Made by a program: the position numbers and the translations under genes. This document shows positions 1-64,000 of a stretch of DNA of 64,000 nt, one piece after another. The DNA lies in assembly GCF_036588685.1 (NCBI RefSeq), contig NC_086380.1, positions 76,136,001 to 76,200,000 on the forward strand, read 5' to 3'. The notes under the pieces are model-generated. The model searched no databases. It saw only the letters and a program-made list of their open reading frames with translations, and was not told the origin of the DNA. Source of the DNA: Mytilus trossulus. Lineage: Eukaryota. How positions within the stretch are numbered: the first letter of the stretch is position 1; every line of letters begins with the position of its first letter.

Positions 1-480
1 GGACAAAAAACAAAATCGGGGTAACAAACTAAAACTGAGGGAAACGCATTAAATATAAGAGGAGAACAACGACACAACATTAAAATGTAACACACACATA
101 AACAGACTAAGCATTAGACAAAATCCTATGAGAATAACAAATATAATATCAAAACTAAATACATGAATTTGGGATAGATAAGTACCGTGACACGTCTTAT
201 AGTAATGTGAATTCATACTCAAAAATAAGAGAAGACAAACGACACAACGGAAACACAACGTTAAAATGTAACACACACAGAAACGAACTATAATACAACA
301 ATGGCCACATTCCTGAATTGGTACAGGACATTTTTAAAAGAAAAAATGGTGGGTTAAACCTGGTTTTGTGGCATGCTAAACCTCGCACTTTAATGGCAAT
401 GTTAAATATAACATTACAATGACAACATAATATTACAGGTCTACAGTACAAATAAATAGGAGAACGTATTATGCAAAGAA
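1..480 (-). mobile_element. Dispersed SINE-like repeat family A (fragments also at ~2680-2830, 47805-47960, 50360-50602, 55810-55931)
   Basis: The motif cggggtaacaaactaaaactgagggaaac recurs in both orientations. A twister-like core lies at ~305-392. Confidence 0.65.
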
Positions 481-769
481 ACACATGAATAATAGATAAC
501 AATAGGCATCACGTTTAAAATTCAATACGTCAAAAACGCGCCTCGTTTAAGTTATATATCAGTTGCGTTTTTCTTTTCTTTTATTGTGCGATTACGTTTT
601 CAATTCTAGAACGATCAAATTTCTATTTACAAAATAACATACAGCATTTGTCAAACGTTAACTGTTAATACTGGGTAAGGAAACTTGCATACAAAAAAGA
701 AAATCTTAAAAATTCTTTATGATTTGGAGTAAAATAAACCGTATATATAATTTGTTTTAAGGTTTTCCT

Positions 770-2428
770 ATGGCATCAGCTAGTCTGTGTGATCCTTGCT
801 CTGAAGCTGATAAGTCATTAACTGCAACAAAGTATTGCTCTGACTGTGAAGAACAACTTTGTAGAGACTGTGGGGTATCACATTGCCGATCCAAAGCCTT
901 CAAATCTCACCATGCTATCGACCTGTCGGCCATCGGATCCAATATCCTTATATCTGCGAAGAAAAGGTGCAATGACCATTCAGAAATGATATTGGATTAT
1001 TACTGCACAGATCATGAGATCGTATGTTGTAGAGCCTGCATATCTAATGAACACAGGGTTTGTCAGAACGTACTCCCGTTGGAACTTGCCTCGAATGATG
1101 TTAGAAAGTCTGCACTGTTTAACGATGTTATGGAAGACATAACTCATCTTATCACAACATTGAATGCTTTAGAAAATAACAGACAGTCAAAATTACAATC
1201 AATGGAGGAATCTAAATCAGCAATTACTAAGAAGATCCGTGCAGTGAAATCCAAGTTTTTGAAACAAATTGACGATTTGGAGCGTGAATTAACGACCAGT
1301 TTCTCGTCTCTACAACGAAAACATGAAATGGAAATCAACAAACAAAAGCAAGAAATATCACAAGTCTTGGTCGATGTAGAGGAAAACAAAAACAAAAAGG
1401 ATTTTTTCAGAGATCATGGATCAAAGAATCAGCTTTTTGTATTCTTGCGACAACAAGTATCATATATTGATAGCACCGAAGCTAGGATTCAACAGATGAT
1501 ATCCAATTCACAAGAAATCAATATTATCTTTGATGAAAAGAAAGACGTCAAGCTTGAATCTTTTGGGTCCCTGATAGAGTATGTCCAACCTTGTCTAGTT
1601 CAATACAAACCACGGAAATGTCACCATGCCCAGATAAATGCAGAACAAATGAAATACATTATTTGGTTTGAGAAGGATACAGGGTTAAAACTTGAAATAG
1701 GGGAAACATATGCTCTTCGAGATGTAAAAGTCACAAACGATAATACGCTACTTCTAACCAATACATCATCATCCTATCCCAAACTCTATGTTTACAGAGA
1801 CTGTTAAGATTACGAGACAGAGATAAGATTTTCCTCCGAACCTCATGGTGTTGCTGTGATACCTGGTACGGACAAAGTTGTTATTACCCTCCCTAACCAG
1901 AAGTCTATACAATTAATAAATACTAAATATTTGACAAAGAGCAACACAGTTAACGTTGGATTTACATGTGTTGGGATCACTGCTGTGCGTGACAGAATTT
2001 ATGTTGGTGGTGTACATGGTGTAGGAGGTATTATTAAAATATTAGACACCAATGGGTCAATTTTGAAAACAATGAAACAAGAATCTGATTGTATTTGTTT
2101 CAAAGGATACGATGGTAGAAAAGAAAAATTGATTGTTAGGTGTCTTGACAAACTCCTTTGCATCAAATTGGATGGAACACTAGTATACAGTAAGGCCATT
2201 TCAGGAATATCAGGTATAACACTTGATCGACAGGGCAATCTCTATTTCTGCGATTACCATGGCAGCAACATTCAAAGAATATCATCAGGTGGGAAATGCA
2301 GTGAAAAAATGCTGTACAAAGACAATGGTTTTAACAAACCGTATGGAATGAGTGTTAACAATGGCTTCACAAAACTGTTTGTTATACATAATCATTATAA
2401 GTGTGTATAGAAATGCAAGTACTTGTAA
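770..2428 (+). pseudogene. Copy 1: RING-less B-box/coiled-coil/NHL-like propeller (TRIM-like) gene with premature stop
   Basis: ORFs 770-1807 and 1856-2410 are in the same frame. TAA at 1805-1807 replaces AAA (RDC*DYE vs RDCKDYE in paralogs). A second nonsense TAG at 2408-2410 lies just before the ancestral KCKYL-TAA end at 2428. This is the most diverged full-length copy. Confidence 0.88.
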
Positions 2429-2862
2429 AAACTTGAAAAGTTATATTCGGATTTTTATAAAATTGTGTTATCCATATGTACTTAGTAAATATATCTTGTT
2501 TGTATGTTTTTTTTGTACAATTTTAGATTTTCATTTGATGTTTAGAAGAAAATAACAATATAGGTCAAATTCAAATTTAATTATGTCGTCTGGCATGGCG
2601 TTATTTTAAAGGAAGGCGTTGCACATTGACACATAGTTCAAAACGTCATGACATAGCAAATCCAAATCTATGTTTGCTGTTTAAAAGTCATAAATCGATT
2701 GAATAAAAAAAAATCCGGGTTACAAGATAAAACCGATGGAAACTCATCAACTATATAAGAGGGAAACAAAGAAACAAGATAACACTGAAGTGCATAAAAA
2801 AAGCAAGCGACAATTTGAAACACAAATTAAAGGAGAACAAAAGAGGAACAGAAAGACATTTG

Positions 2863-2896
<34 letters not shown>

Positions 2897-2898
2897 GA

Positions 2899-3120
2899 AA
2901 AAAGTAAAATCACAAAAATACTGAACTCAGAGGAAAATCAATTTGGAAAGTCCATAATCACATGGCAAAATCAAAAAACGAAACGTTTCAAAAACGAATG
3001 GACAAGAACTGTCATATTCCGGACTTGGTACAGGCATTTTAAAATGTAGAAAATGGTGGATTAAACCTGGTTCTATAGCGCTAACCCTCTCACTTTAATA
3101 ATAGTCTCATCAAATTCCGC
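2899..3120 (-). mobile_element. SINE-like insertion (family B) with 5-bp TSD
   Basis: Flanked by TACGA (2894-2898, 3121-3125) and absent from the paralogous flank of copy 7 (~48045). A reverse fragment lies at ~37025-37165. Confidence 0.75.
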
Positions 3121-4444
3121 TACGATAGCAAGTAAAAAGATTTAAGATAAGTGTGCAAAAAAAAAACCCAGTTAAACGCATATACACAAAAAGTCAGAAA
3201 AAAGGAAGAAAAAACAAACAAAAAACCCTGAACAAAAACAAACAGAGATTGAAATTCCAAACTCTTAAAAAAAAGAAATACATAAAAATAACAGTAAAAC
3301 AGAAATGACAAAAAGGTGTAGATTCAATATATGAAATAAGAAAATAATAAGTAAACAACTCATTTCCGCTCAATATATTTAAAATCTTACTTTTTTAAAG
3401 TAGATAGTTGAGTGCTCTGGATTTTTTTAAAGTATCTGTTGTATGTCAATTTTGGTGTTCACTCTTATATTGTGCATCAATAATTTTTCTGTTATCTACA
3501 CTTATCGAATATGTCAAACGGAAATATTTTATTCTCCGGATTCAATTTCTTGTACATTTGAAAGACCAACAAGACATATAAACCTGTATTTTGGTGACAC
3601 TTAAGCTTATAAATGGATTAGCCAGAGTAAAACGTATACCAAGATCTTGTATTAGCATTGCTTAGCGAAATGACAAGGGGTCACACGGGATACTCGTAGA
3701 CTTATTGTATTCCGATGAGCACAAAAAAATGAAATTTAAATTTAATTCAAGTATCTAAAGTTCTTGTATATATTCCTGATGTTGAATTTCCTATTATAAT
3801 TTTCTTGATATAAGGTTGTTGCTCACAAGGAAGCTATTAAATCTAGAGTTCCTAGTGGTGATGACGAAATAATCTCTTCGTAAATTTAACGGTCGCCAAC
3901 ACGAGTTGGTTGACCGTTACGGAATATCCGTTTCACAGATGATATCGGAGATGTTCCTAATGTTGTTGCTACAATCTCGTTCCTTTCTTTTAATGAACTT
4001 TATCAAATACTAGATAAGACTAGAAAGAAAAACATGGCGTTACCGTTCATATTAGCTCACAATCTTCCTAGCTACGAAAGGGGCATGCATTTCTGTTAAG
4101 GAACTTTGTTTCATTTTGAACTAATAGGAGTTAAGAGGTAATATCGAAATAAAAAAAGAACTTAATTACAGATATCGTTTAGTTTATTTGAAAAAATAAT
4201 AATATGGGTCACCGATGAGTTAAAAAAGATATTTCAGTTTTAATGAAAAGAAATAGTTTTTTTGGCTTAAAGGGAGATAACTTGTAGCTTTTGTGTTGAT
4301 ATAAATATTTTAAAACTCAGTTTGGGCTAAACAAAAATTATTTTTTGGGTTGATTTCATAAAGTAAAAACTAATAGTGTAATAGATATAACTTGTAATGA
4401 AAGCATTTTTTACTGATTTTTCTTTTGTTCCCTCAAAACTCTTT

Positions 4445-4520
4445 AAGTCACGGTATCGAAAGTGCGATTTGTTTGATTGGTCTATTTCGCTTGTTGCACG
4501 TAGAGTAAATGCTTTAACTT
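4445..4520 (+). other. Remnant of the intronic part of the cassette upstream of copy 2
   Basis: cacggtatcgaaagtgcgatttgtttgattggtctatttcgcttgttg resembles cactgttaggaaagtgcgaatcgtttaaatgatcgatatcgcttgttg in the other cassettes. No exon or donor is seen upstream. Confidence 0.55.
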
Positions 4521-4992
4521 CCACGAACAATAGGAGATTGCTAACTTCTTAGAAATAGTTGGTGTCTTGTTTAAAATGGACTTGCAGTATGAAATTTATA
4601 AAATAAAGCAAGGTTCTTTCAATAAATTTACTGAGTTTATTTATAAAATCGAGTCAAAACCAAAAACACCCACGTACAGGAAAATATAAATTGATAGGAC
4701 GAGAAGAGAAACACCAATGAACCGCACAAACAAAGGACTATCACTGAGCACCATAAATATAGTTTGTCCAATTATGTATCGCATTGATTTCTCCTGTTTT
4801 CAGTCCTGATTAACAGCTATGACCTTCTGAACATTGGTATTCTTATTTTGTACTTTTTTAAAGAGGATATTTTCAATGTAATCATTTCCCACCCAGTGTA
4901 CAAAGCACAAATGTATATCCCTTGCGAAAAGGCAATTATATCATTGTTTCGTTTTGTAGATTATCTCTTACTAAAGAATCTTGTATACCAAC

Positions 4993-5640
4993 TGTAACAT
5001 TTCTATATGTTAGGACGAGTGTGTTATGTAATTGTATCAGGTTTACATGCATAAGTATTTTCACCCATGTCCATTTGATACAGTTAGAGAACATCAGAGA
5101 TATTAATTAAGATATATATTTAGATTTCTTTTTTGACTAGTGAGCCCTAATGATTTGCATAAGGTGCCCTAGTAAATTTATGTAAGGTGCACGGAACGCT
5201 AGGAGCCCAGATTACCGGAGCATTCGGATTTCCGGAGCACCCGGATTTCCGGAGCACGGAATACACGGAGCCCGGCTGCCATAGTAGTTTATAGTTGTAT
5301 CCGGACTTGTAGAAGTAGCATAAAAGAGAGAAAAAGCGTGAGATAAAGGAGGAGAAAGAATTTATAGTGAGAAGAGGACAGTTACGTTTGGAGAGTAGAG
5401 ATGAGAACTGTGTTGTTGAGCCTGAAGTTAGATGTACATTTTGTTCTACTTGTAACTGTGTTAAAGTCGTGTGATTTTAATAATACATTATTGTACTTTT
5501 ATTCAAATTCGTGTTTATGTTCACTTTCAAGACTTCGTTCAGACTGCATTAGGCTCCATTTATATATTGATGTGACCAGGATTCCCTTAATCACGCTACC
5601 AATAGATTTCTAGAGTACCCTGTTAAAGATTATACTTGGC
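4993..5640 (+). mobile_element. Possible LTR-like fragment
   Basis: Starts tgtaac and contains a local GC-rich block of ccggagcac/cggatttc repeats and a GA-rich tract. No clean CA end or TSD was found. Confidence 0.3.
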
Positions 5641-6464
5641 ATTTGTCGTCCGTGTACAAGTGAATGGCACGACATGCAACTTATACACCCCAAAACATAG
5701 CACAAACACAGCACAAACACACGGATACACATCTTAGTTTAAAGTTGCATCATAACTTCTTTTTCGTCACACAAAGAACCATAAGACTATAAAATTATAC
5801 CGATTCGTCCCTTCAAAAATCAGGCTTAAAATTTATCTCAAAAACAAATATCCAATAAAAAATGCTAAATACGTATACAAGGTATTAATCTTAACTTAGG
5901 CACAATTTATATGGACCGATGGAACTAAATATAATTCTAACACAATTCAGATGCTTTTCATCGTTCTTGAACTTTGACTTGTTGAGAGTCAATACACCAT
6001 TTCCTTTTTGACTGTTCTTTATTTACACACTTGAACAAAATCTGATGAACAATCTAAGATGGCTCCCTGACGACTTTATATTAAGTTATTAACATCTGGT
6101 AATCCGAACATTTCGTATCAACACTACGTCAATATATTCAAACATTTATTATAGTTTATTAAAAGCTCTGAGAGATTTCTTGTCAAAGATATATTACTAA
6201 TAGTGTATTTGTGGTACATTCACGTCACCATCTTTATCATCATTACCTCTTTTTCAGTTATTATTTTTTCATCTTTTTTCAATAAATTAAATCTTAAAGT
6301 ATTGTCAATTCTGATTATTTTTGCATGCTTGTATTTATATTGTGTTGTAATTCATTGTTATTTGGAACGGGCCGCATAAGTATGGTTTACTTAAACTTGT
6401 GCCTAATCTATTTTACTTCGAGTAAATGCAATATGTAAAAAATTCAAACAAAACATGCGACACT

Positions 6465-6897
6465 TAAAAGAGGGACGAAAGATACCAAAGGGACAGTCAA
6501 ACTCATAAATCTACAACAAACTGACAACGCCATGGCTAAAAATGAAAAAGACAAACAGAAAAACAATAGCACACATGACACAACATAGAAAACTAAAGAA
6601 TAAACAACACGAACCCCACCAAAAACTAGGGGTGATCTCAGGTGCTCCGTAAGGGTAAGCAGATCCTCCTCCACATGCGGCATCCGCCGTGTTGCTTATG
6701 TGATTTCAAATCCGGTAAATAGTCTAATTCGGTAGGTCAAATTAATGAAAAGGAAGGGGATTGTAGTTACGACGTAAGGAACATATCCGATATCATTTGT
6801 GAAACGGTTATTCCATAACGGTCAACCAACTCGTGATGGCGTCCGTAAAATTTACGAAGGGACGATTTCAACTTCACCATTTGGAACTCTTGATTAA
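6465..6897 (-). mobile_element. 3' end of a Penelope-like retroelement (RT C-terminus + 3' UTR)
   Basis: The minus strand encodes NQEFQMVKLKSSLRKFYGRHHELVDRYGI, followed by gcttacccttacggagcacctgagatcacccc. Older + strand copies lie at ~3810-3985, 48815-49260 and 59570-59985 (3' flanks of copies 1, 7, 8). Confidence 0.7.
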
Positions 6898-6930
6898 AAA
6901 TCGTTATCTTTTTGGAAGATCTCACGTTTG

Positions 6931-7560
6931 TGACATATATATCAATTATATGGGCATTTTTATAAATTTTCTGTTTACAAAACTTTGAATTTTTCGAAAA
7001 ACTAAGGATGTTCTTACCCCAAGGAGTAGATTACCTTAGCCGTATTTGACACAACTTTTCGGAATTTTGGGCCCTCAATGCTCTTCAACTTTGTATTTGT
7101 CTGGCTTTTAACTGTTTTGATCTGAGCGTCACTGATGAGTCTTATGTATTCGAAATTCGCGTTTGGCGTATTAAATTATAATCCTAGTACCTTTGATAAC
7201 TATTAACACCACTAGGTCGATGCCACTGCTGTTGGACGTTTCGTCCCCTAGGGTATCACCAGCCCAGTAGTCAGCACTTCGGTGTTGATATGGATATCAA
7301 TTATATGGGCTTCTTTTTTTTTAATTTTCTGTTTACAAATCTTTGAATTTTTCGAAAAACTCAGGATTTTCTTACCCCCAGGAGTAGATTACCTTAGCCG
7401 TATTTGGAACCACTTTTTGGAATTTTGGGTCATCAATGCTCTTCAACTTTGTATTTGCTTGGCTTTTTAACTGTTTTGATCTGAGCGTCACTGATGAGTC
7501 TTATGTAGACGAAACGCGCGTCTGGCGTATTAAATTATAATCCTGGTACCTTTGATAACT
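6931..7560 (+). mobile_element. Non-LTR retrozyme-like tandem (~1.75 units, period 359 nt)
   Basis: Direct repeat with hammerhead cores at 7132 (degenerate: GAC>TTC, GAAAT, GUU) and 7491 (intact). Unit size and type I hammerhead fit the retrozymes described in mussels. Confidence 0.8.
7475..7534 (+). ncRNA. Type I hammerhead ribozyme, intact core
   Basis: Stem I tttgat-(ctga)-gcgtca pairs with tggcgt-attaaa. CTGATGA at 7491-7497, stem II GTC-ttatgta-GAC, GAAA at 7511-7514, short stem III AC-gcgc-GT (palindrome ACGCGCGT). GUC cleavage is predicted after 7522. Confidence 0.88.
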
Positions 7561-7990
7561 TTTGTGAATGATCATTATATCGAGCCAATTTAAGTAACTA
7601 TAAGGTATTTATATATTTCTTTCTGGTCGCTTTAGAGTATACTCGACGTGTCAACAAGACGACTCATTTATAAAACGGTATTCACTATGAATGGTTTACT
7701 GTCGGTAGTTTTAAGTCATATACCATTCCAATCTTATAACAAAACGCCGTTCTGCTATTAGTTAACGGATGGTTGTTTTTTTCTTCTTTAAAAAGGAAAT
7801 TGAATCTTCAATTCTAGAATGGTGAACATCTTATGTACAAATTTGCATGCATGAATTGATAAATTGTAACTGCTAAAACTACTCTATAAAATTGGCTTGA
7901 ATACAGAAAATGAAGAAAAAACCTTTTGATTAGAAACGTGAAGAACACATTTCATTTTTATTTACTATTTTTTTTTCCAGAAATCATTCT

Positions 7991-9640
7991 ATGGCATCAA
8001 CTAGTTTCTGTGATCCTTGTTCCGAAGCTGACAAGTCTTTAACAGCAACAAGGTATTGCTCAGACTGTGAAGAAAGACTTTGTACAGACTGTGCAGAATC
8101 ACATTGCAGATTCAGAGCTTTTAAATCTCACCATGTTATCGACCTGTCGTCCATTGGATCCAATATTCTTATGTCCGCGAAGAAACACTGCAATGTTCAT
8201 TCAGAAATGATATTGGATTATTACTGCACAGATCATGAGATCGTTTGCTGTAGAGCCTGCATATCTAGTGAACACAGGGTTTGTCAGAACGTTCTCCCAT
8301 TGGAACTTGCCTCGAAAGATGTAAAAAAGTCTGCACTGTTTAATGATGTTATGGAAGACATAATGCATCTTATTACAACATTGAATGCTTTAGACAATAA
8401 CAGAGAGTCAAACTTACAATCAATAGAAAAATCAAAATCAACAATAACTAAGAAGATCCGAGCAGTGAAATCTAAATTTTTGAAACAAATTGAAGATTTG
8501 GAGCGTGAATTAACGACCACTTTGTCATCTCTCCAACGAAAACATGAAATCGAAATCAACAAACAAAAGCAAGAAATATCGCAAGTCTTGGTCAATGTTA
8601 TAGAAAATAAAAACGAGATGGATTTTTTGAGAGATCATGGATCTAAGAATCAGCTCTTTATATTCCTTCGCCAACAAGTAACAAATATTCATAGTGCTGA
8701 GGCAAAGATTCAGCAGATAGTATCTGATTCACAAGAATTCGATATAACCTTTGACGAAAAGAAAGATGGTAAGCTTGAGTCTCTCGGGTCACTGTCAGAG
8801 TATGTTCAACAATGTCAAGTTCAATACAAACCAAAGAAATTTCAACAAGCCCAGATAAAGGCGGAACCAATGAAAAACATTCTTGGGTTTGAGCAGGATA
8901 CGGAAGTACAACTGAAAACTGGGGAAAAATATGTTCTTTGGGATGTGTCTATCACACATGATAATAAGCTACTCCTCATTAATAAATCGTCAACATATTC
9001 AAAACTGTATGTTTACAGAGACTGTAAAGATTATGAAACAGAGATAACTTTTTCCTCCGCACCTGTTTTTGTTGCTGTGATACCTGGTACGGACAGAGCT
9101 GTTATTACCCTACCTAACGAGGGGTCTATACAATTTATAAATACGACAACGATGACAAAGTCCGACAAAGTCAACATGGGATTTACATGTTATGGTATCA
9201 CTGCTGGACGTGACAGAATTTACGTTGGTGGTCAAGGTGGTACTATCAAAACATTAGACACAAATGGGACAATTCTAACAACGATTCGACAAGGATCTGA
9301 TGAAATTTTCTTCATGGTATACAATGATTTACAAGATCAGTTGATTGTTAGATGTGTTGGTAAACTCCTTTGTATCAAAGTAGATGGAACACTAGTTTAC
9401 AGTAAAGAAGTTTCTGGAATAGCAGAAGTAACACTTGATCGACAGAGGAACATTTATGTGGGCGGTTATGAGACCAACAACATACAAAAAATGTCATCAG
9501 ATGGAAGGATTTGTGAAGAAATGCTAAACAAAGACAATGGCATTGAACGTCCGTATGGAATGTGTTTTAACAATGACTTCACCAAACTGTTTGTTATTAA
9601 TAACGGTTGCAAATCCGTACATGTATTCAAATGCAAGTGA
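7991..9640 (+). CDS. Copy 2: RING-less TRIM-like protein (2 B-boxes, coiled coil, NHL-like six-bladed propeller), 549 aa
   Basis: Intact ORF with CDPC..CSDC..CTDC..H..H (B-box1), CNVH..CTDH..CCRAC..H..C (B-box2), a heptad-rich middle and C-terminal blades (CYGIT, RIYVGG, RPYGMCFN). Acceptor tttttttccag ends at 7980. Confidence 0.93.
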   Translation: MASTSFCDPCSEADKSLTATRYCSDCEERLCTDCAESHCRFRAFKSHHVIDLSSIGSNILMSAKKHCNVHSEMILDYYCTDHEIVCCRACISSEHRVCQNVLPLELASKDVKKSALFNDVMEDIMHLITTLNALDNNRESNLQSIEKSKSTITKKIRAVKSKFLKQIEDLERELTTTLSSLQRKHEIEINKQKQEISQVLVNVIENKNEMDFLRDHGSKNQLFIFLRQQVTNIHSAEAKIQQIVSDSQEFDITFDEKKDGKLESLGSLSEYVQQCQVQYKPKKFQQAQIKAEPMKNILGFEQDTEVQLKTGEKYVLWDVSITHDNKLLLINKSSTYSKLYVYRDCKDYETEITFSSAPVFVAVIPGTDRAVITLPNEGSIQFINTTTMTKSDKVNMGFTCYGITAGRDRIYVGGQGGTIKTLDTNGTILTTIRQGSDEIFFMVYNDLQDQLIVRCVGKLLCIKVDGTLVYSKEVSGIAEVTLDRQRNIYVGGYETNNIQKMSSDGRICEEMLNKDNGIERPYGMCFNNDFTKLFVINNGCKSVHVFKCK

Positions 9641-10570
9641 AAATATATGTCAAAGAATTTAGATTTCTTTATCAAAATGTAACTTATATACAAAAAGTAT
9701 AGTTTTTAGTCTAACTATGGAAGATGTTGGTTTTTTTACAATAAAACCTGACTTTTAGCAATGCCGCTCATTATTTGCATTTAAAAACTGTGTGAAGTTC
9801 TAATCTTTAATGTGTAATAAATACACGATAGTCTATCAAGAATTCATTTAGCAGTTTAAGACAAATTGACAATTAAATTAACCAGCTAGTTCAATCAAAG
9901 CAAGATATGATTTGTTCATTTTTTGATTATTTTTGTTTATGTGCACATCCTGTTTGTTTAAATCTTGTTTTTGTGAAACTCCTATAAATTTAAGCAACGA
10001 TGGTTTATCGATGCGTTATCATTGTTTACAGACAAACATGGTGATGTTCCAGCAGTTACAATAGCAAATAACATTCTGTTTAAATGCAAAATTCGTTTTT
10101 TGGAATGTCTATCTAAAGACTTTTAAAGAGTTTGCAGCGAATCTGAGAATCTGACTTATACCCATATATTATTCACGAAAGAGAATATTTTAGTAACTTA
10201 CTAATCTATCGTTTTCTCCTTTTATACTTAAAACAATTCCAATCGTTCTGCATAACCCTCTGTCTTACCCATGATTGCAACTGTCTGCGTTAGGGCACCT
10301 GTAATGATGATTATAAGTTTGTTCTGGTAAATTTTTAAAGTTAAATACAGAATTTTTTAATCAAACTTTTCCGTTCTAATGCTTTTTCTTGATCTTGATG
10401 TTTGTTTCTGTCAACGATTTATATCAATCCATTAAGGTAATCATGTTAAAAAGAATCACTGGCTACTGAAAAAGTTTGACATTATACTGTATGTTATAGA
10501 ATATATGTTGTTGTTTGTCTTTCCCCGAACTGTAACGGGTGTTTTAAATTGTCCATCATTGCGAATATAT

Positions 10571-10582
10571 GAAAAGTGAAAA
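10571..10582 (+). promoter_or_regulatory. IRF-binding (ISRE-like) motif in a conserved upstream block
   Basis: GAAAAGTGAAAA, with homologous blocks at 29557-29568 (AAAAAGTGAAAA) and ~51930 (GAAAAGTGAC). Each lies 0.5-0.95 kb upstream of a cassette donor. Confidence 0.4.
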
Positions 10583-10969
10583 AACAACACGGTAAGTAGT
10601 ATATGCAATATTCCTCTTAATAGATAGAAAGCATTGTAAATGTGGTATGAGTGCAAATGAGACAACTCTCCTCTCAAATAACAGTTTAGATAAGTAAACC
10701 ATTATAGGTCAATTTACGGCCTTCAACACGGAGCTTTTCGCTCACACCGAACAAAAAGCTTAGAAGGGCTCCAAAATTACTAGTGTAATATAAATTCATT
10801 CAAACGGGAAAACCAACGGTCTAATCTATATAAAAACGAGAAACGAGAAACACGTATAAATTACATAAACAAACGACAACTACTGTACATCAGATTGCTG
10901 ACTTAAGACAGGTGCAATCATTTGTAATGGGATTAAACGTTTTAATGGTACCAAACGTTTTCCATTTTT

Positions 10970-11095
10970 CTTAAACCTTAGCATATTTTTTTTTTTCTGA
11001 AACAATAGCATATTTATCCTTTTCTGAAACAATAGCATATTTACCTTTTACTGAAACTATAGCATATATACCTTTTTTCTGAAACAATAGCATAA
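10970..11095. repeat. ~27-bp degenerate tandem repeat, 4-5 copies
   Basis: tttctgaaacaatagcatattt repeated. Confidence 0.8.
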
Positions 11096-11339
11096 CAGCA
11101 TAACACAGCTAAGTATGCTTTAACACATTTCTGTGTCACTAAACCTTTAAAACCTCAAAACGACAAAAAAACCTCTGCAGTCGCATGTATAATCATGATA
11201 ATTATGTATTGTAATATTTTAGTTATGTCTTTTTTTTATTTTTTAGCTTTTTTAGTTATCAAATTCTCACAAAAAAATATTCGATTTATTGAAAAATCGT
11301 TTTGCATTAAATTTTAAATTTGTTTGATTTATTAAACTA

Positions 11340-11600
11340 GACAATTAACAGCGCCACGTAGTTTTTAAAAATGTCATACATCAAACTTTATCATCCTTAT
11401 ATAATTTGTACATTAAGTTCTAGTATTGTCTTCAAGAACCAGTATAGCAAGTTAAACAGCAGAAAAGTCGTGGTTGATTTTGAATCTGTTGATCTCGTTT
11501 AAATCCAACAGGTAAGTCTTAATTTAGCAGTGTTATTATTTGTTTTGACGACGAGCTAATTTTAGGTTGATATGGTTTAAATCGAAAGTAAATAATTTCA
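11340..11600 (+). promoter_or_regulatory. Putative promoter + non-coding exon 1 cassette of copy 3
   Basis: cagcgccacgtag at 11349, conserved cttcaagaaccag, perfect donor CAG|GTAAGT (GT at 11512) and aaatcgaaagtaaa near 11580. The ETS motif is absent here. Confidence 0.6.
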
Positions 11601-13475
11601 TATTTCGTTCTTTATTGCGTTACTGTTAAACTATTACAATAAAATATTCCGTTTTTTTATAAATTCAATTTGGTTTCAAATGGATAAAGTTCTTACTGTT
11701 GGTCTACTATATAGAGACATCACTGTCAGAGAGAGTGCGAATCGTTTGAACAGCCGATATAGTTTGTAATAAGGAAACTCTTTACAATTATATTATATAT
11801 TTGTGCAGTGTGTTGTGTTGTATACACAAGATTCAATGTTCAGATTTTGTGAAATGAAGCAACACCTTGCAAATATCAAATGAATGAATGTATTAAATTA
11901 AGATGATGAAAGAAGGTCTGTGTTTAGGGAACGAACAAATATGTATTGAAAGTATTGAATGTATGCAAAAAATAGCCAGTGAGATTGATTTTTTACCTAA
12001 AATAAAAGATTGAAAAAGTATAAAAAATGGTAACCGCTGTTTTGTTTGGTAAAATTGAATTCAAATGATCGGAAGCCTCGAAATTGATTTTGATTTGGTT
12101 ATTCAGTTTAAAGATCGACTTGAAAATGGGCAGTTGGGCGATGTGCATCAGACATAACGGTCATTATAATCAAACAAAAGGTACTAATCAAAAGAGCCAT
12201 GACACGTTAGAAACCTTTCAGTGAATACAAGCTACAAATCTTAGCAGTAATAATTTTGAGAACATCATTACATGATCGAACATTTGGTGTTGATGGGAGA
12301 TCTTGTATTATTTTAGCAACTGTTAAAAAGTGAGGACGATTTATATCTTGAATTTTTATGTACTTTTCTGTGGTCTCCTTTTGAATATAGTATGCAGCCC
12401 TCCAGTTGTCTTTTAACTGTATGTGTCGTTAACTTATTGTCTCATTGAGATTAACGCAGATGTTTTACCAAAAATTCAGTTGGCCAATTGTATTTTAAAT
12501 ATCATCAAACGATCGTTATATTATACTAAACGTAAAAACTGTTTTTCACACCGCGATGCATCACAGCTGGATATGTGATATTTCTAATATTTTTTATGAA
12601 ATCACGCCTATGATAGTAAAAATGTTTTGTTTTATGTGGGGGGGGGGGGGGATTGATATGCATTACTAATATTCAATGCATGATTTTTTAATTCTAAGAT
12701 TTAAGCGTTTTACTTATAGATTGCCTCCGTCATAATAGGATATACAAGAAACATTACTTTTTTTGACTGAATTATTTCATCTAAATTAGATACATTTTTT
12801 TTAATTACACCAACAAACAATGTTATTTAACAATGATTTCCGTCGTTGTAATCAAATTCTGATATTGTGGTACACTACTCTGGGATGAATATAATCGTAG
12901 CTTAATCAAGCAGCCATTTTTATGTGAGTGGATCTCTGTTTTTATAGATTATGTGATAAATGACCTCATTAATCCAGTCAAGGAGTATCATAAAATGATT
13001 TACAAATAGCGGTTTGGTTTATAAAGTTGCTAAAGTTATCTTTCTTGAAACATAAGCAACTTCCATAACTACATAATTTTTATATAGTTTGTCATTGTCT
13101 CAGTTTTGATTAAAAATAAAAATAAATCCTAGCTTTAAAAAAAATAAATCGATCCTTTTCAAGGAAACCACACACACACTTTACCGTACTATGTGCCAAA
13201 CAAAGAATCTAGTTTCAAATACATAATGATACACTGTAATGTGACCAGTATAAATTCAAAGCGTGTTTATTTTTTATTGGTTAACTTTGGATTATTTGTC
13301 CCTTATTTTTGGTTTTCTGAAAAAATACTGCATTTTCTCTTTACCGTAGTGTAATCTTATCTTAGATCACAGTCTTTGTAATTTTGCAGTAATATTAAGA
13401 CTTTTGATTTTGCTATGCTTTACACTACTATTTCCATGCTCAGTCATATCTCATTTGTTTTCAGAAATTTTCTCT

Positions 13476-15124
13476 ATGGCATCAACTAGGTTCTGTGATC
13501 CTTGTTCCGAAGCTGACAAGTCTTCAACAACAACAAAGTATTGCTCTGACTGTGAAGAAAGACTTTGTACAGACTGTGATGAATCACATTGCAGATTCAA
13601 AGCCTTCAAATCTCACCATGTTATCGACCTGACGTCCATCGGATCCAATAAACTGATGCCTGCGATAAAAAACTGCAATGTCCATTCAGGGATGCTTTTG
13701 GATTATTACTGCACAGACCATGAGATCGTATGCTGTAGAGCCTGCATATCTAATGAACACAGGGTTTGTCAGAACGTTCTCCCATTTGAACTTGCCTCGA
13801 AGGATGTAAAAAAGTCTGCACTGTTTAACGATGTTATGGAAGACATGACGCATCTTATTACAACATTGAATGCTTTAGACAATAACAGACAGTCAAACTT
13901 ACAATCTATGAAGGAATCTAAATCAACAATAACTAAGAAGATCCGAGCAGTGAAATCCAAATTTTTGAATCAAATTGACGATTTGGAGCGTGAATTAACG
14001 ACCACTTTGTCATCTCTCCAACGAAAACATGAAATGGAAATCAACAAACAAAAGCAAGAAATATCGCAAGTCTTGGTCAATGTTATAGAAAATAAAAACG
14101 AGTTGGATTTTTTGAGAGATCATGGATCTAAGAATCAGCTCTTTATATTCCTTCGCCAACAAGTAACAAATATTCATAGCGCCGAGGCCAAGATTCAGCA
14201 GATAGTATCCGATTCACAAGAATTCAATATAACCTTTGACGAAAAGAAATATGGTAAGCTTGAGTCTTTCGGGTCACTGTCAGAGTATGTCCAACCATGT
14301 CAAGTTCAATACAAACCAAAGAAATTTCAACAAGCCCAGATCAAGGCAGAACCAATGAAAAATATTCTAGGGTTTAAGAAGGATACAGTATTAAAATTTA
14401 ATACTGATGTGGTAAAAAGTATTTTGAGTGTATCAGTGACGATAATAATAAGCTCCTCATTACTAATACATCATCATCCGATACCAAACTGTATGTTTAC
14501 AGAGACTGTAAAGATTATGAGACAGAGATAGCTTTTTCCTCCGAACCTCATGGTGTAGTTGTGATACCTGGTACGGACAGAGCTGTTATTACCCTACCTA
14601 ACGAGAATTCTATACAATTCATCAATACGACAAAGATGACAAAGGACAACACAGTTAACGTTGGATTTACATGTTATGGTATTACTGCTGGACGTGACAG
14701 AATTTACGTTGGTGGTACAGGTGGTACTATCAAAACATTAGACCCCAATGGGACAGTTCTAAAAACGATTCAACAAGGATCTAATAATATTTTCTTCATA
14801 GCATACGATGATATTCATGATCATTTGATTGTTAGATGTCAAGACAAACTCCTTTGTATCAAAGTAGATGGAACACAAGTATACAGCAAGGACGTCTCAG
14901 GTTTAGCAGGAGTAACACGCGATAGGCGTGGTAACATTTACTACGGTTGTTACTATGCCAACAACATACAGAGAATATCATCAGATGGGGAAAACTGTGA
15001 AGAAATGCTGAACAAAGACAATGGCATTTACCGTCCGTATGGAATGTGTTTTAATAACGACTTCACGAAACTGTTTGTAATTAATAACGAAGGTAAATCT
15101 GTTCGTGTATACAAATGCAAGTAA
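13476..15124 (+). pseudogene. Copy 3: TRIM-like gene with 1-bp frameshift, near-identical to copy 6
   Basis: The true ATG is at 13476, after the acceptor ending 13464. The sequence reads gtgac|gataat at 14440/14441 versus gtgacagataat in copy 6, so the span is 1649 vs 1650 nt. An assembly error cannot be excluded. Confidence 0.8.
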
Positions 15125-16020
15125 ATGTTTTTATGAAACAACATGAGTACTTGAATTTATATTATGTAATTTATCGTGTTACTTAGATATACACATATAA
15201 AGTGCAAACTTCTTTTTTATATTTTCTGTTTAATTTTCGCTTTGTTATGCGGTTACGAAGAAATAATATTCGGAGAAAAATAAGTAAAGTACAAACAAAG
15301 ACGAAATAAACAAAAAGGAATATAAAGATTTATAATAAAAGTGGAAAAATAAAAAAAAAAAACCAATAAATAGCGTACATAAATAGCACGCATTAGTAAA
15401 CAATACAAGCAAACAAATGTTAAACAAACATTTACAAAGTCTTCGAAAAAAAGATGAAAAAGCCAAATAGAAATGAACAATTTAAACTCACTTACAAAGA
15501 AAAATAAAATACCACAAAAAATAAAATAAAATTGTAGATTCAATATATGAAATGATTCAAATGTTTACACAATTCATCTGCACTCAAAATATTGAAATTG
15601 GTACTTTAATTTAGAAACCACATGTATTGTTATGCATTAAACAAGATAGCTTAACACAGACCAATGAACTATGAAAATGAGGTCAAGGTCAGATGAACCA
15701 TGCCAGGGAATAACAATACATTTTGAAATGGATACCTAATTATATTTATTAAATACAATCATACGACATACGTTTGAAAAATCATATTCACATACCATAT
15801 GATTGAAAGAACTATCAAGATTAAGAAATACATACTCTGGAAGTCATTCCTTATGCTCATGTTGGTGTATATAAGAGAATGATGATAATTTTATAAGCAT
15901 ATTGCTTTTGAGTTGAAATGCGTGGATTGTGAAGTGTTCAATTGAATAAAAATACATTTTGAAATGGATACTTAATTATATTTATTAAATACAATCATAC
16001 GACCTACGTTTGAAATTTTC

Positions 16021-16724
16021 ATTTCTTAGAGGATTATTGTAAAGAGGTAATTGATCATGAGATTTCTTAGAGGATTATCGTGAAGAAGTAATTGATCATG
16101 AGATTTCTTAGAGGATTATTGTAAAGAGGTAATTGATCATGAGATTTCTTAGAGGATTATTGTGAAGAAGTAATTGATCATGAGATTTCTTAGAGGATTA
16201 TTGTGAAGAAGTAATTGATCATGAGATTTCTCAGAGGATTATTGTGATGAAGTAATTGATCATGAGATTTCTTAGAGGATGATTGTGAAGAAGTAATTGA
16301 TCATGAGATTTCTTAGAGGATTATTGTGAAGAAGTAATTGATCAGGAGATTTCTTAGAGGATTATTGTGAAGAAGTAATTGATCATGAGATTTCTTAGAG
16401 GATCATTGTGAAGAAGTAATTGATCATGAAATTTCTTAGAGGATTATCGTGAAGAAGTAATTGATCATGAGATTTCTTAGAGGATTATCGTGAAGAAGTA
16501 ATTGATCATGAGATTTCTTAGAGGATTATCGTGAAGAAGTAATTGATCATGAGATTTCTTAGAGGATTATTGTGAAGAAGTAATTGATCATGAGATTTCT
16601 TAGAGGATTATTGTGAAGAAGTAATTTATCATGAGATTTCTTAGACGATTATTGTGAAGAAGTAATTGATCATGATATTTCTTAAAGGATTATCGTGAAG
16701 AAGTAATTGATCATGAGATTCCTT
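16021..16724. repeat. 41-bp minisatellite, ~17 copies
   Basis: Unit atttcttagaggattattgtgaagaagtaattgatcatgag, with no spacers. Confidence 0.95.
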
Positions 16725-18894
16725 AATTTTGACCTACAACATGAAGAATTTAATAATTTATACTGAATATTTTGGTATTTATTGTATTTCTGTTAATCAG
16801 TAGAAAATGGTTTGTTTTAATTTGTAACATACAATCGGGAAGCAACTGTATATCATTTTAGATTTGCGGCTATTGTAAAACAAGGACTATAGTTACCAGA
16901 GGGACAGTCAAACTCATAAATCGAAAATAAACTGAAAACACCATGGTTAAAAATTAAAAGGACAAACAGACAAATGTAAATTTGTGTTGAAGAAACCAAT
17001 TATGAACATAAATTGAAATAAAAACTGCTTTGACATTTTTGTAAAAATTCCTTATATCCAAATATACAGAGACAAAACTAAAACATAACAAATAATACAT
17101 GGTTTACTAAACGTTTTTACTATTTCTAAATTCGTATATTACTTAATATGAGGATATAAATCTTCGTCATAGTCTTAAATACAATTTAATGAACGACTGT
17201 TGGTTTTCCTCTGTTCCAAATGATTCCTAACACTTTTTAAAGCAAATTTCAAAGCTTATATCCTCTAGTAAATTATTATTATGAAATAATTTGTCAAATC
17301 AAAAATACCGTTTTGTGTCAGTTATTATTCAAAATTTAATCTACTTATATATAAGACATTGCATCATAAATATACAATGTAAGATAAACCTCAGAAAATG
17401 TTAATTTTTAAGTTTGTGTCAAGCTGAAAAATCAAAAAAAAGGCAAGGTTGTTCAAGCGTTTTAACAGTTTCGTGTTCATAACCTAAAGGAGTTAATATT
17501 TTGTAATGCAGCCAAAGTGACTAAAATAATTACTAGTTTACCATCCCTGAATTAAACTGAAGTGTAAGAAAAAGTTTCACAGTATGATATGGGTTACTAT
17601 TTTTAGGAAAAGAGAGTCTGATTCATTGATGTATAACACACTGTACTAAAAAGATTGTGCAAATTTAAACATGTGTGTAAAATTTCAATGGATGTGATTT
17701 CCAGAAGATTCCTGCCTACACAAATCTTTCGATGCAAGACTTTTTAATCGAACGCTATGTGATTTTTGTTTACCATCAGTGAATTTGTTTGTTTCAGGTG
17801 ACCACCAATGTGTTTAAACTGTTAACCATACTCTTCTAGAGCATGTGCCTGGTAATTTCGTATCGTTGAATTTGTATTTATCATAGATAGAAACGGGCGG
17901 GTTCTTGAGTTTAATAGTTGCTTTTTTTATTTTGGTTTGATAGGGATATAAGGTAGAAGTTAAACAAACAACATTAGTACGTTTTTGACCATATAGTCCA
18001 TTATTACTCAATAAATTTAGAAATTAATATACAAAATTATTTGAATGGTGAACTTATGCACAGACGTTTTCAAACGTGTAGTCTTTTTTAGTAGCAAGAA
18101 TTTAGTTATACAAAAAACATGAAAAAATACATGAAATCATGAGAATACAATATTAACTTTAGTTACCAATGAAAATGATACAAACAGCCCAAAGTCTACC
18201 AGAGAGGATGAATAATTATTCTCCTACAATTAGACAGGTATCTATGTTCTGTTATGCATCGGTCCGATTCTGCAACAATTGTATATGAATAAGTGGATAG
18301 TATCAAAGTACTCATTGCAACACATATAAAAAAAACTTAAAAAGAACAAAGAAAAAAAAGAAAAAAAAAAGAAAAGAAAAGATGACATTCAATTAAAACA
18401 CTTATAATTGACTGAAAATGAAGGATACGTGGTTTATTCATTTCGTTTTAATATCAAAACAGGGTACGTTTATGCACACTGTTTGGTATTATTTCGTATG
18501 GTATCGTTAAATTTTTGTATTCTTAATTTTTTTAATGAACGTTAACATGGTTAGGTCGATTGTTTTTTTGTTTTTTTTTCAAATTTGGCTATTTTGTTGT
18601 GTGTCTGTCTTTGACTTTCCTCTTTATTTACTACTTGTCCATCTTTTTCTATTAAGGATAAATGAGAAAAAATATTTTAGAGTGAATATAAAATCTACAT
18701 CTTTAAACAAATTTACATTATTGTTTTTTTCTGCATTATACATGTTATAAGACATGTGTCTGTGTCAATATTTCCGTAAATGATAATCGAAAAAACAAAT
18801 ATATATACTGTAGCTGGCATGATTATCTATTGTTATTATTTGGTACTCTAGCAATCAACTCTTTGATTTTTTTAAATTGACCTAGTCGTATTTA

Positions 18895-19145
18895 TTTTTA
18901 ACCAGGAAGTGTAACTAGGCGGATATATATTTAACAGCGCCACATAGTGTTCAAAATCGTCATACATTAAATAAAGATACGGTAACTACGTATTTTTTGT
19001 CTTCAAGATCCAGTATTGCGTATTAGCAGAATTCGTAGTACTGTTCTCATTTAAATCCATCAGGTATGTTTTCTTAGTTTTGAAGTAGTTATTTTAACAT
19101 TAAACTCGGGTTGATAAAATGGACGTTTAAACCGAAAGCAAATAT
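18895..19145 (+). promoter_or_regulatory. Putative promoter + non-coding exon 1 cassette of copy 4
   Basis: ccaggaagtg at 18902, cagcgccacatagtgt at 18935, donor CAG|GTATGT (GT at 19064) and aaaccgaaagc near 19130. Confidence 0.62.
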
Positions 19146-19429
19146 CTTCACAATACTTTCGTCATATTTTTCTGTTAATCTTTTACATATGTTGCATAAA
19201 AAGTTTCTGCTTTTTAAAAGCAAATGATGTCAATGAATATATTTCTTTCTCTGAATCGTTTTCTTGTAATTGATATACTTTTTAGTAAAAATCACTGTAA
19301 GGGAAGTGCGAATCGTTTAAACGGTCGATATCGTTTGTTGTAGGGTAAATATTTTACTTTTATCAAACAAAGGGCGAGTGTAGTTATTTATACGAATTTT
19401 TTGGTTTTATGCATTGATTTGGTTTTCCA

Positions 19430-19790
19430 ATTATTTTTGATTCCCGCGTAATTGAGAGTCTTATGTAGACGACAAATGCAATACGCGAGTCTGGTGTACA
19501 CAATTATAAGCCTAACATGTTTGATTAGATGTTAAGTATAATGCCACTGCTGGTGGTGTTATGATTCCACGAGGTTTTCACGAGCCTAGTAGTCAGCACT
19601 TCTATGATGACATAAATTATTATTGATATGGTCAGAGTGGAAAAAAAACTTTTAGGAATTTATGGTCCTCAATGCTTTTTAACTTCTAACTTTTTTGGCC
19701 AGAGTAAATGATGAGTCTTGTGTAGCTGAAACGCGCATCTGACAAACATACAAAATGTCAATCCTGGTATCAATGATGAGTTTATTGACA
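19430..19790 (+). mobile_element. Degenerate retrozyme with two decayed hammerheads in the copy 4 intron
   Basis: gagtcttatgtagacga at ~19455 and tgatgagtcttgtgtagctgaaacgcgcatctg at ~19709. The segments gccactgctggtgg and cctagtagtcagcactt match the 7.2 kb unit. Confidence 0.7.
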
Positions 19791-20121
19791 TTCCTTTTTT
19801 TCTAGGGCAGATATTGCTTTAAAATATATAAAAACAAAACAAAGTCATACGAAACCCATAAACAAACAATTTACTTTTTAAATTGTTATTTGGATGGAGA
19901 GTTGTCTCATTGGCACTCACACCACATCTTTCTATATCAATATAACACAACAATGGATTCATGCGTATATTTTTTCATGAAACAATGAGCTCATTCACCC
20001 AGTTTCATATCATAATACATGATGTAATATACAAATAACATTTTGCACGATCCGATTGAGGCAATGGATCACCGTATTTTTAATTGTTGTTTCAGATGTG
20101 TACTCGTTATGAAAAGATTAA

Positions 20122-20647
20122 AGGAGTAGGTTCAGTAAGAACTCCTTTTGGCCCCAAAATATAGCAGTTTTAGAAAATTGTGAAAATGTAAACTTTAAGC
20201 TATATTTTGGAAAGTAAAATGCTTCTGCTACATACATATGAGCTGTTTTGAAAATTCAATACACAAATATCGCGTTCTAGCATCAATCAGTCATGGTAAA
20301 TTACTGAAATCTTCAAAATTTTAGCATTTTGGTTATTTTTTGGACGGTTTCTTCATTCATTATATTGAAATGTTAGTTGTATTTGATGATAATACAAATA
20401 TATATAAAGGTTGAGGGTGAACACGGCTGCGGCAACTTTCATTTTTGAGAAAAAACATCTGAAAAGTGACGTTTTTTGACATATTTGATAGATTATTCAT
20501 ATTTAAGCTTGAATCAGAGCGTTTTTAATGACTTAATCAGTTAAAATCTTTCACATAAACTAATTGAATCCATTGAAATAGACACTTAAGTGTTTAAAAA
20601 GTGTCCAAATTTCGAGGCCATAATCGTCCCTTATCGGACCTACTCCT
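20122..20647. mobile_element. Kolobok-like non-autonomous element (TTAA TSD)
   Basis: TTAA-aggagtagg ... cctactcct-TTAA. Purine-purine termini with a TTAA TSD are typical of Kolobok. Confidence 0.8.
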
Positions 20648-20928
20648 TTAAAAATGATCAAATTATTATAGTATTATTAAAATATACTCAAAATCTCCAA
20701 CTTTTACTTCAGTTTAACAAGACGATTTGTTTATGGTACAGTATCGAACATGAATGGTTCAGCTGTGGTAGTTTAATTCATATCACAAGATCGCAAGCAA
20801 AATTTATTAACCTTTTACTGCTAATCTTGCTCATCATGGAAACTGGCTTAAAAAAAGAATATGTAGACAAATATTATGATTTGGAGTATAATCAAACCAC
20901 ATTAATCCTTTATTTCAGAAGGTTTACT

Positions 20929-22578
20929 ATGGCATCAGCTAGTTTCTGTGATCCTTGCTCTGAAGCTAATAAGTCTTTAACAGCAACAAAATATTGCTCT
21001 GACTGTGAAGAAAGACTTTGTACAGACTGTGCAGAATCACATTGCAGATTCAAAGCTTTCAAATCTCACCATGTTATCGACCTGTCGTCCCTTGGATCCA
21101 ATATCCTTATGTCCGCGAAGAAAAACTGCAATGTCCATTCAGAAATGATATTGGATTATTACTGCACAGACCATGAGATCGTATGCTGTAGAGCCGGCAT
21201 ATCTCATGAACACAGGCTTTGTCAGAACGTACTCCCATTGGAACTTGCCTCGAATGATGTTAGAAAGTCTGCACTGTTTAACGATGTAATGGAAGACATG
21301 ACGCATATTATTACAACATTGAACGCTTTAGACAATAACAGACAGTCAAACTTACAATCCATGGAGGAATCTAAATCAGCAATTACTAAGCAGATCCGAG
21401 CAGTGAAATCCAAAATTTTGAAACAAATTGACGATTTGGAGCGTGAATTATTAACCAATTTGTCATCTCTCCAACGAAAACATGAAATCGATATCAACAA
21501 ACAAAAGCAAGAAATATCGCAAGTTTTGGTCAATGTCATAGAAAATAAAAACGAGATGGATTTTTTGAGTGATCATGGATCTAAGAATCAGCTTTTTATT
21601 TTCTTTCGCCAACAAGTAACAAATATTCATAGCGCTGAGGTCAAGATTCAGCAGATAGTATCCGATTCACAAGAATTCGATATAACCTTTGACGAAAAGA
21701 AAGATGGTAAGCTTGAGTCTCTCGGGTCACTGTCAGAGTATTTTCAACAATGTCAAGTTCAATACAAACCAAAGAAATTTCAACAAGCCCAGATAAAGGC
21801 GGAACCAATGAAAAACAATCAAGGGTTTGAGAAGGATACAGTATTAAAATTGAATACTAATGTGGTAAAAAGTCTTTTTAGCGTATCAGTTACAGATGAT
21901 AATAAGCTGCTCATTACTAATATAAAATCATCCGCTCCCAAACTGTATGTTTACAGAGACTGTAAAGATTATGAGACAGAGATAACATTTTCCTCCGCAC
22001 CTTATTGTGTTGCTGTGATACCTGGTACCAACAGAGCTGTTATTACCCTACCTTACGCGATGTCTATACAATTCATCAATACTACAACGATGACAAAGTC
22101 CGACAAAGTCAACATGGGATTTGAATGTAATGGTATCACTGCTGGACGTGACAGAATCTATGTTGGTGGTACAGGTGGTACTATCAAAGCATTAGACACC
22201 AATGGAAAAATACTTAAAACAATTCGACAAAGATCTGAGGATATTTACATCATGGTATATAATGATTTACACGATCAGTTGATTGTTAGATGTTTTAACA
22301 AGCTTCTTTGTGTCAAAGTAGATGGAACACTAGTATACAGTAAGAACGTTTCAGGGGTATCAGGTGTAATACTTGATCGACAGAGGAACATTTATTTCGC
22401 TGGTTTTGAGACCCACAACATACAAAGAATATCATCCGATGAAGAAAATTGTGAAGAAATGTTGAACAAAGACAATGACATTGACTATCCATATGGAATG
22501 TGTTTTAACAATGACTTCACAAAACTCTTTGTAATTAATAACTATCGTAAATCTGTTTGTGTATACAAATGCAAGTAA
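20929..22578 (+). CDS. Copy 4: RING-less TRIM-like B-box/coiled-coil/propeller protein, 549 aa
   Basis: The ATG (MASASFCDPC) at 20929 lies 10 nt after the acceptor tatttcag (20918). The upstream part of the track ORF is intron/MITE sequence. Confidence 0.92.
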   Translation: MASASFCDPCSEANKSLTATKYCSDCEERLCTDCAESHCRFKAFKSHHVIDLSSLGSNILMSAKKNCNVHSEMILDYYCTDHEIVCCRAGISHEHRLCQNVLPLELASNDVRKSALFNDVMEDMTHIITTLNALDNNRQSNLQSMEESKSAITKQIRAVKSKILKQIDDLERELLTNLSSLQRKHEIDINKQKQEISQVLVNVIENKNEMDFLSDHGSKNQLFIFFRQQVTNIHSAEVKIQQIVSDSQEFDITFDEKKDGKLESLGSLSEYFQQCQVQYKPKKFQQAQIKAEPMKNNQGFEKDTVLKLNTNVVKSLFSVSVTDDNKLLITNIKSSAPKLYVYRDCKDYETEITFSSAPYCVAVIPGTNRAVITLPYAMSIQFINTTTMTKSDKVNMGFECNGITAGRDRIYVGGTGGTIKALDTNGKILKTIRQRSEDIYIMVYNDLHDQLIVRCFNKLLCVKVDGTLVYSKNVSGVSGVILDRQRNIYFAGFETHNIQRISSDEENCEEMLNKDNDIDYPYGMCFNNDFTKLFVINNYRKSVCVYKCK

Positions 22579-23096
22579 ATGGTTTTTTTTTGAAACAACA
22601 TGAATACTCTAAATTATATTATGTAATTCATCGTGTTACTTAAATACACAATAAGTACACACTTCTTTTTTTTTTATATTATCTGTTTAATAATCGCTTT
22701 TTATTTGCGGTTACGAGGAAATAATATTCGGAGAAAAATAAGTAAAGTACAAACAAAGACAAAATAAACAAACAAATAATATAAAAATTAAGAATAAAAG
22801 TGGAAAAAATAAAAACAAATAGCGTACATAAATAGCACGCACAATCAAACAATACAAGCAAACAAATGTTAAACAAATATTTACAAAGTCTTCGAAAAAA
22901 AGATAAAAAAAGCCAAGTAGAAATGAACAATTCAAACTGATCTGCCGCTAACGGATTTTTTTTTAGGATTTAATTTTAAGTACATTTAGCAGACACATTA
23001 AATGAACTTATAAATGGATCAGTTTCAAGTACTTATAGAATCAGCGTGTTGTGGTGGAATGACAAGTTCACACAGGATCATATAAAAATATGGGTA

Positions 23097-23728
23097 ACGT
23101 TAGGGTACCCAAATTGCACCGAGTACCCAAATTGCACCTATTTAGAAAAAAATAGCAACAAAAATCTTACAAGATTTCCTAGAGACTAAACAATTTTTAT
23201 TTTTATGATTTGATACTATGCACGTCTTTCAACATAGGTAAACAAATTTAGATATACACAAAACTTTCACAGTTTTTATCAACAGATGGACTGTTTACTG
23301 AAAAAGCAAAATGTACGAAAACGTCAACATGCGACGTCATCAAAACGTCATCTTTTTAAAATTAGCAAATACAATATATTATAAGTATCCATTTCGTAAA
23401 ATTTGAAGAGTAAGCATGGACAAATATCCAATTGTTAAAAATATTTGAAGAAATGAAACAAAAGCCCGGTTATTAGACTTTTGACGATGTGAATCTAAGC
23501 ATGGATGCAATTTGGGTACTCCTCATTACAGAATCATGGATAGTTTGGAGGTTGATACAAACCCATTTTTCAATGACTCAATATGGATTAAAATTCAAAT
23601 TGGTGTACCTATACAATCAAGAAGGATAGGGCTACAAAAAAAACACAGTATGGACATTTTTTTCTTCATCATAAAAAAACGTAGGTGAAAAAACTGTCAA
23701 AATAGGTGCAATTTGGGTACCGTCACGT
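23097..23728. mobile_element. MITE with 24-bp TIRs and TA TSD
   Basis: ta-acgttagggtacccaaattgcacc ... ggtgcaatttgggtaccgtcacgt-ta. The empty site is in the paralogous flank at ~35597. Confidence 0.85.
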
Positions 23729-24819
23729 TAGACCGAACAGCGGAAAATTTTTGGAAATTAAATTCAATTCCTGTGTTTGAAACTTCAGGTATAAATTCAA
23801 ACTTTTTTACCACATACAATGGGAGATCAAGCGTGCGTGTACAAGGTAACGCTGTCGGATTTGTCTGGCGTCAGCTTTGTAAGATCTATGAAACAATATG
23901 ACGATTATGGTCGCACTCATTTACCCGTTTCTGGATTATATTATAATGGTATGTATGCTCTGCAAACTAATCAATCTTTCCCTACCTTATCAGACAATTA
24001 TGATACCGTAAACTCTGATGAATATTATCACGGATTGCCAAATTATTCAACACAAGTATCGATTGAAAACACAGAATCACTATCAAATGGACATATACAA
24101 TATTCTCGTTCTCGTTTTGTTTATATTGCCCGAGAACACAGTTATTTCGTAGTGCATTTCTTTTAGACAATAAATTCAAATTAAAAAAAATCGCACCTGC
24201 TCTTTCTCAAAAATATTTTTACAGTGTAGTGTACTACCAGTGAGACAAATAATATCAAAATTATAGAAATTTCTCCCAGCTCTAACTCAAAATATTGACA
24301 ATTCCGTGTTAATGGGGTGTAAAATTCAGTTTGACAGCTTCAGACGTGATAAAATTTGACCCTTTAGAACTGGACCAATTCACTACTTAACATAAAGTTT
24401 CAGCACCCAAATTGTTTTGACATGTAATTACATCCCCCTGATTAATATTTCATACATTTAATATAAATAAATAAATTGGGAAAGTGTATTTAATAAAACA
24501 TGCAAGTTATACACTGTTTCCACTAGGGACTATATTCGTAGACAACGAAAACCAAAGGACGATAACTGTGTCCTTGGACCATATAGATTAGACCGTTGGT
24601 TTTCCCGTTTGAATGGTTTTACACTAGAAATTTTGGGGCCCTGTGTCCTTGGACCATATAGATTAGACCGTTGGTTTTCCCGTTTGAATGGTTTTACACT
24701 AGTAATTTTGGGGCCCTTTAATAAATAATAAATATTAAAAAACACGAAATCCACTAAAAACGCATGACCTGGTGCTGTACTTAAATATCCACTCTTTAAC
24801 ATTGTGTTATTGTGCTATT

Positions 24820-25200
24820 GTAAAATTGAGAATGGAAATGGGGAATATATCAAAGAGACAACAACCCGACCATAGATAAAATAACAACAGAAGGTCACCA
24901 ACAGGTCTTTAATGTAACGAGAAATTCCCGCACCCGGAGGCGTCCTTCAGCTGGCCCCTAAACAAATATATACTAGTTCAGTGATAATGAACGCCATACT
25001 AATTTCCAAATTGTACACAAGAAACTAAGATTAAAATAATACAAAACTAACAAAGACCATAGGCTGCTGACTTGGAGCAGGCGCAAAAATGCGGCGGGGT
25101 TAAACATGTTTATGAGATCTCAACCCTCCACCTATACCTCTAGCCAATGTAAAACAGTAAACGCATAACAATACGTACATTTAAAATTCAGTTCCAGAGT
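24820..25200 (-). mobile_element. SINE-like repeat family C abutting the truncation point of copy 5
   Basis: taaaattgagaatggaaatgggg terminus. An opposite-orientation copy lies at ~63120-63548 and a terminal fragment at ~56928-56962. Confidence 0.7.
25062..25145 (-). ncRNA. Twister ribozyme-like motif (circularly permuted, degenerate copy)
   Basis: The minus strand reads GGTG-GAGGG...TAA-CCCC-GC-cgca tttt tgcg-CCTG-CTCCAAGT-CAGC, the twister element order P2'/GA+T1, UAA, P2, T2, P3, P4/L4. P1 is not clearly paired. Confidence 0.4.
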
Positions 25201-26041
25201 TGCACTGTTTAACGATGTTATGGAAGACATAACACATCGTATTACAACATTGAATTCTCTAATCGATAACAGACAGTCAAACTTACAATCAATAGAGAAA
25301 TCTAAAGTGTTGAATCAAATTGTCGATATGGAGCATGAACTAACTACCAGTTTTACATCACTGCAACGAAAACATGAAATGGATATCAACAAACAAGAAC
25401 AAGACATATCCAAAGTCTTGGTCGATGTAATAGAACATACACACAAAATGGATTTTTTGAGAGATCATGGATCTAAGAATCAGCTCTTTATATTCTTACG
25501 CCAACAAGTAACACATATTTATAGCCCCGAGGCCAAGATTCAGCTGATGGTATCCAATTTACAAGAAATCAATCTTACCTTTGATGAAAATAAAGATGTT
25601 AAGCTTGAGTCTCTCGGGTCACTGTTAGAGTTGGTTAAACCATGCCATGTTCTATACAACCCAAGGAAATGTCAACAGGCCCAGATAACTGCAAAACCAA
25701 TGAAAAACATTATTGGGTTTGAGCAGGATACGGAAGTACAACTGAAAACTGGGGAAGTATATGTTCTTCGGGATGTGTCATTCACACATGATAATAAGCT
25801 ACTCCTCATTCATAATTCGTCAACATATTCAAAACTCTATGTCTTCAGAGATTGTAAAGATTATGAGACAGATATGACATTTTCCAATCGACCTTTTAGT
25901 GTTATTGTGATACCTGGTACCAACAGAGCTGTTATTACCCTACCAGACGAAAAGTCTATACAATTTATAAATACGACAACGATGACAAAGGACAACAAAG
26001 TTCAAGTCGGATTTACATGTTATGGTATCAGTGCTGGACAT

Positions 26042-26230
26042 TAGACCGTTGGTTTTCCCGTTTGAATGGTTTTACATTAGTAATTTTGGGGGCCTTTATA
26101 GCTTGTTGTTCGGTGTGAGCCAAGGATCCGTGTTGAAGGCCGTACTTTAACCTATAACGGTTTATTTTTTAAATTGTTATTTGGATGGAGAGTTGTCTCA
26201 TTGGCACTCCCACCACATCTTCCTATATCT
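26042..26230 (+). mobile_element. 5'-truncated SINE-like repeat (family D) inserted in the copy 5 coding sequence
   Basis: Splits gctggacat/gacaga. Other copies lie at ~10625-10965 (reverse, longer), 19870-19940, 24575-24720, 45410-45560 and 51690-51850. Confidence 0.8.
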
Positions 26231-26505
26231 ATGACAGAATTTTAGTTGGTGGTGATTATGGTACTATCAAAACATTAGACATTAATGGGGCAATTCTAAA
26301 AGCAACCCAACATGGATTAAATTGTATTTACTTAATAGCATACGATGATATTCGTGATCATTTGATTGTTAGATGTGTTGGTAAACTCCTTTGTGTAAAA
26401 TAAGATGGAACACTAGTTTACAGTAAGAACGTTTCAGGAATAGCAGATGTAACACTTGATCAACAGAGGAACATTTATTTTTTTGTGGTTTTACAACTCA
26501 CAATA

Positions 26506-27271
26506 CTGTGAAAGTACTTTAATTCGTGGGTATCAATTTTCGTGGTTTGAGCAATATTTACATGTTCGTGGGTTTTTAAATTCGTGGATTTTAGTTTTCT
26601 TTAAAAAAATTGAAAAAATTAAAGCCTTTAGACACGAAGTTTGCAAATTATGATAAATCTTGATTGAAGGAAATAATTGCAAAGTAAACATTGACCCGTG
26701 TAAATCGCAATGACAACACCAATTAACCCAAGATAAAGTGATCAACAGATTAAAGACCATGGAAGGTGTTAATTAGGCCATAAACATGTCACCTAAAGGA
26801 AACAGTAACATAAACAAATGCTATAAACGTATTTTGAATTGTCAAATAATTCTTATCAAAATCAAGTCCAGCATAAAACATTATTATTTACCATGTGTAC
26901 GAGAACTATAGGGATATAAAATGAACACTTAATCATACTGGCATATCATACTGGAAATCTGACTTTCATCGATCAAATATATTTTTATGAGAATTAAAAG
27001 ATCAAAAGTTGTACAATATATGTAATTAAAGATAAAATTGTACAATCTTGCATGCAGGTGTAGGTCTGTGACTGCTGTTGAAATAATCTCAGATTTGGCG
27101 ATATTCAAAACAAGCTCTTGATCATATCAGTAGTCAAACATACATGGGGATCATTCCATGTCTTGATTTGGACAATGGTTGTTTTATTTCGTTGGACACT
27201 TAAATTCGTGGATAAAGCCATCCACGAAAACCACGAAAATTGGTACCCCACGAATAAAAGTACTTTCACAG
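26506..27271. mobile_element. MITE with ~44-bp imperfect TIRs and TA TSD (Tc1/mariner/pogo-type)
   Basis: TA-ctgtgaaagtactttaattcgtggg ... cccacgaataaaagtactttcacag-TA. Removing it restores cac aat ata caa aga (HNIQR). Confidence 0.92.
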
Positions 27272-27659
27272 TATACAAAGAATATCGTCAGATGGAAACC
27301 ACTGGGAAGAAATGCTGAACACAGACAGTAACATTTACCATACATATGGAATGTGTTTTAACGAAGACTTCACAAAACTGGTTGTTATTAATGACGGAGG
27401 CAAGGCCGTACATGTATACAAGTGCAAGTAAATATACATGTAAAACAACATGAACATTGACAACCTATACCGCATAGCCAGCTATATGACAAATATAGAA
27501 TTTTTGTACATGGTAAAATAAAGGAACAAACACAAAATAGAGTAGGTGGCACGTATTCGCCACGGACACATTTTTGCCGATTTGCTATTTTTTCTGTAAA
27601 AGTTGTGTGCCTTTTCTTAGTACATAGATTGTAGAGGCTGTTTGTTATGTTCGAATATA

Positions 27660-28848
27660 TACTGAGTGCCAATGAAAACGCAACACTTTTGTTTTTCAAA
27701 AAATTCTGATCCTTTTTTATTTTATTTATATTAGAACTTTGTATAGTTGGTTTAAAATTACTTTTAAGACAATTGACAACAACTTAACGGTTGAGTGATT
27801 TTTGGTACAAAAGCGAAGTAAGGGTTATTTTGATCGGACATAAACCGAGTTCACCGCTTTTCAACATACGCACCGTTTTCACGATTTTGTCATTTAAAGC
27901 TTGGATAATGGCATGAATTATCCCGCCATTATTGTTAGGAATCTGCAATAAACATCTGAGTAAATGCCAGGACTTTCTGACAACCAGCGACATGCAGTTT
28001 TGGGTATGATCCAATGAAGCCTTTCACAGCAAGACTGAAGTTGTAGCCTCTACAATAACCCAAATCATTCACAAATTCAAACAAAATGGATCATTTAATG
28101 ATTAATTAAGCCACATCCCGGGGTACAAAAAGCAAGAAATGCACAAGCCAGACCGATACATTTGGTCTAAAACATATTCGATTTTGACTCTGATAGCTGT
28201 ACAAAGGTCACGAGAGTTCAATGGTGGTCACGGTAGATCATTTGGAGCAATTTCAGTAAAGCACCATTTCCGCAGAAATTGTTAAAGAGCACTAAATTTC
28301 CTTAGGAACATCTAAACGGCCACCAGGTGTAAATAGTGAATGTTGTAGACCAAACATCATTCATTATGTACCAAAAACCGTCCGTGCTGATTACATAGAC
28401 ATTTTGCACCAATCTTGGCCAAAAGTCATGTGTTTCGCGTGATTTTGGTCTGATCGAGCAAATTTTGCATCAGATTTGACATGGTTTAGACGATGAAAAC
28501 CACCACCAATATCATAAATTCAGTTTGAGTTTGATTTGCGGGACAAGTGGAATAACATTCCTCGAGATTACATTACACGTCCGGGATGATCAATTCCACG
28601 GCGCTGTCGAGATTGCGCTGCACAACGGGGTTGTAACATGTTTTGTTAGGACTGTGAGTTGATGATTCGACATTGGATGTTTCGTTTACCTATAGCGTCT
28701 GAAAGATGACAATGAAACATTTTTTTTTATATCGATCTATTGTTAGAATTGTTAATTTTCAAGAACAATTTATTTTGAAAGATTATCATTTCTAATATAA
28801 ATTTTATTTTTGAAAAACCAAGTGTTGCGTTTTCATTGGCACTCAGTA
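27660..28848 (+). mobile_element. Decayed, internally deleted Tc1-family transposon
   Basis: Perfect ~29-bp TIR tactgagtgccaatgaaaacgcaacactt with TA TSD. A remnant of the Tc1 C-terminus (WNNIPRDYI...PRRCRDCAAQRG) lies at ~28548-28635. Confidence 0.88.
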
Positions 28849-30184
28849 TATAAAGAAATATGCAGGTGTTTGTAATGGTGGTTTTGTTGCTATTATGTAA
28901 GATTAATATAGCAATCATGCTCAGTCTTAAAGTAAATATTTGTGATAAAAATCAAATAGGAATTATCTCTTCAACTTATTAATGTAACTACATTCATTCG
29001 TTTTTATAATATACCATAATAATGAGGATGGTCATAACATACAAATGGAAATGTGTCCCCCATGGTACACGAGAAACTTTAATTTCACTCGAGTTTGCGT
29101 TCAGTTTTAGAACCAATGTTTTGAAAATGATTCTTTTATTAAACTTGCATCAAGTAAAATTTCTGAAACTTACATTAAAAGCTCCAACCATTCGGTTGTA
29201 AGTGAAAATGAACGAACTATGCTTTCATTTAGCCGCAAGAAAATTAGTTTTATGATAAAAAACAACAAAAAGAGATATGGTATACAATAAAACCAATGAC
29301 TAAAAATAAAAAATAGTAAGGACTAATTATTTAGTTTTTACATACCAAATCTGCTTAGTTAATTCGAGGTTTTTCGTTTTATTTGTTTGTAGGCTTTTTT
29401 TTTTTTTATAAATATAGAATTAATGTTTTTGTTTGTCTTTTCCCCGAACTGTATACCCCCACCCCCACCCCACCCTCAGATTCATATAGGATATATGTTG
29501 TTGATAGTTTCTCCGCTAACTGTAACGGCTGTAATTTGCCATCATTGCGTATAAATAAAAAGTGAAAAATCAACACGGTAAGGTGAATAATCATACAATA
29601 TTCCTCTTTCAGGTAGTACCTATAAGATCATCTAAGACTGAAGGGAGATAATTTTGTAAAATCAGCCAAACGTTTTACACACGTTATAGTGTTAGGGAAA
29701 TATTAAGGTTCTCAATGACCAAAATGTCAAACTGCTATATATTTATCCATTATTTCCCAAGAAAGTGATTGGTTCAAGTTTTTTTGAAATTTTAATTTTT
29801 TTTCAAACGTTCATAGAACTATAACATGATAAACATTATATCAAAATTATATAAAAATTACACGAGCTAAATTTATTTTAGTCAAAGTAATGGGTACAAA
29901 CTTAATAGATAAAAAAAATATTGCATTGCTGTTTCAGTATTGGAAAGTCGTTAAATTGAATGTTGGCTTTCACGCTTTTCTTTATTAATAAATTTTTAAA
30001 GCATAAAATCGCAAACAAAATAAAATACATCTGCTGCCGCATGCATAATTAACTATTGTAATATTCGGTTATGTCTTTTTTGATTTTTGTCATCAAATTA
30101 TTAGAAAACATTATTTGACTTTAGCATGAAATTGTTATTTTTTCTAATTTATTTTTAACCGAGGTGTCGCAGGATGTAAGACTG

Positions 30185-30450
30185 ATAAAAGTGCCAGGTA
30201 GTGTTTAAATATATCATACATATCTTTATCATCCTTATATAATGTCTACATTAAGTTCTATTATTGTCTTAGTGCTGGCTTCAAGAATCAGTATTGCAAG
30301 TTAAACAGCAAAAAAGTCGTGGTTAATTTTGAATCTGTTGATCTCGTTTAAATCCAACAGGTAAGTTTTCTTAATTTAGCAGTGTTATTGTTTGTTTTGA
30401 CGACTAGCTAATTCTAGGTTTATATGGTTTACATATATGGAAAGTAAATT
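30185..30450 (+). promoter_or_regulatory. Putative promoter + non-coding exon 1 cassette of copy 6
   Basis: Paralogous to 11340-11600, with donor CAG|GTAAGT (GT at 30361). The GC box has degenerated to aagtgccaggtagtgt and the IRF-like site is altered. Confidence 0.55.
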
Positions 30451-30749
30451 ATTTCACAATCTGTTCTTTATTGCGTTACTGTTTATTATAAACTATTACA
30501 ATAAAATATTCCTTTTTTTTATTACTTCAATTTGGTTTCAAATGGATAAAGTTCATACTGTTTGTCTACTATATAGAGGCATCAATGTCAGAGAGAGTGC
30601 GAATCGTTTGAACAGCCGATATAGTTTGTAATAAGGTAAATCTTTACAATTATATTATATATTTGTGCAGTGTGTTGTGTTGTAAACACAAGATTCAATG
30701 TTCAGATTTTGTGAAATGAAGCAAGACCTTGCAAATATCAGATGAATTA

Positions 30750-31022
30750 ATGTATTGAATTAAGACAAGGAAAGAATGTCTGTGTTTTTGGAACGAGGAA
30801 ATATGTATTAAATTAAGACAAGGAAAGAAGGTCTGTGTTTTTGGAACGAGGAAATATGTATTAAATTAAGACAAGGAAAGAAGGTCTGTGTTTTTGGAAC
30901 GAGGAAATATGTATTAAATTAAGACAAGGAAAGAAGGTCTGTGTTTTTGGAACGAGGAAATATGTATTAAATTAAGACAAGGAAAGAAGGTCTGTGTTTT
31001 TGGAACGAACAAATATGTATTG
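30750..31022. repeat. 53-bp minisatellite, 5 copies
   Basis: ggaacga at 30790, 30843, 30896, 30949 and 31002. Single copy in the paralogous intron at ~11888-11948. Confidence 0.95.
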
Positions 31023-31428
31023 AAAGAAGTAACAGGAGATGGTCAAGATTTGGACTGCAAAAAATAGCCAGTGAAATTGATTTTTTACCTAAATTAAAGA
31101 TGAAAAAAGTTTAAAAAATAGTAACCGCTGTTTTGTTTGGTAAAATTGAATTCAAATCATCGGAAGCCTCGAAATTGATTTTGATTGGTTAATTCAGTTT
31201 AAAGATTGACTTGAAAATGAGCAGTTGGGCGATGTGCATCAGACATAACGGTCATTATAATCAAACAAAAGGTATCAATCAAAAGAGTTATGACACATAA
31301 TAAACCTTTTAGTGAATACAAGCTATAAATCTCACCATTAATTTTTTTTATATCTTATCTTTAATGTATTTTATTTTGAGAACATGATCGAACATTTGGT
31401 GTTTATGAGAGATCTTGTATTATTTCAG

Positions 31429-31964
31429 CAACTGTTAAAAAGTGAGGACGATTTATATCTTGAATTTTTATGTACTTTTCTGTGGTCTCCTTTTGAATAT
31501 AGTATGCGGCCCTCCAGTTGTCTTTTAACTGTATTTGTCGTTGACTTATTGTCTCATTGTTTACAACTGTTAAAAAGTGAGGACGATTTATATCTTGAAT
31601 TTTTATGTACTTTTCTGTGGTCTCTTTTTGAATATAGTATGCGGCCCTCCAGTTGTCTTTTAACTGTATTTGTCGTTGACTTATTGTCTCATTGTTTACA
31701 ACTGTTAAAAAGTGAGGACGATTTATATCTTGAATTTTTATGTACTTTTCTGTGGTCTCCTTTTGAATATAGTATGCGGCCCTCCAGTTGTCTTTTAACT
31801 GTATTTGTCGTTGACTTATTGTCTCATTGTTTACAACTGTTAAAAAGTGAGGACGATTTATATCTTGAATTTGTATGTACTTTTCTGTGGTCTCCTTTTG
31901 AATATAGTATGCGGCCCTCCAGTTGTCTTTTAACTGTATGTGTCGTTAACTTATTGTCTCATTG
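31429..31964. repeat. 135-bp tandem repeat, 4 copies
   Basis: caactgttaaaaagtgagg at 31429, 31564, 31699 and 31834. Single copy at ~12317-12448. Confidence 0.95.
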
Positions 31965-33073
31965 AGATTAACCCAGATGTTTTACCAAATATTCATTTGG
32001 CCAATTGTATTTTAAAATATCATCAAACGATCGTTACATTATACTAAACGTAAACAAAAATTTCACACCTCGATGCATCACAGCTGGAATTGTGATATTT
32101 GTAATATTTTTTATGAAACCACGTCTATGATAGTAAGAATGGGTGTTTTATGTGGAAGGAATTGATATGCATTACTAGTATTCAATGCATGATTTTTTAA
32201 TTCTAAGATTTAAGCGTTTTACTTATAGATTGCCTTCGTCATAATAGGAAAAACTATTCGTTGTTTTGGTTTCGTATATTTGATAAGCCTTTTTCGCATC
32301 TGTGGACAAAATGATCAGTCTGCTCTATTTTATGTGTTTTTGATATACAAGAAACATTACTTTTTTTTGACTGAATTATTTCTTCTAAATTTGATACATT
32401 TTTTTTTAAATACACCAACAAACAATGTTATTTAACAATGATTTCCGTCATTGTAATCAAATTCTGATATTGTGGTACACTACTCTGGGATGAATATAAT
32501 CGTAGCTTAATCTAGCAGCCATTTTTATGTGAGTGGATCTCTGTTTTTATAGATTATGTGATAAATGACCTCATTAATCCAGTCAAGGAGTATCATAAAA
32601 TGATTTACAAATAGCGGTTTGGTTTATAAAGTTGCTAAAGTTATCTTTCTTGAAACATAAGCAACTTCCATAACTACATATATAGTTTGTCATTGTCTCA
32701 GTTTTGATTAAAAATAAAAATAAATCCTAGCTTTAAAAATAATAAATCGATCCTTTTCAAGGAAACCACACACACACTTTACCGTACTATGTGCCAAACA
32801 AAGAATCTAGTTTCAAATACATAATGATACATTGTAATGTGACCAGTATAAATTCAAAGCGTGTTTATTTTTTATTGGTTAACTTTGGATTATTTGTCCC
32901 TTATTTTTGGTTTTCTGAAAAAATACTGCATTTGCTCTTTACCGTAGTGTAATCTTATCTTAGATCACAGTCTTAGTAATTTTGCAGTAATATTAAGACT
33001 TTTGATTTTGCTATGCTTTACACTACTATTTCCATGCTCAGTCATATCTCATTTGTTTTCAGAAATTTTCTCT

Positions 33074-34723
33074 ATGGCATCAACTAGGTTCTGTGATCCT
33101 TGTTCCGAAGCTGACAAGTCTTCAACAGCAACAAAGTATTGCTCTGACTGTGAAGAAAGACTTTGCACAGACTGTGATGAATCACATTGCAGATTCAAAG
33201 CCTTCAAATCTCACCATGTTATCGACCTGACGTCCATCGGATCCAATAAACTGATGCCTGCGATAAAAAACTGCAATGTCCATTCAGGGATGCTTTTGGA
33301 TTATTACTGCACAGATCATGAGATCGTATGCTGTAGAGCCTGCATATCTGATAAACACAGGGTTTGTCAGAACGTTCTCCCATTGGAACTTGCCTCGAAG
33401 GATGTAAAAAAGTCTGCACTGTTTAACGATGTTATGGAAGACATGACGCATCTTATTACAACATTGAACGCTTTAGACAATAACAGACAGTCAAACTTAC
33501 AATCAATGGAGGAATCCAAATCAACAATAACTAAGAAGATCCGAGCAGTGAAATCCAAATTTTTGAAACAAATTGACGATTTGGAGCGTGAATTAACGAC
33601 CACTTTGTCATCTCTCCAACGAAAACATGAAATGGAAATCAACAAACAAAAGCAAGAAATATCGCAAGTCTTGGTCAATGTTATAGAAAATAAAAACGAG
33701 ATGGATTTTTTGAGAGATCATGGATCTAAGAATCAGCTCTTTATATTCCTTCGCCAACAAGTAACAAATATTCATAGCGCCGAGGCCAAGATTCAGCAGA
33801 TAGTATCCGATTCACAAGAATTCAATATAACCTTTGACGAAAAGAAATATGGTAAGCTTGAGTCTTTCGGGTCACTGTCAGAGTATGTCCAACCATGTCA
33901 AGTTCAATACAAACCAAAGAAATTTCAACAAGCCCAGATAAAGGCAGAACCAATGAAAAATATTCTAGGGTTTAGGAAGGATACAGTATTAAAATTTAAT
34001 ACTGATGCGGTAAAAAGTATTTTGAGTGTATCAGTGACAGATAATAATAAGCTCCTCATTACTAATACAGCATCATCCGATACCAAACTGTATGTTTACA
34101 GAGACTGTAAAGATTATGAGACAGAGATAGCTTTTTCCTCCGAACCTCATGGTGTTGTTGTGATACCTGGTACGGACAGAGCTGTTATTACCCTACCTAA
34201 CGAGAATTCTATACAATTCATCAATACGACAAAGATGACAAAGGACAACACAGTTAACGCTGGATTTACATGTTATGGTATCACTGCTGGACGTGACAGA
34301 ATTTACGTTGGTGGTACAGGTGGTACTATCAAAACATTAGACCCCAATGGGACAGTTCTAAAAACGATTCAACAAGGATCTAATAATATTTTCTTCATAG
34401 CATACGATGATATTCATGATCATTTGATTGTTAGATGTCATGACAAACTCCTTTGTATCAAAGTAGATGGAACCCAAGTATACAGCAAGGACGTCTCAGG
34501 TTTAGCAGGAGTAACACGCGATAGGCGTGGTAACATTTACTACGGTTGTTACTATGCCAACAACATACAGAGAATATCATCAGATGGGGAAAACTGTGAA
34601 GAAATGCTGAACAAAGACAATGGCATTTACCGTCCGTATGGAATGTGTTTTAATAACGACTTCACGAAACTGTTTGTAATTAATAACGATGGTAAATCTG
34701 TTCGTGTATACAAATGCAAGTAA
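33074..34723 (+). CDS. Copy 6: RING-less TRIM-like B-box/coiled-coil/propeller protein, 549 aa
   Basis: ATG at 33074, 11 nt after the acceptor tttgttttcag. Intact ORF with the same domain layout. Confidence 0.93.
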   Translation: MASTRFCDPCSEADKSSTATKYCSDCEERLCTDCDESHCRFKAFKSHHVIDLTSIGSNKLMPAIKNCNVHSGMLLDYYCTDHEIVCCRACISDKHRVCQNVLPLELASKDVKKSALFNDVMEDMTHLITTLNALDNNRQSNLQSMEESKSTITKKIRAVKSKFLKQIDDLERELTTTLSSLQRKHEMEINKQKQEISQVLVNVIENKNEMDFLRDHGSKNQLFIFLRQQVTNIHSAEAKIQQIVSDSQEFNITFDEKKYGKLESFGSLSEYVQPCQVQYKPKKFQQAQIKAEPMKNILGFRKDTVLKFNTDAVKSILSVSVTDNNKLLITNTASSDTKLYVYRDCKDYETEIAFSSEPHGVVVIPGTDRAVITLPNENSIQFINTTKMTKDNTVNAGFTCYGITAGRDRIYVGGTGGTIKTLDPNGTVLKTIQQGSNNIFFIAYDDIHDHLIVRCHDKLLCIKVDGTQVYSKDVSGLAGVTRDRRGNIYYGCYYANNIQRISSDGENCEEMLNKDNGIYRPYGMCFNNDFTKLFVINNDGKSVRVYKCK

Positions 34724-35898
34724 ATGTTTTTATGAAACAACATGAGTACTTGAATTTATATTATGTAATTTATCGTGTTACTTAAATATACACATATAAA
34801 GTGCAAACTTCTTTTTTATATTTTCTGTTTAATTTTCGCTTTTTCATGCGGTTACGAAGAAATAATATTCGGAGAAAAACAAGTAAAGTACAAACAAAGA
34901 CGAAATAAACAAAAATGAATATAAAGATTGAGAATAAAAGTGGAAAAATCAAAAAAAAATACAATAAATAGCGTACATAAATAGCACGCATTAGTAAACA
35001 ATACAAGCAAGCAAATATTAAACAAACATTTACAGTCTTCGAAAAAAAGATGAAAAAGCCAAATAGAAATGAACAATTTAAACTCGATTACAAAGAAAAA
35101 CAAAATACCACAAAAAATCAAATAAAAATTGTAGATTCAATATATGAAATGATTCAAATGTTTACACAATTCATCTGCACTCAAAATATTGAAATTAGTA
35201 CTTTAATTTAGAAACCACATTTATTGTTATACAGTATCTGTTGTATAGTAGTATAATGTTTGTTGAAAATCTTTATATTGTGTATCGCCAACTTGTTTCA
35301 TTACGTAATGTGCAATTGGTACTTTTTTGGGGGGTGATTAAGAATACAATATTACAATGTATTTCCTATTTCCTATTTCCTCTTAATACCGCATTTCTAT
35401 AACGAAACCAACTTTGAGTAGTAATGAATGTTGATCTGCGGCTAACGGATTTTGTCCCCTCAGGATCTAATTTTAAGTACATTTAGAAGACACATTAGAT
35501 GAACTTATAAATGGATCAGCCACAGTTTCAAGTACTCATATAATCAGCATGTTCTGATGGAATGACAAGTTCACACAGGATAATCGCAATATATGGATAA
35601 TCCGAACAGCGGAAGATGTTTGGAAATTAAATTCAATTCCTGTGTTTGAAACTTAAGGTAGAAATTCAAAAAAATTAACCACACACAATGGGAAATCGTG
35701 CGTGTACGAGGTAATACTCTCGGATTGTCTGGCGTCAGCTTTGTACCGAAAGATTTATGAATTAATATGAAAACTATGGTCGCACTCATTTGCACGATTA
35801 TGGATTAGATTATAGTGGTATGTATGCTCTGCAACCTAATCAATCTTTTCCTACCTTATCAGGCCATTATGATACCGTAAACTCTGATGAATATTATA

Positions 35899-36363
35899 AG
35901 TTACATAGTGTGTTAGTGACCTAATATGATATATACAGAGTCAGTAAATTCCATATGGGGTGAGAGGTCATTTGCACACTATGTAACGAATTTATCTTAC
36001 CGACTATCTTTTTTTGTTGAATTTAGGCTAAAGCTTTCTTATTTGCTATCATAACACATCTCCTTATTTCTGTATTAAAAATGTTCAAGTGTTCAATTTT
36101 AAGAACCTTCTTCAATTGATCTGCACTTAAAAAAAACTAATGTAAACGATTAATAACTATGATAAACAACCTTGATATAACAATATAAAACAGAACTTTC
36201 AATATTTTAAATAATTAAACAATGCCTAAGTGGCAAATTCACTACTAATCGCGTATTGAAATAAGCCTCGCCTCCCTACTAACCTAATATTGAATATGCA
36301 CGGTCTCCACGAGGTCGCTTTTAACCAATCATATTCCTAGAAATGTATTTGAGGTAAGATAAT
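35899..36363. mobile_element. Insertion with internal inverted repeat (unclassified, possibly Crypton-like)
   Basis: Absent from the paralogous site at ~24028; contains gttacatagtgtg ... cacactatgtaac. Confidence 0.5.
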
Positions 36364-38089
36364 ATCCCGGATTGCCAGATTATTCAACACAAGTATCTAT
36401 TGAAAACACAAAATCACTATCAAATGGACATATGCAAAACGGTATAGATGAAGAAAATTGGTGTTACATGTGTGTTAATTTGTGTTTTGCTATTCCTTGT
36501 AGTTGTCATTCTCTTGTATCAAACGACATAATTAATGTTATATATTAATTAATATCAAATAAGGTAATACTACGATCAATCAAATGGTTGCCTATGTGAA
36601 ATCTGCGTAAGTTTTATTTACAGTTTTTTTGTGTGTTTATTTGACAGACAATAACAATCAAAACCAAGGAGTAAACAAAGACTTACAAACCCAAAAGACA
36701 TTTACATGAACAGATATAAATAATAAATAAGAAACAACACGAACTCCAATAAAACATATGACGTGGTGCTGTACTTAAATATCCCGTCTTTAACATTGAG
36801 TTATTGTGCTATTGAAAATGTTTTGTATTCCTGTATTTCATTTTGTTTATGTGCTTTGTTTACATGCCTTTTTTGTTACTTTGTTACTTTTTTGTAATGT
36901 TATAGTGATAAAGATTATAACCCAATGTTGAATGCTTTACTCCTATGTTGATATTTTAGCCTATTAAGTATGTTTTTTTCACACATTGTTGTCAATATAA
37001 TATGTATTATCTGCATAAGAATACACCTGTACCCAGTCAGAAATTTTTTGTTATCCATTCATTTGATGCGTTTGAGCTTTTGTTTTTTCCCATTTGATTA
37101 GGGTCTTTCTGTTTAAATGTTTGCATTTTCATGGGAGTTCAGTATTTTTGCGATTTCCTTTTACATGTAAAATTGTAAGATGTCGGCCGAAGAATGCCAA
37201 CACGATCAGTTTTCACATTACATATGATTTGTAAAAACATTTTTTACTAAACCGAATTAATGACGGGTTATATTTTCTTTACTTCTGTAGCATATACATA
37301 TGGGTGTGGTATAGACATTTAATGATTTGGAACATCGCCAGTTTGTCAGTTTGTCAGTTTGTCAGTTTAGTGAACATGTTGAATTGTTAAATATTTTAAA
37401 ACCGGAAATTGTAAAAGATAACATCGTATTCACCTACATTGGGAGGCGTATTATTAAAATTTAAAAGTTAATAAATTTGAAAGAAATTGTGCTGTGTTAA
37501 TGTATATTTTTAGCTGCACATTGACACTTGAATAATTCAGTCAGTCTCCTTTCAAATTGAAATGCTAGGATTGCGAAAACTTCAATTGAATACTTTTGAA
37601 GCTAGATATCTTATTATATTTATGGAATAAAACTATAGTACAAACGTTTGAATTTAAAGTTCTCAGTGGATTATTGTAAACAACTTTTCATACTGTATAT
37701 TTTGGTATTTATTGCTTTTTAATTTCAATAAAACATTTTTTGTTGGTTTTATATTTTGTTGATTTTCGGAAAGTAACTATAGAACATTATAGACGTATGG
37801 ATTTGTAAAGTTATAATGTACAAACCCACGATGAAAAGTAATAACCTGTACAAAATAATAACATGTTCATGGCATATATGTGTACAGAGCCACTTCATAT
37901 GTATCAAAGAAGCACAAAAAGGCACATGAACAAAACACATTAGCAAAAATGAAAGCCAAGAATACGAGCATTACCATAGAACAATAACACAATAACAGGT
38001 GAACAAGTGCCGAGCTACGTCAAATGAATATCAATAAAAACAGACTAAACATAAAAGTAATATTACTAAACATATATAAAAAAAATAGT

Positions 38090-39078
38090 ATACAACGTAG
38101 GTATCCCGAATCTCAACTTCATGACCATCTTGTATTTGTGAAGTTGATACGGAATATTTATCAACAAGGTCGATGAATCTTTTGAGAAAAATTACAAGAT
38201 GTTCTTTGATATACTCCTGGTTTAACAACTTTCTTATCATATACTTGTGACGTTTTACAAAGGCTGAGTAAGAGTTGCAAGCTCCTGAATATGGAATAAG
38301 TTTGAAAATGTATATCTCATATGCAGGTGAAGTTGGTATATTGCCACTATGGCGGAGAAATTGATAATTTTAAAATTAAAATCGTCTCGTTTGCCATAGA
38401 TTATGGTACTGAGATGACCGAGTATGTCAAATTCGATAAATATAAGTCTAAAAATGAGATGAAGGAAGTCGACTCTGTTGTTACTTTAATTTCAAGTTTT
38501 AGGGAATATATCAATGGAGTCCAATCAGAAAAGTTTGGATTGTTAGTGGAAGGAACCTTCGTCTGTTATTGTAATTGTATGTAATTGTATGTCAAGCTTG
38601 CCATAAAACTATACCTGCAGTGTCTCCAATGAGGTTTTAGTATTGAATCGAATTCATGTTTTTGTGGTTAATATACTGTTTTGAAATAAAAAAAAAAAAA
38701 AAAAAAAATATCATACCACATTATTCACGATCCGATTGAGACACGCGACCACCGAACCTTTTTTTTTTTATGTCATCGACGTATCGGGGAGTATTACATT
38801 TTACAATTGTACGTCTCTACGTCCTTGCGTCCAACAGATATTTTCGTTCACTTATTTTTAGTTTGCATCATCCAAGTGTTAGAGCATCATCAATATTAAT
38901 TTGTGAAATTTAATAACTGGCTTCTTTGATATTCTTGTTTTGACAAGTGTCTGAAGGATCGCCGATTCGTACGAAAATAAGAAGAGGTCGGTAAGAAGAA
39001 GCGCATAATTCGTTCCCATAGGATTGATGACAATTTGTTGAACAAGTCTACCTCCAAATAAAATAGATATATTGTCAA
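38090..39078 (-). mobile_element. Fragmented Penelope-like element reverse transcriptase
   Basis: Frameshifted remnants of PMGT..LL.DLFL.SYE, FNFT..IDD, LEIK.TTES..SFLDLY, DFNFKIINF and RKLLNQEY..DLVDKYSVSTSQ. The 38880-39078 part is repeated in each 1.5 kb unit. Confidence 0.7.
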
Positions 39079-42000
39079 AAGAAAACTGGCTACGTTTATT
39101 TACGCTCTTTCTTTGAACGCTACTTGGATATTTGTAATAGTTTATTGGCTTTTTTTAAATTTGTCTGTTTTTGACCTTGTCTTTGACCTTGTCTTTGACC
39201 TTGTATTTTACTGAAGTTTGTTATTGTATGTCTATAATTTCGTATTAATGACAAATGAAAAAATAAGAGCGTAGAATGAAAATCTACCTATGTTATTAAA
39301 AATCATGATATCTTTTTTTCTGCACTCAACATGCTTAATGTTCATATGGACCCTTCGGCTTCACTTCCAATTTTACTCTGAGTACAGACAAACCTGTGCA
39401 TCTGGAAAAAGATAAATAAAACTAAAATATATAGTATGTTTTAAAAAATTCAAAACTTAACTGGATTTTGCAGTCCACATGAACCTTGATAGAAAAAATA
39501 TTATAAGCTGTCTGTGTCAATAAATCCCTAAGAATATAAAACCAAAAAATATTCCTGTGCAGCCGGCATAATTATATATTGTTATCATCATTACAATTTT
39601 TCTATATACAACTCTAGCAATAAATAGTTTGATTTAAATATTGAAACTTCATATTTCATGATTTAAAATGTATTTAAATTGTGTGTTTATTTTTAACCAG
39701 GAAGTGTGCTTATTTTGTTAACAGCGCCACGTAGTGTATAAATCATCATACATCACACAGGTGTTTTATTGTTGTCTTCAAGAACCAGAATTACAAGTTA
39801 AACAATAGAACCGTCGTGGTTTTATTCTTAATTAGAAGCTTAACGAAAATTAATCAGGTATGTAATCTAATTTTGTAATATTTTTTTTTATGAAGAACTA
39901 AACTGGCTTAGGTAGATACCGTTAAAACCGAAAGTAAATATTTTATCAATCCTCTGTTTATTCCGTTTATGTTAAGATAGTCACATGTTACTTTAAAAAT
40001 ATTCTGTTTTGTAAATAAATTAATTTGGTTTCAAATGGATATCTTTCTTTTTCTGATTCTTCTTTATGTAATCAATATTCAGGTAAAAATCACTGTTAAG
40101 AAAGTGCGAATCGTATCTTCAATAAGATTTGTGTATTGAATCGAATTCATTTATTTGTAGTTGAGATACTGTTTTGAAATAAAAGAAATAAAGCAAACAA
40201 ATAATATAATACCATACTATTCACGATCCGAGTGCGACACTTGACCACCGAACCTTTTTTTTTTTTTATGTCATCGACGTATCGGGGAGTATTACATTTT
40301 ACAATTGTACGTCTCTACTTCCTTGCGTCCAACAAATATTTTCGTTCACTTATTTTAGTTTGCATCATCCAAGTGTTATGCATCAATATTAATTTGTGAA
40401 ATTTAATGACCCGGCTTCTTTGATATTTTTGTATTGACAAGTGTCTGAAGGATCTCCGATTCGTACGAAATAAGAAGAGGTCTGTAAGAAGAAGCGCATA
40501 TTTCGTTCCCATAGGATTGACGACAATTTGTTGAACAAGTCTACCTCCAAATAAAATAGATATATTGTCACAAGAAAACTGGCTACGTTTGTTTACGCTC
40601 TTTCTTTGAACGCTACTTGTATAATTTTAAAAGTTTATTGGCTTTTTTGAAACTTGTCTGTCTTTGACCTTGTATTTGACCTTGTCTTTGACCTTGTATG
40701 TTACTGAAGTTTGTAATTGTATGTCTATGATTTCGTATTAATGACAAATGAAAAAAATAAGAGCGTAGAATGAAAATCTACCTATGTTATTAAAAATAAT
40801 GATATCTTTTTTTCTGCACTCAACATGCTTAATGTTCATATGGACCCTTCGGCTTCACTTCCAATTTTTCTCTGAGTACAGACAAACCTGTGTATCTGGA
40901 AAAAGATAAATAAAATTAAAATATATAGTTTGTTTTAAAAAATTCAAAACTTAAATGGATTTTGCAGTCCATATGAACCTTGATAAAACAAATATTGTAA
41001 GCTGTCTGTGTCAATAAATCTCTAAGAATATAAAACCGAAAAATATTCCTGTGCAGCCGGCATAATTATATATTGTAATCATCATTACAATTTTTCTTTA
41101 TACAACTCTAGCAATAAATAGTTTGATTTAAATATTGAAACTTCATATTTCATGATTTAAAATGTATTTAAATTGTGTGTTTATTTTTAACCAGGAAGTG
41201 TGCTTATTTTGTTAACAGCGCCACGTAGTGTATAAAATCATCATACATCACACAGGTGTTTTACTGTTGTCTTCAAGAACCAGAATTACAAGTTAAACAG
41301 AAGAACCGTCGTGGTTTTATTCTTAATTAGAAGCTTAACAAAAATTAATCAGGTACGTAATCTAATTATGTAATTTTTTGTTTATGAAGAGCTAAACTAG
41401 CTTAGGTAGATACCGTTAAAACCGAAAGTAAATATTTTAACAATCCTTTGTTTATTCCGATTATGTTAAGATAGTCACATGTTACTTTAAAAGTATTCTG
41501 TTTTGTAAATAAATTAATTTGGTTTCAAATGGATATCTTTCTTTCTCTGATTCTTCTTTATGTAATCGATATTCAGGTAAAAATCACTGTTAAGAAAGTG
41601 CGAATCGTATCTTCAATAAGATTTGTGTATTGAATCGAATTCATTTATTTGTAGTTAAGATACTGTTTTGAAATAAAAGAAATAAAGCAAACAAATAATA
41701 TAATACCATACTATTCACGATCCGAGTGCGACACTTGACCACCGATTTTTTTTTCTTTTTTATGTCATCGACGTATCTGGGAGTATTACATTTTACAGTT
41801 ATATGTATCTACGTCAATGCGTCCAACAAATATTTTCGTTAACTTATTTTTAGTTTGCATCATCCAAGTGTTAGAGCATCATCAATATTAATTTGTGAAA
41901 TTTAATGACCCGGCTTCTTTGATATTCTTGTTTTGACAAGTGTTTGAAGGATCTCCGATATGTACGAAAATAAGAAGAGGTCGACAAAAAGAAGTGCATA

Positions 42001-44651
42001 GTTCGTTCCCATTGGAATGACGACAATTTGTTGAGCAAGTCTACCTCTAAATAAAAAAGATATATTGTCAAAAGAAAACTGGCTACGTTTATTTACGCTC
42101 TTTCTTTGAACACTACTTGGATATTTGTAATAGTTTATTGGCTTTTTTGAAATTTGTCTGTCTTTGACCTTGTCTTTGACCTTGTCTTTGAGCTTGTCTG
42201 TTACTGAAGTTTGTTATTGTATGTCTATGATTTCATATTAATGACAAATGAAAAAATAATACCGTAGAATGAATATAAAATCTACCTATGTTATTAAAAA
42301 TCATGATATCTTTTTTTCTGCACTCAACATGCTTAATGTTCATATGGACCTTTGGCTTCACTTCCAATTTTACTCTGAGTACAGACAAACCTGTGCATCT
42401 GGAAAAAGATAAATAAAACTAAAATATATAGTATGTTTTAAAAAATTCAAAACTTAACTGGATTTTGCAGTCCACATGAACCTTGATAGAAAAAATATTA
42501 TAAGCTGTCTGTGTCAATAAATCTCTAAGAATATAAAACCGAAAAATATTCCTGTGCAGCCGGCATAATTATATATTGTTATCATCATTACAATTTTTCT
42601 ATATACAACTCTAGCAATAAATAGTTTGATTTAAATATTGAAACTTCATATTTCATGATTTAAAATGTATTTAAAGTGTGTGTTTATTTTTAACCAGGAA
42701 GTGTGCTTATTTTGTTAACAGCGCCACGTAGTGTTTAAAATCATCATACATCACACAGGTGTATTACTGTTGTCTTCAAGAACCAGAATTACAAGTTAAA
42801 CAGTAGAACCGTAGTGGTTTTATTCTTAATTAGAAGCTTTACGAAAATTAATCAGGTATGTAATCTAATTTTGAAATATTTTTATGTTTATGAAGATCTA
42901 AACTAGCTTAGGTAGATACCGTTAAAACCGAAAGTAAATATTTTAAAAATCCTCTGTTTATTCCGTTTATGTTAAGATAGTCACATGCTACTTTAAAAAT
43001 ATTCTGTTTTGTAAATAAACTAATTTGGTTTCAAATGGATATCTTTCTTTCTCTGATTCTTCTTTATGTAATCGATATTCAGACAAAAATAACTGTTAAT
43101 AAAGTGCGAATCGTATCTTCAATAAGATTTTTGTATTGAATCGAATTCATTTATTTGTAGTTAAAATACTGTTTTGAAATAAAAGAAATAAAGCAAACAA
43201 ATAATATAATACCATACTATTCACGATCCAAGTGCGACACTTGACCACCGAACCTTTTTTTTTTTTTTATGTCATCGACGTATCGGGGAGTATTACATTT
43301 TACAGTTACACGTCTCTACGTCATTGCGTCCAACAAATATTTTCGTTAACTTATTTTTAGTTTGCATCATCCAAGTGTTAGAGCATCATCAATGTTAATT
43401 TGTGAAATTTAATGACCCGGCTTCTTTGATATTCTTGTTTTGACAAGTGTCTGAAGGATCTCCGATTCGTACGAAAATAAGAGATCGGCAAGAAGAAGCG
43501 CATATTTCGTTCCCATAGGATTGACGATAATTTGTTGAACAAGTCTACCTCCAAATAAAATAGATATATTGTCAAAAGAAAACTTGCTACGTTTATTTAC
43601 GCTCTTTCTTTGAACGCTACTTGGATATTTGTAATAGTTTATTGGCTTTTTTGAAATTTGTCTGTCTTTGACCTTGGCTTTGACCTTGTATTTGACCTTG
43701 TCTGTGACCTTGTCTTTAAGCTTGTCTGTTACTGAAGTTTCTAATTGTATGTCTATGATTTCGTATTAATGACAAATGGAAAAATAATAGCGTAGAATGA
43801 ATATAAAATCTACCTATGTTATTAAAAATCATGATATCTTTTTTTCTGCACTCAACATGCTTAATGTTCATATGGACCCTTCGGCTTCACTTCCAATTTT
43901 ACTCTGAGTACAGACAAAGTTGTGCATCTGGAAAAAAGATAAGTAAAATTAAAATATATGTTATGTTTTTAAAAATTCAAAACTTAACTGGATTTTGCAG
44001 TCCACATGAACCTTGATAGAAAAAATATTATAAGCTGTCTGTGTCAATAAATCCCTAAGAAAATAAAACCGAAAAATATTCCTGTGCAGCCGGCATAATT
44101 ATATATTGTTATTATCATTACAATTTTTCTATATTCAACTCTAGCAATAAATAGTTTGATTTAAATATTGAAACTTCATATTTCCTGATTTAAAATGTAT
44201 TTAAATTGTGTGTTTTTTTTTAACCAGGAAGTGTGCTTATTTTGTTAACAGCGCCACATAGTGTTTAAAATCATCATACATCACACAGGTGTTTTATTGT
44301 TGTCTTCAAGAACCAGAATTACAAGTTAAACAGTAGAACCGTCTTGGTTTTATTCTTAATTAGAAGTTTTACGCAAATTAATCAGGTACATGTATGTAAT
44401 CTAATTTTGTAATATTTTTGTTTATGAAGAGCTAAACTAGCTTAGGTAGATATCGTTAAAACCGAAAGTAAATATTTTAACAATCCTTTTTTTTATTCCG
44501 TTTATGTTAAGATAGTCACATGTTACTTTAAAAGTATTCTCTTTTGTAAATAAATTAATTTGGTTTCAAATGGATATTTTTCTTTTTTGATTCTTCTTTA
44601 TGTAATCGATATTCAGGCAAAAATCACTGTTAAGAAAGTGCGAATCGTATC
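38620..44651 (+). repeat. Four-copy ~1.5 kb tandem array; each unit carries a promoter/exon 1 cassette and a Penelope-like RT fragment
   Basis: ccaggaagtg at 39697, 41191, 42694 and 44224 (periods 1494, 1503, 1530). Donor GT at 39858, 41353, 42856 and 44386. aaaaccgaaagtaaa follows each donor. Confidence 0.93.
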
Positions 44652-45895
44652 TATGTTAGGAAAGTGCGAATCGTTTAAATGATCGATATCGCTTGTTGTA
44701 GGGTATATTTTTTACTCTGATAAAATATAGGTAGATTGTAGTTATTAGAAAAGAGGGTCGAAAGTTACCAGTGGGACAGTCACACTTTCAACTGACAACG
44801 CCATGACTAAAACAGAAACATAATATCAGACAAATAACAGAACACAATACACATGATACACAAAATAGAAAACTAAAAACAAAGTAACACAAACCCGACC
44901 AAACATTTGGGGTGATCTCAGGTGGTCCAAAAGGGTGAGCAAATCCTGCCCAACAATATCAAATGTTCGGAATGTTATACACAATGGTTAGTACCACAAT
45001 ATACAGATATACTTTGATTTGCGTAGTGAATACATTACAATTAGCATTATTAGGAAAACGATCAAATCATTAGAATATGCTTATTGCCAATTTAACTAGG
45101 TAAATTATGTCTTTCGTCTATTTTATTCCTTTTCTGTTCTGGTTGAAAGACAATAACAATCAAAACCAAGGAGTAAACAAAGTCTTACAAAACCAAACGA
45201 CATTTACATCAACAGTTATAAATAATAAATAAGAAACGAACTCCAATAAAAAAATGGGAGTGAAATCAGGTGTTCCGGAAGGATAAGCATTTCCTGCACC
45301 GTATACGGCACCCGTCGTGTTATTTCTTTGTTCAGTTCGGTAATGATGAAAAGTTATTATGACTGAGGAACATTATCACCCCATATTTATTGGTATTTGT
45401 ACAATGTAGTTATAAGAATATGTGGAATGAGTTTTCATTAGGATGATTAGACATCTTTCCATCCAAGTCACAATTTGTAATAGTATACCATTATAGGTCA
45501 ATGCACGGTCTTCAACACGATGGCGTGGCTCACACTTAACAGTTAGCACTAAAAGGCCCCTAAAAGGCTAGTTTACCTTGTTTTCAAACATGCAACACTT
45601 ACATTTATGCATGTTTTAGTTTTTGTGTATTGAATGTCGCAGTTGAATATACTGAACAATTCAAAATGTGACTATGGATGGTTTGACTCTGGTAGTTTTA
45701 GTCATATATCATTTCAAATGATTACAAGTTGCGTTTAAAAAAAAAAATTAGATTAAGTTTAAATTCTAGATTGTCAAATGTTAATTGCTTATACTGCTTA
45801 GAAAAACTTGTATACAATACAGAACATGAAGAAATTTTTTTTTTGATTTAAAGTATAATAAAACCACACCTCTCCTTTTTTTTAGAAGTTTTCTT

Positions 45896-47557
45896 ATGGC
45901 ATCGGCTAGTTTATGTGATCCTTGTTCCGATGCTGACAAGTCTTCAACAGCAACAAAGTATTGCTCTGACTGTGAAGAAAGACTTTGTACAGACTGTGAT
46001 GAATCACATTGCAGATTCAAAGCCTTCAAATCTCACCATGTTATCGACCTGACGTCCATCGGATCCAATAAACTGATGCCTGCGATAAAAAACTGCAATG
46101 TCCATTTAGACATGCTTTTGGATTATTACTGCACAGATCATGATATCGTATGCTGTAGAGCATGCATATCTAATGAACACAGGGTTTGTCAGAACGTACT
46201 CCCATTGGAACTTGCCTCGAAGGATGTAAAAAAGTCTACACTGTTTAACGATGTTATGGAAGACATGACGCATCTTATTACAACATTGAATGCTTTAGAC
46301 AATAACAGACAGTCAAACTTACAATCAATGGAGGAATCCAAATCAACAATAACTAAGCAGATCCGAGCAGTGAAATCCAAATTTTTGAAACAAATTGACG
46401 ATTTGGAGCGTGAATTAACGACCACTTTGTCATCTCTCCAACGAAAACATGAAATGGAAATCAACAAACAAAAGCAAGAAATATCGCAAGTCTTGGTCAA
46501 TGTTATAGAAAATAAAAACGAGATGGATTTTTTGAGAGATCATGGATCTAAGAATCAGCTCTTTATATTCCTTCGCCAACAAGTAACAAATATTCATAGC
46601 GCCGAGGCCAAGATTCAGCAGATAGTATTCGATTCACAAGAATTCAATATAACCTTTGACGAAAAGAAAGATGGTAAGCTTGAGTCTTTCGGGTCACTGT
46701 CAGAGTATGTCCAACCATGTCAAGTTCAATACAAACCAAAGAAATTTCAACAAGCCCAGATAAAGGCAGAACCAATGAAAAATATTCTAGGATTTGAGAA
46801 GGATACAGTATTAAAATTTAATACTGATGTGGTAAAAAATCTTTTTAGTGTATCCGTGACAGATAATAATAAGCTCCTCATTACTAATACAGCATCCTCC
46901 GATCCCAAACTGTATGTTTACAGAGACTGTAAAGATTATGAGACAGAGATAGCTTTTTCCTCCCCACCTGATTGTGTTGTTGTGATACCTGGTACCAACA
47001 GAGCTGTTATTACCCTACCTAACGAGGGGTCTATACAATTCATCAATACTACAAAGATGACAAAGGATGGTAAAGTTGACGTTGAATTTACATGTTATAG
47101 TATCACTGCTGGACGTGACAGAATCTATGTTGGCGGTGGGGATGGTACTATCAAAACATTAGACACCAATGGGACAATTTTAAAAACAATTAAAACAGGA
47201 TCTAATCCTATTAACTTCATGGCATACAATGATTTACATGATGAGTTGATTGTAAGATGTCATAACAAACTCCTTTGTATCAAATTAGATGGAACACTAG
47301 TATACAGTAAGGACGTTTCAAGTACAGGAGGTGTAACACTTGATCGACAGAAGAACATTTATGTCGGCGGTTTCTATACAAATGCAAGCATCATACAAAG
47401 AATGTCACCAGATGGAGAAAATAGTGAAGAAATGCTGAACAAAGACAATGACATTTACCATCCGTATGGAATGTGTTTTAGCAATGACTTCACAAAACTT
47501 GTTGTAATTAATAACCATTCTCAGTCCGTATGTGTATATAAATGCAAGTACTTGTAA
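45896..47557 (+). CDS. Copy 7: RING-less TRIM-like B-box/coiled-coil/propeller protein, 553 aa
   Basis: Intact ORF ending KCKYL; acceptor tttttttag ends at 45885. Confidence 0.93.
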   Translation: MASASLCDPCSDADKSSTATKYCSDCEERLCTDCDESHCRFKAFKSHHVIDLTSIGSNKLMPAIKNCNVHLDMLLDYYCTDHDIVCCRACISNEHRVCQNVLPLELASKDVKKSTLFNDVMEDMTHLITTLNALDNNRQSNLQSMEESKSTITKQIRAVKSKFLKQIDDLERELTTTLSSLQRKHEMEINKQKQEISQVLVNVIENKNEMDFLRDHGSKNQLFIFLRQQVTNIHSAEAKIQQIVFDSQEFNITFDEKKDGKLESFGSLSEYVQPCQVQYKPKKFQQAQIKAEPMKNILGFEKDTVLKFNTDVVKNLFSVSVTDNNKLLITNTASSDPKLYVYRDCKDYETEIAFSSPPDCVVVIPGTNRAVITLPNEGSIQFINTTKMTKDGKVDVEFTCYSITAGRDRIYVGGGDGTIKTLDTNGTILKTIKTGSNPINFMAYNDLHDELIVRCHNKLLCIKLDGTLVYSKDVSSTGGVTLDRQKNIYVGGFYTNASIIQRMSPDGENSEEMLNKDNDIYHPYGMCFSNDFTKLVVINNHSQSVCVYKCKYL

Positions 47558-50500
47558 AAACTTGAAAACTTAAAATCAGATTTTTATGGCATTGTGTTAT
47601 TCACATATACATAGTAAACATATTTAGTTTGTTTGTTTTTTGTATAATTTTCGATTTTCATTTGATGTTAAGAAGACAATAACAATGTCGTCTGGCATGA
47701 CGTTAATTTGATGGTAGGCGTTGAAAATTGATACCTAGTTCAAAACCTCAAAACGTCATGACATAGCAAATCCAAATCCATGTTTGATGTTTACATGTTA
47801 AGAAAAAAGTAGTATACCACTGTTTAAAAGTCATAAATCGATTCAAAGAATTCAAATACGGGTTACAAACTAAAACCGATGGAAACTCATCAACTGTATA
47901 AGTGGGAAACAAAAAAAAACACAACACTGAAGTGCATAAAAAACAACCAAGCGACAATTTGAAACACCAATTACACAGGAAATACTACGTAGGAGAGGCA
48001 AAGAAGCACAGAAAGACATTTGAAATATATACTAGTATATATATATTCGAGAGCAAATAAAAAGATTTAAGATTAGTGTGCAAATAATAGAAAAATACTC
48101 TATATCAAACAAAAGAGTAGACACCCCCCAAAAAACCAACAACTAACCAAACAATAAAAAAAACAGTTAAATGAATATACACAAAAAGCCCGAAAAAGAA
48201 ATAAAAAACAAAAAAAACAAAGAAAAAACCCAAAACAAAACAAATAGAGAGGGGAATTCCAAAATCATATAAAAATGAAATACTTTAACATAACAGTAAA
48301 ACAGAAATGACAAAAAGGTGTAGATTCAATATATGAAATTAGAAAAAGTAAACAACTCATTTCTGCTCAATATATTTAAAATAGTACTAGAAATTTAGAG
48401 TAGAATGTAGAGTGCTCTGGATTATAAAAAAAGTATCTGTTTTATGTCATGTTTGGTGTACACTCTTATATTGTGCATCGCCAACTATTTTCCTTATCTA
48501 CGCTTATCGAATATGTTTCTGAGTCCAACGGAAACATTTTATTCTCTGGATTCAATTTCGTGTACATTTGGAAGACCAACAAGACATAGAAACATGTATT
48601 TTGGTGACACATAAGCTTAACTTAAAAATGGATTAGTCAGAGTAAAACGTATTTCAAGATCTAGTTGTAGAATTGTTTAGCGAAATGAAAAGGGGTCCAC
48701 ACGGGATAATTGTAAACTTTTTGTATTCCGATGAGCACAAAAAAATGTGAATACTAAATTCAATTCAAGTATATAATGTATTGATGTATATTCCTGGAGT
48801 TTTATTTACTTTTATGATTTCCTTAATAGAAGGTTGCTGATTACAAGGAAGCTATAAAACCTAGAGTTCCTAATGTTGATGTTGAAATCACCCCTTCGTA
48901 AATTTAACTGTCTTCATCACGAGTTGTTTAACCGTTATGGAATTCCCGTTCCACAGATGATATCGAAAATGTTCCTCATGTTGTTGCTACAATCCCGTTC
49001 CCATTTTAAGAATGTGACCTACCAAATTAGAATATTTACCGGGTTTGAAATAACATGAGCTACACGACGGGTACCACATGTAGTGCAGGATCGGCTTACC
49101 CTTCCAGAGCACATGAGATCACTTCTAGCTTATTGTGAGGTTTGTATGGCTTAGTCTTTAGTTTTCAATGTAGTGACTTATTTGTCCGTTTGCCTTTTTC
49201 AGTTTATTTTCGATCTATGAGTTTGAATGTCCCTCATGTATCTTTCGGCCCTCTTTTTCAAACAAGTTCAAACATGTAATGGTGTATTAAGTGTGCGTAT
49301 AATGGGTTATGCTAGTTTGGCGTCAGCTCAGTATGGTAACGTCTATCAATATTATGAAAACCAATCCCACGAATTTACACAATTCTTGATCATCCGATTG
49401 AATTATGAAGTTTAAATAAGTCTATCCTTGTGAAACTTATCAGAAAATTCTGACACAGAAAACTTAAGGGTTCTAATGCCTGATTTCCAAATTATTTAAC
49501 CAAATCTCGATTAAAAAAGCAAAATCAGGATCAAATTAATATATTGTGGACCGAAATTGTCTTTCAAGGGTGTCTAATTTAAAAAAAATATTCTTGTAGT
49601 TACCATCCTTGTGTACATAATCATTGTTGTATTATTCAATATTAAATTAGTTATTCATACAATTCTTATACGAGGGTTTCAAACATACAAAAATAGAGCT
49701 TTAGTCTTGTTATGAGATGTTGTACGAATGCAGTAGAACCACATCATAAAGTACACATGAATTGTACAATTAGTTCAACAATTGATTTCTTAGAATGTTT
49801 AATTGTTATTGAAAAATAACTTATGATCAGACCAAACCGTCACTAGCATTTTGTTATAAGGATTATGTGGTTGAATATTTTTTAGTTTCCTGAAAGAAGT
49901 TCTTTAAATTCAACGTTTTTCATGACTTCGTTTTAATTTACTGTTCACTAGACTTGTAACGCTACTTCTTGAATTTGTGGGTTTACAACTTTCTATATCA
50001 ATAAATCTATAAATATCTGACTCGCTAAATACCCGAACAGTCGGTATGATTCTCTATCGTAATATCTCGACAATTCTATGTAAACTCTTTTGTTTTATGA
50101 ATCAAAAGTCCTAGACTTAGTAATTTGATTTATTTAAAAGTTTCGTACTGTAAAAATAACATAAAAATACATCAAACAGATGCATTTAACCTTCAATTTT
50201 TTATTTATTTTATTTTATTTTTATCTATGTGTTGTCGTTAGAAATCTACCTAGGACACATTATATCACATGTTATATTAAAACGTCATATATTGAACTGT
50301 AATCTGACATTAGAGAGGATTAACATATGATTATCTTCAAAAACTTTCATATTTCGAAAAGACGTGTCACGGTACTGGTCTATCCCAAATTCATGTAAAC
50401 GGTTTTGATGTTATATTTGTTATTCTCGTGGGAATTTGTCTGAAGCTTGGTCCGTTTCTGTGTGTGTTACATTGTAGTGTTGTGTCGTGTGTTCCTCTGA

Positions 50501-52264
50501 TATTTAATTCGTTTTCCTCAGTTTTAGTTTGTTACCCCGATTTTGTGTTTTGTCCATGGATTAATGAGTTTGAACAGCAATATACTACTGTTGCCTTTAT
50601 TCATAGCAAATATTAGGATTTTGTTTGTTTTCTTTTGTTTGATAGTGTTTATTGTCCTGTAACTGTTGAAAATGTTAATCTTACAATTTTGAAAAAAAGT
50701 TACCCACATCCGAAAATAACGTTACGGACAGTCTGATTACTTTTTACTTGTAAGTTACGGACATCTTATGCATTTTTTAAAAGTTGGCCTTGCGCTAAAG
50801 TGAAGTCAAAATTTACGAATTTGAAGTGATGGTAGGTGATTTCTTTATTCAAAAAGCCTATCAATATTTACATAGATCATGAAAAAAGTTGCAAAAAGTA
50901 TATTTCGTATCAACTGTCATCTCAACGAGTTTAGAGTCCGCCATCTTGGGCTGTGGGTAACTTAAGTTACCCACGGCCGTTTAAGCACAGTGACAACAGA
51001 CACATTCACATGCATAAGCAACTATATGTCACATTACAGCTTTAACAATGGAAATACAAACCCAAACGACTTAGCTAGCTATTGAAGGCCCCGAAATGAT
51101 CAGATTAATGTAAATATAAATATTTTGACCTTAGTAATTTCGAAAGAACATACAGTATCATGAAAATGTGTAATATCATTAAATCGCAAAAATTGAGTTA
51201 CATAAAAACAAATGAATTCCGGAGAATACATAAGCTTCAGTTACCAAACCCCTACAAACAGCTACAAAAAAACCAAGAAAGCAATTGACTATTCTCCATT
51301 ATAAGACAGGTATATGTGTACAATATGTTAAAGTTCACAACGGTCCTAGTGCTCAACGTTGATGAATATATCGTTACATAGAAATTATCATAGAACTCTA
51401 ATCAGCTCATGTCGAACGAAACTAACAGCCACAAACTGAAAATGGAAGATCTGACATACACTAAAACCACTGTTTGAAAATGGAGTGAGATTTAAGTATT
51501 TCTGATTTTCAAATCAAAACCGTCCACGTTCATTCCAGTTTTTTTTAACTTTTTCGTGTTACTTACAGTTGTGAAACTTCAGTTTTCGACATTTTTTTGG
51601 TGGATTATTTGTAGGCTTTTTATTTGATTTTTAAATATACCCTATATCATTTATTGATGTCGTTCATAAGTATTTTTCGTCTATCGTTTTTATATAGAGA
51701 AGACCGTTTGTTTTCCCGTTTGAATGGTTTTTCACTAGTCACTTATGAGCCCTTTTTAGCTTGCTAAGACTCCGAGTTGAAGACCGTACTTTGACCTATA
51801 ATTGGTTACTTTTACAAACTGGAAATTAGATGGAGAGGTGTATCATTGACAATCATTTTCTTAACAGTATATTTTGATGTTTGTATATCTCCGAACTATG
51901 CCTGTCATTGCCCATCGTTGCGTAAAAATGAAAAGTGACACATATTTTTTTTTTGAATAAACATTGTGGTTAAGTGAATATAAAATATTCCTTTTTTAGC
52001 GATACATTTGTATAACAAACCATGGTATTTTTCAGAATTGGAAAGGTATTTTAAAAATGTTCGCTTTGACCATGTTGACGCCTGTCTGTGCATTTCAATA
52101 AATCCTTAAATCATAAAATCGAAAAAAAAATATTCCCTGCAACTGGCATGAATATCTATAATTGTAATATTTTTTTAAACTTTGTTTTATAAAAACTCTA
52201 GCAAAAAACAATTGTTTTTTAGTGAAAAATCGTTTGACAGGAATATTCAGTTCGTGTGATTTAT

Positions 52265-52546
52265 TTTTAACCAGGAAGTGTAACATGTGTAACTAGGCGG
52301 ATAACAGCGCCACGTAGTGTTTAAAATCGACAAACATCACACAGTTGTTAACGTAGGTTTTACTTCAAGAACCAGTATTTCAAGTTAAACAGTATAACCG
52401 TCGTGGTTTTATTCTTAATCGGCATACTTTACGTAAATAAATCAGGTATGTTTTCTTAAAGTTTTGCAATGGGTTTTTTTTTAACGAAGAGCTAAACAAT
52501 GCTAAACTAGCTTATAAATGCAGATACTATTAAAACCGAAAGTAAA
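52265..52546 (+). promoter_or_regulatory. Putative promoter + non-coding exon 1 cassette of copy 8
   Basis: ccaggaagtg at 52271, cagcgccacgtagtgt at 52305, donor CAG|GTATGT (GT at 52446) and aaaaccgaaagt at 52532. Confidence 0.62.
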
Positions 52547-52748
52547 CAATCCTTTCTTTATTGCGTTTCTGTTATGCTAGTCACATGTTACTATAAAATA
52601 TTTCAGTTTTGTAAAGCAAATTAATTTGATTTCAAATGGATAGAATTTTTTTTTCTCTACTACTTCTTTATGTAATTAATATGCAAGTAAAAATCACTGT
52701 TAGCGAAGTGCGAATCGGTAAAACGGTCGACATCGCTTGTTGTTGTTA

Positions 52749-52804
52749 TTTTTATACGACCGCAAATTTTGAAAAAAATTTCGTCGTATATTGCTATCAC
52801 GTTG

Positions 52805-52860
<56 letters not shown>

Positions 52861-54740
52861 CGAATACTTTTAGTTTTCGCACTCTAACTTTAGTAAAAGT
52901 GAATATAAATCTATAAAATTTTATCACAAGGTTTATGACCACAAAAGGAAGGCTGGTATTGATTTTGGGAGTTTTGGTCCCAACATTTTAGGAATAAGGG
53001 GCCAAAAAGGGCCCAAATAAGCATTTTCTTGGTTTTCGCACATTAACTTTAGTTTAAGTTAATAGAAAGCTATGAAATTTTGACACAAGGTTTATGACCA
53101 CAAAAGGAAGGTTGAGATTGATTTTGGGAGTTTTGGTTTCAACAGTGTAGGAATTAGGGGCCAAAAAAGGGCCCAAATAAGCATTATTCTTGGTTTTCGC
53201 ACAATAACTTTAGTTTAAGTAAATAGAAAATAATGAAATTTAAACACAATGTTTATGACCACAAAAGGAAGGTTGGTATTGATTTTGGGAATGTAGGTAC
53301 CAACAGTTTAGGAATTAGGGGCCAAAAAGGGACCCAAATAAGCATTTTTCTTGGTTTTCGCACCATAACTTTAGTATAAGTAAATAGAAATCTATGAAAT
53401 TTAAACACAAGGTTTATGATCATAAAAGGAAGGTTGGTAATGGTTTTGGGAGTTTTGGTCCCAACAGTTTAGGAATAAGGGGCCCAAAGGGTCCAAAATT
53501 AAACTTTGTTTGATTTCATCAAAATTGAAAAATTGGGGTTCTTTGATATGCCGAATCTAACTGTGTATGTAGATTTTTAACTTTTGGTCCCGTTTTCAAA
53601 TTGGTCTACATTAAGGTCCAAAGGGTCCAAAATTAAACTTCGTTTGATTTTGACAAAAAATTAATCGGTTGGGGTCTTTGATATGCTGAATCTAAAAATG
53701 TACTTAGATTCTTCATTATGGGCCCAGTTTTCAAGTTGGTCCAAATCGGGGTCCAAAATTAAACTTTGTTTGATTTCATCAAAAATTGAAAAAATGGGGT
53801 TCTTTGATATGCCAAATCTAACTGTGAATGTAGATTCCTCATTTTTGGTCTTGTTTTCAAATTGGTCTACATTAAAGTCCAAAGGGTCCAAAATTAAACT
53901 TAGTTTTATTTTAACAAAAATTGAAATCTTGGGGTTCTTTGATATGCTGAATCCAAACATGTACTTAGATTTTTGATTATGGGCCCAGTTTTCAAGTTGG
54001 TCCAAATCAGGATCTAAAATTATTATATTAAGTTTTGTGCAGTAGCAAGTCTTTTCAATTGCACAGTATTGCGCAATGGCAAGAAATATCTTATTGCAAA
54101 ATATTGTGAAATAGCAATTTTGTTTTTAATTAGAGTTTTCTTTCTTTGTCCAGAATAGTAAGCAAGAAATATCTAATTGTAAGAATTTTTTTTATTTGGA
54201 GTTATCTTTCTTTGTCCAGAATCATCTTAAATCTTTGTTATATATACAATATACAATGTATATTCACTTTTTACTACCAACTGATAAATTAAAATAATCT
54301 TTACCATTCAGTGATAACAAGCAGTTTTTTTTACATCTTAATATTTTATGATGTATTTAAATGAGTAGTAATTGTTGCAAACTCCATTAGAAATTTTAAT
54401 TGAGATTAATTTTGGAATAAGGGAAAGGGGGATGTGATTAAAAAAATTGGGTTCAATTTTCTCATTTGAAATTTCATAAATAAAAAGAAAATTTCTTCAA
54501 ACATTTTTTTGAGAGGAATAATATTCAACAGCATAGTGAATTGCTCTAAGAGAAAACAAAAAATGTAATTTCATTAGAACACATTCATTCTGTGTCAGAA
54601 ACCTATGCTGTGTCAAATATTTAATCACAATCCAAATTTAGAGCTGAATCCAGCTTGAATGTTGTGTCCATACTTGCCCCAACCGTTCAGGGTTCAACCA
54701 CTGCGGTCGTATAAAGCTACGCCCTGCGGAGCATCTGGTT
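52749..54740 (+). mobile_element. Non-autonomous Helentron-type (HINE/pearl-like) element with internal tandem repeats
   Basis: Subterminal IR tttatacgaccgca (52751) / tgcggtcgtataaa (54702), short 3' hairpin, (GTC)n microsatellite, four ~160-bp repeats followed by alternating ~134/126-bp repeats, and a T-rich target. Confidence 0.8.
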
Positions 54741-55175
54741 TACTTTTAGCAAACAAAAGGTTGACTGTTGTAATATACAAGACATGTTTGGTGTGTTGTA
54801 TGGATTTGGTCTACAACTGATTTGATTCTGCGTCACTGTTGAGTCTAATGTAGACGTCAAGCGCGCCTAGTGCATACAGCTATACGCATACGTTGTCTCT
54901 AATAAAATTTGAGTTTTGAATCGCGAATTAATTTTTTTTTTGTAGTTTATATAATGTTTTGCAATATGAAAAAACACCAGATATGAAAAATATACCTATG
55001 CAAAAAATATAATTTATGTGCCTATTTTCTATAGTACAATTAGCACATTATTCAATTTTATATCGTACTATTCACAATCCGATTGCGACACTTGACCCAC
55101 TTATCTATTTATATGCCACCGCCATGCATAGGGCATTACTTTTTACAAAAAAATGTTTTCGTTCATTTAATTTAG

Positions 55176-55770
55176 TTTATTCTTAATCGGCAGACTTTAC
55201 GTAAACCAATCAGGTATTTTTTCTGAGGTTTGCAATGGTGTTTTTTTTACGAAGAGCTAAACTAATTCAGGTAGATATGGTTAAAACCGAAAGTAAATAC
55301 TTAAACAATATTTTATTTATTCCGTTTCTGTTAACCTAGTCGCATGCTTTTTTTGTAAACAAATTTATTTGGTTTAAAATGGATAGTAAGGTTGTTTTTT
55401 TAAATCTAATACTTCTTTATGTAATGGATATGCAAGTAAAAATCACTGTTAGGGAAGTGCAAATCGTTTAAAAGATCGACATTGCTTATTGTTTGGTAAA
55501 TGTTTTACTTTTAGCAAAGAAAAGGTTGACTGTAGAATTTTACAAGAAATGGTTGGTGAGTTGCATTGATTTGGTCTACCAACTATTTTTGATTCCCGCG
55601 TCACTGTTGAGTCTAGTATAGACGTCAAGCTCGCCTAGTGCATAAAACAATACAACTAATAAAATTTGTATTTTGAATCGAATTCATTTTTTTTGTAGTT
55701 TAGATAATGTATTGAAATATGAAAAAAAAACACCAGATATGAAAAATAAACCTAAGCAAAAATTATAATA
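55176..55770 (+). repeat. Partial duplicate of the copy 8 cassette (exon 3' end, donor, IRF-like site, start of intron)
   Basis: Matches 52410-52745 joined to 54740-55000. Donor CAG|GTATTT at 55214. It lacks the ETS/GC boxes and the Helentron-type insert. Confidence 0.75.
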
Positions 55771-55931
55771 AAACACTGGCACCTTCGACACATTCCATAT
55801 TTAAATCTTGTGCTTTTGTTGTGTCGTAGTTCTCCTATGCCTCTTATATTATGTTGTCCCGCAGTTTTAGTTTGTTACCTGGATTTGTTTTTTACTCATT
55901 CGATTACAGGTATACTACTGTTGCCTTTATT

Positions 55932-56110
55932 CACCTTAGCCGTATTTGGTACAACTTTTTATTATTTTTTAGAATTTCCGGCCCTCAACGCTCTTCAACT
56001 TTGTACTTGCTTATGCTTTCTTACTGTTTTGAGCATCATTAAGTAGTCTATTGTAGACGGACAGCGCGTCTGGCGTTTCATGTTATAAGCCTGGCACCTA
56101 CTATAACTAT
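55932..56110 (+). mobile_element. Degenerate retrozyme fragment in the copy 8 intron (more decayed cores at ~54820-54875 and ~55586-55645)
   Basis: ccttagccgtatttggtacaact...gctcttcaactttgtac...gtctattgtagacggacagcgcgtctggcgt matches 7390-7560, but the catalytic core is mutated. Confidence 0.7.
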
Positions 56111-56154
56111 TTTGTCTGGTTCAGTTGTTGTCACCTTTGAAAGTTCTCAAACAT

Positions 56155-56803
56155 CTCCAACTTTGAATGTAAGTCATCATGACGTCTAGGTCATGAAGCA
56201 GTATCTAGCTCCAACTTTGAATGTAAGTCAACATGACGTCTAGGTCATGAAACAGTATCTAGCTCCAACTTTGAATGTAAGTCAACATGACGTCTAGGTC
56301 ATGAAACAGTATCTAGCTCCAACTTTGAATGTAAGTCAACATGACGTCTAGGTCATGAAGCAGTATCTAGCTCCAACTTTGAATGTAAGTCAACATGACG
56401 TCTAGGACATGAAACAGTATCGAGCTTCAACTTTGAATGAGAGTCAACATGACGTCTAGGTCATGAAACAGTATCTAGCTCCAACTTTGAATGTAAGTCA
56501 ACATGACGTCTAGGTCATGAAACAGTATCTAGCTCCAACTTTGAATGTAAGTCAACATGACGTCTAGGTCATGAAACAGTATCTAACTCCAACTTTGAAT
56601 GTAAGTCAACATGACGTCTAGGACATGAAACAGTATCGAGCTTCAACTTTGAATGAGAGTCAACATGACGTCTAGGTCATGAAACAGTATCTAGCTCCAA
56701 CTTTGAATGTAAGTCAACATGACGTCTAGGTCATGAAACAGTATCAAGCTCCAACTTTGAATTTAAAGTCAACATGACGTCTAGGTTATGAAACAGTATC
56801 GAG
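56155..56803. repeat. 54-bp minisatellite, 12 copies, with 216-bp higher-order structure
   Basis: Unit ctccaactttgaatgtaagtcaacatgacgtctaggtcatgaaacagtatctag. A variant unit (ggacat...cgagcttc...gagag) occurs at 56405 and 56621. Confidence 0.95.
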
Positions 56804-57188
56804 TACGGAACTTGATCTTTTGAAGTGTTAGTCTAAAATCATTTCGATCTTATACCATAAAAATTAACATTTAGGTAATCATTTACTCTGTGGTCGAGGT
56901 CATAACGCATCTTATAATAAATTGACTTTTTGACACAATCCCCATTTCCATTCTCAATTTTATTAAAGTTCAAAAAAATTGTTGTGACACAATCCTTGTC
57001 GTCTTTGGATCATTTAACATTGATTTGTTCTAACATAAACAAAATTCTAGGTACAAAATCGCACGCAGGATTCATTTGCTCTCTAATGCTACTTCTGATC
57101 AGAGAAACTTGCTTAGATACAGAAATCTAGTGAAATCTTTCGATTTTAGGAATTACAAAATATAACATATGTTTTCAGAAGTTTTTCT

Positions 57189-58844
57189 ATGGCATCAGCT
57201 AGTTTCTGTGATCCTTGTTCTGAAGCTGACAAGTCTTTAACAGCAACAAGGTATTGCTCAGACTGTGAAGAAAGACTTTGTACAGAATGTGCAGAATCAC
57301 ATTGCAGATTCAAAGCTTTCAAATCTCACCATGTTATCGACCTGTCGTCCATTGGATCCAATACACTTATATCAGCGATGAAAAACTGCAACGTCCATTC
57401 AGAAATGATGTTTGATTATTACTGCACAGATCATGATATCGTATGCTGTAGAGCCTGTATTTCTGATAAACACAGGCTTTGTCAGAACGTACTCCCGTTG
57501 GAACTGGCCTCGAAGGATGTTAGAAAGTCTGCACTGTTTCACGATGTTATGGAAGACATGACGCATCTTATCACAACATTGAACGCCTTAGACAATAACA
57601 GACATTCAAACTTACAATCTATTGAGAAAACTAAATCAACAATAACTAAGCAGATCCGGGCAGTGAAATCCAAATTTTTGAAACAAATTGACGATTTGGA
57701 GCGTGAATTAACGACCGCTTTGTCATCTCTCCAACGAAAACATGAAATCGAAATCAACAAACAAAAGCAAGAAATATCGCAAGTTTTGGTCAATGTCATA
57801 GAAAATAAAAACGAGATGGATTTTTTGAGTGATCATGGATCTAAGAATCAGCTCTTTATATTCCTACGCCAACAAGTAACAAATATTCATAGCGCTGAGG
57901 CCAAGATTCAGCAGATAGTATCCAATTCACAAGAATTCGATATTACCTTTGACGAAAAGAAAGATGATAAGCTTGAGTCGTTCGGGTCACTGTCAGAGTA
58001 TGTCCAACCATGTCAAGTTCAATACAAACCAAAGAAATTTCAACAAGCCCAGATAAAGGCAGAGCCAATGAAAAAAATTCTAGGGTTTGAGAAGGATACA
58101 GTATTAAAATTTAATACTAATGTGGTAAACTGTCTTATTTGTGTATCAGTTACAGATGATAATAAGCTGCTCATTACTAATATATCACCATCCGATCACA
58201 AACTGTATGTTTACAGAGACTGTAAAGATTATGAGACAGAGATAGCTTTTTCCTCCACACCTTATTGTGTTGCTGTGATACCTGGTACGGACAGAGCTGT
58301 TATTACCCTACCTGACGAGGGGTCTATACAATTCATCAATACTACAACGATGACAAAGTCCGACACAGTTAACATGGGATTTGGATGTTATTGTATCACT
58401 GCTGGACGTGACAGAATTTATGTTGGCGGTACAGGTGGTACTATCAAAACATTAGACACTAATGGAATAATACTCAAAACATTTCAACAAGGATCTGATT
58501 ATATTTACTTCATAGCATACGATGATATTCATGATCATTTGATTGTTAGATGTGTTGGTAAACTCCTTTGTGTCAAATTAGATGGAACACTAGTTTACAG
58601 TGAGGACGTTTCAGGAAAAGCAGGTGTAACACTTGATCGACAGAAGAACATTTATTTTGGCGGTTTTATGACCAACAACATACAAAGAATGTCATCAGAT
58701 GGAGAAAATTGTGAAGAAATGATGAACAAAAACAATGACATTAACCGTCCGTATGGAATGTGTTTTAACAATGACTTCACAAAACTGTTTGTTATTAATA
58801 ACCGTTACACGTCCGTATATGTATATAAATGCAAGTACTTGTAA
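57189..58844 (+). CDS. Copy 8: RING-less TRIM-like B-box/coiled-coil/propeller protein, 551 aa
   Basis: Intact ORF ending KCKYL; acceptor gttttcag ends at 57178. Confidence 0.93.
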   Translation: MASASFCDPCSEADKSLTATRYCSDCEERLCTECAESHCRFKAFKSHHVIDLSSIGSNTLISAMKNCNVHSEMMFDYYCTDHDIVCCRACISDKHRLCQNVLPLELASKDVRKSALFHDVMEDMTHLITTLNALDNNRHSNLQSIEKTKSTITKQIRAVKSKFLKQIDDLERELTTALSSLQRKHEIEINKQKQEISQVLVNVIENKNEMDFLSDHGSKNQLFIFLRQQVTNIHSAEAKIQQIVSNSQEFDITFDEKKDDKLESFGSLSEYVQPCQVQYKPKKFQQAQIKAEPMKKILGFEKDTVLKFNTNVVNCLICVSVTDDNKLLITNISPSDHKLYVYRDCKDYETEIAFSSTPYCVAVIPGTDRAVITLPDEGSIQFINTTTMTKSDTVNMGFGCYCITAGRDRIYVGGTGGTIKTLDTNGIILKTFQQGSDYIYFIAYDDIHDHLIVRCVGKLLCVKLDGTLVYSEDVSGKAGVTLDRQKNIYFGGFMTNNIQRMSSDGENCEEMMNKNNDINRPYGMCFNNDFTKLFVINNRYTSVYVYKCKYL

Positions 58845-60895
58845 GAAACTTGAAAACTTAAAATCGACTTTTTATAGCATTGTGTTATTCACATGTACAA
58901 AGTCAAAATATATTGTATCTTTGTTTGTTAGTTTTTGTTTTTGTTTAGTTTTTGAAGAAGAAAATAAAAATATAGTTTCAAATTCCATTTTATAATGTCG
59001 TCTGGCGTGTCGTAATTTTAAAGGAATGCGTAGAAAATTGATGCATATTTCAAAACCTCAATACGTCATGCCATAGCAAATCCAAATCCATGTTTGTTGT
59101 TTGATATAGGCAAAAGTAGTATTCATTTCCGCTCAATATATTTAAAATAGTACTCAAATTTTAAATTAGAAAGTATAGTCCTCTGGATTATTATATAGTA
59201 TCTGTTTTATGTCATGTTTGGTGTACACTCTTATATTGTGCATCCCAACTATTCTCGCTATTTACACTTATCGAATATGTTTCCGAGTACAACCAAAATA
59301 TTTAATTCTTTGGATTCAATTTCTTGTACATTTTGAAGACCAACAAGACAAAGAAGCATGTAGGATCTTAACTAATAAATGGATTATAATAAATGATAAA
59401 ATGTATTCCAAGAACTAGTATTAAGATTGTTTAGCAAACTGACATGAAGTTCAAACGGGATAATTGTTAACTTATGGTATTCCGATGAGCACAACAAAAT
59501 GTAAATATTGTATTCAATTCAAGTATATGATGTTTGATATATATTCCTGGTGTTGTATTTACAATTATCATGTCCTCGATAGAAGAATGCTGCTAACAAA
59601 TGAACTATTAAACCTAAAAATCAAAATGGTGAAGTTGAAATCATCCCTTTGTAAATTTAACGGTCGCCAACACGAGTATCGGATATGTTCCTCATATTGT
59701 TGCTACAAATCCCGGTCCATTTTCATGAATGTGACCTATCTAATGACTATTTATTTGGTTGGAAATAACATGAGCGACATGACACATACCACTGGTGGAG
59801 TAGGATCGGCTTACCCATCTAGAGCACATGAGATCACTCCTAGTTTAAAGTGAGGTGTGTATTGCTTAGTCTTTAGGTTTCTATGTATTGATCTGTGTTG
59901 TTTTATTTGTCCGTTTGTCTTTTTCAGTTCATTTTTGATCTATGAGTTTGAATGTCCCTCAAGGATCTTTCTGTCCTCATTTTTAAAATGTAATGGTGTT
60001 ATTTTAAAAGTGTGCGCATAATGGGTTTTGCTAGTTTGGCGTCAGCTCAGTACGGAAACATCTATCAATATGAAAACCAATCCCACGAATTAGCATAAGT
60101 TTTGATCATCCGATTATATTATGCAGTGCAACTAAATCTATCTTCGTGAAGCTTATCAGAATGTTCTGCCACAGGAAACTTTAAGATGTTTATGCTTGAT
60201 TACCAAACTGTTCAACATAAATATCGATGAAAAAAGCAAAATCAGGACCAAATAAATCTATCGTTGACCAAAAATGTCTTTCAAAGGGTGTATTATTTAA
60301 AAAAAATCTTGTAGTTATCATCCTTGTGTACATAATCATTGTATAAATTAATATTTAATTTGTTACTAATGAAATTCTTGTCCGAGGGTTATAAACGAGA
60401 AAAAATGCCACGTCATTAAGGTGCTTTAAACAGTTTCGTATACAAACCTAGGGTTTCTTCTCAGACTAAAAATAACCAGGGGGCGAAACCCCGGTTTATT
60501 TACTTAATTATTCCATGTTATCCCATGTTCTTGGGATGGAATATATTAAAAGTACACTTTATTTTTAATTCATTACAAACTAGAGAACATTCTGATTCCA
60601 GTGATATGTAATTGTATACAAGTATCTTTATTAAACAGTCAACCACTTAGGGTCACTTACGCATGGTTCCTCAAAACATGCCGTCATAGAAAAAAAACCT
60701 GTTGATTGCCACCTTTATTATACATGAATTGTACAATAAGTTCTAAGATTTCTAAGAATATTCAATTGTTTAAGAAAATTAACTTATGGTCAGACCGAAC
60801 CGTCAATAGCATTGTGTTAGGATTGTGTGCTTGAATATGTTTTAGTTTCCTGATAGAATATCTGTAAAATCATCTTTTTTAATGAGCTCGTTTAA

Positions 60896-62341
60896 AGGAG
60901 TAGGTACCGATTTTGGCCTCAAATTTCAGGTTCATCTGACGAAAGATTTTGACCACTTTTTAAACACTCAAGTATTTACTTCATTTGAATAAATAAGTAT
61001 ATGTAAAAGATTTTTGCTGATTTAGTAATTGAAAACGATCCGATTCATGCTCAAATATGAAAAATCTACCAAATATGCCGAAAAATGTAACTTTTCAGAT
61101 CGTTTTTGTTCAAAATGAAAGTGGCCGCATCCGGGTTCATCCTCAACCTTTATATATGTTATGTATTATCACCAAATACAACTTATTTCATATCGGTTAA
61201 TAATAAGCTTATCTTATTGGATAAAAAGAGGCCACATGCCATTCTTTATTCTTCAGTAATAAGTTCCATCGGTCATTAACAGAACAAAGCGGACCGGAAA
61301 ACTGGTCGTTTACAGACCTTTAAATGATAATGACCGGTGGGGCGTGGTTTGTCTGTTTGAGTGACGTTCCGTAATAAAACGCAACGCGATTCAGACGTGT
61401 TTTCACTTTACAGTTAGGAAAATAGAAGACTCGTCTGCTAGTATAGACAACTCTAATGACCGTTTTACTATTGATGAAATTAAAGTTAACCCTTTTTTGT
61501 ATTTCAAATATTGAAGTGACTTAGACAGATATCTAAAACTATGTCCGGCCTTCATTCTTTCCTAAAGAATTCGACCATTATCTCACTGTAACTGTAGTAA
61601 GTTGTTTTCTATGCGTTGAATAACAACTAACGAGAGCTAAAGGTTCTGATGATTTATTACCAGTATATAAAAACCAAGTCACTTGTGGAGTGAGTTGTAC
61701 TGATAAGGTTAACGGCACATCATATAAACATCACAATCATGTGTTCTACATAATTACAGTACATGGAGTCAGTATTCTATAATAATGTTGTCCAAAATAT
61801 ATAAGGTTTACAGGTAAACTATGTGGTCAACAATTTGAATGTATGAATTCTTTTTAAAACATAGTTTCTCAATGAATTAACATTATAGTTATCGAAAAAA
61901 ACTGTAATTATCGTGATATATGGACAGCCCTTAGGTCGGTCATATTGACTGCGACAGCGATAATGATCTCGCCTTTGGCTCAGTCATTATCGCTGTCTCA
62001 GTCAATACCACGGTCCTGTGGGTAGTCTATATATCACGATATTGACCAGTTTTTCAATAACTATTATTTAATTACTTTTCAATAAAAAGGATGAACACGA
62101 ATGCGGCCACTTTAGTTTTACACGAAAGCGTCTACAATTTAATTAAAATGCGGGAATTGTGAAGATTTCAGTACTTTGGCATAACTTAATGGTGGTAATA
62201 CCCGATAAATGTGCATTGTCCTCTCAAAAATAACCCATAGTTATGTAGCAGAAGCATTCTACTGTACAATAAATAACTAAAAGTTTACATTTTAACCATT
62301 GTGTAAAGCTGCTAAAAAGGGGTCTTACTGGACCTACTCCT
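60896..62341. mobile_element. Related Kolobok-like element in opposite orientation with a nested ~0.9 kb insert (~61190-62070)
   Basis: Same aggagtagg/cctactcc termini and internal homology to 20122-20647. The empty site is in the copy 7 flank at ~49935. Confidence 0.78.
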
Positions 62342-62949
62342 TAAAACTGTTCACTAGACTTTTAACGCTAATTTTTGAAATTTTGGGTTTACAACTTTCT
62401 TTGTCAATAAATCTATAGAGATCGGAATAGCTAAATACTTTAATATCTCGCCAATTATATTAAACTCTTTTGTTTTATGAATCAAAATTCCTTTTCTTAT
62501 TATATCCTATAATTTGGTGTATTGAAAAGTTTCCTACTGTATTAATAACATGCGAATATATTAAACAGATGCATGTAACCTACGACCTTTCATTTATTTG
62601 ATTTGGTTTTTATCTATGTGTTGTCGGTAGAAATCTACCTAGGACGTATTATATCACATGTAATACTAATACGTCATACATTGAATTTCTTACATAAGGG
62701 AGGAATAACATATGATTTTCAAAATCTTTCATAGCAAAAATTCGAATTTTGTTTGTTTTCCTTAATAAACTGTAACCCTGATCTAAAAAAAAAACACGGT
62801 AAAGTTTGTAAGTTACTTTTGTTGTTCTTTTTTTATGACGTTGTAATTTAGGTTAACCTTGTTTCAGTCGAATTAAAATTATTTTCAAAAGCATTTTCTA
62901 ATTCGCATAACTATAACATATAATAATATTCTTAATACTAGTATATGTT

Positions 62950-63075
62950 TTGGTTTGAAACGAATATATGTTTTGCTTCGATTCATCTTTATATAACATA
63001 CATGTTAATTGAGCCACTGTTTGGAAAGTGCGAAGCGTTTGTACGGTCTATATTGTTTGTTGTAGGGTAACGTAT
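62950..63075 (+). other. Remnant of the intronic part of the cassette, possibly preceding a ninth copy beyond the window
   Basis: cactgtttggaaagtgcgaagcgtttg...ttgttgtagggtaa matches the conserved intronic block. Confidence 0.55.
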
Positions 63076-63651
63076 AATAGTTTTCTCTAATAAAGGGTGA
63101 TTATTAAATTCTGATAAATAGTTGCTAGTAGATCTTTGTTAATTTATGTATTATTGTCATTTTGTTTAGCTTCTTTGATTACCTATTCTGACATTGGACT
63201 CGGACTTCTATTAAACTAAGTTTTATTGTGCATATTGTTGTGTGTTTGTTTTTTCTGCATTGGCTAGAGTAATAGGGGATAGGTTGAGATAAAACAAAAC
63301 AAAAATGTTAAACCCCGCCGCATTTTTGCACCTGTTCTAAGTCATCTATTATACATTTTGGAGTTTAGCATGACGTCCATTATTACTGAACTAATGAACA
63401 TATTTTTTAGGGGCCAGGTGGAGCACGCCTACGGGTGTAGGAGTTTCGTGTGGCTTTTAAAATTCATTTGTGGCCTTCGACTGTTAACTACTCTTTGGTT
63501 GGGTTGTTGTTTCTTTGACACATTCTCCATTTCCATTCTTAATTTTATTGTTTTGTATATCATTGATTGACAGTGTGGACTTTGTAAAATGCAGCAACAT
63601 TGTGATGAATTTACTTTCTCCTGGTATAAATTATCCATCAATGTAGACATA

Positions 63652-63742
63652 AAACCAATACTTGCACCAAATAAACAAGTATAATCAATACTTGTACCAA
63701 ATATACAAAAATAACCAATACTTGTACCAAATATCCAAGTAT
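63652..63742. repeat. 30-bp tandem repeat, 3 copies
   Basis: caatacttgtaccaaata at 63656, 63686 and 63716. Confidence 0.85.
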
Positions 63743-64000
63743 ATATGTATACACTCTAAATATTAACGCCATAAAAGGCTATAATAAATACCAAAGACTT
63801 TGTAAAGTGGATATTTGCACGACAACGCCGATGCTCTATATTTAATAAGAAATAAACACAATTCATACATATAGGTACACATATAATATATATAACTCAA
63901 ACATCAGTATCAACAAAAAACTCTCCAAATAAAAAGCTTAATAAACTTTTAACTAGAATTAAAATTTACCAAGAAAATTCGACTGCTCAGATTGACGATG

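Follow-up and report, generated by a model that had tools for sequence, protein, structure and literature searches.

A recombining tandem array of RING-less TRIM-NHL-type genes in Mytilus trossulus with hypervariable loops on one face of a predicted propeller

Introduction

Vertebrates have diversified TRIM families with B30.2 domains, and bivalves stand out for large expansions of B-box genes and for open pan-genomes. Among the closest described systems, fish finTRIM and primate TRIM5alpha are antiviral, multigene and partly tandem, and their conserved B-box/coiled-coil scaffold dimerises in antiparallel fashion (PMC2657112). The TRIM-NHL proteins (Brat/NCL-1, TRIM2, TRIM3, TRIM32/Thin, TRIM71/LIN-41, Mei-P26, and NHL-2) have the order B-box1, B-box2, coiled coil, and NHL, and they are conserved regulators of development, each present as a single copy and with a basic top that binds RNA. 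Brat has no RING. A third comparison is offered by lamprey VLR, plant NLR LRRs, and designed propeller or repeat binders, in which a rigid repeat scaffold carries diversity at periodic solvent-exposed positions.

Here we describe a mussel gene family that resembles finTRIM and TRIM5alpha in its multigene, partly tandem organization and its B-box/coiled-coil scaffold, and the TRIM-NHL proteins in its domain order. It belongs to a known molluscan B-box gene expansion (orthogroup OG708; PMC8382680), and the Atlas contains many clusters of molluscan B-box plus NHL proteins. In the literature searched, we found no report of site-specific diversifying selection on NHL propeller loops, of concerted scaffold evolution in bivalve B-box/TRIM-like families, or of the mussel array.

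Results

Tandem array and gene structure

The window analysed, a 64-kb stretch of M. trossulus chromosome 8, contains eight gene copies (tblastn, with copy c2 as the query), five intact and three broken, all on the plus strand (Table 1). The array spans 1.13 Mb of the chromosome with at least 51 copies and extends far past the window, and an unplaced scaffold carries at least 13 further copies. A reading made from the sequence alone (the sequence-only reading) had proposed a tandem array of RING-less TRIM-like genes, and the observation is confirmed more strongly than the sequence of the window alone could show. Of the approximately 64 genomic copies and fragments, about 27 are truncated or otherwise broken, while 37 ORFs of about 549 aa are still open. 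In RefSeq, the loci of the array are named "TRIM71-like", "TRIM45-like", or "uncharacterized". Copy c1 is the most divergent in the window (72.5% amino acid identity to c2), and c3 is a recent segmental duplicate of c6, with an upstream flank common to both. Recombination among the paralogs is pervasive: the trees of the N-terminal and C-terminal parts are discordant with good support, and the PHI test for recombination gives p<0.001. At synonymous sites, divergence is lower in the N-terminal half, which forms the scaffold. What the window shows is one section of a much larger tandem array that recombines.

Table 1. Positions of gene copies, c2 domains, and splicing features in the window
Feature	Position (nt)	Strand	Residues (aa)	Details
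Copy c1, pseudogene	770..2410	+		in-frame stops: 1 TAG, 1 TAA
Copy c2, intact	7991..9640	+	549
c2 3' splice acceptor	7955..7980	+		polypyrimidine tract and CAG, about 10 nt before ATG
c2 B-box1	8009-8131	+	7-47
c2 B-box2	8189-8284	+	67-98
c2 coiled coil	8333-8728	+	115-246
c2 six-bladed propeller	8888-9637	+	300-549
Copy c3, pseudogene	13476..15124	+		frameshift near 14441
c3 candidate non-coding exon 1	11430..11511	+		82 nt, no ATG, donor CAG/GTAAGT
Copy c4, intact	20929..22578	+	549
Copy c5, pseudogene	25196..27428	+		5'-truncated (begins at aa 113), interrupted by insertions
Copy c6, intact	33074..34723	+	549
c6 candidate non-coding exon 1	30279..30360	+		82 nt, no ATG, donor CAG/GTAAGT
Copy c7, intact	45896..47557	+	553
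Exon-1 block, four in tandem, upstream of c7	39776..44385	+		starts 39776, 41271, 42774, 44304; period about 1.5 kb
Copy c8, intact	57189..58844	+	551
c8 candidate non-coding exon 1	52363..52445	+		83 nt, no ATG, donor CAG/GTATGT

Each gene is laid out as a short non-coding exon 1 and a single exon with the whole ORF. Exon 1 is conserved, at 82-83 nt and without an ATG, and an acceptor like that of c2 precedes every copy. The ORF begins six residues before B-box1; no RING (C3HC4) pattern is found in the six frames of the 64-kb window, and no RING Pfam domain occurs among the relatives. These results agree with the earlier view of a scaffold without a ligase domain of its own. No signal peptide is seen in the ORF, and the proteins are probably cytosolic.

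Domain architecture and predicted structure

The proteins have a Brat-type RING-less TRIM-NHL architecture, in which B-box1 and B-box2 are followed by a coiled coil about 100 residues long with its return helix, and then by an NHL-type propeller of six blades. Two stretches match Pfam zf-B_box (PF00643) at 23.9-27.9 bits (cut-off 24.1, with one of the three scanned copies just under it), and PF22586 (ANCHR-like B-box) also matches. The ligands of B-box1 (C7/C10/C23/C26/C31/C34/H38/H47) and of B-box2 (C67/H70/C79/H82/C87/C90/H95/C98) show little or no variation across 94 sequences. In a profile match, B-box1, B-box2, and the coiled coil together align with the part of TRIM28 that lies downstream of its RING (E 1.3e-15).

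In the AF2 model, the coiled coil consists of a helix (115-216) and a return helix (219-246), the only element between it and the propeller is a beta hairpin (248-274, pLDDT about 61-66), and residues 300-549 form 24 strands in six blades with pLDDT above 90. Foldseek places the model closest to the NHL domains of TRIM71, Thin, TRIM2, Brat, and Mei-P26, with E 1e-14 to 1e-12 and a TM to target of 0.74-0.78. In profile searches, Pizza/PknD NHL-type repeats match at E 1e-8 and Thin/TRIM NHL domains match weakly, and the Pfam NHL model (PF01436) gives no match at E<=1; the modelled propeller is thus NHL-like by fold and weak profile matches only. Pfam matches neither a filamin domain, in contrast to proteins of the TRIM2/3/71 type, nor B30.2/SPRY, and the C-terminal domain is the propeller.

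For the coiled coil, structure prediction gives an antiparallel homodimer, with contacts such as that of residue 131 with 196-200. The homodimer prediction reaches an ipSAE of 0.70, compared to 0.00 for the best control. In the calibration of the tool, its pass mark is reached by 21 of 30 solved homodimers and by none of 23 monomers, though the pass may reflect the predictor's memory of solved TRIM dimers. The dimerising scaffold proposed from the sequence is therefore also what the structure predictor returns.

Variable positions on the propeller

Among the 37 intact paralogs, residues 1-290 have a column entropy of about 0.3 bit, while residues 300-549 show short, periodic entropy peaks with up to 9-12 different residues. 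All variable motifs listed in the sequence-only reading, including those after FSS (APVF/EPHG/APYC/PPDC/TPYC) and after LP (NEG/NEN/YAM/DEG), are found in the translations. For the five intact copies of the window, amino acid identity is highest in the coiled coil (92.2%), followed by the B-boxes (86.5%) and the propeller (75.0%), so that the proposed contrast between scaffold and propeller is real, but "nearly invariant" overstates the constancy of a scaffold with 87-92% identity. At 30 hypervariable sites chosen a priori (see below), identity in the same copies falls to 34%, compared to 80.6% for the rest of the propeller. As many as 33 of the 37 intact paralogs have their own combination of loop residues.

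About 30 variable residues are carried by twelve alternate loops, two per blade. Because alternate propeller loops hold the variability, the variable positions lie on one face, as had been suggested, with the face assigned by the propeller topology of the AF2 model. The C-terminal strand ends on the conserved-loop face, and the variable loops are probably the D-A and B-C loops, which form the top, ligand-binding face. NHL domains use this face for ligands, and the mussel variable loops thus probably sit where the TRIM-NHL proteins, their best structural matches, bind theirs (PMC9634614).

The chemistry of this face bears on whether the paralogs are diversified RNA-binding regulators, each recognising a different RNA motif, for example in transposon or viral transcripts, and repressing or sequestering it. 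The RING-less B-box1/B-box2/coiled-coil/NHL architecture equals that of Brat, and the intergenic DNA of the array is full of transcribed repeats. The nearest solved folds are RNA-binding NHL domains, and the face that varies here binds RNA in proteins of the Brat, LIN-41, Mei-P26, and NHL-2 type (PMC9634614). However, the tops of RNA-binding NHL domains are strongly basic (PMC9634614), whereas the hypervariable residues of the mussel proteins show an excess of Tyr, His, Asn, and Thr, not of Lys or Arg, and the net charge of the top-face loops, as counted from sequence and not from an electrostatic map, is between -6 and +1 in all 37 paralogs. We therefore consider RNA recognition unlikely. The analogy with Brat and LIN-41 drawn earlier holds for the face but does not cover the ligand, since the top face is not electropositive.

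Selection on the variable loops

The 30 a priori sites were fixed beforehand from group B, an independent radiation of the same family that is counted as molluscan by an Atlas lead only; the positions that are hypervariable in the array are also hypervariable in group B. At these sites, a tree-free estimate for the array gives a dN/dS of 2.29 (bootstrap CI 1.31-4.14), and pN exceeds pS in 97% of pairs. The dN/dS is 0.36 for the rest of the propeller, compared to 0.27 for the scaffold, and the NG86 values are 0.27 for residues 1-290 and 0.49 for residues 291-549. By structural class, dN/dS is 1.06 in the odd loops, 0.32 in the even loops, and 0.35 in the strands. The hypervariable sites do not stand out in dS (0.22), so that they are not a mutation hotspot.

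Codon site models, which were our own grid approximations with fixed tree shapes amid pervasive recombination, give a likelihood-ratio statistic for M1a against M2a of 182 in the C-terminal half and 6.5 in the N-terminal half; P(beta>alpha)>0.9 is reached by 23 and 3 sites, respectively, and 136 sites are under purifying selection. The tree-free test and tests of single blades mitigate the recombination problem: with each blade on its own tree, M1a is rejected in six of six (p 2.5e-3 to 1.4e-9), and every blade needs a class with an omega of 2.5-5. The expectation that dN/dS exceeds 1 at the variable sites is thus borne out by a non-circular, tree-free test as well as by the per-blade models.

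The loop variation could also reflect mere relaxed constraint in a redundant, decaying family, without adaptive diversification. Broken or truncated copies are frequent both in the window (three of eight) and in the genome, and the odd loops as a whole class reach a dN/dS of only about 1.06. However, the confidence interval at the a priori sites lies above 1, the omega class of 2.5-5 is required in every blade, the same sites vary in the independent radiation, and the open ORFs are accompanied by a scaffold omega of about 0.3 and many purifying sites. Relaxed constraint as the sole cause is already disfavoured, and we regard it as highly improbable. Purifying selection maintains the scaffold and the core of the propeller (dN/dS 0.27-0.36), and diversifying selection very probably acts on one propeller face. 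In this multigene family, as in finTRIM and TRIM5, it is mainly the surface loops of the C-terminal domain that carry the positive selection.

Expression and the driver of diversification

The c2 CDS has no reads in three of four RNA runs and 1-5x coverage in one, where the strand is ambiguous and a close paralog or allele may be the source. Expression, which the earlier reading had taken as a check, is thus thinly seen in one run and absent from the other three.

Diversifying selection could also be real but driven by intragenomic or reproductive conflict or by transmissible neoplasia rather than by immunity, for example by meiotic drive and its suppression, germline transposon control, sperm-egg conflict, or conflict over mitochondrial inheritance, given that M. 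trossulus has doubly uniparental inheritance. Drive and reproductive genes, too, are marked by large tandem arrays with rapid turnover and omega above 1. The three runs without reads are compatible with restricted, for example germline, expression, and members of the array have no relative of at least 90% identity in other Mytilus species, unlike one distant paralog, which does. Against such a driver, the nearest diversified TRIM-like analogies are antiviral (PMC2657112), and in oysters TRIM multigene families track viral-disease resistance, being prominent among the genes associated with OsHV-1/POMS resistance (PMC6971885, PMC9437489). A non-immune driver of this kind therefore seems improbable to us.

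Discussion

We favour, on balance, the account of a recombining array of RING-less TRIM-NHL-type genes whose top-face loops have been diversified for ligand binding, possibly under pressure from parasites. That the family functions as a binding repertoire is probable; that its function is specifically immune is plausible by analogy, and we propose it tentatively. The antiparallel coiled-coil dimer would present two propellers, and the paralogs may also heterodimerise because the coiled coil is kept alike. Each paralog would bind a different variant of a fast-evolving intracellular ligand, and a protein ligand appears more likely than RNA because the face is rich in Tyr, His, and Asn and is not basic. 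The output could be B-box-driven assembly, recruitment of a RING-bearing partner, or sequestration. The likeliest driver would be an arms race of the kind known for TRIM5 and finTRIM, with viruses or other intracellular parasites as the opponents.

The mussel family differs from finTRIM and TRIM5alpha in that its recognition domain is a six-bladed NHL-type propeller instead of B30.2/SPRY, and in that it has two B-boxes and no RING and thus no ligase activity of its own; finTRIM and TRIM5alpha are antiviral, whereas for the mussel family such a role is proposed. Compared to the single-copy TRIM-NHL proteins, it has more than 50 paralogs and a neutral to acidic, Tyr/His-rich hypervariable top. 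The Tyr enrichment at variable positions is a likeness to the variable receptors built on repeat scaffolds, although in the mussel the diversity is encoded in the germline, where it is spread over paralogs and reshuffled by recombination or gene conversion, and is not assembled somatically.

The analysis maps a putative variable binding surface to which each blade of an NHL-type propeller contributes two loops on the same face. Selection on these loops is above neutrality, and a second molluscan radiation mirrors the pattern, which suggests that an NHL propeller can act as a scaffold for evolving binding surfaces. The analysis yields concrete residues to swap and paralogs to use as baits for ligand discovery, and it points to a locus in an aquaculture genus to examine for presence/absence variation and disease resistance. 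A bolder possibility, which we hold to be doubtful as yet, is that molluscs have at least twice in parallel evolved a germline cytosolic recognition repertoire in which the top of an NHL propeller is the variable surface and a uniform, gene-converted scaffold lets paralogs pair. If this is true, a few dozen genes would give hundreds of bivalent specificities with which to counter viruses or other intracellular parasites, and the family would add a structurally new class of diversified immune receptor to the B30.2-TRIMs, LRR receptors, and Ig.

A tandem array of TRIM-like genes

Eight copies of the gene (c1-c8), all on the plus strand, were found in the window (Mytilus trossulus chromosome 8 76136001-76200000, of a 1.30-Gb genome) by tblastn with the 549-aa ORF of copy c2 as the query; five of the eight are intact and three are broken.

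Copies of the array gene in the window
Copy	Position	Strand	State
c1	770-2410	+	broken: in-frame stops
c2	7991-9640	+	intact
c3	13476-15124	+	broken: frameshift near 14441
c4	20929-22578	+	intact
c5	25196-27428	+	broken: 5'-truncated, interrupted
c6	33074-34723	+	intact
c7	45896-47557	+	intact
c8	57189-58844	+	intact

The window is a small part of the array. Between 75.33 and 76.46 Mb of chromosome 8 there are at least 51 copies or fragments, about 31 of which are full-length without stops. An unplaced 4.2-Mb scaffold (C65) holds at least 13 further copies, including 6 intact ones; all these counts are minima, the scoring having covered 79 of 2350 first-look candidates. At 72.3-72.4 Mb there is an older cluster whose identity is 58-66%. 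RefSeq names the array loci 'E3 ubiquitin-protein ligase TRIM71-like', 'TRIM45-like' or 'uncharacterized'. All C65 copies are on the minus strand, within 1.38-2.15 Mb, and of the candidates scored across the genome the one closest to c2 (88%) is also found there. The cluster could be another, divergent haplotype of this array, or else a locus of its own.

Several copies bear marks of recent duplication. The upstream flank of c3 (11117-13454) is 80-97% identical to that of c6 (29966-33052), and c3 is therefore a recent segmental duplicate of c6 that was frameshifted afterwards; alignable flank is absent between most other copies. Elsewhere on chromosome 8, the coding sequences of L020 (75623936-75625582, minus strand), L021 (75640928-75642574, plus strand) and L023 (75612058-75613704, plus strand) are identical or near-identical, suggesting that a duplication with inversion took place very recently, and the inverted L020 is the sole minus-strand copy seen in the chromosome-8 array among the copies scored. 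Long tandem-repeat arrays occupy the spacers and introns between copies (16021-16725, 30750-31021, 52873-54022 and 56155-56800), with units of 41 bp (x17), 53 bp (x5), 161/135 bp and 54 bp (x12). A 193-aa ORF at 31384-31965 was rejected as a gene: it translates a 135-bp repeat present in 4 tandem copies (98% alike), and its Pfam 'ATE_C' match is spurious.

Gene structure and the absence of a RING domain

The likeness between copies is confined to a stretch from about 20 nt before the ATG through about 100 nt past the stop, and every ATG is preceded, about 10 nt upstream, by a polypyrimidine tract and CAG. In addition, c3, c6, c7 and c8 are preceded, at a distance of 1.3-4.8 kb, by a conserved 82-83-nt block; it contains no ATG, and its 3' end reads CAG/GTAAGT or CAG/GTATGT (the slash marking the splice donor). 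Upstream of c7, this block occurs with its donor four times in tandem (39776-44385; period about 1.5 kb). An ATG-less upstream block with a donor, together with an acceptor before the ATG, gives a candidate gene model of one non-coding exon and one exon holding the whole ORF. This spliced model was inspected exon by exon, and the exons were used singly in the searches. The C3HC4 pattern is found in no frame of the 64-kb window and, as the exon-1 block lacks an ATG, an upstream coding exon for a RING is ruled out. The relatives of the array proteins also contain no RING domain, so the sequence-only reading of these proteins as RING-less holds.

Protein architecture and the predicted dimer

Pfam matched two B-box stretches and an ANCHR-like B-box near threshold, and in the propeller it gave no NHL match, only weak SBBP, Mala_s_1 and Vgb_lyase matches. 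Because Pfam fails to name the propeller, the fold was settled by AF2 and Foldseek. In the AF2 model (mean pLDDT 80.8; residues 300-549 exceed 90), a helix spanning 115-216 is followed by a return helix (219-246), and 24 strands build six blades of four strands each. Foldseek ranked highest the NHL domains of TRIM71, Thin, TRIM2, Brat, Mei-P26, LIN-41 and TRIM3, with E values of 1e-14 to 1e-12 and TM scores to the target of 0.74-0.78. A profile of 94 relatives matches B-box1, B-box2 and the coiled coil of TRIM28, beginning past the TRIM28 RING (E 1.3e-15), as well as NHL-type 'Pizza'/PknD repeats (E about 1e-8), and in the alignment of these relatives the Cys/His ligands of both B-boxes are invariant or nearly so. 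The domain order, without RING or filamin, is that of Drosophila Brat.

For two copies of the segment 100-290, pairing is predicted at an ipSAE of 0.70, whereas the best of three controls scores 0.00. In calibration, the pass mark is attained by 21 of 30 solved homodimers (17 of 29 for eukaryotes) and by none of 23 monomers, and a pass may reflect memorised structures. The runs share at least 90% of contacts, and the partner pLDDT is at least 76. The predicted contacts (131 with 196-200, 138 with 189-193 and 128 with 203) are antiparallel, as in solved TRIM dimers.

Hypervariable loops on one face of the propeller

We aligned 37 intact paralogs drawn from the genome. The column entropy is about 0.3 bit across residues 1-290; within 300-549 its maxima recur periodically, and a single column there holds up to 9-12 different residues. 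On the AF2 strands, the hypervariable positions occupy alternate loops, from s1-s2, s3-s4 and s5-s6 onwards (hereafter odd loops), and the intervening (even) loops hold motifs conserved family-wide. In a beta-meander, consecutive loops switch between two faces, and all variable loops therefore lie on one face. The sequence-only reading had quoted motif variants at the variable positions and proposed a single variable face; every quoted variant was found in the translations, confirming the observation, and the alternate-loop position of the variable sites places them on one side by topology.

Three cues bear on the phase of the blades. [quoted passage not shown] From these cues we assign the variable loops, by topology, to the probable top face as its D-A and B-C loops; in Brat and LIN-41 the top face is the one that binds ligand. 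The positively selected c2 residues 387, 427 and 464 (nt 9149-9151, 9269-9271 and 9380-9382), spaced by about 40 residues, are each the last loop residue ahead of outer strand D and thus lie on the conserved-loop side; they may be a second, peripheral contact or a strand-boundary artefact.

Recombination and positive selection

The trees of the N-terminal and C-terminal halves conflict with high support, and the PHI statistic is far under the permutation mean in both halves (p<0.001). The dS is 0.19 in the N-terminal half and 0.29 in the C-terminal half, and the flanks are mostly unalignable although the coding sequences are about 88% identical at the nucleotide level. Together, these results indicate that gene conversion or unequal exchange homogenises the scaffold while loop diversity persists. 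The tree conflict and the significant PHI led us to reject one whole-gene tree in favour of partition trees and per-blade trees, alongside a tree-free test; because of the recombination among copies, most weight goes to the tree-free and per-blade tests.

Pairwise dN/dS (NG86) is 0.27 for residues 1-290 and 0.49 for residues 291-549. Because choosing sites from the same data is circular, we used classes defined by structure only and sites defined by a separate set of proteins of the same family (group B). By structure, dN/dS is 1.06 in the odd loops (66 residues), 0.32 in the even loops and 0.35 in the strands. Group B consists of 70 proteins (P0050-P0120) from ENA/JGI metagenome contigs, molluscan by an Atlas lead, which are 43-46% identical to c2 and about 79% to each other and form a separate clade (support 0.998). 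Their 30 most variable propeller positions lie in the same loops, 24 being in odd loops and 6 being strand residues. At these 30 a priori sites, the M. trossulus array shows a dN of 0.505, a dS of 0.220 and a dN/dS of 2.29 (site-bootstrap CI 1.31-4.14), with pN exceeding pS in 97% of pairs, and the remaining 220 propeller sites show a dN/dS of 0.36. A local mutation hotspot fails to explain this pattern and is ruled out, since dS is not raised at the variable sites.

The site models were run with self-written GY94-type code using grid approximations and fixed tree shapes. The likelihood-ratio statistic of M1a against M2a is 182 for the C-terminal half (10% of sites, omega about 3) and 6.5 for the N-terminal half, and a FUBAR-like grid puts P(beta>alpha) above 0.9 at 23 C-terminal and 3 N-terminal sites, with 136 sites in all under purifying selection. 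Within the propeller (300-549), 15 of 22 selected sites are in odd loops (Fisher p 2e-5), and 16 of the 23 C-terminal selected sites fall in the group B set (p 3e-12). With its own tree for each blade, M1a is rejected in all six (p 2.5e-3 to 1.4e-9, omega2 2.5-5). On this rejection and the dN/dS at the a priori sites, we rejected relaxed constraint as the explanation. The proposed excess of dN over dS at the variable sites is thus borne out both tree-free and in each blade, and the structural and evolutionary inference of the sequence-only reading is supported by tests able to refute it.

Nature of the variable surface

Tyr (11.4% vs 4.1%) and His (4.3% vs 0.8%) are enriched at the 30 sites, as are Asn, Thr and Ala, and of the 37 paralogs, 33 carry a 30-residue signature of their own. 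In all 37, the top-face loops have a net charge between -6 and +1, so that the surface lacks the basic character of the RNA-binding tops of Brat and LIN-41. This Tyr/His-rich, non-basic face favours a protein or other non-RNA molecule over RNA as the putative ligand.

Expression and turnover

We took four RNA runs labelled as the same species and mapped their raw reads to 4200-10100 of the window. Three of them, from a single study, have no read on the c2 coding sequence (with about 6% of the run read in each case), and the fourth run covers it at 1-5x depth, only over 7943-9518, with no junction reads at this depth. Transcription of c2 is thus weakly observed, and, as some of these reads carry at least 4 differences, they may stem from an allele or a close paralog. 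The repeat upstream of c2 (6367-7745, especially 7199-7556) is heavily transcribed, up to 865x in run X23 (7352-7548). Many reads jump back about 358 nt within it (7556 to 7199: 56 reads in X23); they are circular or tandem RNA joints, as a hammerhead-bearing retrozyme would give.

At most 34% of the 31-mers of the c2 stretch are present in any public run, and the array members have no relative of at least 90% identity in the other Mytilus proteomes, while a distant paralog (P0040 cluster) has orthologs at this level in M. edulis and M. galloprovincialis. Presence/absence variation is known in Mytilus (PMC7653742), and the 31-mer shortfall and the missing close relatives fit either such variation or fast turnover.

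Comparison with known systems

The array proteins share their architecture and fold with TRIM-NHL proteins of the Brat type; unlike these, they are neither single-copy conserved nor basic on the top face. They also resemble finTRIMs and TRIM5 in combining a conserved dimeric scaffold, the dimer being predicted here, with positively selected loops in the C-terminal domain (PMC2657112), and they fall outside that group because they lack B30.2 and RING. Neither diversifying selection in NHL loops nor this array is described in any paper that our literature searches turned up, and they yielded nothing specific to this family. B-box expansions are known in bivalves (PMC8382680), and oyster TRIM families are associated with resistance to viral disease (PMC6971885, PMC9437489). 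A putative immune role of the array is plausible, at what we judge to be slightly less than an even chance.

Follow-up and report, generated by a model that had tools for sequence, protein, structure and literature searches.

The window (the whole 64,000-nucleotide stretch of Mytilus trossulus DNA analysed here) contains eight copies of a B-box (TRIM-like) gene, most of them preceded by a conserved upstream block that ends in a CAG/GT donor. RNA contigs show this block spliced to acceptors, and the junctions that can be assigned belong to copies other than copy 2. Every TRIM-like copy has its own promoter/exon-1/donor block except copy 2 and the broken copy 5. The promoter/exon-1 block is quadruplicated before copy 7, and in copy 1 (L031, approximately 2.5-1.2 kb before the window start) it is broken before the donor, with the ORF cut to 345 amino acids. 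The C-terminal half of the TRIM ORFs diverges faster than the B-box half (dN 0.11-0.18 versus 0.02-0.06), as a variable recognition domain might do. Profile searches for copy 2 recovered no promoter, exon 1, or donor, only an intron remnant (Table 1), and two loose-end motifs from the RNA contigs do not map as exons upstream of it. Because copy 2 has no exon-1 block of its own, a transcript arriving from upstream is the only evident route to its splice acceptor. Judged from the sequence, a hammerhead ribozyme lies on the sense strand in the former intron 1 of this copy, within a truncated retrozyme insertion.

Table 1. Coordinates of features in the window and of the paralogous genes
Feature	Position	Strand	Remarks
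Intron-1 remnant from the TRIM promoter/exon-1 block	4448-4571	+	Profile searches
3' fragment of the intact-frame Naiad family (RT C terminus and 3' UTR)	6465-6898	-	Later, separate insertion
Non-LTR retrozyme insertion	6931-7560	+	1.77 units, 5'-truncated, ends at the fixed 3' point of the family
Decayed upstream hammerhead	7116-7175	+	5 substitutions, two stem II pairs broken, C17U
Bulged hairpin common to the Naiad 5' end, likely RT-binding/start signal	7208-7270	+	Window copy has 3 mutations (7214, 7232, 7249)
Intact type I hammerhead ribozyme	7475-7534	+	Rfam match and reading of the sequence
Predicted cut site, between GUC and U	7522-7523	+	GUC triplet ends at C7522
Fixed 3' end of the insertion, probable start of reverse transcription	7557-7563	+	38-41 nt downstream of the cut
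Copy 2: splice acceptor AG (7979-7980) and intact 549-amino acid B-box (TRIM-like) ORF (7991-9640)	7979-9640	+	
Promoter/exon-1/donor blocks	11314-11519, 18888-19074, 30147-30371, 39683-44392 (four copies), 52256-52456, 55064-55224		Splicing confirmed by RNA contigs
Paralogous copy-2-type genes	G000:C8, about 76251675 and 76420835		Intact ORFs, without recognisable exon 1

The ribozyme has the CUGANGA, GAAA, and UH core elements, the three stems, and the open stem I of the type I hammerheads. The conserved core CUGAUGA is read at 7491-7497 and GAAA at 7511-7514, with stem II formed by 7498-7501 and 7507-7510. Stem III has just 2 bp (7514-7521 and 7515-7520) closing a GCGC loop, and the segment 7514-7521 is a perfect 8-nt palindrome. 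Stem I pairs 7485-7490 with 7523-7528, including two G-U pairs, and is extended by 7475-7480/7529-7534 beyond a 4-nt bulge (7481-7484). The Rfam model Hammerhead_1 (RF00163) matches 7485-7528 on the plus strand over its full length (model positions 1-45 of 45) with 33.0 bits and an E value of 2.4e-4, 1 bit below the gathering score of 34 bits, and it is the sole Rfam family at E ≤ 1 in the window. In the isolated 60-mer the hammerhead is not the predicted minimum free energy fold (-6.3 versus -10.1 kcal/mol, z +1.07). The repeat period is 359 nt at the hammerhead and 355 nt at the 5' end of the insertion, and the distance from the predicted cut to the copy 2 acceptor is 458 nt. The preliminary description of this DNA, which had suggested the Rfam search, read a complete type I fold with GUC cleavage after 7522, a bulged stem I, a palindromic minimal stem III, a decayed partner one 359-nt period upstream, and a position approximately 450 nt before the copy 2 acceptor, all of which agree with the present analysis. 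The substitutions in the upstream hammerhead (7149, 7150, 7156, 7157, and 7163) represent three mutational events; a targeted inactivation of this ribozyme was considered and nothing stands out.

The 44-nt core at 7485-7528 has 9,492 exact copies genome-wide (1.3 Gb) with none for the reversed control, so the hammerhead match is not due to chance, and with this number of identical copies one ribozyme in 64 kb is ordinary. A family search returned 124 matches from 40 scored candidates, the full-length ones being 89-94% identical with the query itself set aside. In the first 30 loci, 96 of the 127 motif matches are identical to the window 60-mer, a count in which overlapping loci enter some copies more than once. 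The unit is 354-359 nt, some copies form arrays of dozens of units, and the family has the build of a retrozyme, whose tandem units are short (150-450 nt), low in GC, and each furnished with a single type I hammerhead. The retrozyme contains no ORF of at least 150 amino acids, and in the flank tables there are no terminal repeats and no target-site duplications evident by eye. Mytilus galloprovincialis is described as having approximately 5,000 such ribozymes in two families of 350-390-nt repeats with abundant circles (Cervera and de la Pena 2020, PMC7229834), and a 375-nt mussel retrozyme is given as an example in Additional file 11 of PMC4918200. The ribozyme of this example is near-identical to that of the window, and its flanks correspond to the second retrozyme family of the present genome, for which a 28-nt marker has 1,129 exact matches (loci L181-L210). 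The near-identical ribozyme and the repeat architecture identify the window ribozyme and its family as the known, published mussel retrozymes, as had been anticipated. The portions of PMC7229834 and PMC4918200 covered here name no helper motif.

Older, decayed retrozyme-like copies (66-75% identity) lie in the window at 19541-19783 and 55933-56114, and searches with a divergent retrozyme-like query and with an older Naiad fragment lead to the same main families. A third hammerhead repeat, approximately 550 nt long, has the same ribozyme layout with its 2-bp palindromic stem III; the Naiad hairpin is missing from it, and its fixed end lies at (TA)n. This repeat is present at L260 (7855-8841) and also in L250, L252, L254, and L243, it adjoins Penelope-like elements (PLEs) with a C-terminal endonuclease (EN) in 5 of 42 GIY-YIG loci, and it may represent a retrozyme served by another helper.

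The window insertion recurs in two paralogous segments, located 0.1 and 0.3 Mb away, as a 275-nt form with a single ribozyme. The 5' part of this form shares derived bases with the upstream unit of the window and the 3' part with the downstream unit, and because of this the 1.77-unit form is shown, at the level of the sequence, to be ancestral, with one unit lost by recombination in the lineage of the two paralogous segments. The Naiad fragment next to the retrozyme is absent from both segments and was therefore inserted later. A single twin-priming event giving the fragment and the retrozyme head to head was considered and rejected, both paralogous segments having the retrozyme without the fragment. 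All three copy-2-type ORFs are intact, with dN/dS of 0.15-0.22 for copy 2 versus each paralog over the first 290 codons, so the three genes may be expressed through the ribozyme-bearing intron, and neutrality of the window ribozyme is to be taken as likely rather than certain. The dS of approximately 0.11 between copy 2 and the paralogs is above the flank divergence of approximately 0.055, which hints at gene conversion.

RNA ends at the predicted cut are seen at the level of the family. In one of two raw-read runs (the stranded run X21, not X24; both from other individuals), 77 of 176 family molecules end at 7164 (7523 minus 359), in the direction of sense-RNA 5' ends only. In the upstream register, position 7164 directly follows the cut and is equivalent to 7523, and the ends pile up here because reads that start at the cut and enter the next unit align only at this position. 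Clipping at the window mismatch 7163 could add to the pile; 61 X21 reads cross 7163 on the same strand, and there is no pile in the opposite direction or in run X24. Ends at 7522/7523, put forward earlier as a check, are thus found as family-level ends at the equivalent base and not as ends specific to this locus. Cleavage as a dimer, also raised for the short stem III, is possible and not required, a cloned mussel repeat cleaving at approximately 0.1/min at 37 °C (PMC7229834) and monomer cleavage being usual for invertebrate type I motifs as summarised in PMC7761336.

The 3' ends of the retrozyme insertions are fixed. A mid-unit query without the terminus gave 30 loci with 25 distinct scored elements, 24 of which have a visible 3' end, and in 23 of the 24 this end lies 0 to +8 nt past GATAACT (21 of 22 when the three copies of the window insertion are counted as one); the 5' ends are scattered across the unit. 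The second retrozyme family behaves in the same manner relative to the hairpin described below, with 29 of 30 loci stopping before it and one running into it. The fixed end follows the cut by only approximately 40 nt. From a linear monomer released by cleavage, no more than this length could therefore be templated, and longer insertions would need a circle or an uncut multimer.

The Naiad fragment in the window encodes the C terminus of a reverse transcriptase (RT) and led to full-length elements. One of these (L067) has an intact 1,000-codon frame with an N-terminal GIY-YIG, CxC, DKA, a KR-rich block, and RT motifs; L066 contains a 3,369-nt (3.37 kb) tandem unit, and partial tandems (pLTR) occur in L066-L068. 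Compared with the Naiad diagnostics in section 6 of PMC8557442 (Craig et al. 2021), the GIY-YIG motif (seen by eye at approximately residues 135-150) is N-terminal to the RT in one frame, and the L067 translation has the CxC, DKA in place of DKG, the KR-rich block, and the lengthened CX-CxxC finger; the body is within the 3.4-4.4 kb range and in partial tandem. Pfam places RVT_1 at 709-854 of the L067 protein with an E value of 5e-4, below the cut-off, and gives no GIY-YIG match. The L066/L067 elements match the Naiad Penelope-like elements and are assigned to them by these motifs. A second Naiad family has approximately 53% protein identity to the first, and its 3' end is present in the window at 2899-3120 on the minus strand, abutting a TA microsatellite, (AT)n, at 2865-2895. 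Upstream of second-family Naiads (L227, L228, and L232, oriented positions 550-578) there is a 27-nt piece matching the retrozyme 3' terminus, which is missing from the adjacent L227 repeat.

The first 63 nt of the intact Naiad are identical at 55 positions to the retrozyme segment placed directly after the fixed end, with an alignment score of 86 compared with 34 for the best of 200 shuffles and 26 after masking. Beyond this hairpin, the likeness of the retrozyme to the Naiad is limited to a weak terminal motif, so the shared hairpin could reflect ancestry or another role. The best 30 loci of the 63-nt segment all run on into Naiad-type sequence, and nearly all are preceded by the Naiad's own 3' end. 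At the start of the second Naiad family the same fold is seen with an extra stem inserted, and the second retrozyme family also carries the hairpin. A tabulation of the pairs by anchors, covering two families of Naiads and two of retrozymes, shows canonical pairing throughout the 13 outer and middle pairs; in four of these both partners have changed and in two a single partner, and the window copy breaks one. The fold z scores are -3.7, -2.6, and -4.2, compared with -1.0 for the window copy. The paired changes come from these four families; a covariation score from five related rows is reached by 1 of 500 shuffles, in a comparison where the structure was derived from the same rows and the control ignores relatedness. 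In 44 of 52, 25 of 39, 62 of 72, and 12 of 22 distinct flanks of the four families, the insertion stops ahead of the first pair by 4-8 nt, counts that leave out 26, 1, 1, and 2 flanks, respectively, running into the hairpin; the mapping is anchored on the terminal 20-mer, and the exact-match extension blurs the ends by point mutations and microhomology.

The search for this hairpin in other elements covered 30 of 149 GIY-YIG matches, among which the C-terminal-EN PLEs have no hairpin or retrozyme similarity except for inserted retrozyme copies, and 12 further GIY-YIG stretches (11 with a C-terminal-EN frame by motif), which have no hairpin match. Two Naiad families were seen in all, and as the search covered 30 of the 149 matches and the 12 stretches, a closer helper may exist. 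Other identities for the hairpin, an HDV-like ribozyme or an antisense hammerhead, were considered by eye and rejected: there is no P1 partner and no Rfam match at this place, and the G-U-type changes fit the plus strand.

The retrozyme and the Naiad therefore have in common the hairpin sequence, the paired changes within it, and the geometry of the insertion ends, and the Naiad frame is intact; a shared cis element together with equal insertion-end geometry is what characterises a non-autonomous Naiad partner. The explanation we prefer, and consider probable, is that the hammerhead belongs to a broken 1.77-unit mussel retrozyme and is likely a neutral passenger in the TRIM-like gene cluster, the family being copied by the Naiad RT, which would bind the shared hairpin and start 4-8 bases upstream of it. 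The preliminary description had cited a Penelope-like RT as the presumed mobiliser of retrozymes, and the Naiad-shared hairpin and end geometry support this idea. Tandem arrays would be transcribed, cut after GUC, and circularised, as published for mussel, with the cut position here taken from family-level ends in one run. The Naiad protein would then bind the 63-nt hairpin, nick AT-rich DNA, and prime internally approximately 40 nt downstream of the cut, where the fixed end is observed and the priming is proposed by analogy with PAc, the Poseidon PLE of Anolis. In that system the RT is described as nicking AT-rich DNA, starting inside the RNA downstream of the hammerhead, and needing approximately 55-60 nt of RNA beyond the start (PMC11167929); the retrozyme presents in order the cut, approximately 40 nt, the end, and the 63-nt hairpin. 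The template for the longer insertions would be a circle or uncut multimer, and copying for variable lengths would give the 5'-truncated partial tandems that are observed. The window copy then decayed, with mutations in the upstream ribozyme and hairpin, and the paralog lineage lost one unit by recombination, as the shared derived bases show.

A more general proposal, to which we incline on balance, is that the mussel retrozymes, circular and equipped with a ribozyme, parasitise a helper that has none. A portable 63-nt hairpin would bind the Naiad RT and fix the start of copying, so that whatever RNA circle carries it would end up as tandem genomic DNA. For each retrozyme family in a genome there would be a PLE clade as its partner; the 550-nt family, which has no hairpin, lies beside C-terminal-EN PLEs.

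The hairpin might alternatively be shared by descent or have another role (promoter, processing, or stability), with a different RT, for example that of a hammerhead-associated Neptune/Poseidon-type PLE, mobilising the retrozyme. C-terminal-EN PLE families with long open frames are present in the genome, the 550-nt repeat with its similar ribozyme and no hairpin lies beside such elements, and a 2026 preprint links Xenopus retrozymes to pLTRs (10.64898/2026.07.22.740005). However, the C-terminal-EN elements examined are without hairpin or retrozyme similarity, inserted retrozymes aside, and the same spacing from end to hairpin in the retrozyme and the Naiad is not predicted by a promoter or stability role, and we regard this alternative as unlikely. 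The active-locus definition in the same preprint, two complete hammerheads, bears on whether the window locus is itself a source of circles of approximately 359 nt, made through dimer cleavage by its pair of palindromic stem III motifs. The two ribozymes do flank exactly one unit, and the intact palindrome is predicted to form an 8-bp duplex of -13.3 kcal/mol. The upstream motif is decayed, however: two of its stem II pairs are broken, it carries C17U, and its palindrome is impaired (heteroduplex -7.1). The Naiad-type hairpin of the window copy is also mutated, and the private base 7458 of this copy occurs in 0 of 704 reads of X21 and 1 of 159 of X24, both from other individuals. With only one hammerhead intact a 359-nt circle is unlikely to be made from this locus, and its acting as an active source through dimer cleavage is very improbable indeed.

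For the host gene, the alternative to a neutral passenger is a co-opted regulator. Copy 2 would then be spliced to an exon 1 lying further upstream, and the hammerhead in the intron would cut the pre-mRNA and limit copy-2 output or read-through. Fast intronic ribozymes can abort processing, and exons may stay tethered. Copy 2 and its two paralogs, all without the exon-1 block, keep intact ORFs of 549, 551, and 565 amino acids; neither the window nor paralog B has a change in the downstream ribozyme, the last approximately 100 nt have no private change in the window, and a single intact ribozyme is the outcome in both lineages. Set against this, four RNA runs from other individuals, in which absence is weak evidence, give no coverage at 7600-7973 and no contig with the copy 2 5' UTR. 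A splice joint into 7981 is absent among the joints listed, and the assignable junctions link the exon-1 block to the acceptors of other copies. Selection on the downstream ribozyme was considered and nothing stands out, with one of approximately 13 mutational events in the retained copies falling in the 44-nt core compared with approximately two expected. The palindrome is mutated in paralog A, the published cleavage rate given above is slow, and one copy per 64 kb is ordinary for so abundant a motif. Neither the above-neutral conservation nor the host pre-mRNA transcription of a domesticated intronic ribozyme is seen, within the limited power of these comparisons and of runs from other individuals. 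The earlier suggestion that any pre-mRNA from upstream would pass through the ribozyme holds for the geometry, copy 2 having no exon-1 block, and no read or contig in the four runs represents a read-through transcript. The further suggestion that cleavage limits read-through or competes with splicing is not supported, with no such transcript seen in these runs and no conservation beyond neutral expectation, and we consider regulation of copy 2 by the ribozyme improbable.

With the neutral passenger retained as the likely reading of the window hammerhead, what is new is the fixed 3' end and the hairpin shared with the Naiads, the ribozyme and the family being already known. Section 9 of the review PMC7761336 states that retrozyme repeats show no conserved motif pointing to an autonomous element, and which enzyme spreads animal retrozymes has been an open question. 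No published account of a link between retrozymes and Naiads was found in a search that lay outside most subscription papers, Repbase entries, and several supplements. With a candidate helper whose frame is intact, a structured 63-nt signal for which nature provides compensatory variants, and a mapped putative start, this question comes within reach of a PAc-type assay. If the proposal is correct, the hairpin would be the first candidate RT-binding RNA element for the Naiads, which are highly abundant in bivalves, and the system would test whether a telomerase-related RT copies a circular template.

The intronic hammerheads of amniotes, which are isolated and highly conserved, resemble the window motif in being on the sense strand within an intron-like region; the window motif differs in belonging to a set of thousands of recent copies and in showing no trace of selection. 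The non-LTR retrozymes of M. galloprovincialis, as far as described in the sources above, have the same type I hammerhead, 350-390-nt AT-rich tandem repeats, thousands of copies, and two ribozyme families, and there is no difference in kind, the fixed 3' end and Naiad-shared hairpin being added here. Naiad PLEs share with the retrozyme the 63-nt 5' hairpin, the end-to-hairpin spacing, the 5'-truncated partial tandems, and the AT-rich junctions. They are 3.4-4.4 kb long, code for EN-RT, and have no canonical hammerhead, whereas the retrozyme is apparently non-coding, approximately 356 nt, and hammerhead-bearing, with little else in common. PAc (Frangieh et al. 2024, PMC11167929) has the same order of hammerhead cut, internal RT start, and approximately 60 nt of required RNA; it is autonomous, of another clade, and has a protein-assisted ribozyme with no RNA ends seen at the cut, and the likeness drawn here is one of layout. 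A further parallel is the description of Xenopus retrozymes as pLTR derivatives (bioRxiv 10.64898/2026.07.22.740005), where the retrozyme is likewise a non-autonomous PLE partner with similarity at the PLE termini. There the match is to the pLTRs of vertebrate PLEs, invertebrate links being outside that study, whereas the proposed mussel helper has no hammerhead and matches the retrozyme in a single hairpin only.

Follow-up and report, generated by a model that had tools for sequence, protein, structure and literature searches.

The locus considered here raises the question of why a single TRIM-like coding exon of Mytilus trossulus is preceded by four tandem copies of a sequence resembling a promoter with a first exon, and whether more than one of these copies is used. 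The window, i.e., the whole stretch of DNA that was analysed, is 64,000 nucleotides long; positions below refer to it, and the features of the array and of its gene lie on the forward (+) strand. The reading that we prefer, with a probability of roughly 0.7, is that an old tandem array of four promoter-plus-leader modules serves this one coding exon.

Organization of the array

Four head-to-tail units of about 1.5 kb each (period ~1505 bp) occupy positions 38618–44652, 5' of the coding exon. A BLAST search with unit 2 (40130–41634) as a query gave matches at 38640–40140, 40130–41634, 41624–43140 and 43132–44652, and the spacing of the repeat family was 1493–1534 nt across the array. Since the flank shows homology to the inter-unit junction, the left breakpoint was set ~20 bp ahead of the point where the BLAST matches begin. 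The units were designated U1 (distal type, 38637–40129), U2 (40130–41634), U3 (middle type, 41635–43140) and U4 (proximal type, 43141–44652). Their pairwise identity is 94.5–95.2%, several indels also separate them, and each carries private sequence signatures, for example CAATAGAACC for U1, CAGAAGAACC for U2, CCGTAGTGG for U3, and CCGTCTTGG and AGTTTTACGCAAA for U4. The four-module array is genuine: the four tandem units of the preliminary description were recovered at the same positions by the BLAST search, by the repeat spacing and by the motifs. A check of ORFs within the array found only short, unconvincing ones, and Rfam at gathering thresholds gave no match anywhere in the window.

Every unit is laid out as a spacer of ~0.9 kb, a promoter core of ~230 bp, a leader of ~100 nt and the first ~260 bp of an intron, and contains an ETS-like site, a CAGCGCCACRTAG box, a TATA-like box, a leader that lacks ATG and ends in CAG|GT, and an IRF-like site. 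The promoter core of U1 (39536–39764) includes the ETS-like site ACCAGGAAGTG at 39696–39706, the box CAGCGCCAC(G/A)TAG at 39722–39734 and the TATA-like box at 39736–39749. The same elements are found in the cores of U2 (41030–41258; 41190–41200, 41216–41228 and 41230–41244, respectively), U3 (42533–42761; 42693–42703, 42719–42731 and 42733–42747) and U4 (44063–44291; 44223–44233, 44249–44261 and 44263–44277). The box has seven matches in the window, with 0.13 expected by chance. In U4 it is present as the variant CACATAG (G>A), and since this is the most used unit, the CpG of the box is not needed for use. The IRF/ISRE-like site AAAACCGAAAGT lies in the intron part of the unit (39924–39935 in U1) and is repeated at 41418, 42924 and 44458; it is also kept ahead of other paralogs, at 11576, 19126, 52530 and 55281. 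The spacer is fast-evolving and holds a fragment of a dispersed repeat and a 12-bp microsatellite (TGTCTTTGACCT)n with 3.4–5.4 copies (39166–39208, 40659–40699, 42159–42199 and 43663–43727).

The leader exons, whose 5' ends are predicted, were placed at 39760–39857 (U1), 41255–41352 (U2), 42758–42855 (U3) and 44288–44385 (U4). None of them contains an ATG. They end in TTAATCAG, followed by the donors CAG|GTATGT, CAG|GTACGT, CAG|GTATGT and CAG|GTACAT in the order U1–U4, exactly as had been listed previously. The acceptor tttttttag|AAGTTTTCTTATG at 45885/45886 is located 1.24 kb 3' of the array and 10 nt ahead of the coding ATG. It had been described as the sole acceptor of the coding exon and is indeed the only strong pyrimidine-tract AG within 38600–45900.

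Transcripts and splicing of the leaders

RNA evidence was taken from assembled contigs of runs whose types were guessed; such contigs do not show starts, strand or level. They were compared over a 6,000-nt stretch with the acceptor and the leaders of U2–U4. In two runs from two studies, the U4 donor (44385|44386) is linked to 45886 by a GT..AG joint, with a depth of 20.7 in the run X15 and 27.8 in the run X1. The leader side of this joint is 70 nt long, has no mismatches to U4 and carries the private signature of U4. Within the intron 3' of the proximal donor (44386–45885), which contains pieces of a high-copy repeat at ~45147–45520, RNA depth is zero at 44390–44990 and returns at 45886, although gaps in contig depth prove nothing about the absence of RNA.

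A second joint, from a U3-type donor (42855|42856) to 45886, was found in X15 only and is weak (depth 5.1). Its exon-2 side is just 21 nt long, and on the leader side its sequence does not differ from A_u2, the middle unit of the array of another gene; the joint proves that a non-proximal leader is used, but not strictly that this leader belongs to the gene studied here (copy 7 of the preliminary description). The U2 leader has depth in one run and no joint to 45886 among the joints listed. Of the alternative first exons previously suggested for copy 7, those of U4 (two runs) and of the U3 type (one run) were found joined to the coding exon, and that of U2 was not among the listed joints. RNA shows leaders of at least two of the four types spliced to a coding exon, and it is supported that the units are promoter-plus-leader-exon modules, more than one leader being used.

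In addition, a contig of ~900 nt from X15 (42783–43678; three mismatches, 99.5% identity to the locus) spans the U3/U4 junction unspliced. It begins in the U3 leader, ~20 nt past the predicted start, and the preceding 200 nt are without depth. Contigs extend from 42783 to 44383, i.e., from the U3 leader unspliced into the U4 leader, where the depth in X15 climbs about 3-fold. The read-through form, which extends from the leader of U3 as far as the donor of U4, has a depth of 10.2 in this run vs. 5.1 for the spliced U3 form (about twofold), and such RNA would carry 24 upstream ATGs. This excess of an ATG-laden form, as well as the presence of transcription-factor-like sites in the conserved cores, is what would be expected if the upstream modules were mainly enhancer-like or interfering, acting through extra ETS and IRF sites or through transcription across the proximal promoter, and were not productive sources of mRNA. 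The existence of a spliced U3-type leader argues against this explanation, which we regard as doubtful and yet the best placed of the alternatives to modules that each supply a leader.

Sequence conservation of the modules

It is somewhat less probable, and in our opinion unlikely, that only the proximal module works as a promoter, the three upstream ones being inert passengers whose RNA is noise or cross-mapping from sister genes. The U4 joint is the strongest and the only locus-specific one, the U3-type leader side matches A_u2, a U2 joint is missing among those listed, and two raw RNA runs with a related organism label have almost no depth on the leaders. Conservation of the splice donor does not help to decide: CAG|GT is kept in 26 of the 26 aligned units, which is statistically unsurprising at ~5% divergence. 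The GGAA core is kept in 25 of these 26, and the same blocks persist in paralog cassettes that are only 66–73% identical overall.

However, the ~900-nt contig matches the locus itself and begins in the U3 leader after 200 nt without depth, and the U3-type joint, even if it comes from A_u2, still belongs to a non-proximal unit. Moreover, the promoter cores of the non-proximal units are as conserved as the proximal ones, and they vary about 3-fold less than the spacers of the same units. For the non-proximal units, pi was 0.020 in the promoter core vs. 0.066 for the spacer (the 95% intervals do not overlap), and the variable columns were 30 of 323 vs. 176 of 900 (Fisher p = 1.3e-5). Note that the lower variability of the core could partly reflect its fewer CpGs (4 in 229 bp vs. 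24 in 900 bp) and could also be due in part to gene conversion between units.

Distribution of the modules among sister genes

The same 1505-bp unit, with the same junction and the same distance of ~1.24 kb to the ATG, was found at no fewer than 11 genes (this one and 10 others) in a cluster of ~1 Mb. The number of modules differs among these paralogs from one to four: the 11 genes have 4, 3, 4, 3, 2, 2, 1, 1, 1, 4 and 1 plus a remnant. The census covers 11 loci that were chosen selectively, and its count is a lower bound. For an 18-nt pattern of the box, the 1.3 Gb genome has 55 matches, all of them in C8:75.33–76.41 Mb and C65:1.84–2.15 Mb (the reversed control gave 0), and a genome BLAST search found full units only inside the C8 gene cluster and on C65. 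The emphasis of the preliminary description on an amplification peculiar to copy 7 was not upheld, at least 10 other paralogs carrying one to four units. Because this arrangement recurs at so many sister genes, the array is an old, inherited family trait and not a special amplification of copy 7.

Each unit of the window is closer to a unit in the array of another gene than to the other units of its own array. U1 is nearest to unit 1 in the C8:76.213 Mb array (W_u1–D_u1, 85/87), U2 to the full unit at C65:1.875 Mb (W_u2–J_u2, 96/94), U3 to unit 1 in the C8:76.083 Mb array (W_u3–C_u1, 97/88), and U4 to the proximal units of two arrays, at C8:75.86 and 75.80 Mb (W_u4–(B_u4,E_u2), 99/99). A search for an allelic haplotig, made in view of the earlier suggestion of a regulatory VNTR, did not give a clean allele pair, since the arrays on C65 are mosaics of those on C8 and the matches of the flank 36600–38600, 96–98% identical at several places, precede older (80–84%) units.

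The cassette had also been said to occur once before other paralogs. This is true of the paralogs with coding exons at 13466, 20919 and 57179, which are preceded by single cassettes with boxes at 11349, 18935 and 52305. Ahead of the paralog at 33064 there is just a partial cassette that lacks the box (30265–30548), the one at 57179 has a second, promoter-less remnant with a donor and an IRF-like site (55176–55467), and no cassette was found within the window upstream of the paralog at 7981. An origin of the array by deletion of coding exons between successive genes was rejected because all inter-unit junctions share the identical junction of 1505-bp period in every array.

This distribution makes it very improbable that the unit, instead of being a gene-specific regulatory module, is a mobile element or a satellite in which a promoter-like piece happens to lie. 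Unit positions 267–448 do have matches (85%) on other chromosomes, and part of the flank 36600–38600 is also a dispersed repeat. However, full units and the box are confined to the gene cluster and C65, the units are always in the orientation of the gene at a fixed ~1.24 kb from the ATG, they have no notable ORFs or Rfam match, and their promoter part is homologous to single-copy regions upstream of older paralogs. Neither dispersed copies at unrelated loci nor a long homogeneous array, as would identify a transposon or a satellite, was found; the only dispersed piece of the unit is that of 182 bp. Finally, an assembly artefact that over-expanded a single promoter region has a negligible probability: although any public run contains at most 27% of the sampled words of the stretch, the units are ~5% apart in substitutions and differ in several indels, in other arrays each of them has a positional counterpart with which it groups, U3–U4 including the junction are matched at no less than 99.5% by contigs of two independent runs, and the same architecture is found at 10 other loci.

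Proposed origin of the array and comparison with known systems

For the preferred reading, a tandem array of modules serving one coding exon, the following course can be proposed. A segment of 1505 bp would have been tandemly duplicated in the common ancestor of one of the cluster's subfamilies; segmental duplication would then have copied the array along with the genes, and unequal exchange may have reshuffled the arrays to leave one to four modules per gene. The proximal module U4 is the main source of leaders in the transcripts seen, and at least one upstream module type (U3) also gives a leader, which is joined to an acceptor of the same kind. RNA initiated upstream may often bypass its own donor, traverse the next module and take the proximal donor, and the product, with a 5' UTR of 1.6 kb and its 24 upstream ATGs, would probably be poorly translated. 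Each module would fire its own transcription start, and module number may affect output. A bolder suggestion, which we consider tentative and rather improbable, is that module number is a heritable tuning knob: modules would be gained and lost apart from the coding exon, each would be selected as a live ETS/IRF-responsive start, and paralogs or haplotypes with one to four modules would differ in basal or induced output.

The clustered protocadherins and UGT1A are tandem series of promoter-plus-first-exon units, each of which can splice to the common downstream exon or exons. Their first exons carry coding sequence and make the protein diverse, and cell identity results from the choice of promoter. 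The array described here is a similar series, but its leaders are non-coding and nearly identical; therefore, only regulation or dosage could differ. In the rDNA spacer promoters of Xenopus and Drosophila, tandem copies of the gene promoter lie upstream of the true one and transcripts can run toward the gene; these are RNA polymerase I units without splicing. The present gene, in contrast, is an ordinary-looking spliced protein-coding gene with a donor in each copy, and its membership in that class is not claimed.

Partial tandem duplication giving alternative first exons is a known kind of rearrangement, to which this array would belong. In PEP1 of Arabis alpina, exon 1 and adjacent sequence are partially tandem-duplicated and both copies of exon 1 join the same exon 2 (PMC3527215). 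As in PEP1, the duplicate takes in the first exon and not the rest of the gene, and a common downstream exon probably receives more than one first exon by splicing, leaving the encoded protein unchanged (PMC3527215); here the duplicate has the promoter and exon 1, in four units, and the coding exon at 45886 is single. The differences are that there are four copies vs. two in PEP1, that the duplicated exon is wholly untranslated, that the promoters were duplicated with the exon and are still alike, whereas the upstream regions of PEP1 share little homology (PMC3527215), and that the whole array was inherited by at least 10 paralogs. Duplications of promoter rather than coding sequence are also described for Plasmodium falciparum gch1, where they alter expression (PMC7774857), and for TERT, where they add an ETS site (PMC9481613), a motif shared with the present units. 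As presented there, the duplications arose recently, as polymorphisms or somatic events, and their effect was measured, whereas the present array is old, fixed in many paralogs and known from sequence and RNA contigs.

The cluster is a natural series of near-identical genes with one, two, three or four promoter-leader modules, which could directly test what influence the copy number of the promoter, the choice of donor and read-through have on the output from a single coding exon. In addition, the cluster presents, in a rapidly duplicating invertebrate TRIM-like family, copy-number dynamics of a regulatory module separate from those of the coding sequence. In annotation, the models of such genes should include several alternative 5' exons instead of a single one, and the upstream leaders should not be labelled as separate genes or pseudogenes.

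The encoded protein

The single coding exon (45886–47557, ATG at 45896) encodes a protein of 553 aa, in which two B-boxes and a coiled coil are accompanied by a beta-propeller-like C-terminus; the gene family is probably immune. Pfam B-box models were found at residues 6–49 and 65–96, PF00643 scoring 27.9 bits, above the cut-off. The protein thus has the B-boxes followed by a coiled coil of TRIM/RBCC proteins, but an N-terminal RING finger was not found by Pfam, and the sequence begins 5 residues ahead of the first B-box-like domain. For the C-terminus, Pfam gave sub-threshold matches to assorted beta-propeller models and no NHL model. B-box/coiled-coil structures of TRIM28 (6qaj and 6h3a) aligned with residues 10–180 at E 1.6e-8.

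Organization of the Array and Its Coding Exon

The array directly upstream of copy 7, a TRIM-like paralog, consists of four units of about 1505 bp, of which U1 is distal and U4 is proximal to the coding exon (45886-47557). The second unit, U2 (40130-41634), matches 38640-40140, 41624-43140 and 43132-44652 at 92-94%, and the repeat families in the array have a start-to-start spacing of 1493-1534 nt. The pairwise identity among the four units is 94.5-95.2%, i.e., they are roughly equidistant. The flanking sequence immediately before 38640 shares homology with the 22 bp joining successive units, and the array thus spans about 38618-44652, in agreement with the extent (38620-44651) proposed in the preliminary description.

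Every unit contains a 12-bp microsatellite (repeat analysis), an ETS-like site ACCAGGAAGTG, the box CAGCGCCAC(G/A)TAG, a TATA-like box, an ATG-free leader of ~100 nt ending in TTAATCAG, a splice donor and, ~70 nt inside the intron, an IRF-like site AAAACCGAAAGT. The ETS-like and IRF-like sites are putative and were named for their resemblance to consensus sequences. The box was matched seven times in the window, compared with 0.13 matches expected by chance. The donors of U1-U4 (GTATGT, GTACGT, GTATGT and GTACAT) all keep GT, and the sole strong pyrimidine-tract acceptor in 38600-45900 is located at 45885/45886, with the ATG 10 nt further downstream; both the four intact donors and the single coding-exon acceptor noticed earlier were therefore confirmed.

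Homology of 66-73% was found between unit positions 873-1479 and the single-copy sequence upstream of the paralogs at 13466, 20919 and 57179. These older cassettes retain the box, the leader block TGTCTTCAAGAACCAG, the donor and the IRF-like site, and two of the three retain the ETS-like site. Unit positions 1-870 are spacer, with a repeat dispersed on other chromosomes at positions 267-448. The modules are promoter-leader cassettes. A second, promoter-less module remnant was found in the first intron of the paralog 57179 (55054-55730); it comprises the leader 3' end and the donor, together with an exact IRF-like site (55283-55294) and small fragments of spacer, and is what is left of a two-module arrangement in an older subfamily.

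The window (C8:76136001-76200000) contains eight tandem paralogs, each with its entire protein in a single exon; the coding exons start near 760, 7981, 13466, 20919, 33064, 45886 and 57179, and a fragment lies at 25294. The ORF of copy 7 (45896-47557) encodes 553 aa with two B-box-type zinc fingers (PF00643 above the cut-off, plus an ANCHR-like B-box). The B-box/coiled-coil region aligns with TRIM28 structures (E 1.6e-8), the C-terminus gave only sub-threshold beta-propeller matches, and no RING was found in the protein using domain searches. Judging by these domains, copy 7 can be described as TRIM-like, and RBCC membership is not asserted.

Distribution of the Module

A search of the genome (1.30 Gb, 541 contigs, ~31% G+C) revealed many unit matches of 88-96% elsewhere, all within C8:75.35-76.37 Mb, on the contig of the window, and C65:1.83-2.14 Mb. 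At the 11 loci examined, the 1505-bp unit has an identical junction and ends about 1.24 kb before the paralog ATG, with some units interrupted by insertions or bearing deletions. Four units are present in the window (W), in B (C8:75.852 Mb) and in I (C65:1.835 Mb), three in A (C8:75.841 Mb) and C (C8:76.083 Mb), two in D (C8:76.213 Mb) and E (C8:75.80 Mb), one each in F, G and H (C8:75.609, 75.638 and 75.627 Mb), and one plus a remnant in J (C65:1.875 Mb). This census of selected loci is a lower bound on the array-bearing genes. The amplification, with one to four units per locus, is thus not special to copy 7 as had been supposed. All 55 genome-wide occurrences of the 18-nt box pattern fall inside the C8 and C65 regions (reversed control: 0), which makes the box a family-private promoter element.

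An assembly artefact was ruled out, since the units diverge by ~5%, have positional counterparts in other arrays and are crossed at the junction by independent contigs; the array is real.

Transcription of the Leaders

RNA was aligned to 39990-45989, a stretch covering U2-U4 and the acceptor. The data came from two studies assembled as Logan contigs (X15 and X1) and from two raw RNA runs that carry a second organism label. Two GT..AG joints were reported in the Logan contigs, which give no transcription starts, strand or expression level. The joint 44385|45886 from the U4 donor was found at a depth of 20.7 in X15 and 27.8 in X1. Its contigs include 70 nt of the U4 leader with zero mismatches, bearing the signature CCGTCTTGG, which is absent from all other sampled units. 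The joint 42855|45886 from a U3-type donor was found in X15 only (depth 5.1), with no mismatch listed and an exon-2 side of only 21 nt. Its leader side is identical to A_u2, the middle unit in the array of a different gene; this joint represents splicing of some non-proximal leader, not certainly that of copy 7. Of the four alternative first exons that had been proposed, splicing to a coding exon is supported for U4 in two runs and, in X15, for a U3-type leader of ambiguous locus.

A 900-nt contig of X15 (42783-43678, 3 mismatches) begins within the U3 leader, continues past the U3 donor with no splicing there and spans the U3/U4 junction; additional X15 contigs extend continuous coverage up to the U4 donor, and X1 likewise covers 43255-44383. 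Depth at 44390-44990 is zero in X15 and X1 and coverage returns at 45886, so the upstream coverage is neither genomic DNA nor general pre-mRNA, but RNA ending at the U4 donor. This read-through form has a 1.6 kb leader carrying 24 ATGs. The U2 leader bin has a depth of 9.6 in X15 with no joint reported, and this signal, at 93% likeness, could derive from sister genes. The two raw runs contained almost no leader reads. In the sampled runs, spliced mRNA is supplied chiefly by the proximal unit U4, with at least one upstream module type also in use.

Two further RNA signals were observed. Three segments of the intron within 45147-45520 (about 45147-45237, 45257-45380 and 45449-45519) reach contig depths of hundreds to thousands, show numerous loose ends and look like high-copy expressed repeat pieces outside the gene's transcript. 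A stretch of the U3 spacer (42190-42589) is covered at low depth (about 5) in X15 and by a few raw reads from X21 and X24; separated from the U3 leader by ~200 nt without depth, it could reflect an antisense or independent transcript.

Conservation and History of the Array

Diversity across 17 intact units was 0.055-0.075 at unit positions 1-600 vs 0.018-0.027 at positions 901-1200. Among eight non-proximal units, pi was 0.020 (95% interval 0.010-0.030) in the promoter core and 0.066 (0.056-0.075) in the spacer, with 30/323 vs 176/900 variable columns, respectively (Fisher p = 1.3e-5), and no spacer window of the core's length had diversity as low. The proximal units showed the same pattern of low core and high spacer diversity. 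The low diversity of the core may owe something to its smaller number of CpGs and to gene conversion; even so, the upstream cores have been retained as well as the proximal ones.

Neither the promoter-part trees nor those of whole units place the four window units in one group, and the nearest relative of each is a unit in another array: D_u1 for W_u1 (85/87), J_u2 for W_u2 (96/94), C_u1 for W_u3 (97/88), and B_u4 and E_u2 for W_u4 (99/99). Proximal and non-proximal units were clustered in the tree (4 changes vs 7.6 in shuffles). The array, comprising three or more unit types, is therefore older than the gene duplications and was later reshuffled. The older paralogs have one unit each, 80-84% identical, which suggests that the ancestor had a single module.

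The modules of three single-module paralogs (G000:C8:75609336-75610813, 75638206-75639684 and the inverted 75626830-75628319(-)) are identical over 588 bp, indicating that segments of the cluster were duplicated very recently. The left flank of the window array (36600-38600) is 96-98% identical to flanks preceding the older (80-84%) unit type elsewhere, whereas the units behind it are of the ~95% type, which points to subfamilies having recombined at the left edge of the array. Positions 1283-1957 of this flank query are a repeat dispersed over many chromosomes.

Functional parallels to the window array can be seen in variable-first-exon clusters and in rDNA spacer promoters. The closest documented case found is PEP1 of Arabis alpina, where, after a partial tandem duplication, two first exons are spliced to one exon 2 (PMC3527215); the window array likewise has tandem first-exon duplicates upstream of one coding exon. 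For the proposal that module number may raise dosage or inducibility, analogies are offered by gch1 and TERT, whose promoters vary in copy number (PMC7774857 and PMC9481613, respectively).

Other Elements in the Window

A match to the type I hammerhead ribozyme (RF00163) at 7485-7528 (+) lies about 450 nt upstream of the acceptor of the paralog at 7981. It scored 33 bits (E 1.5e-6) in a local search vs a gathering score of 34, and was under the threshold in the whole-window gathering scan. Clean minisatellites with a 75-98% match are sited between paralogs or in their first introns at 16021-16725, 30750-31021, 31429-31964, 52873-54022 and 56155-56800, with periods of 41, 53, 135, 161/135/261 and 54 nt, respectively; the one at 31384-31965 produces a spurious ORF of 193 aa.
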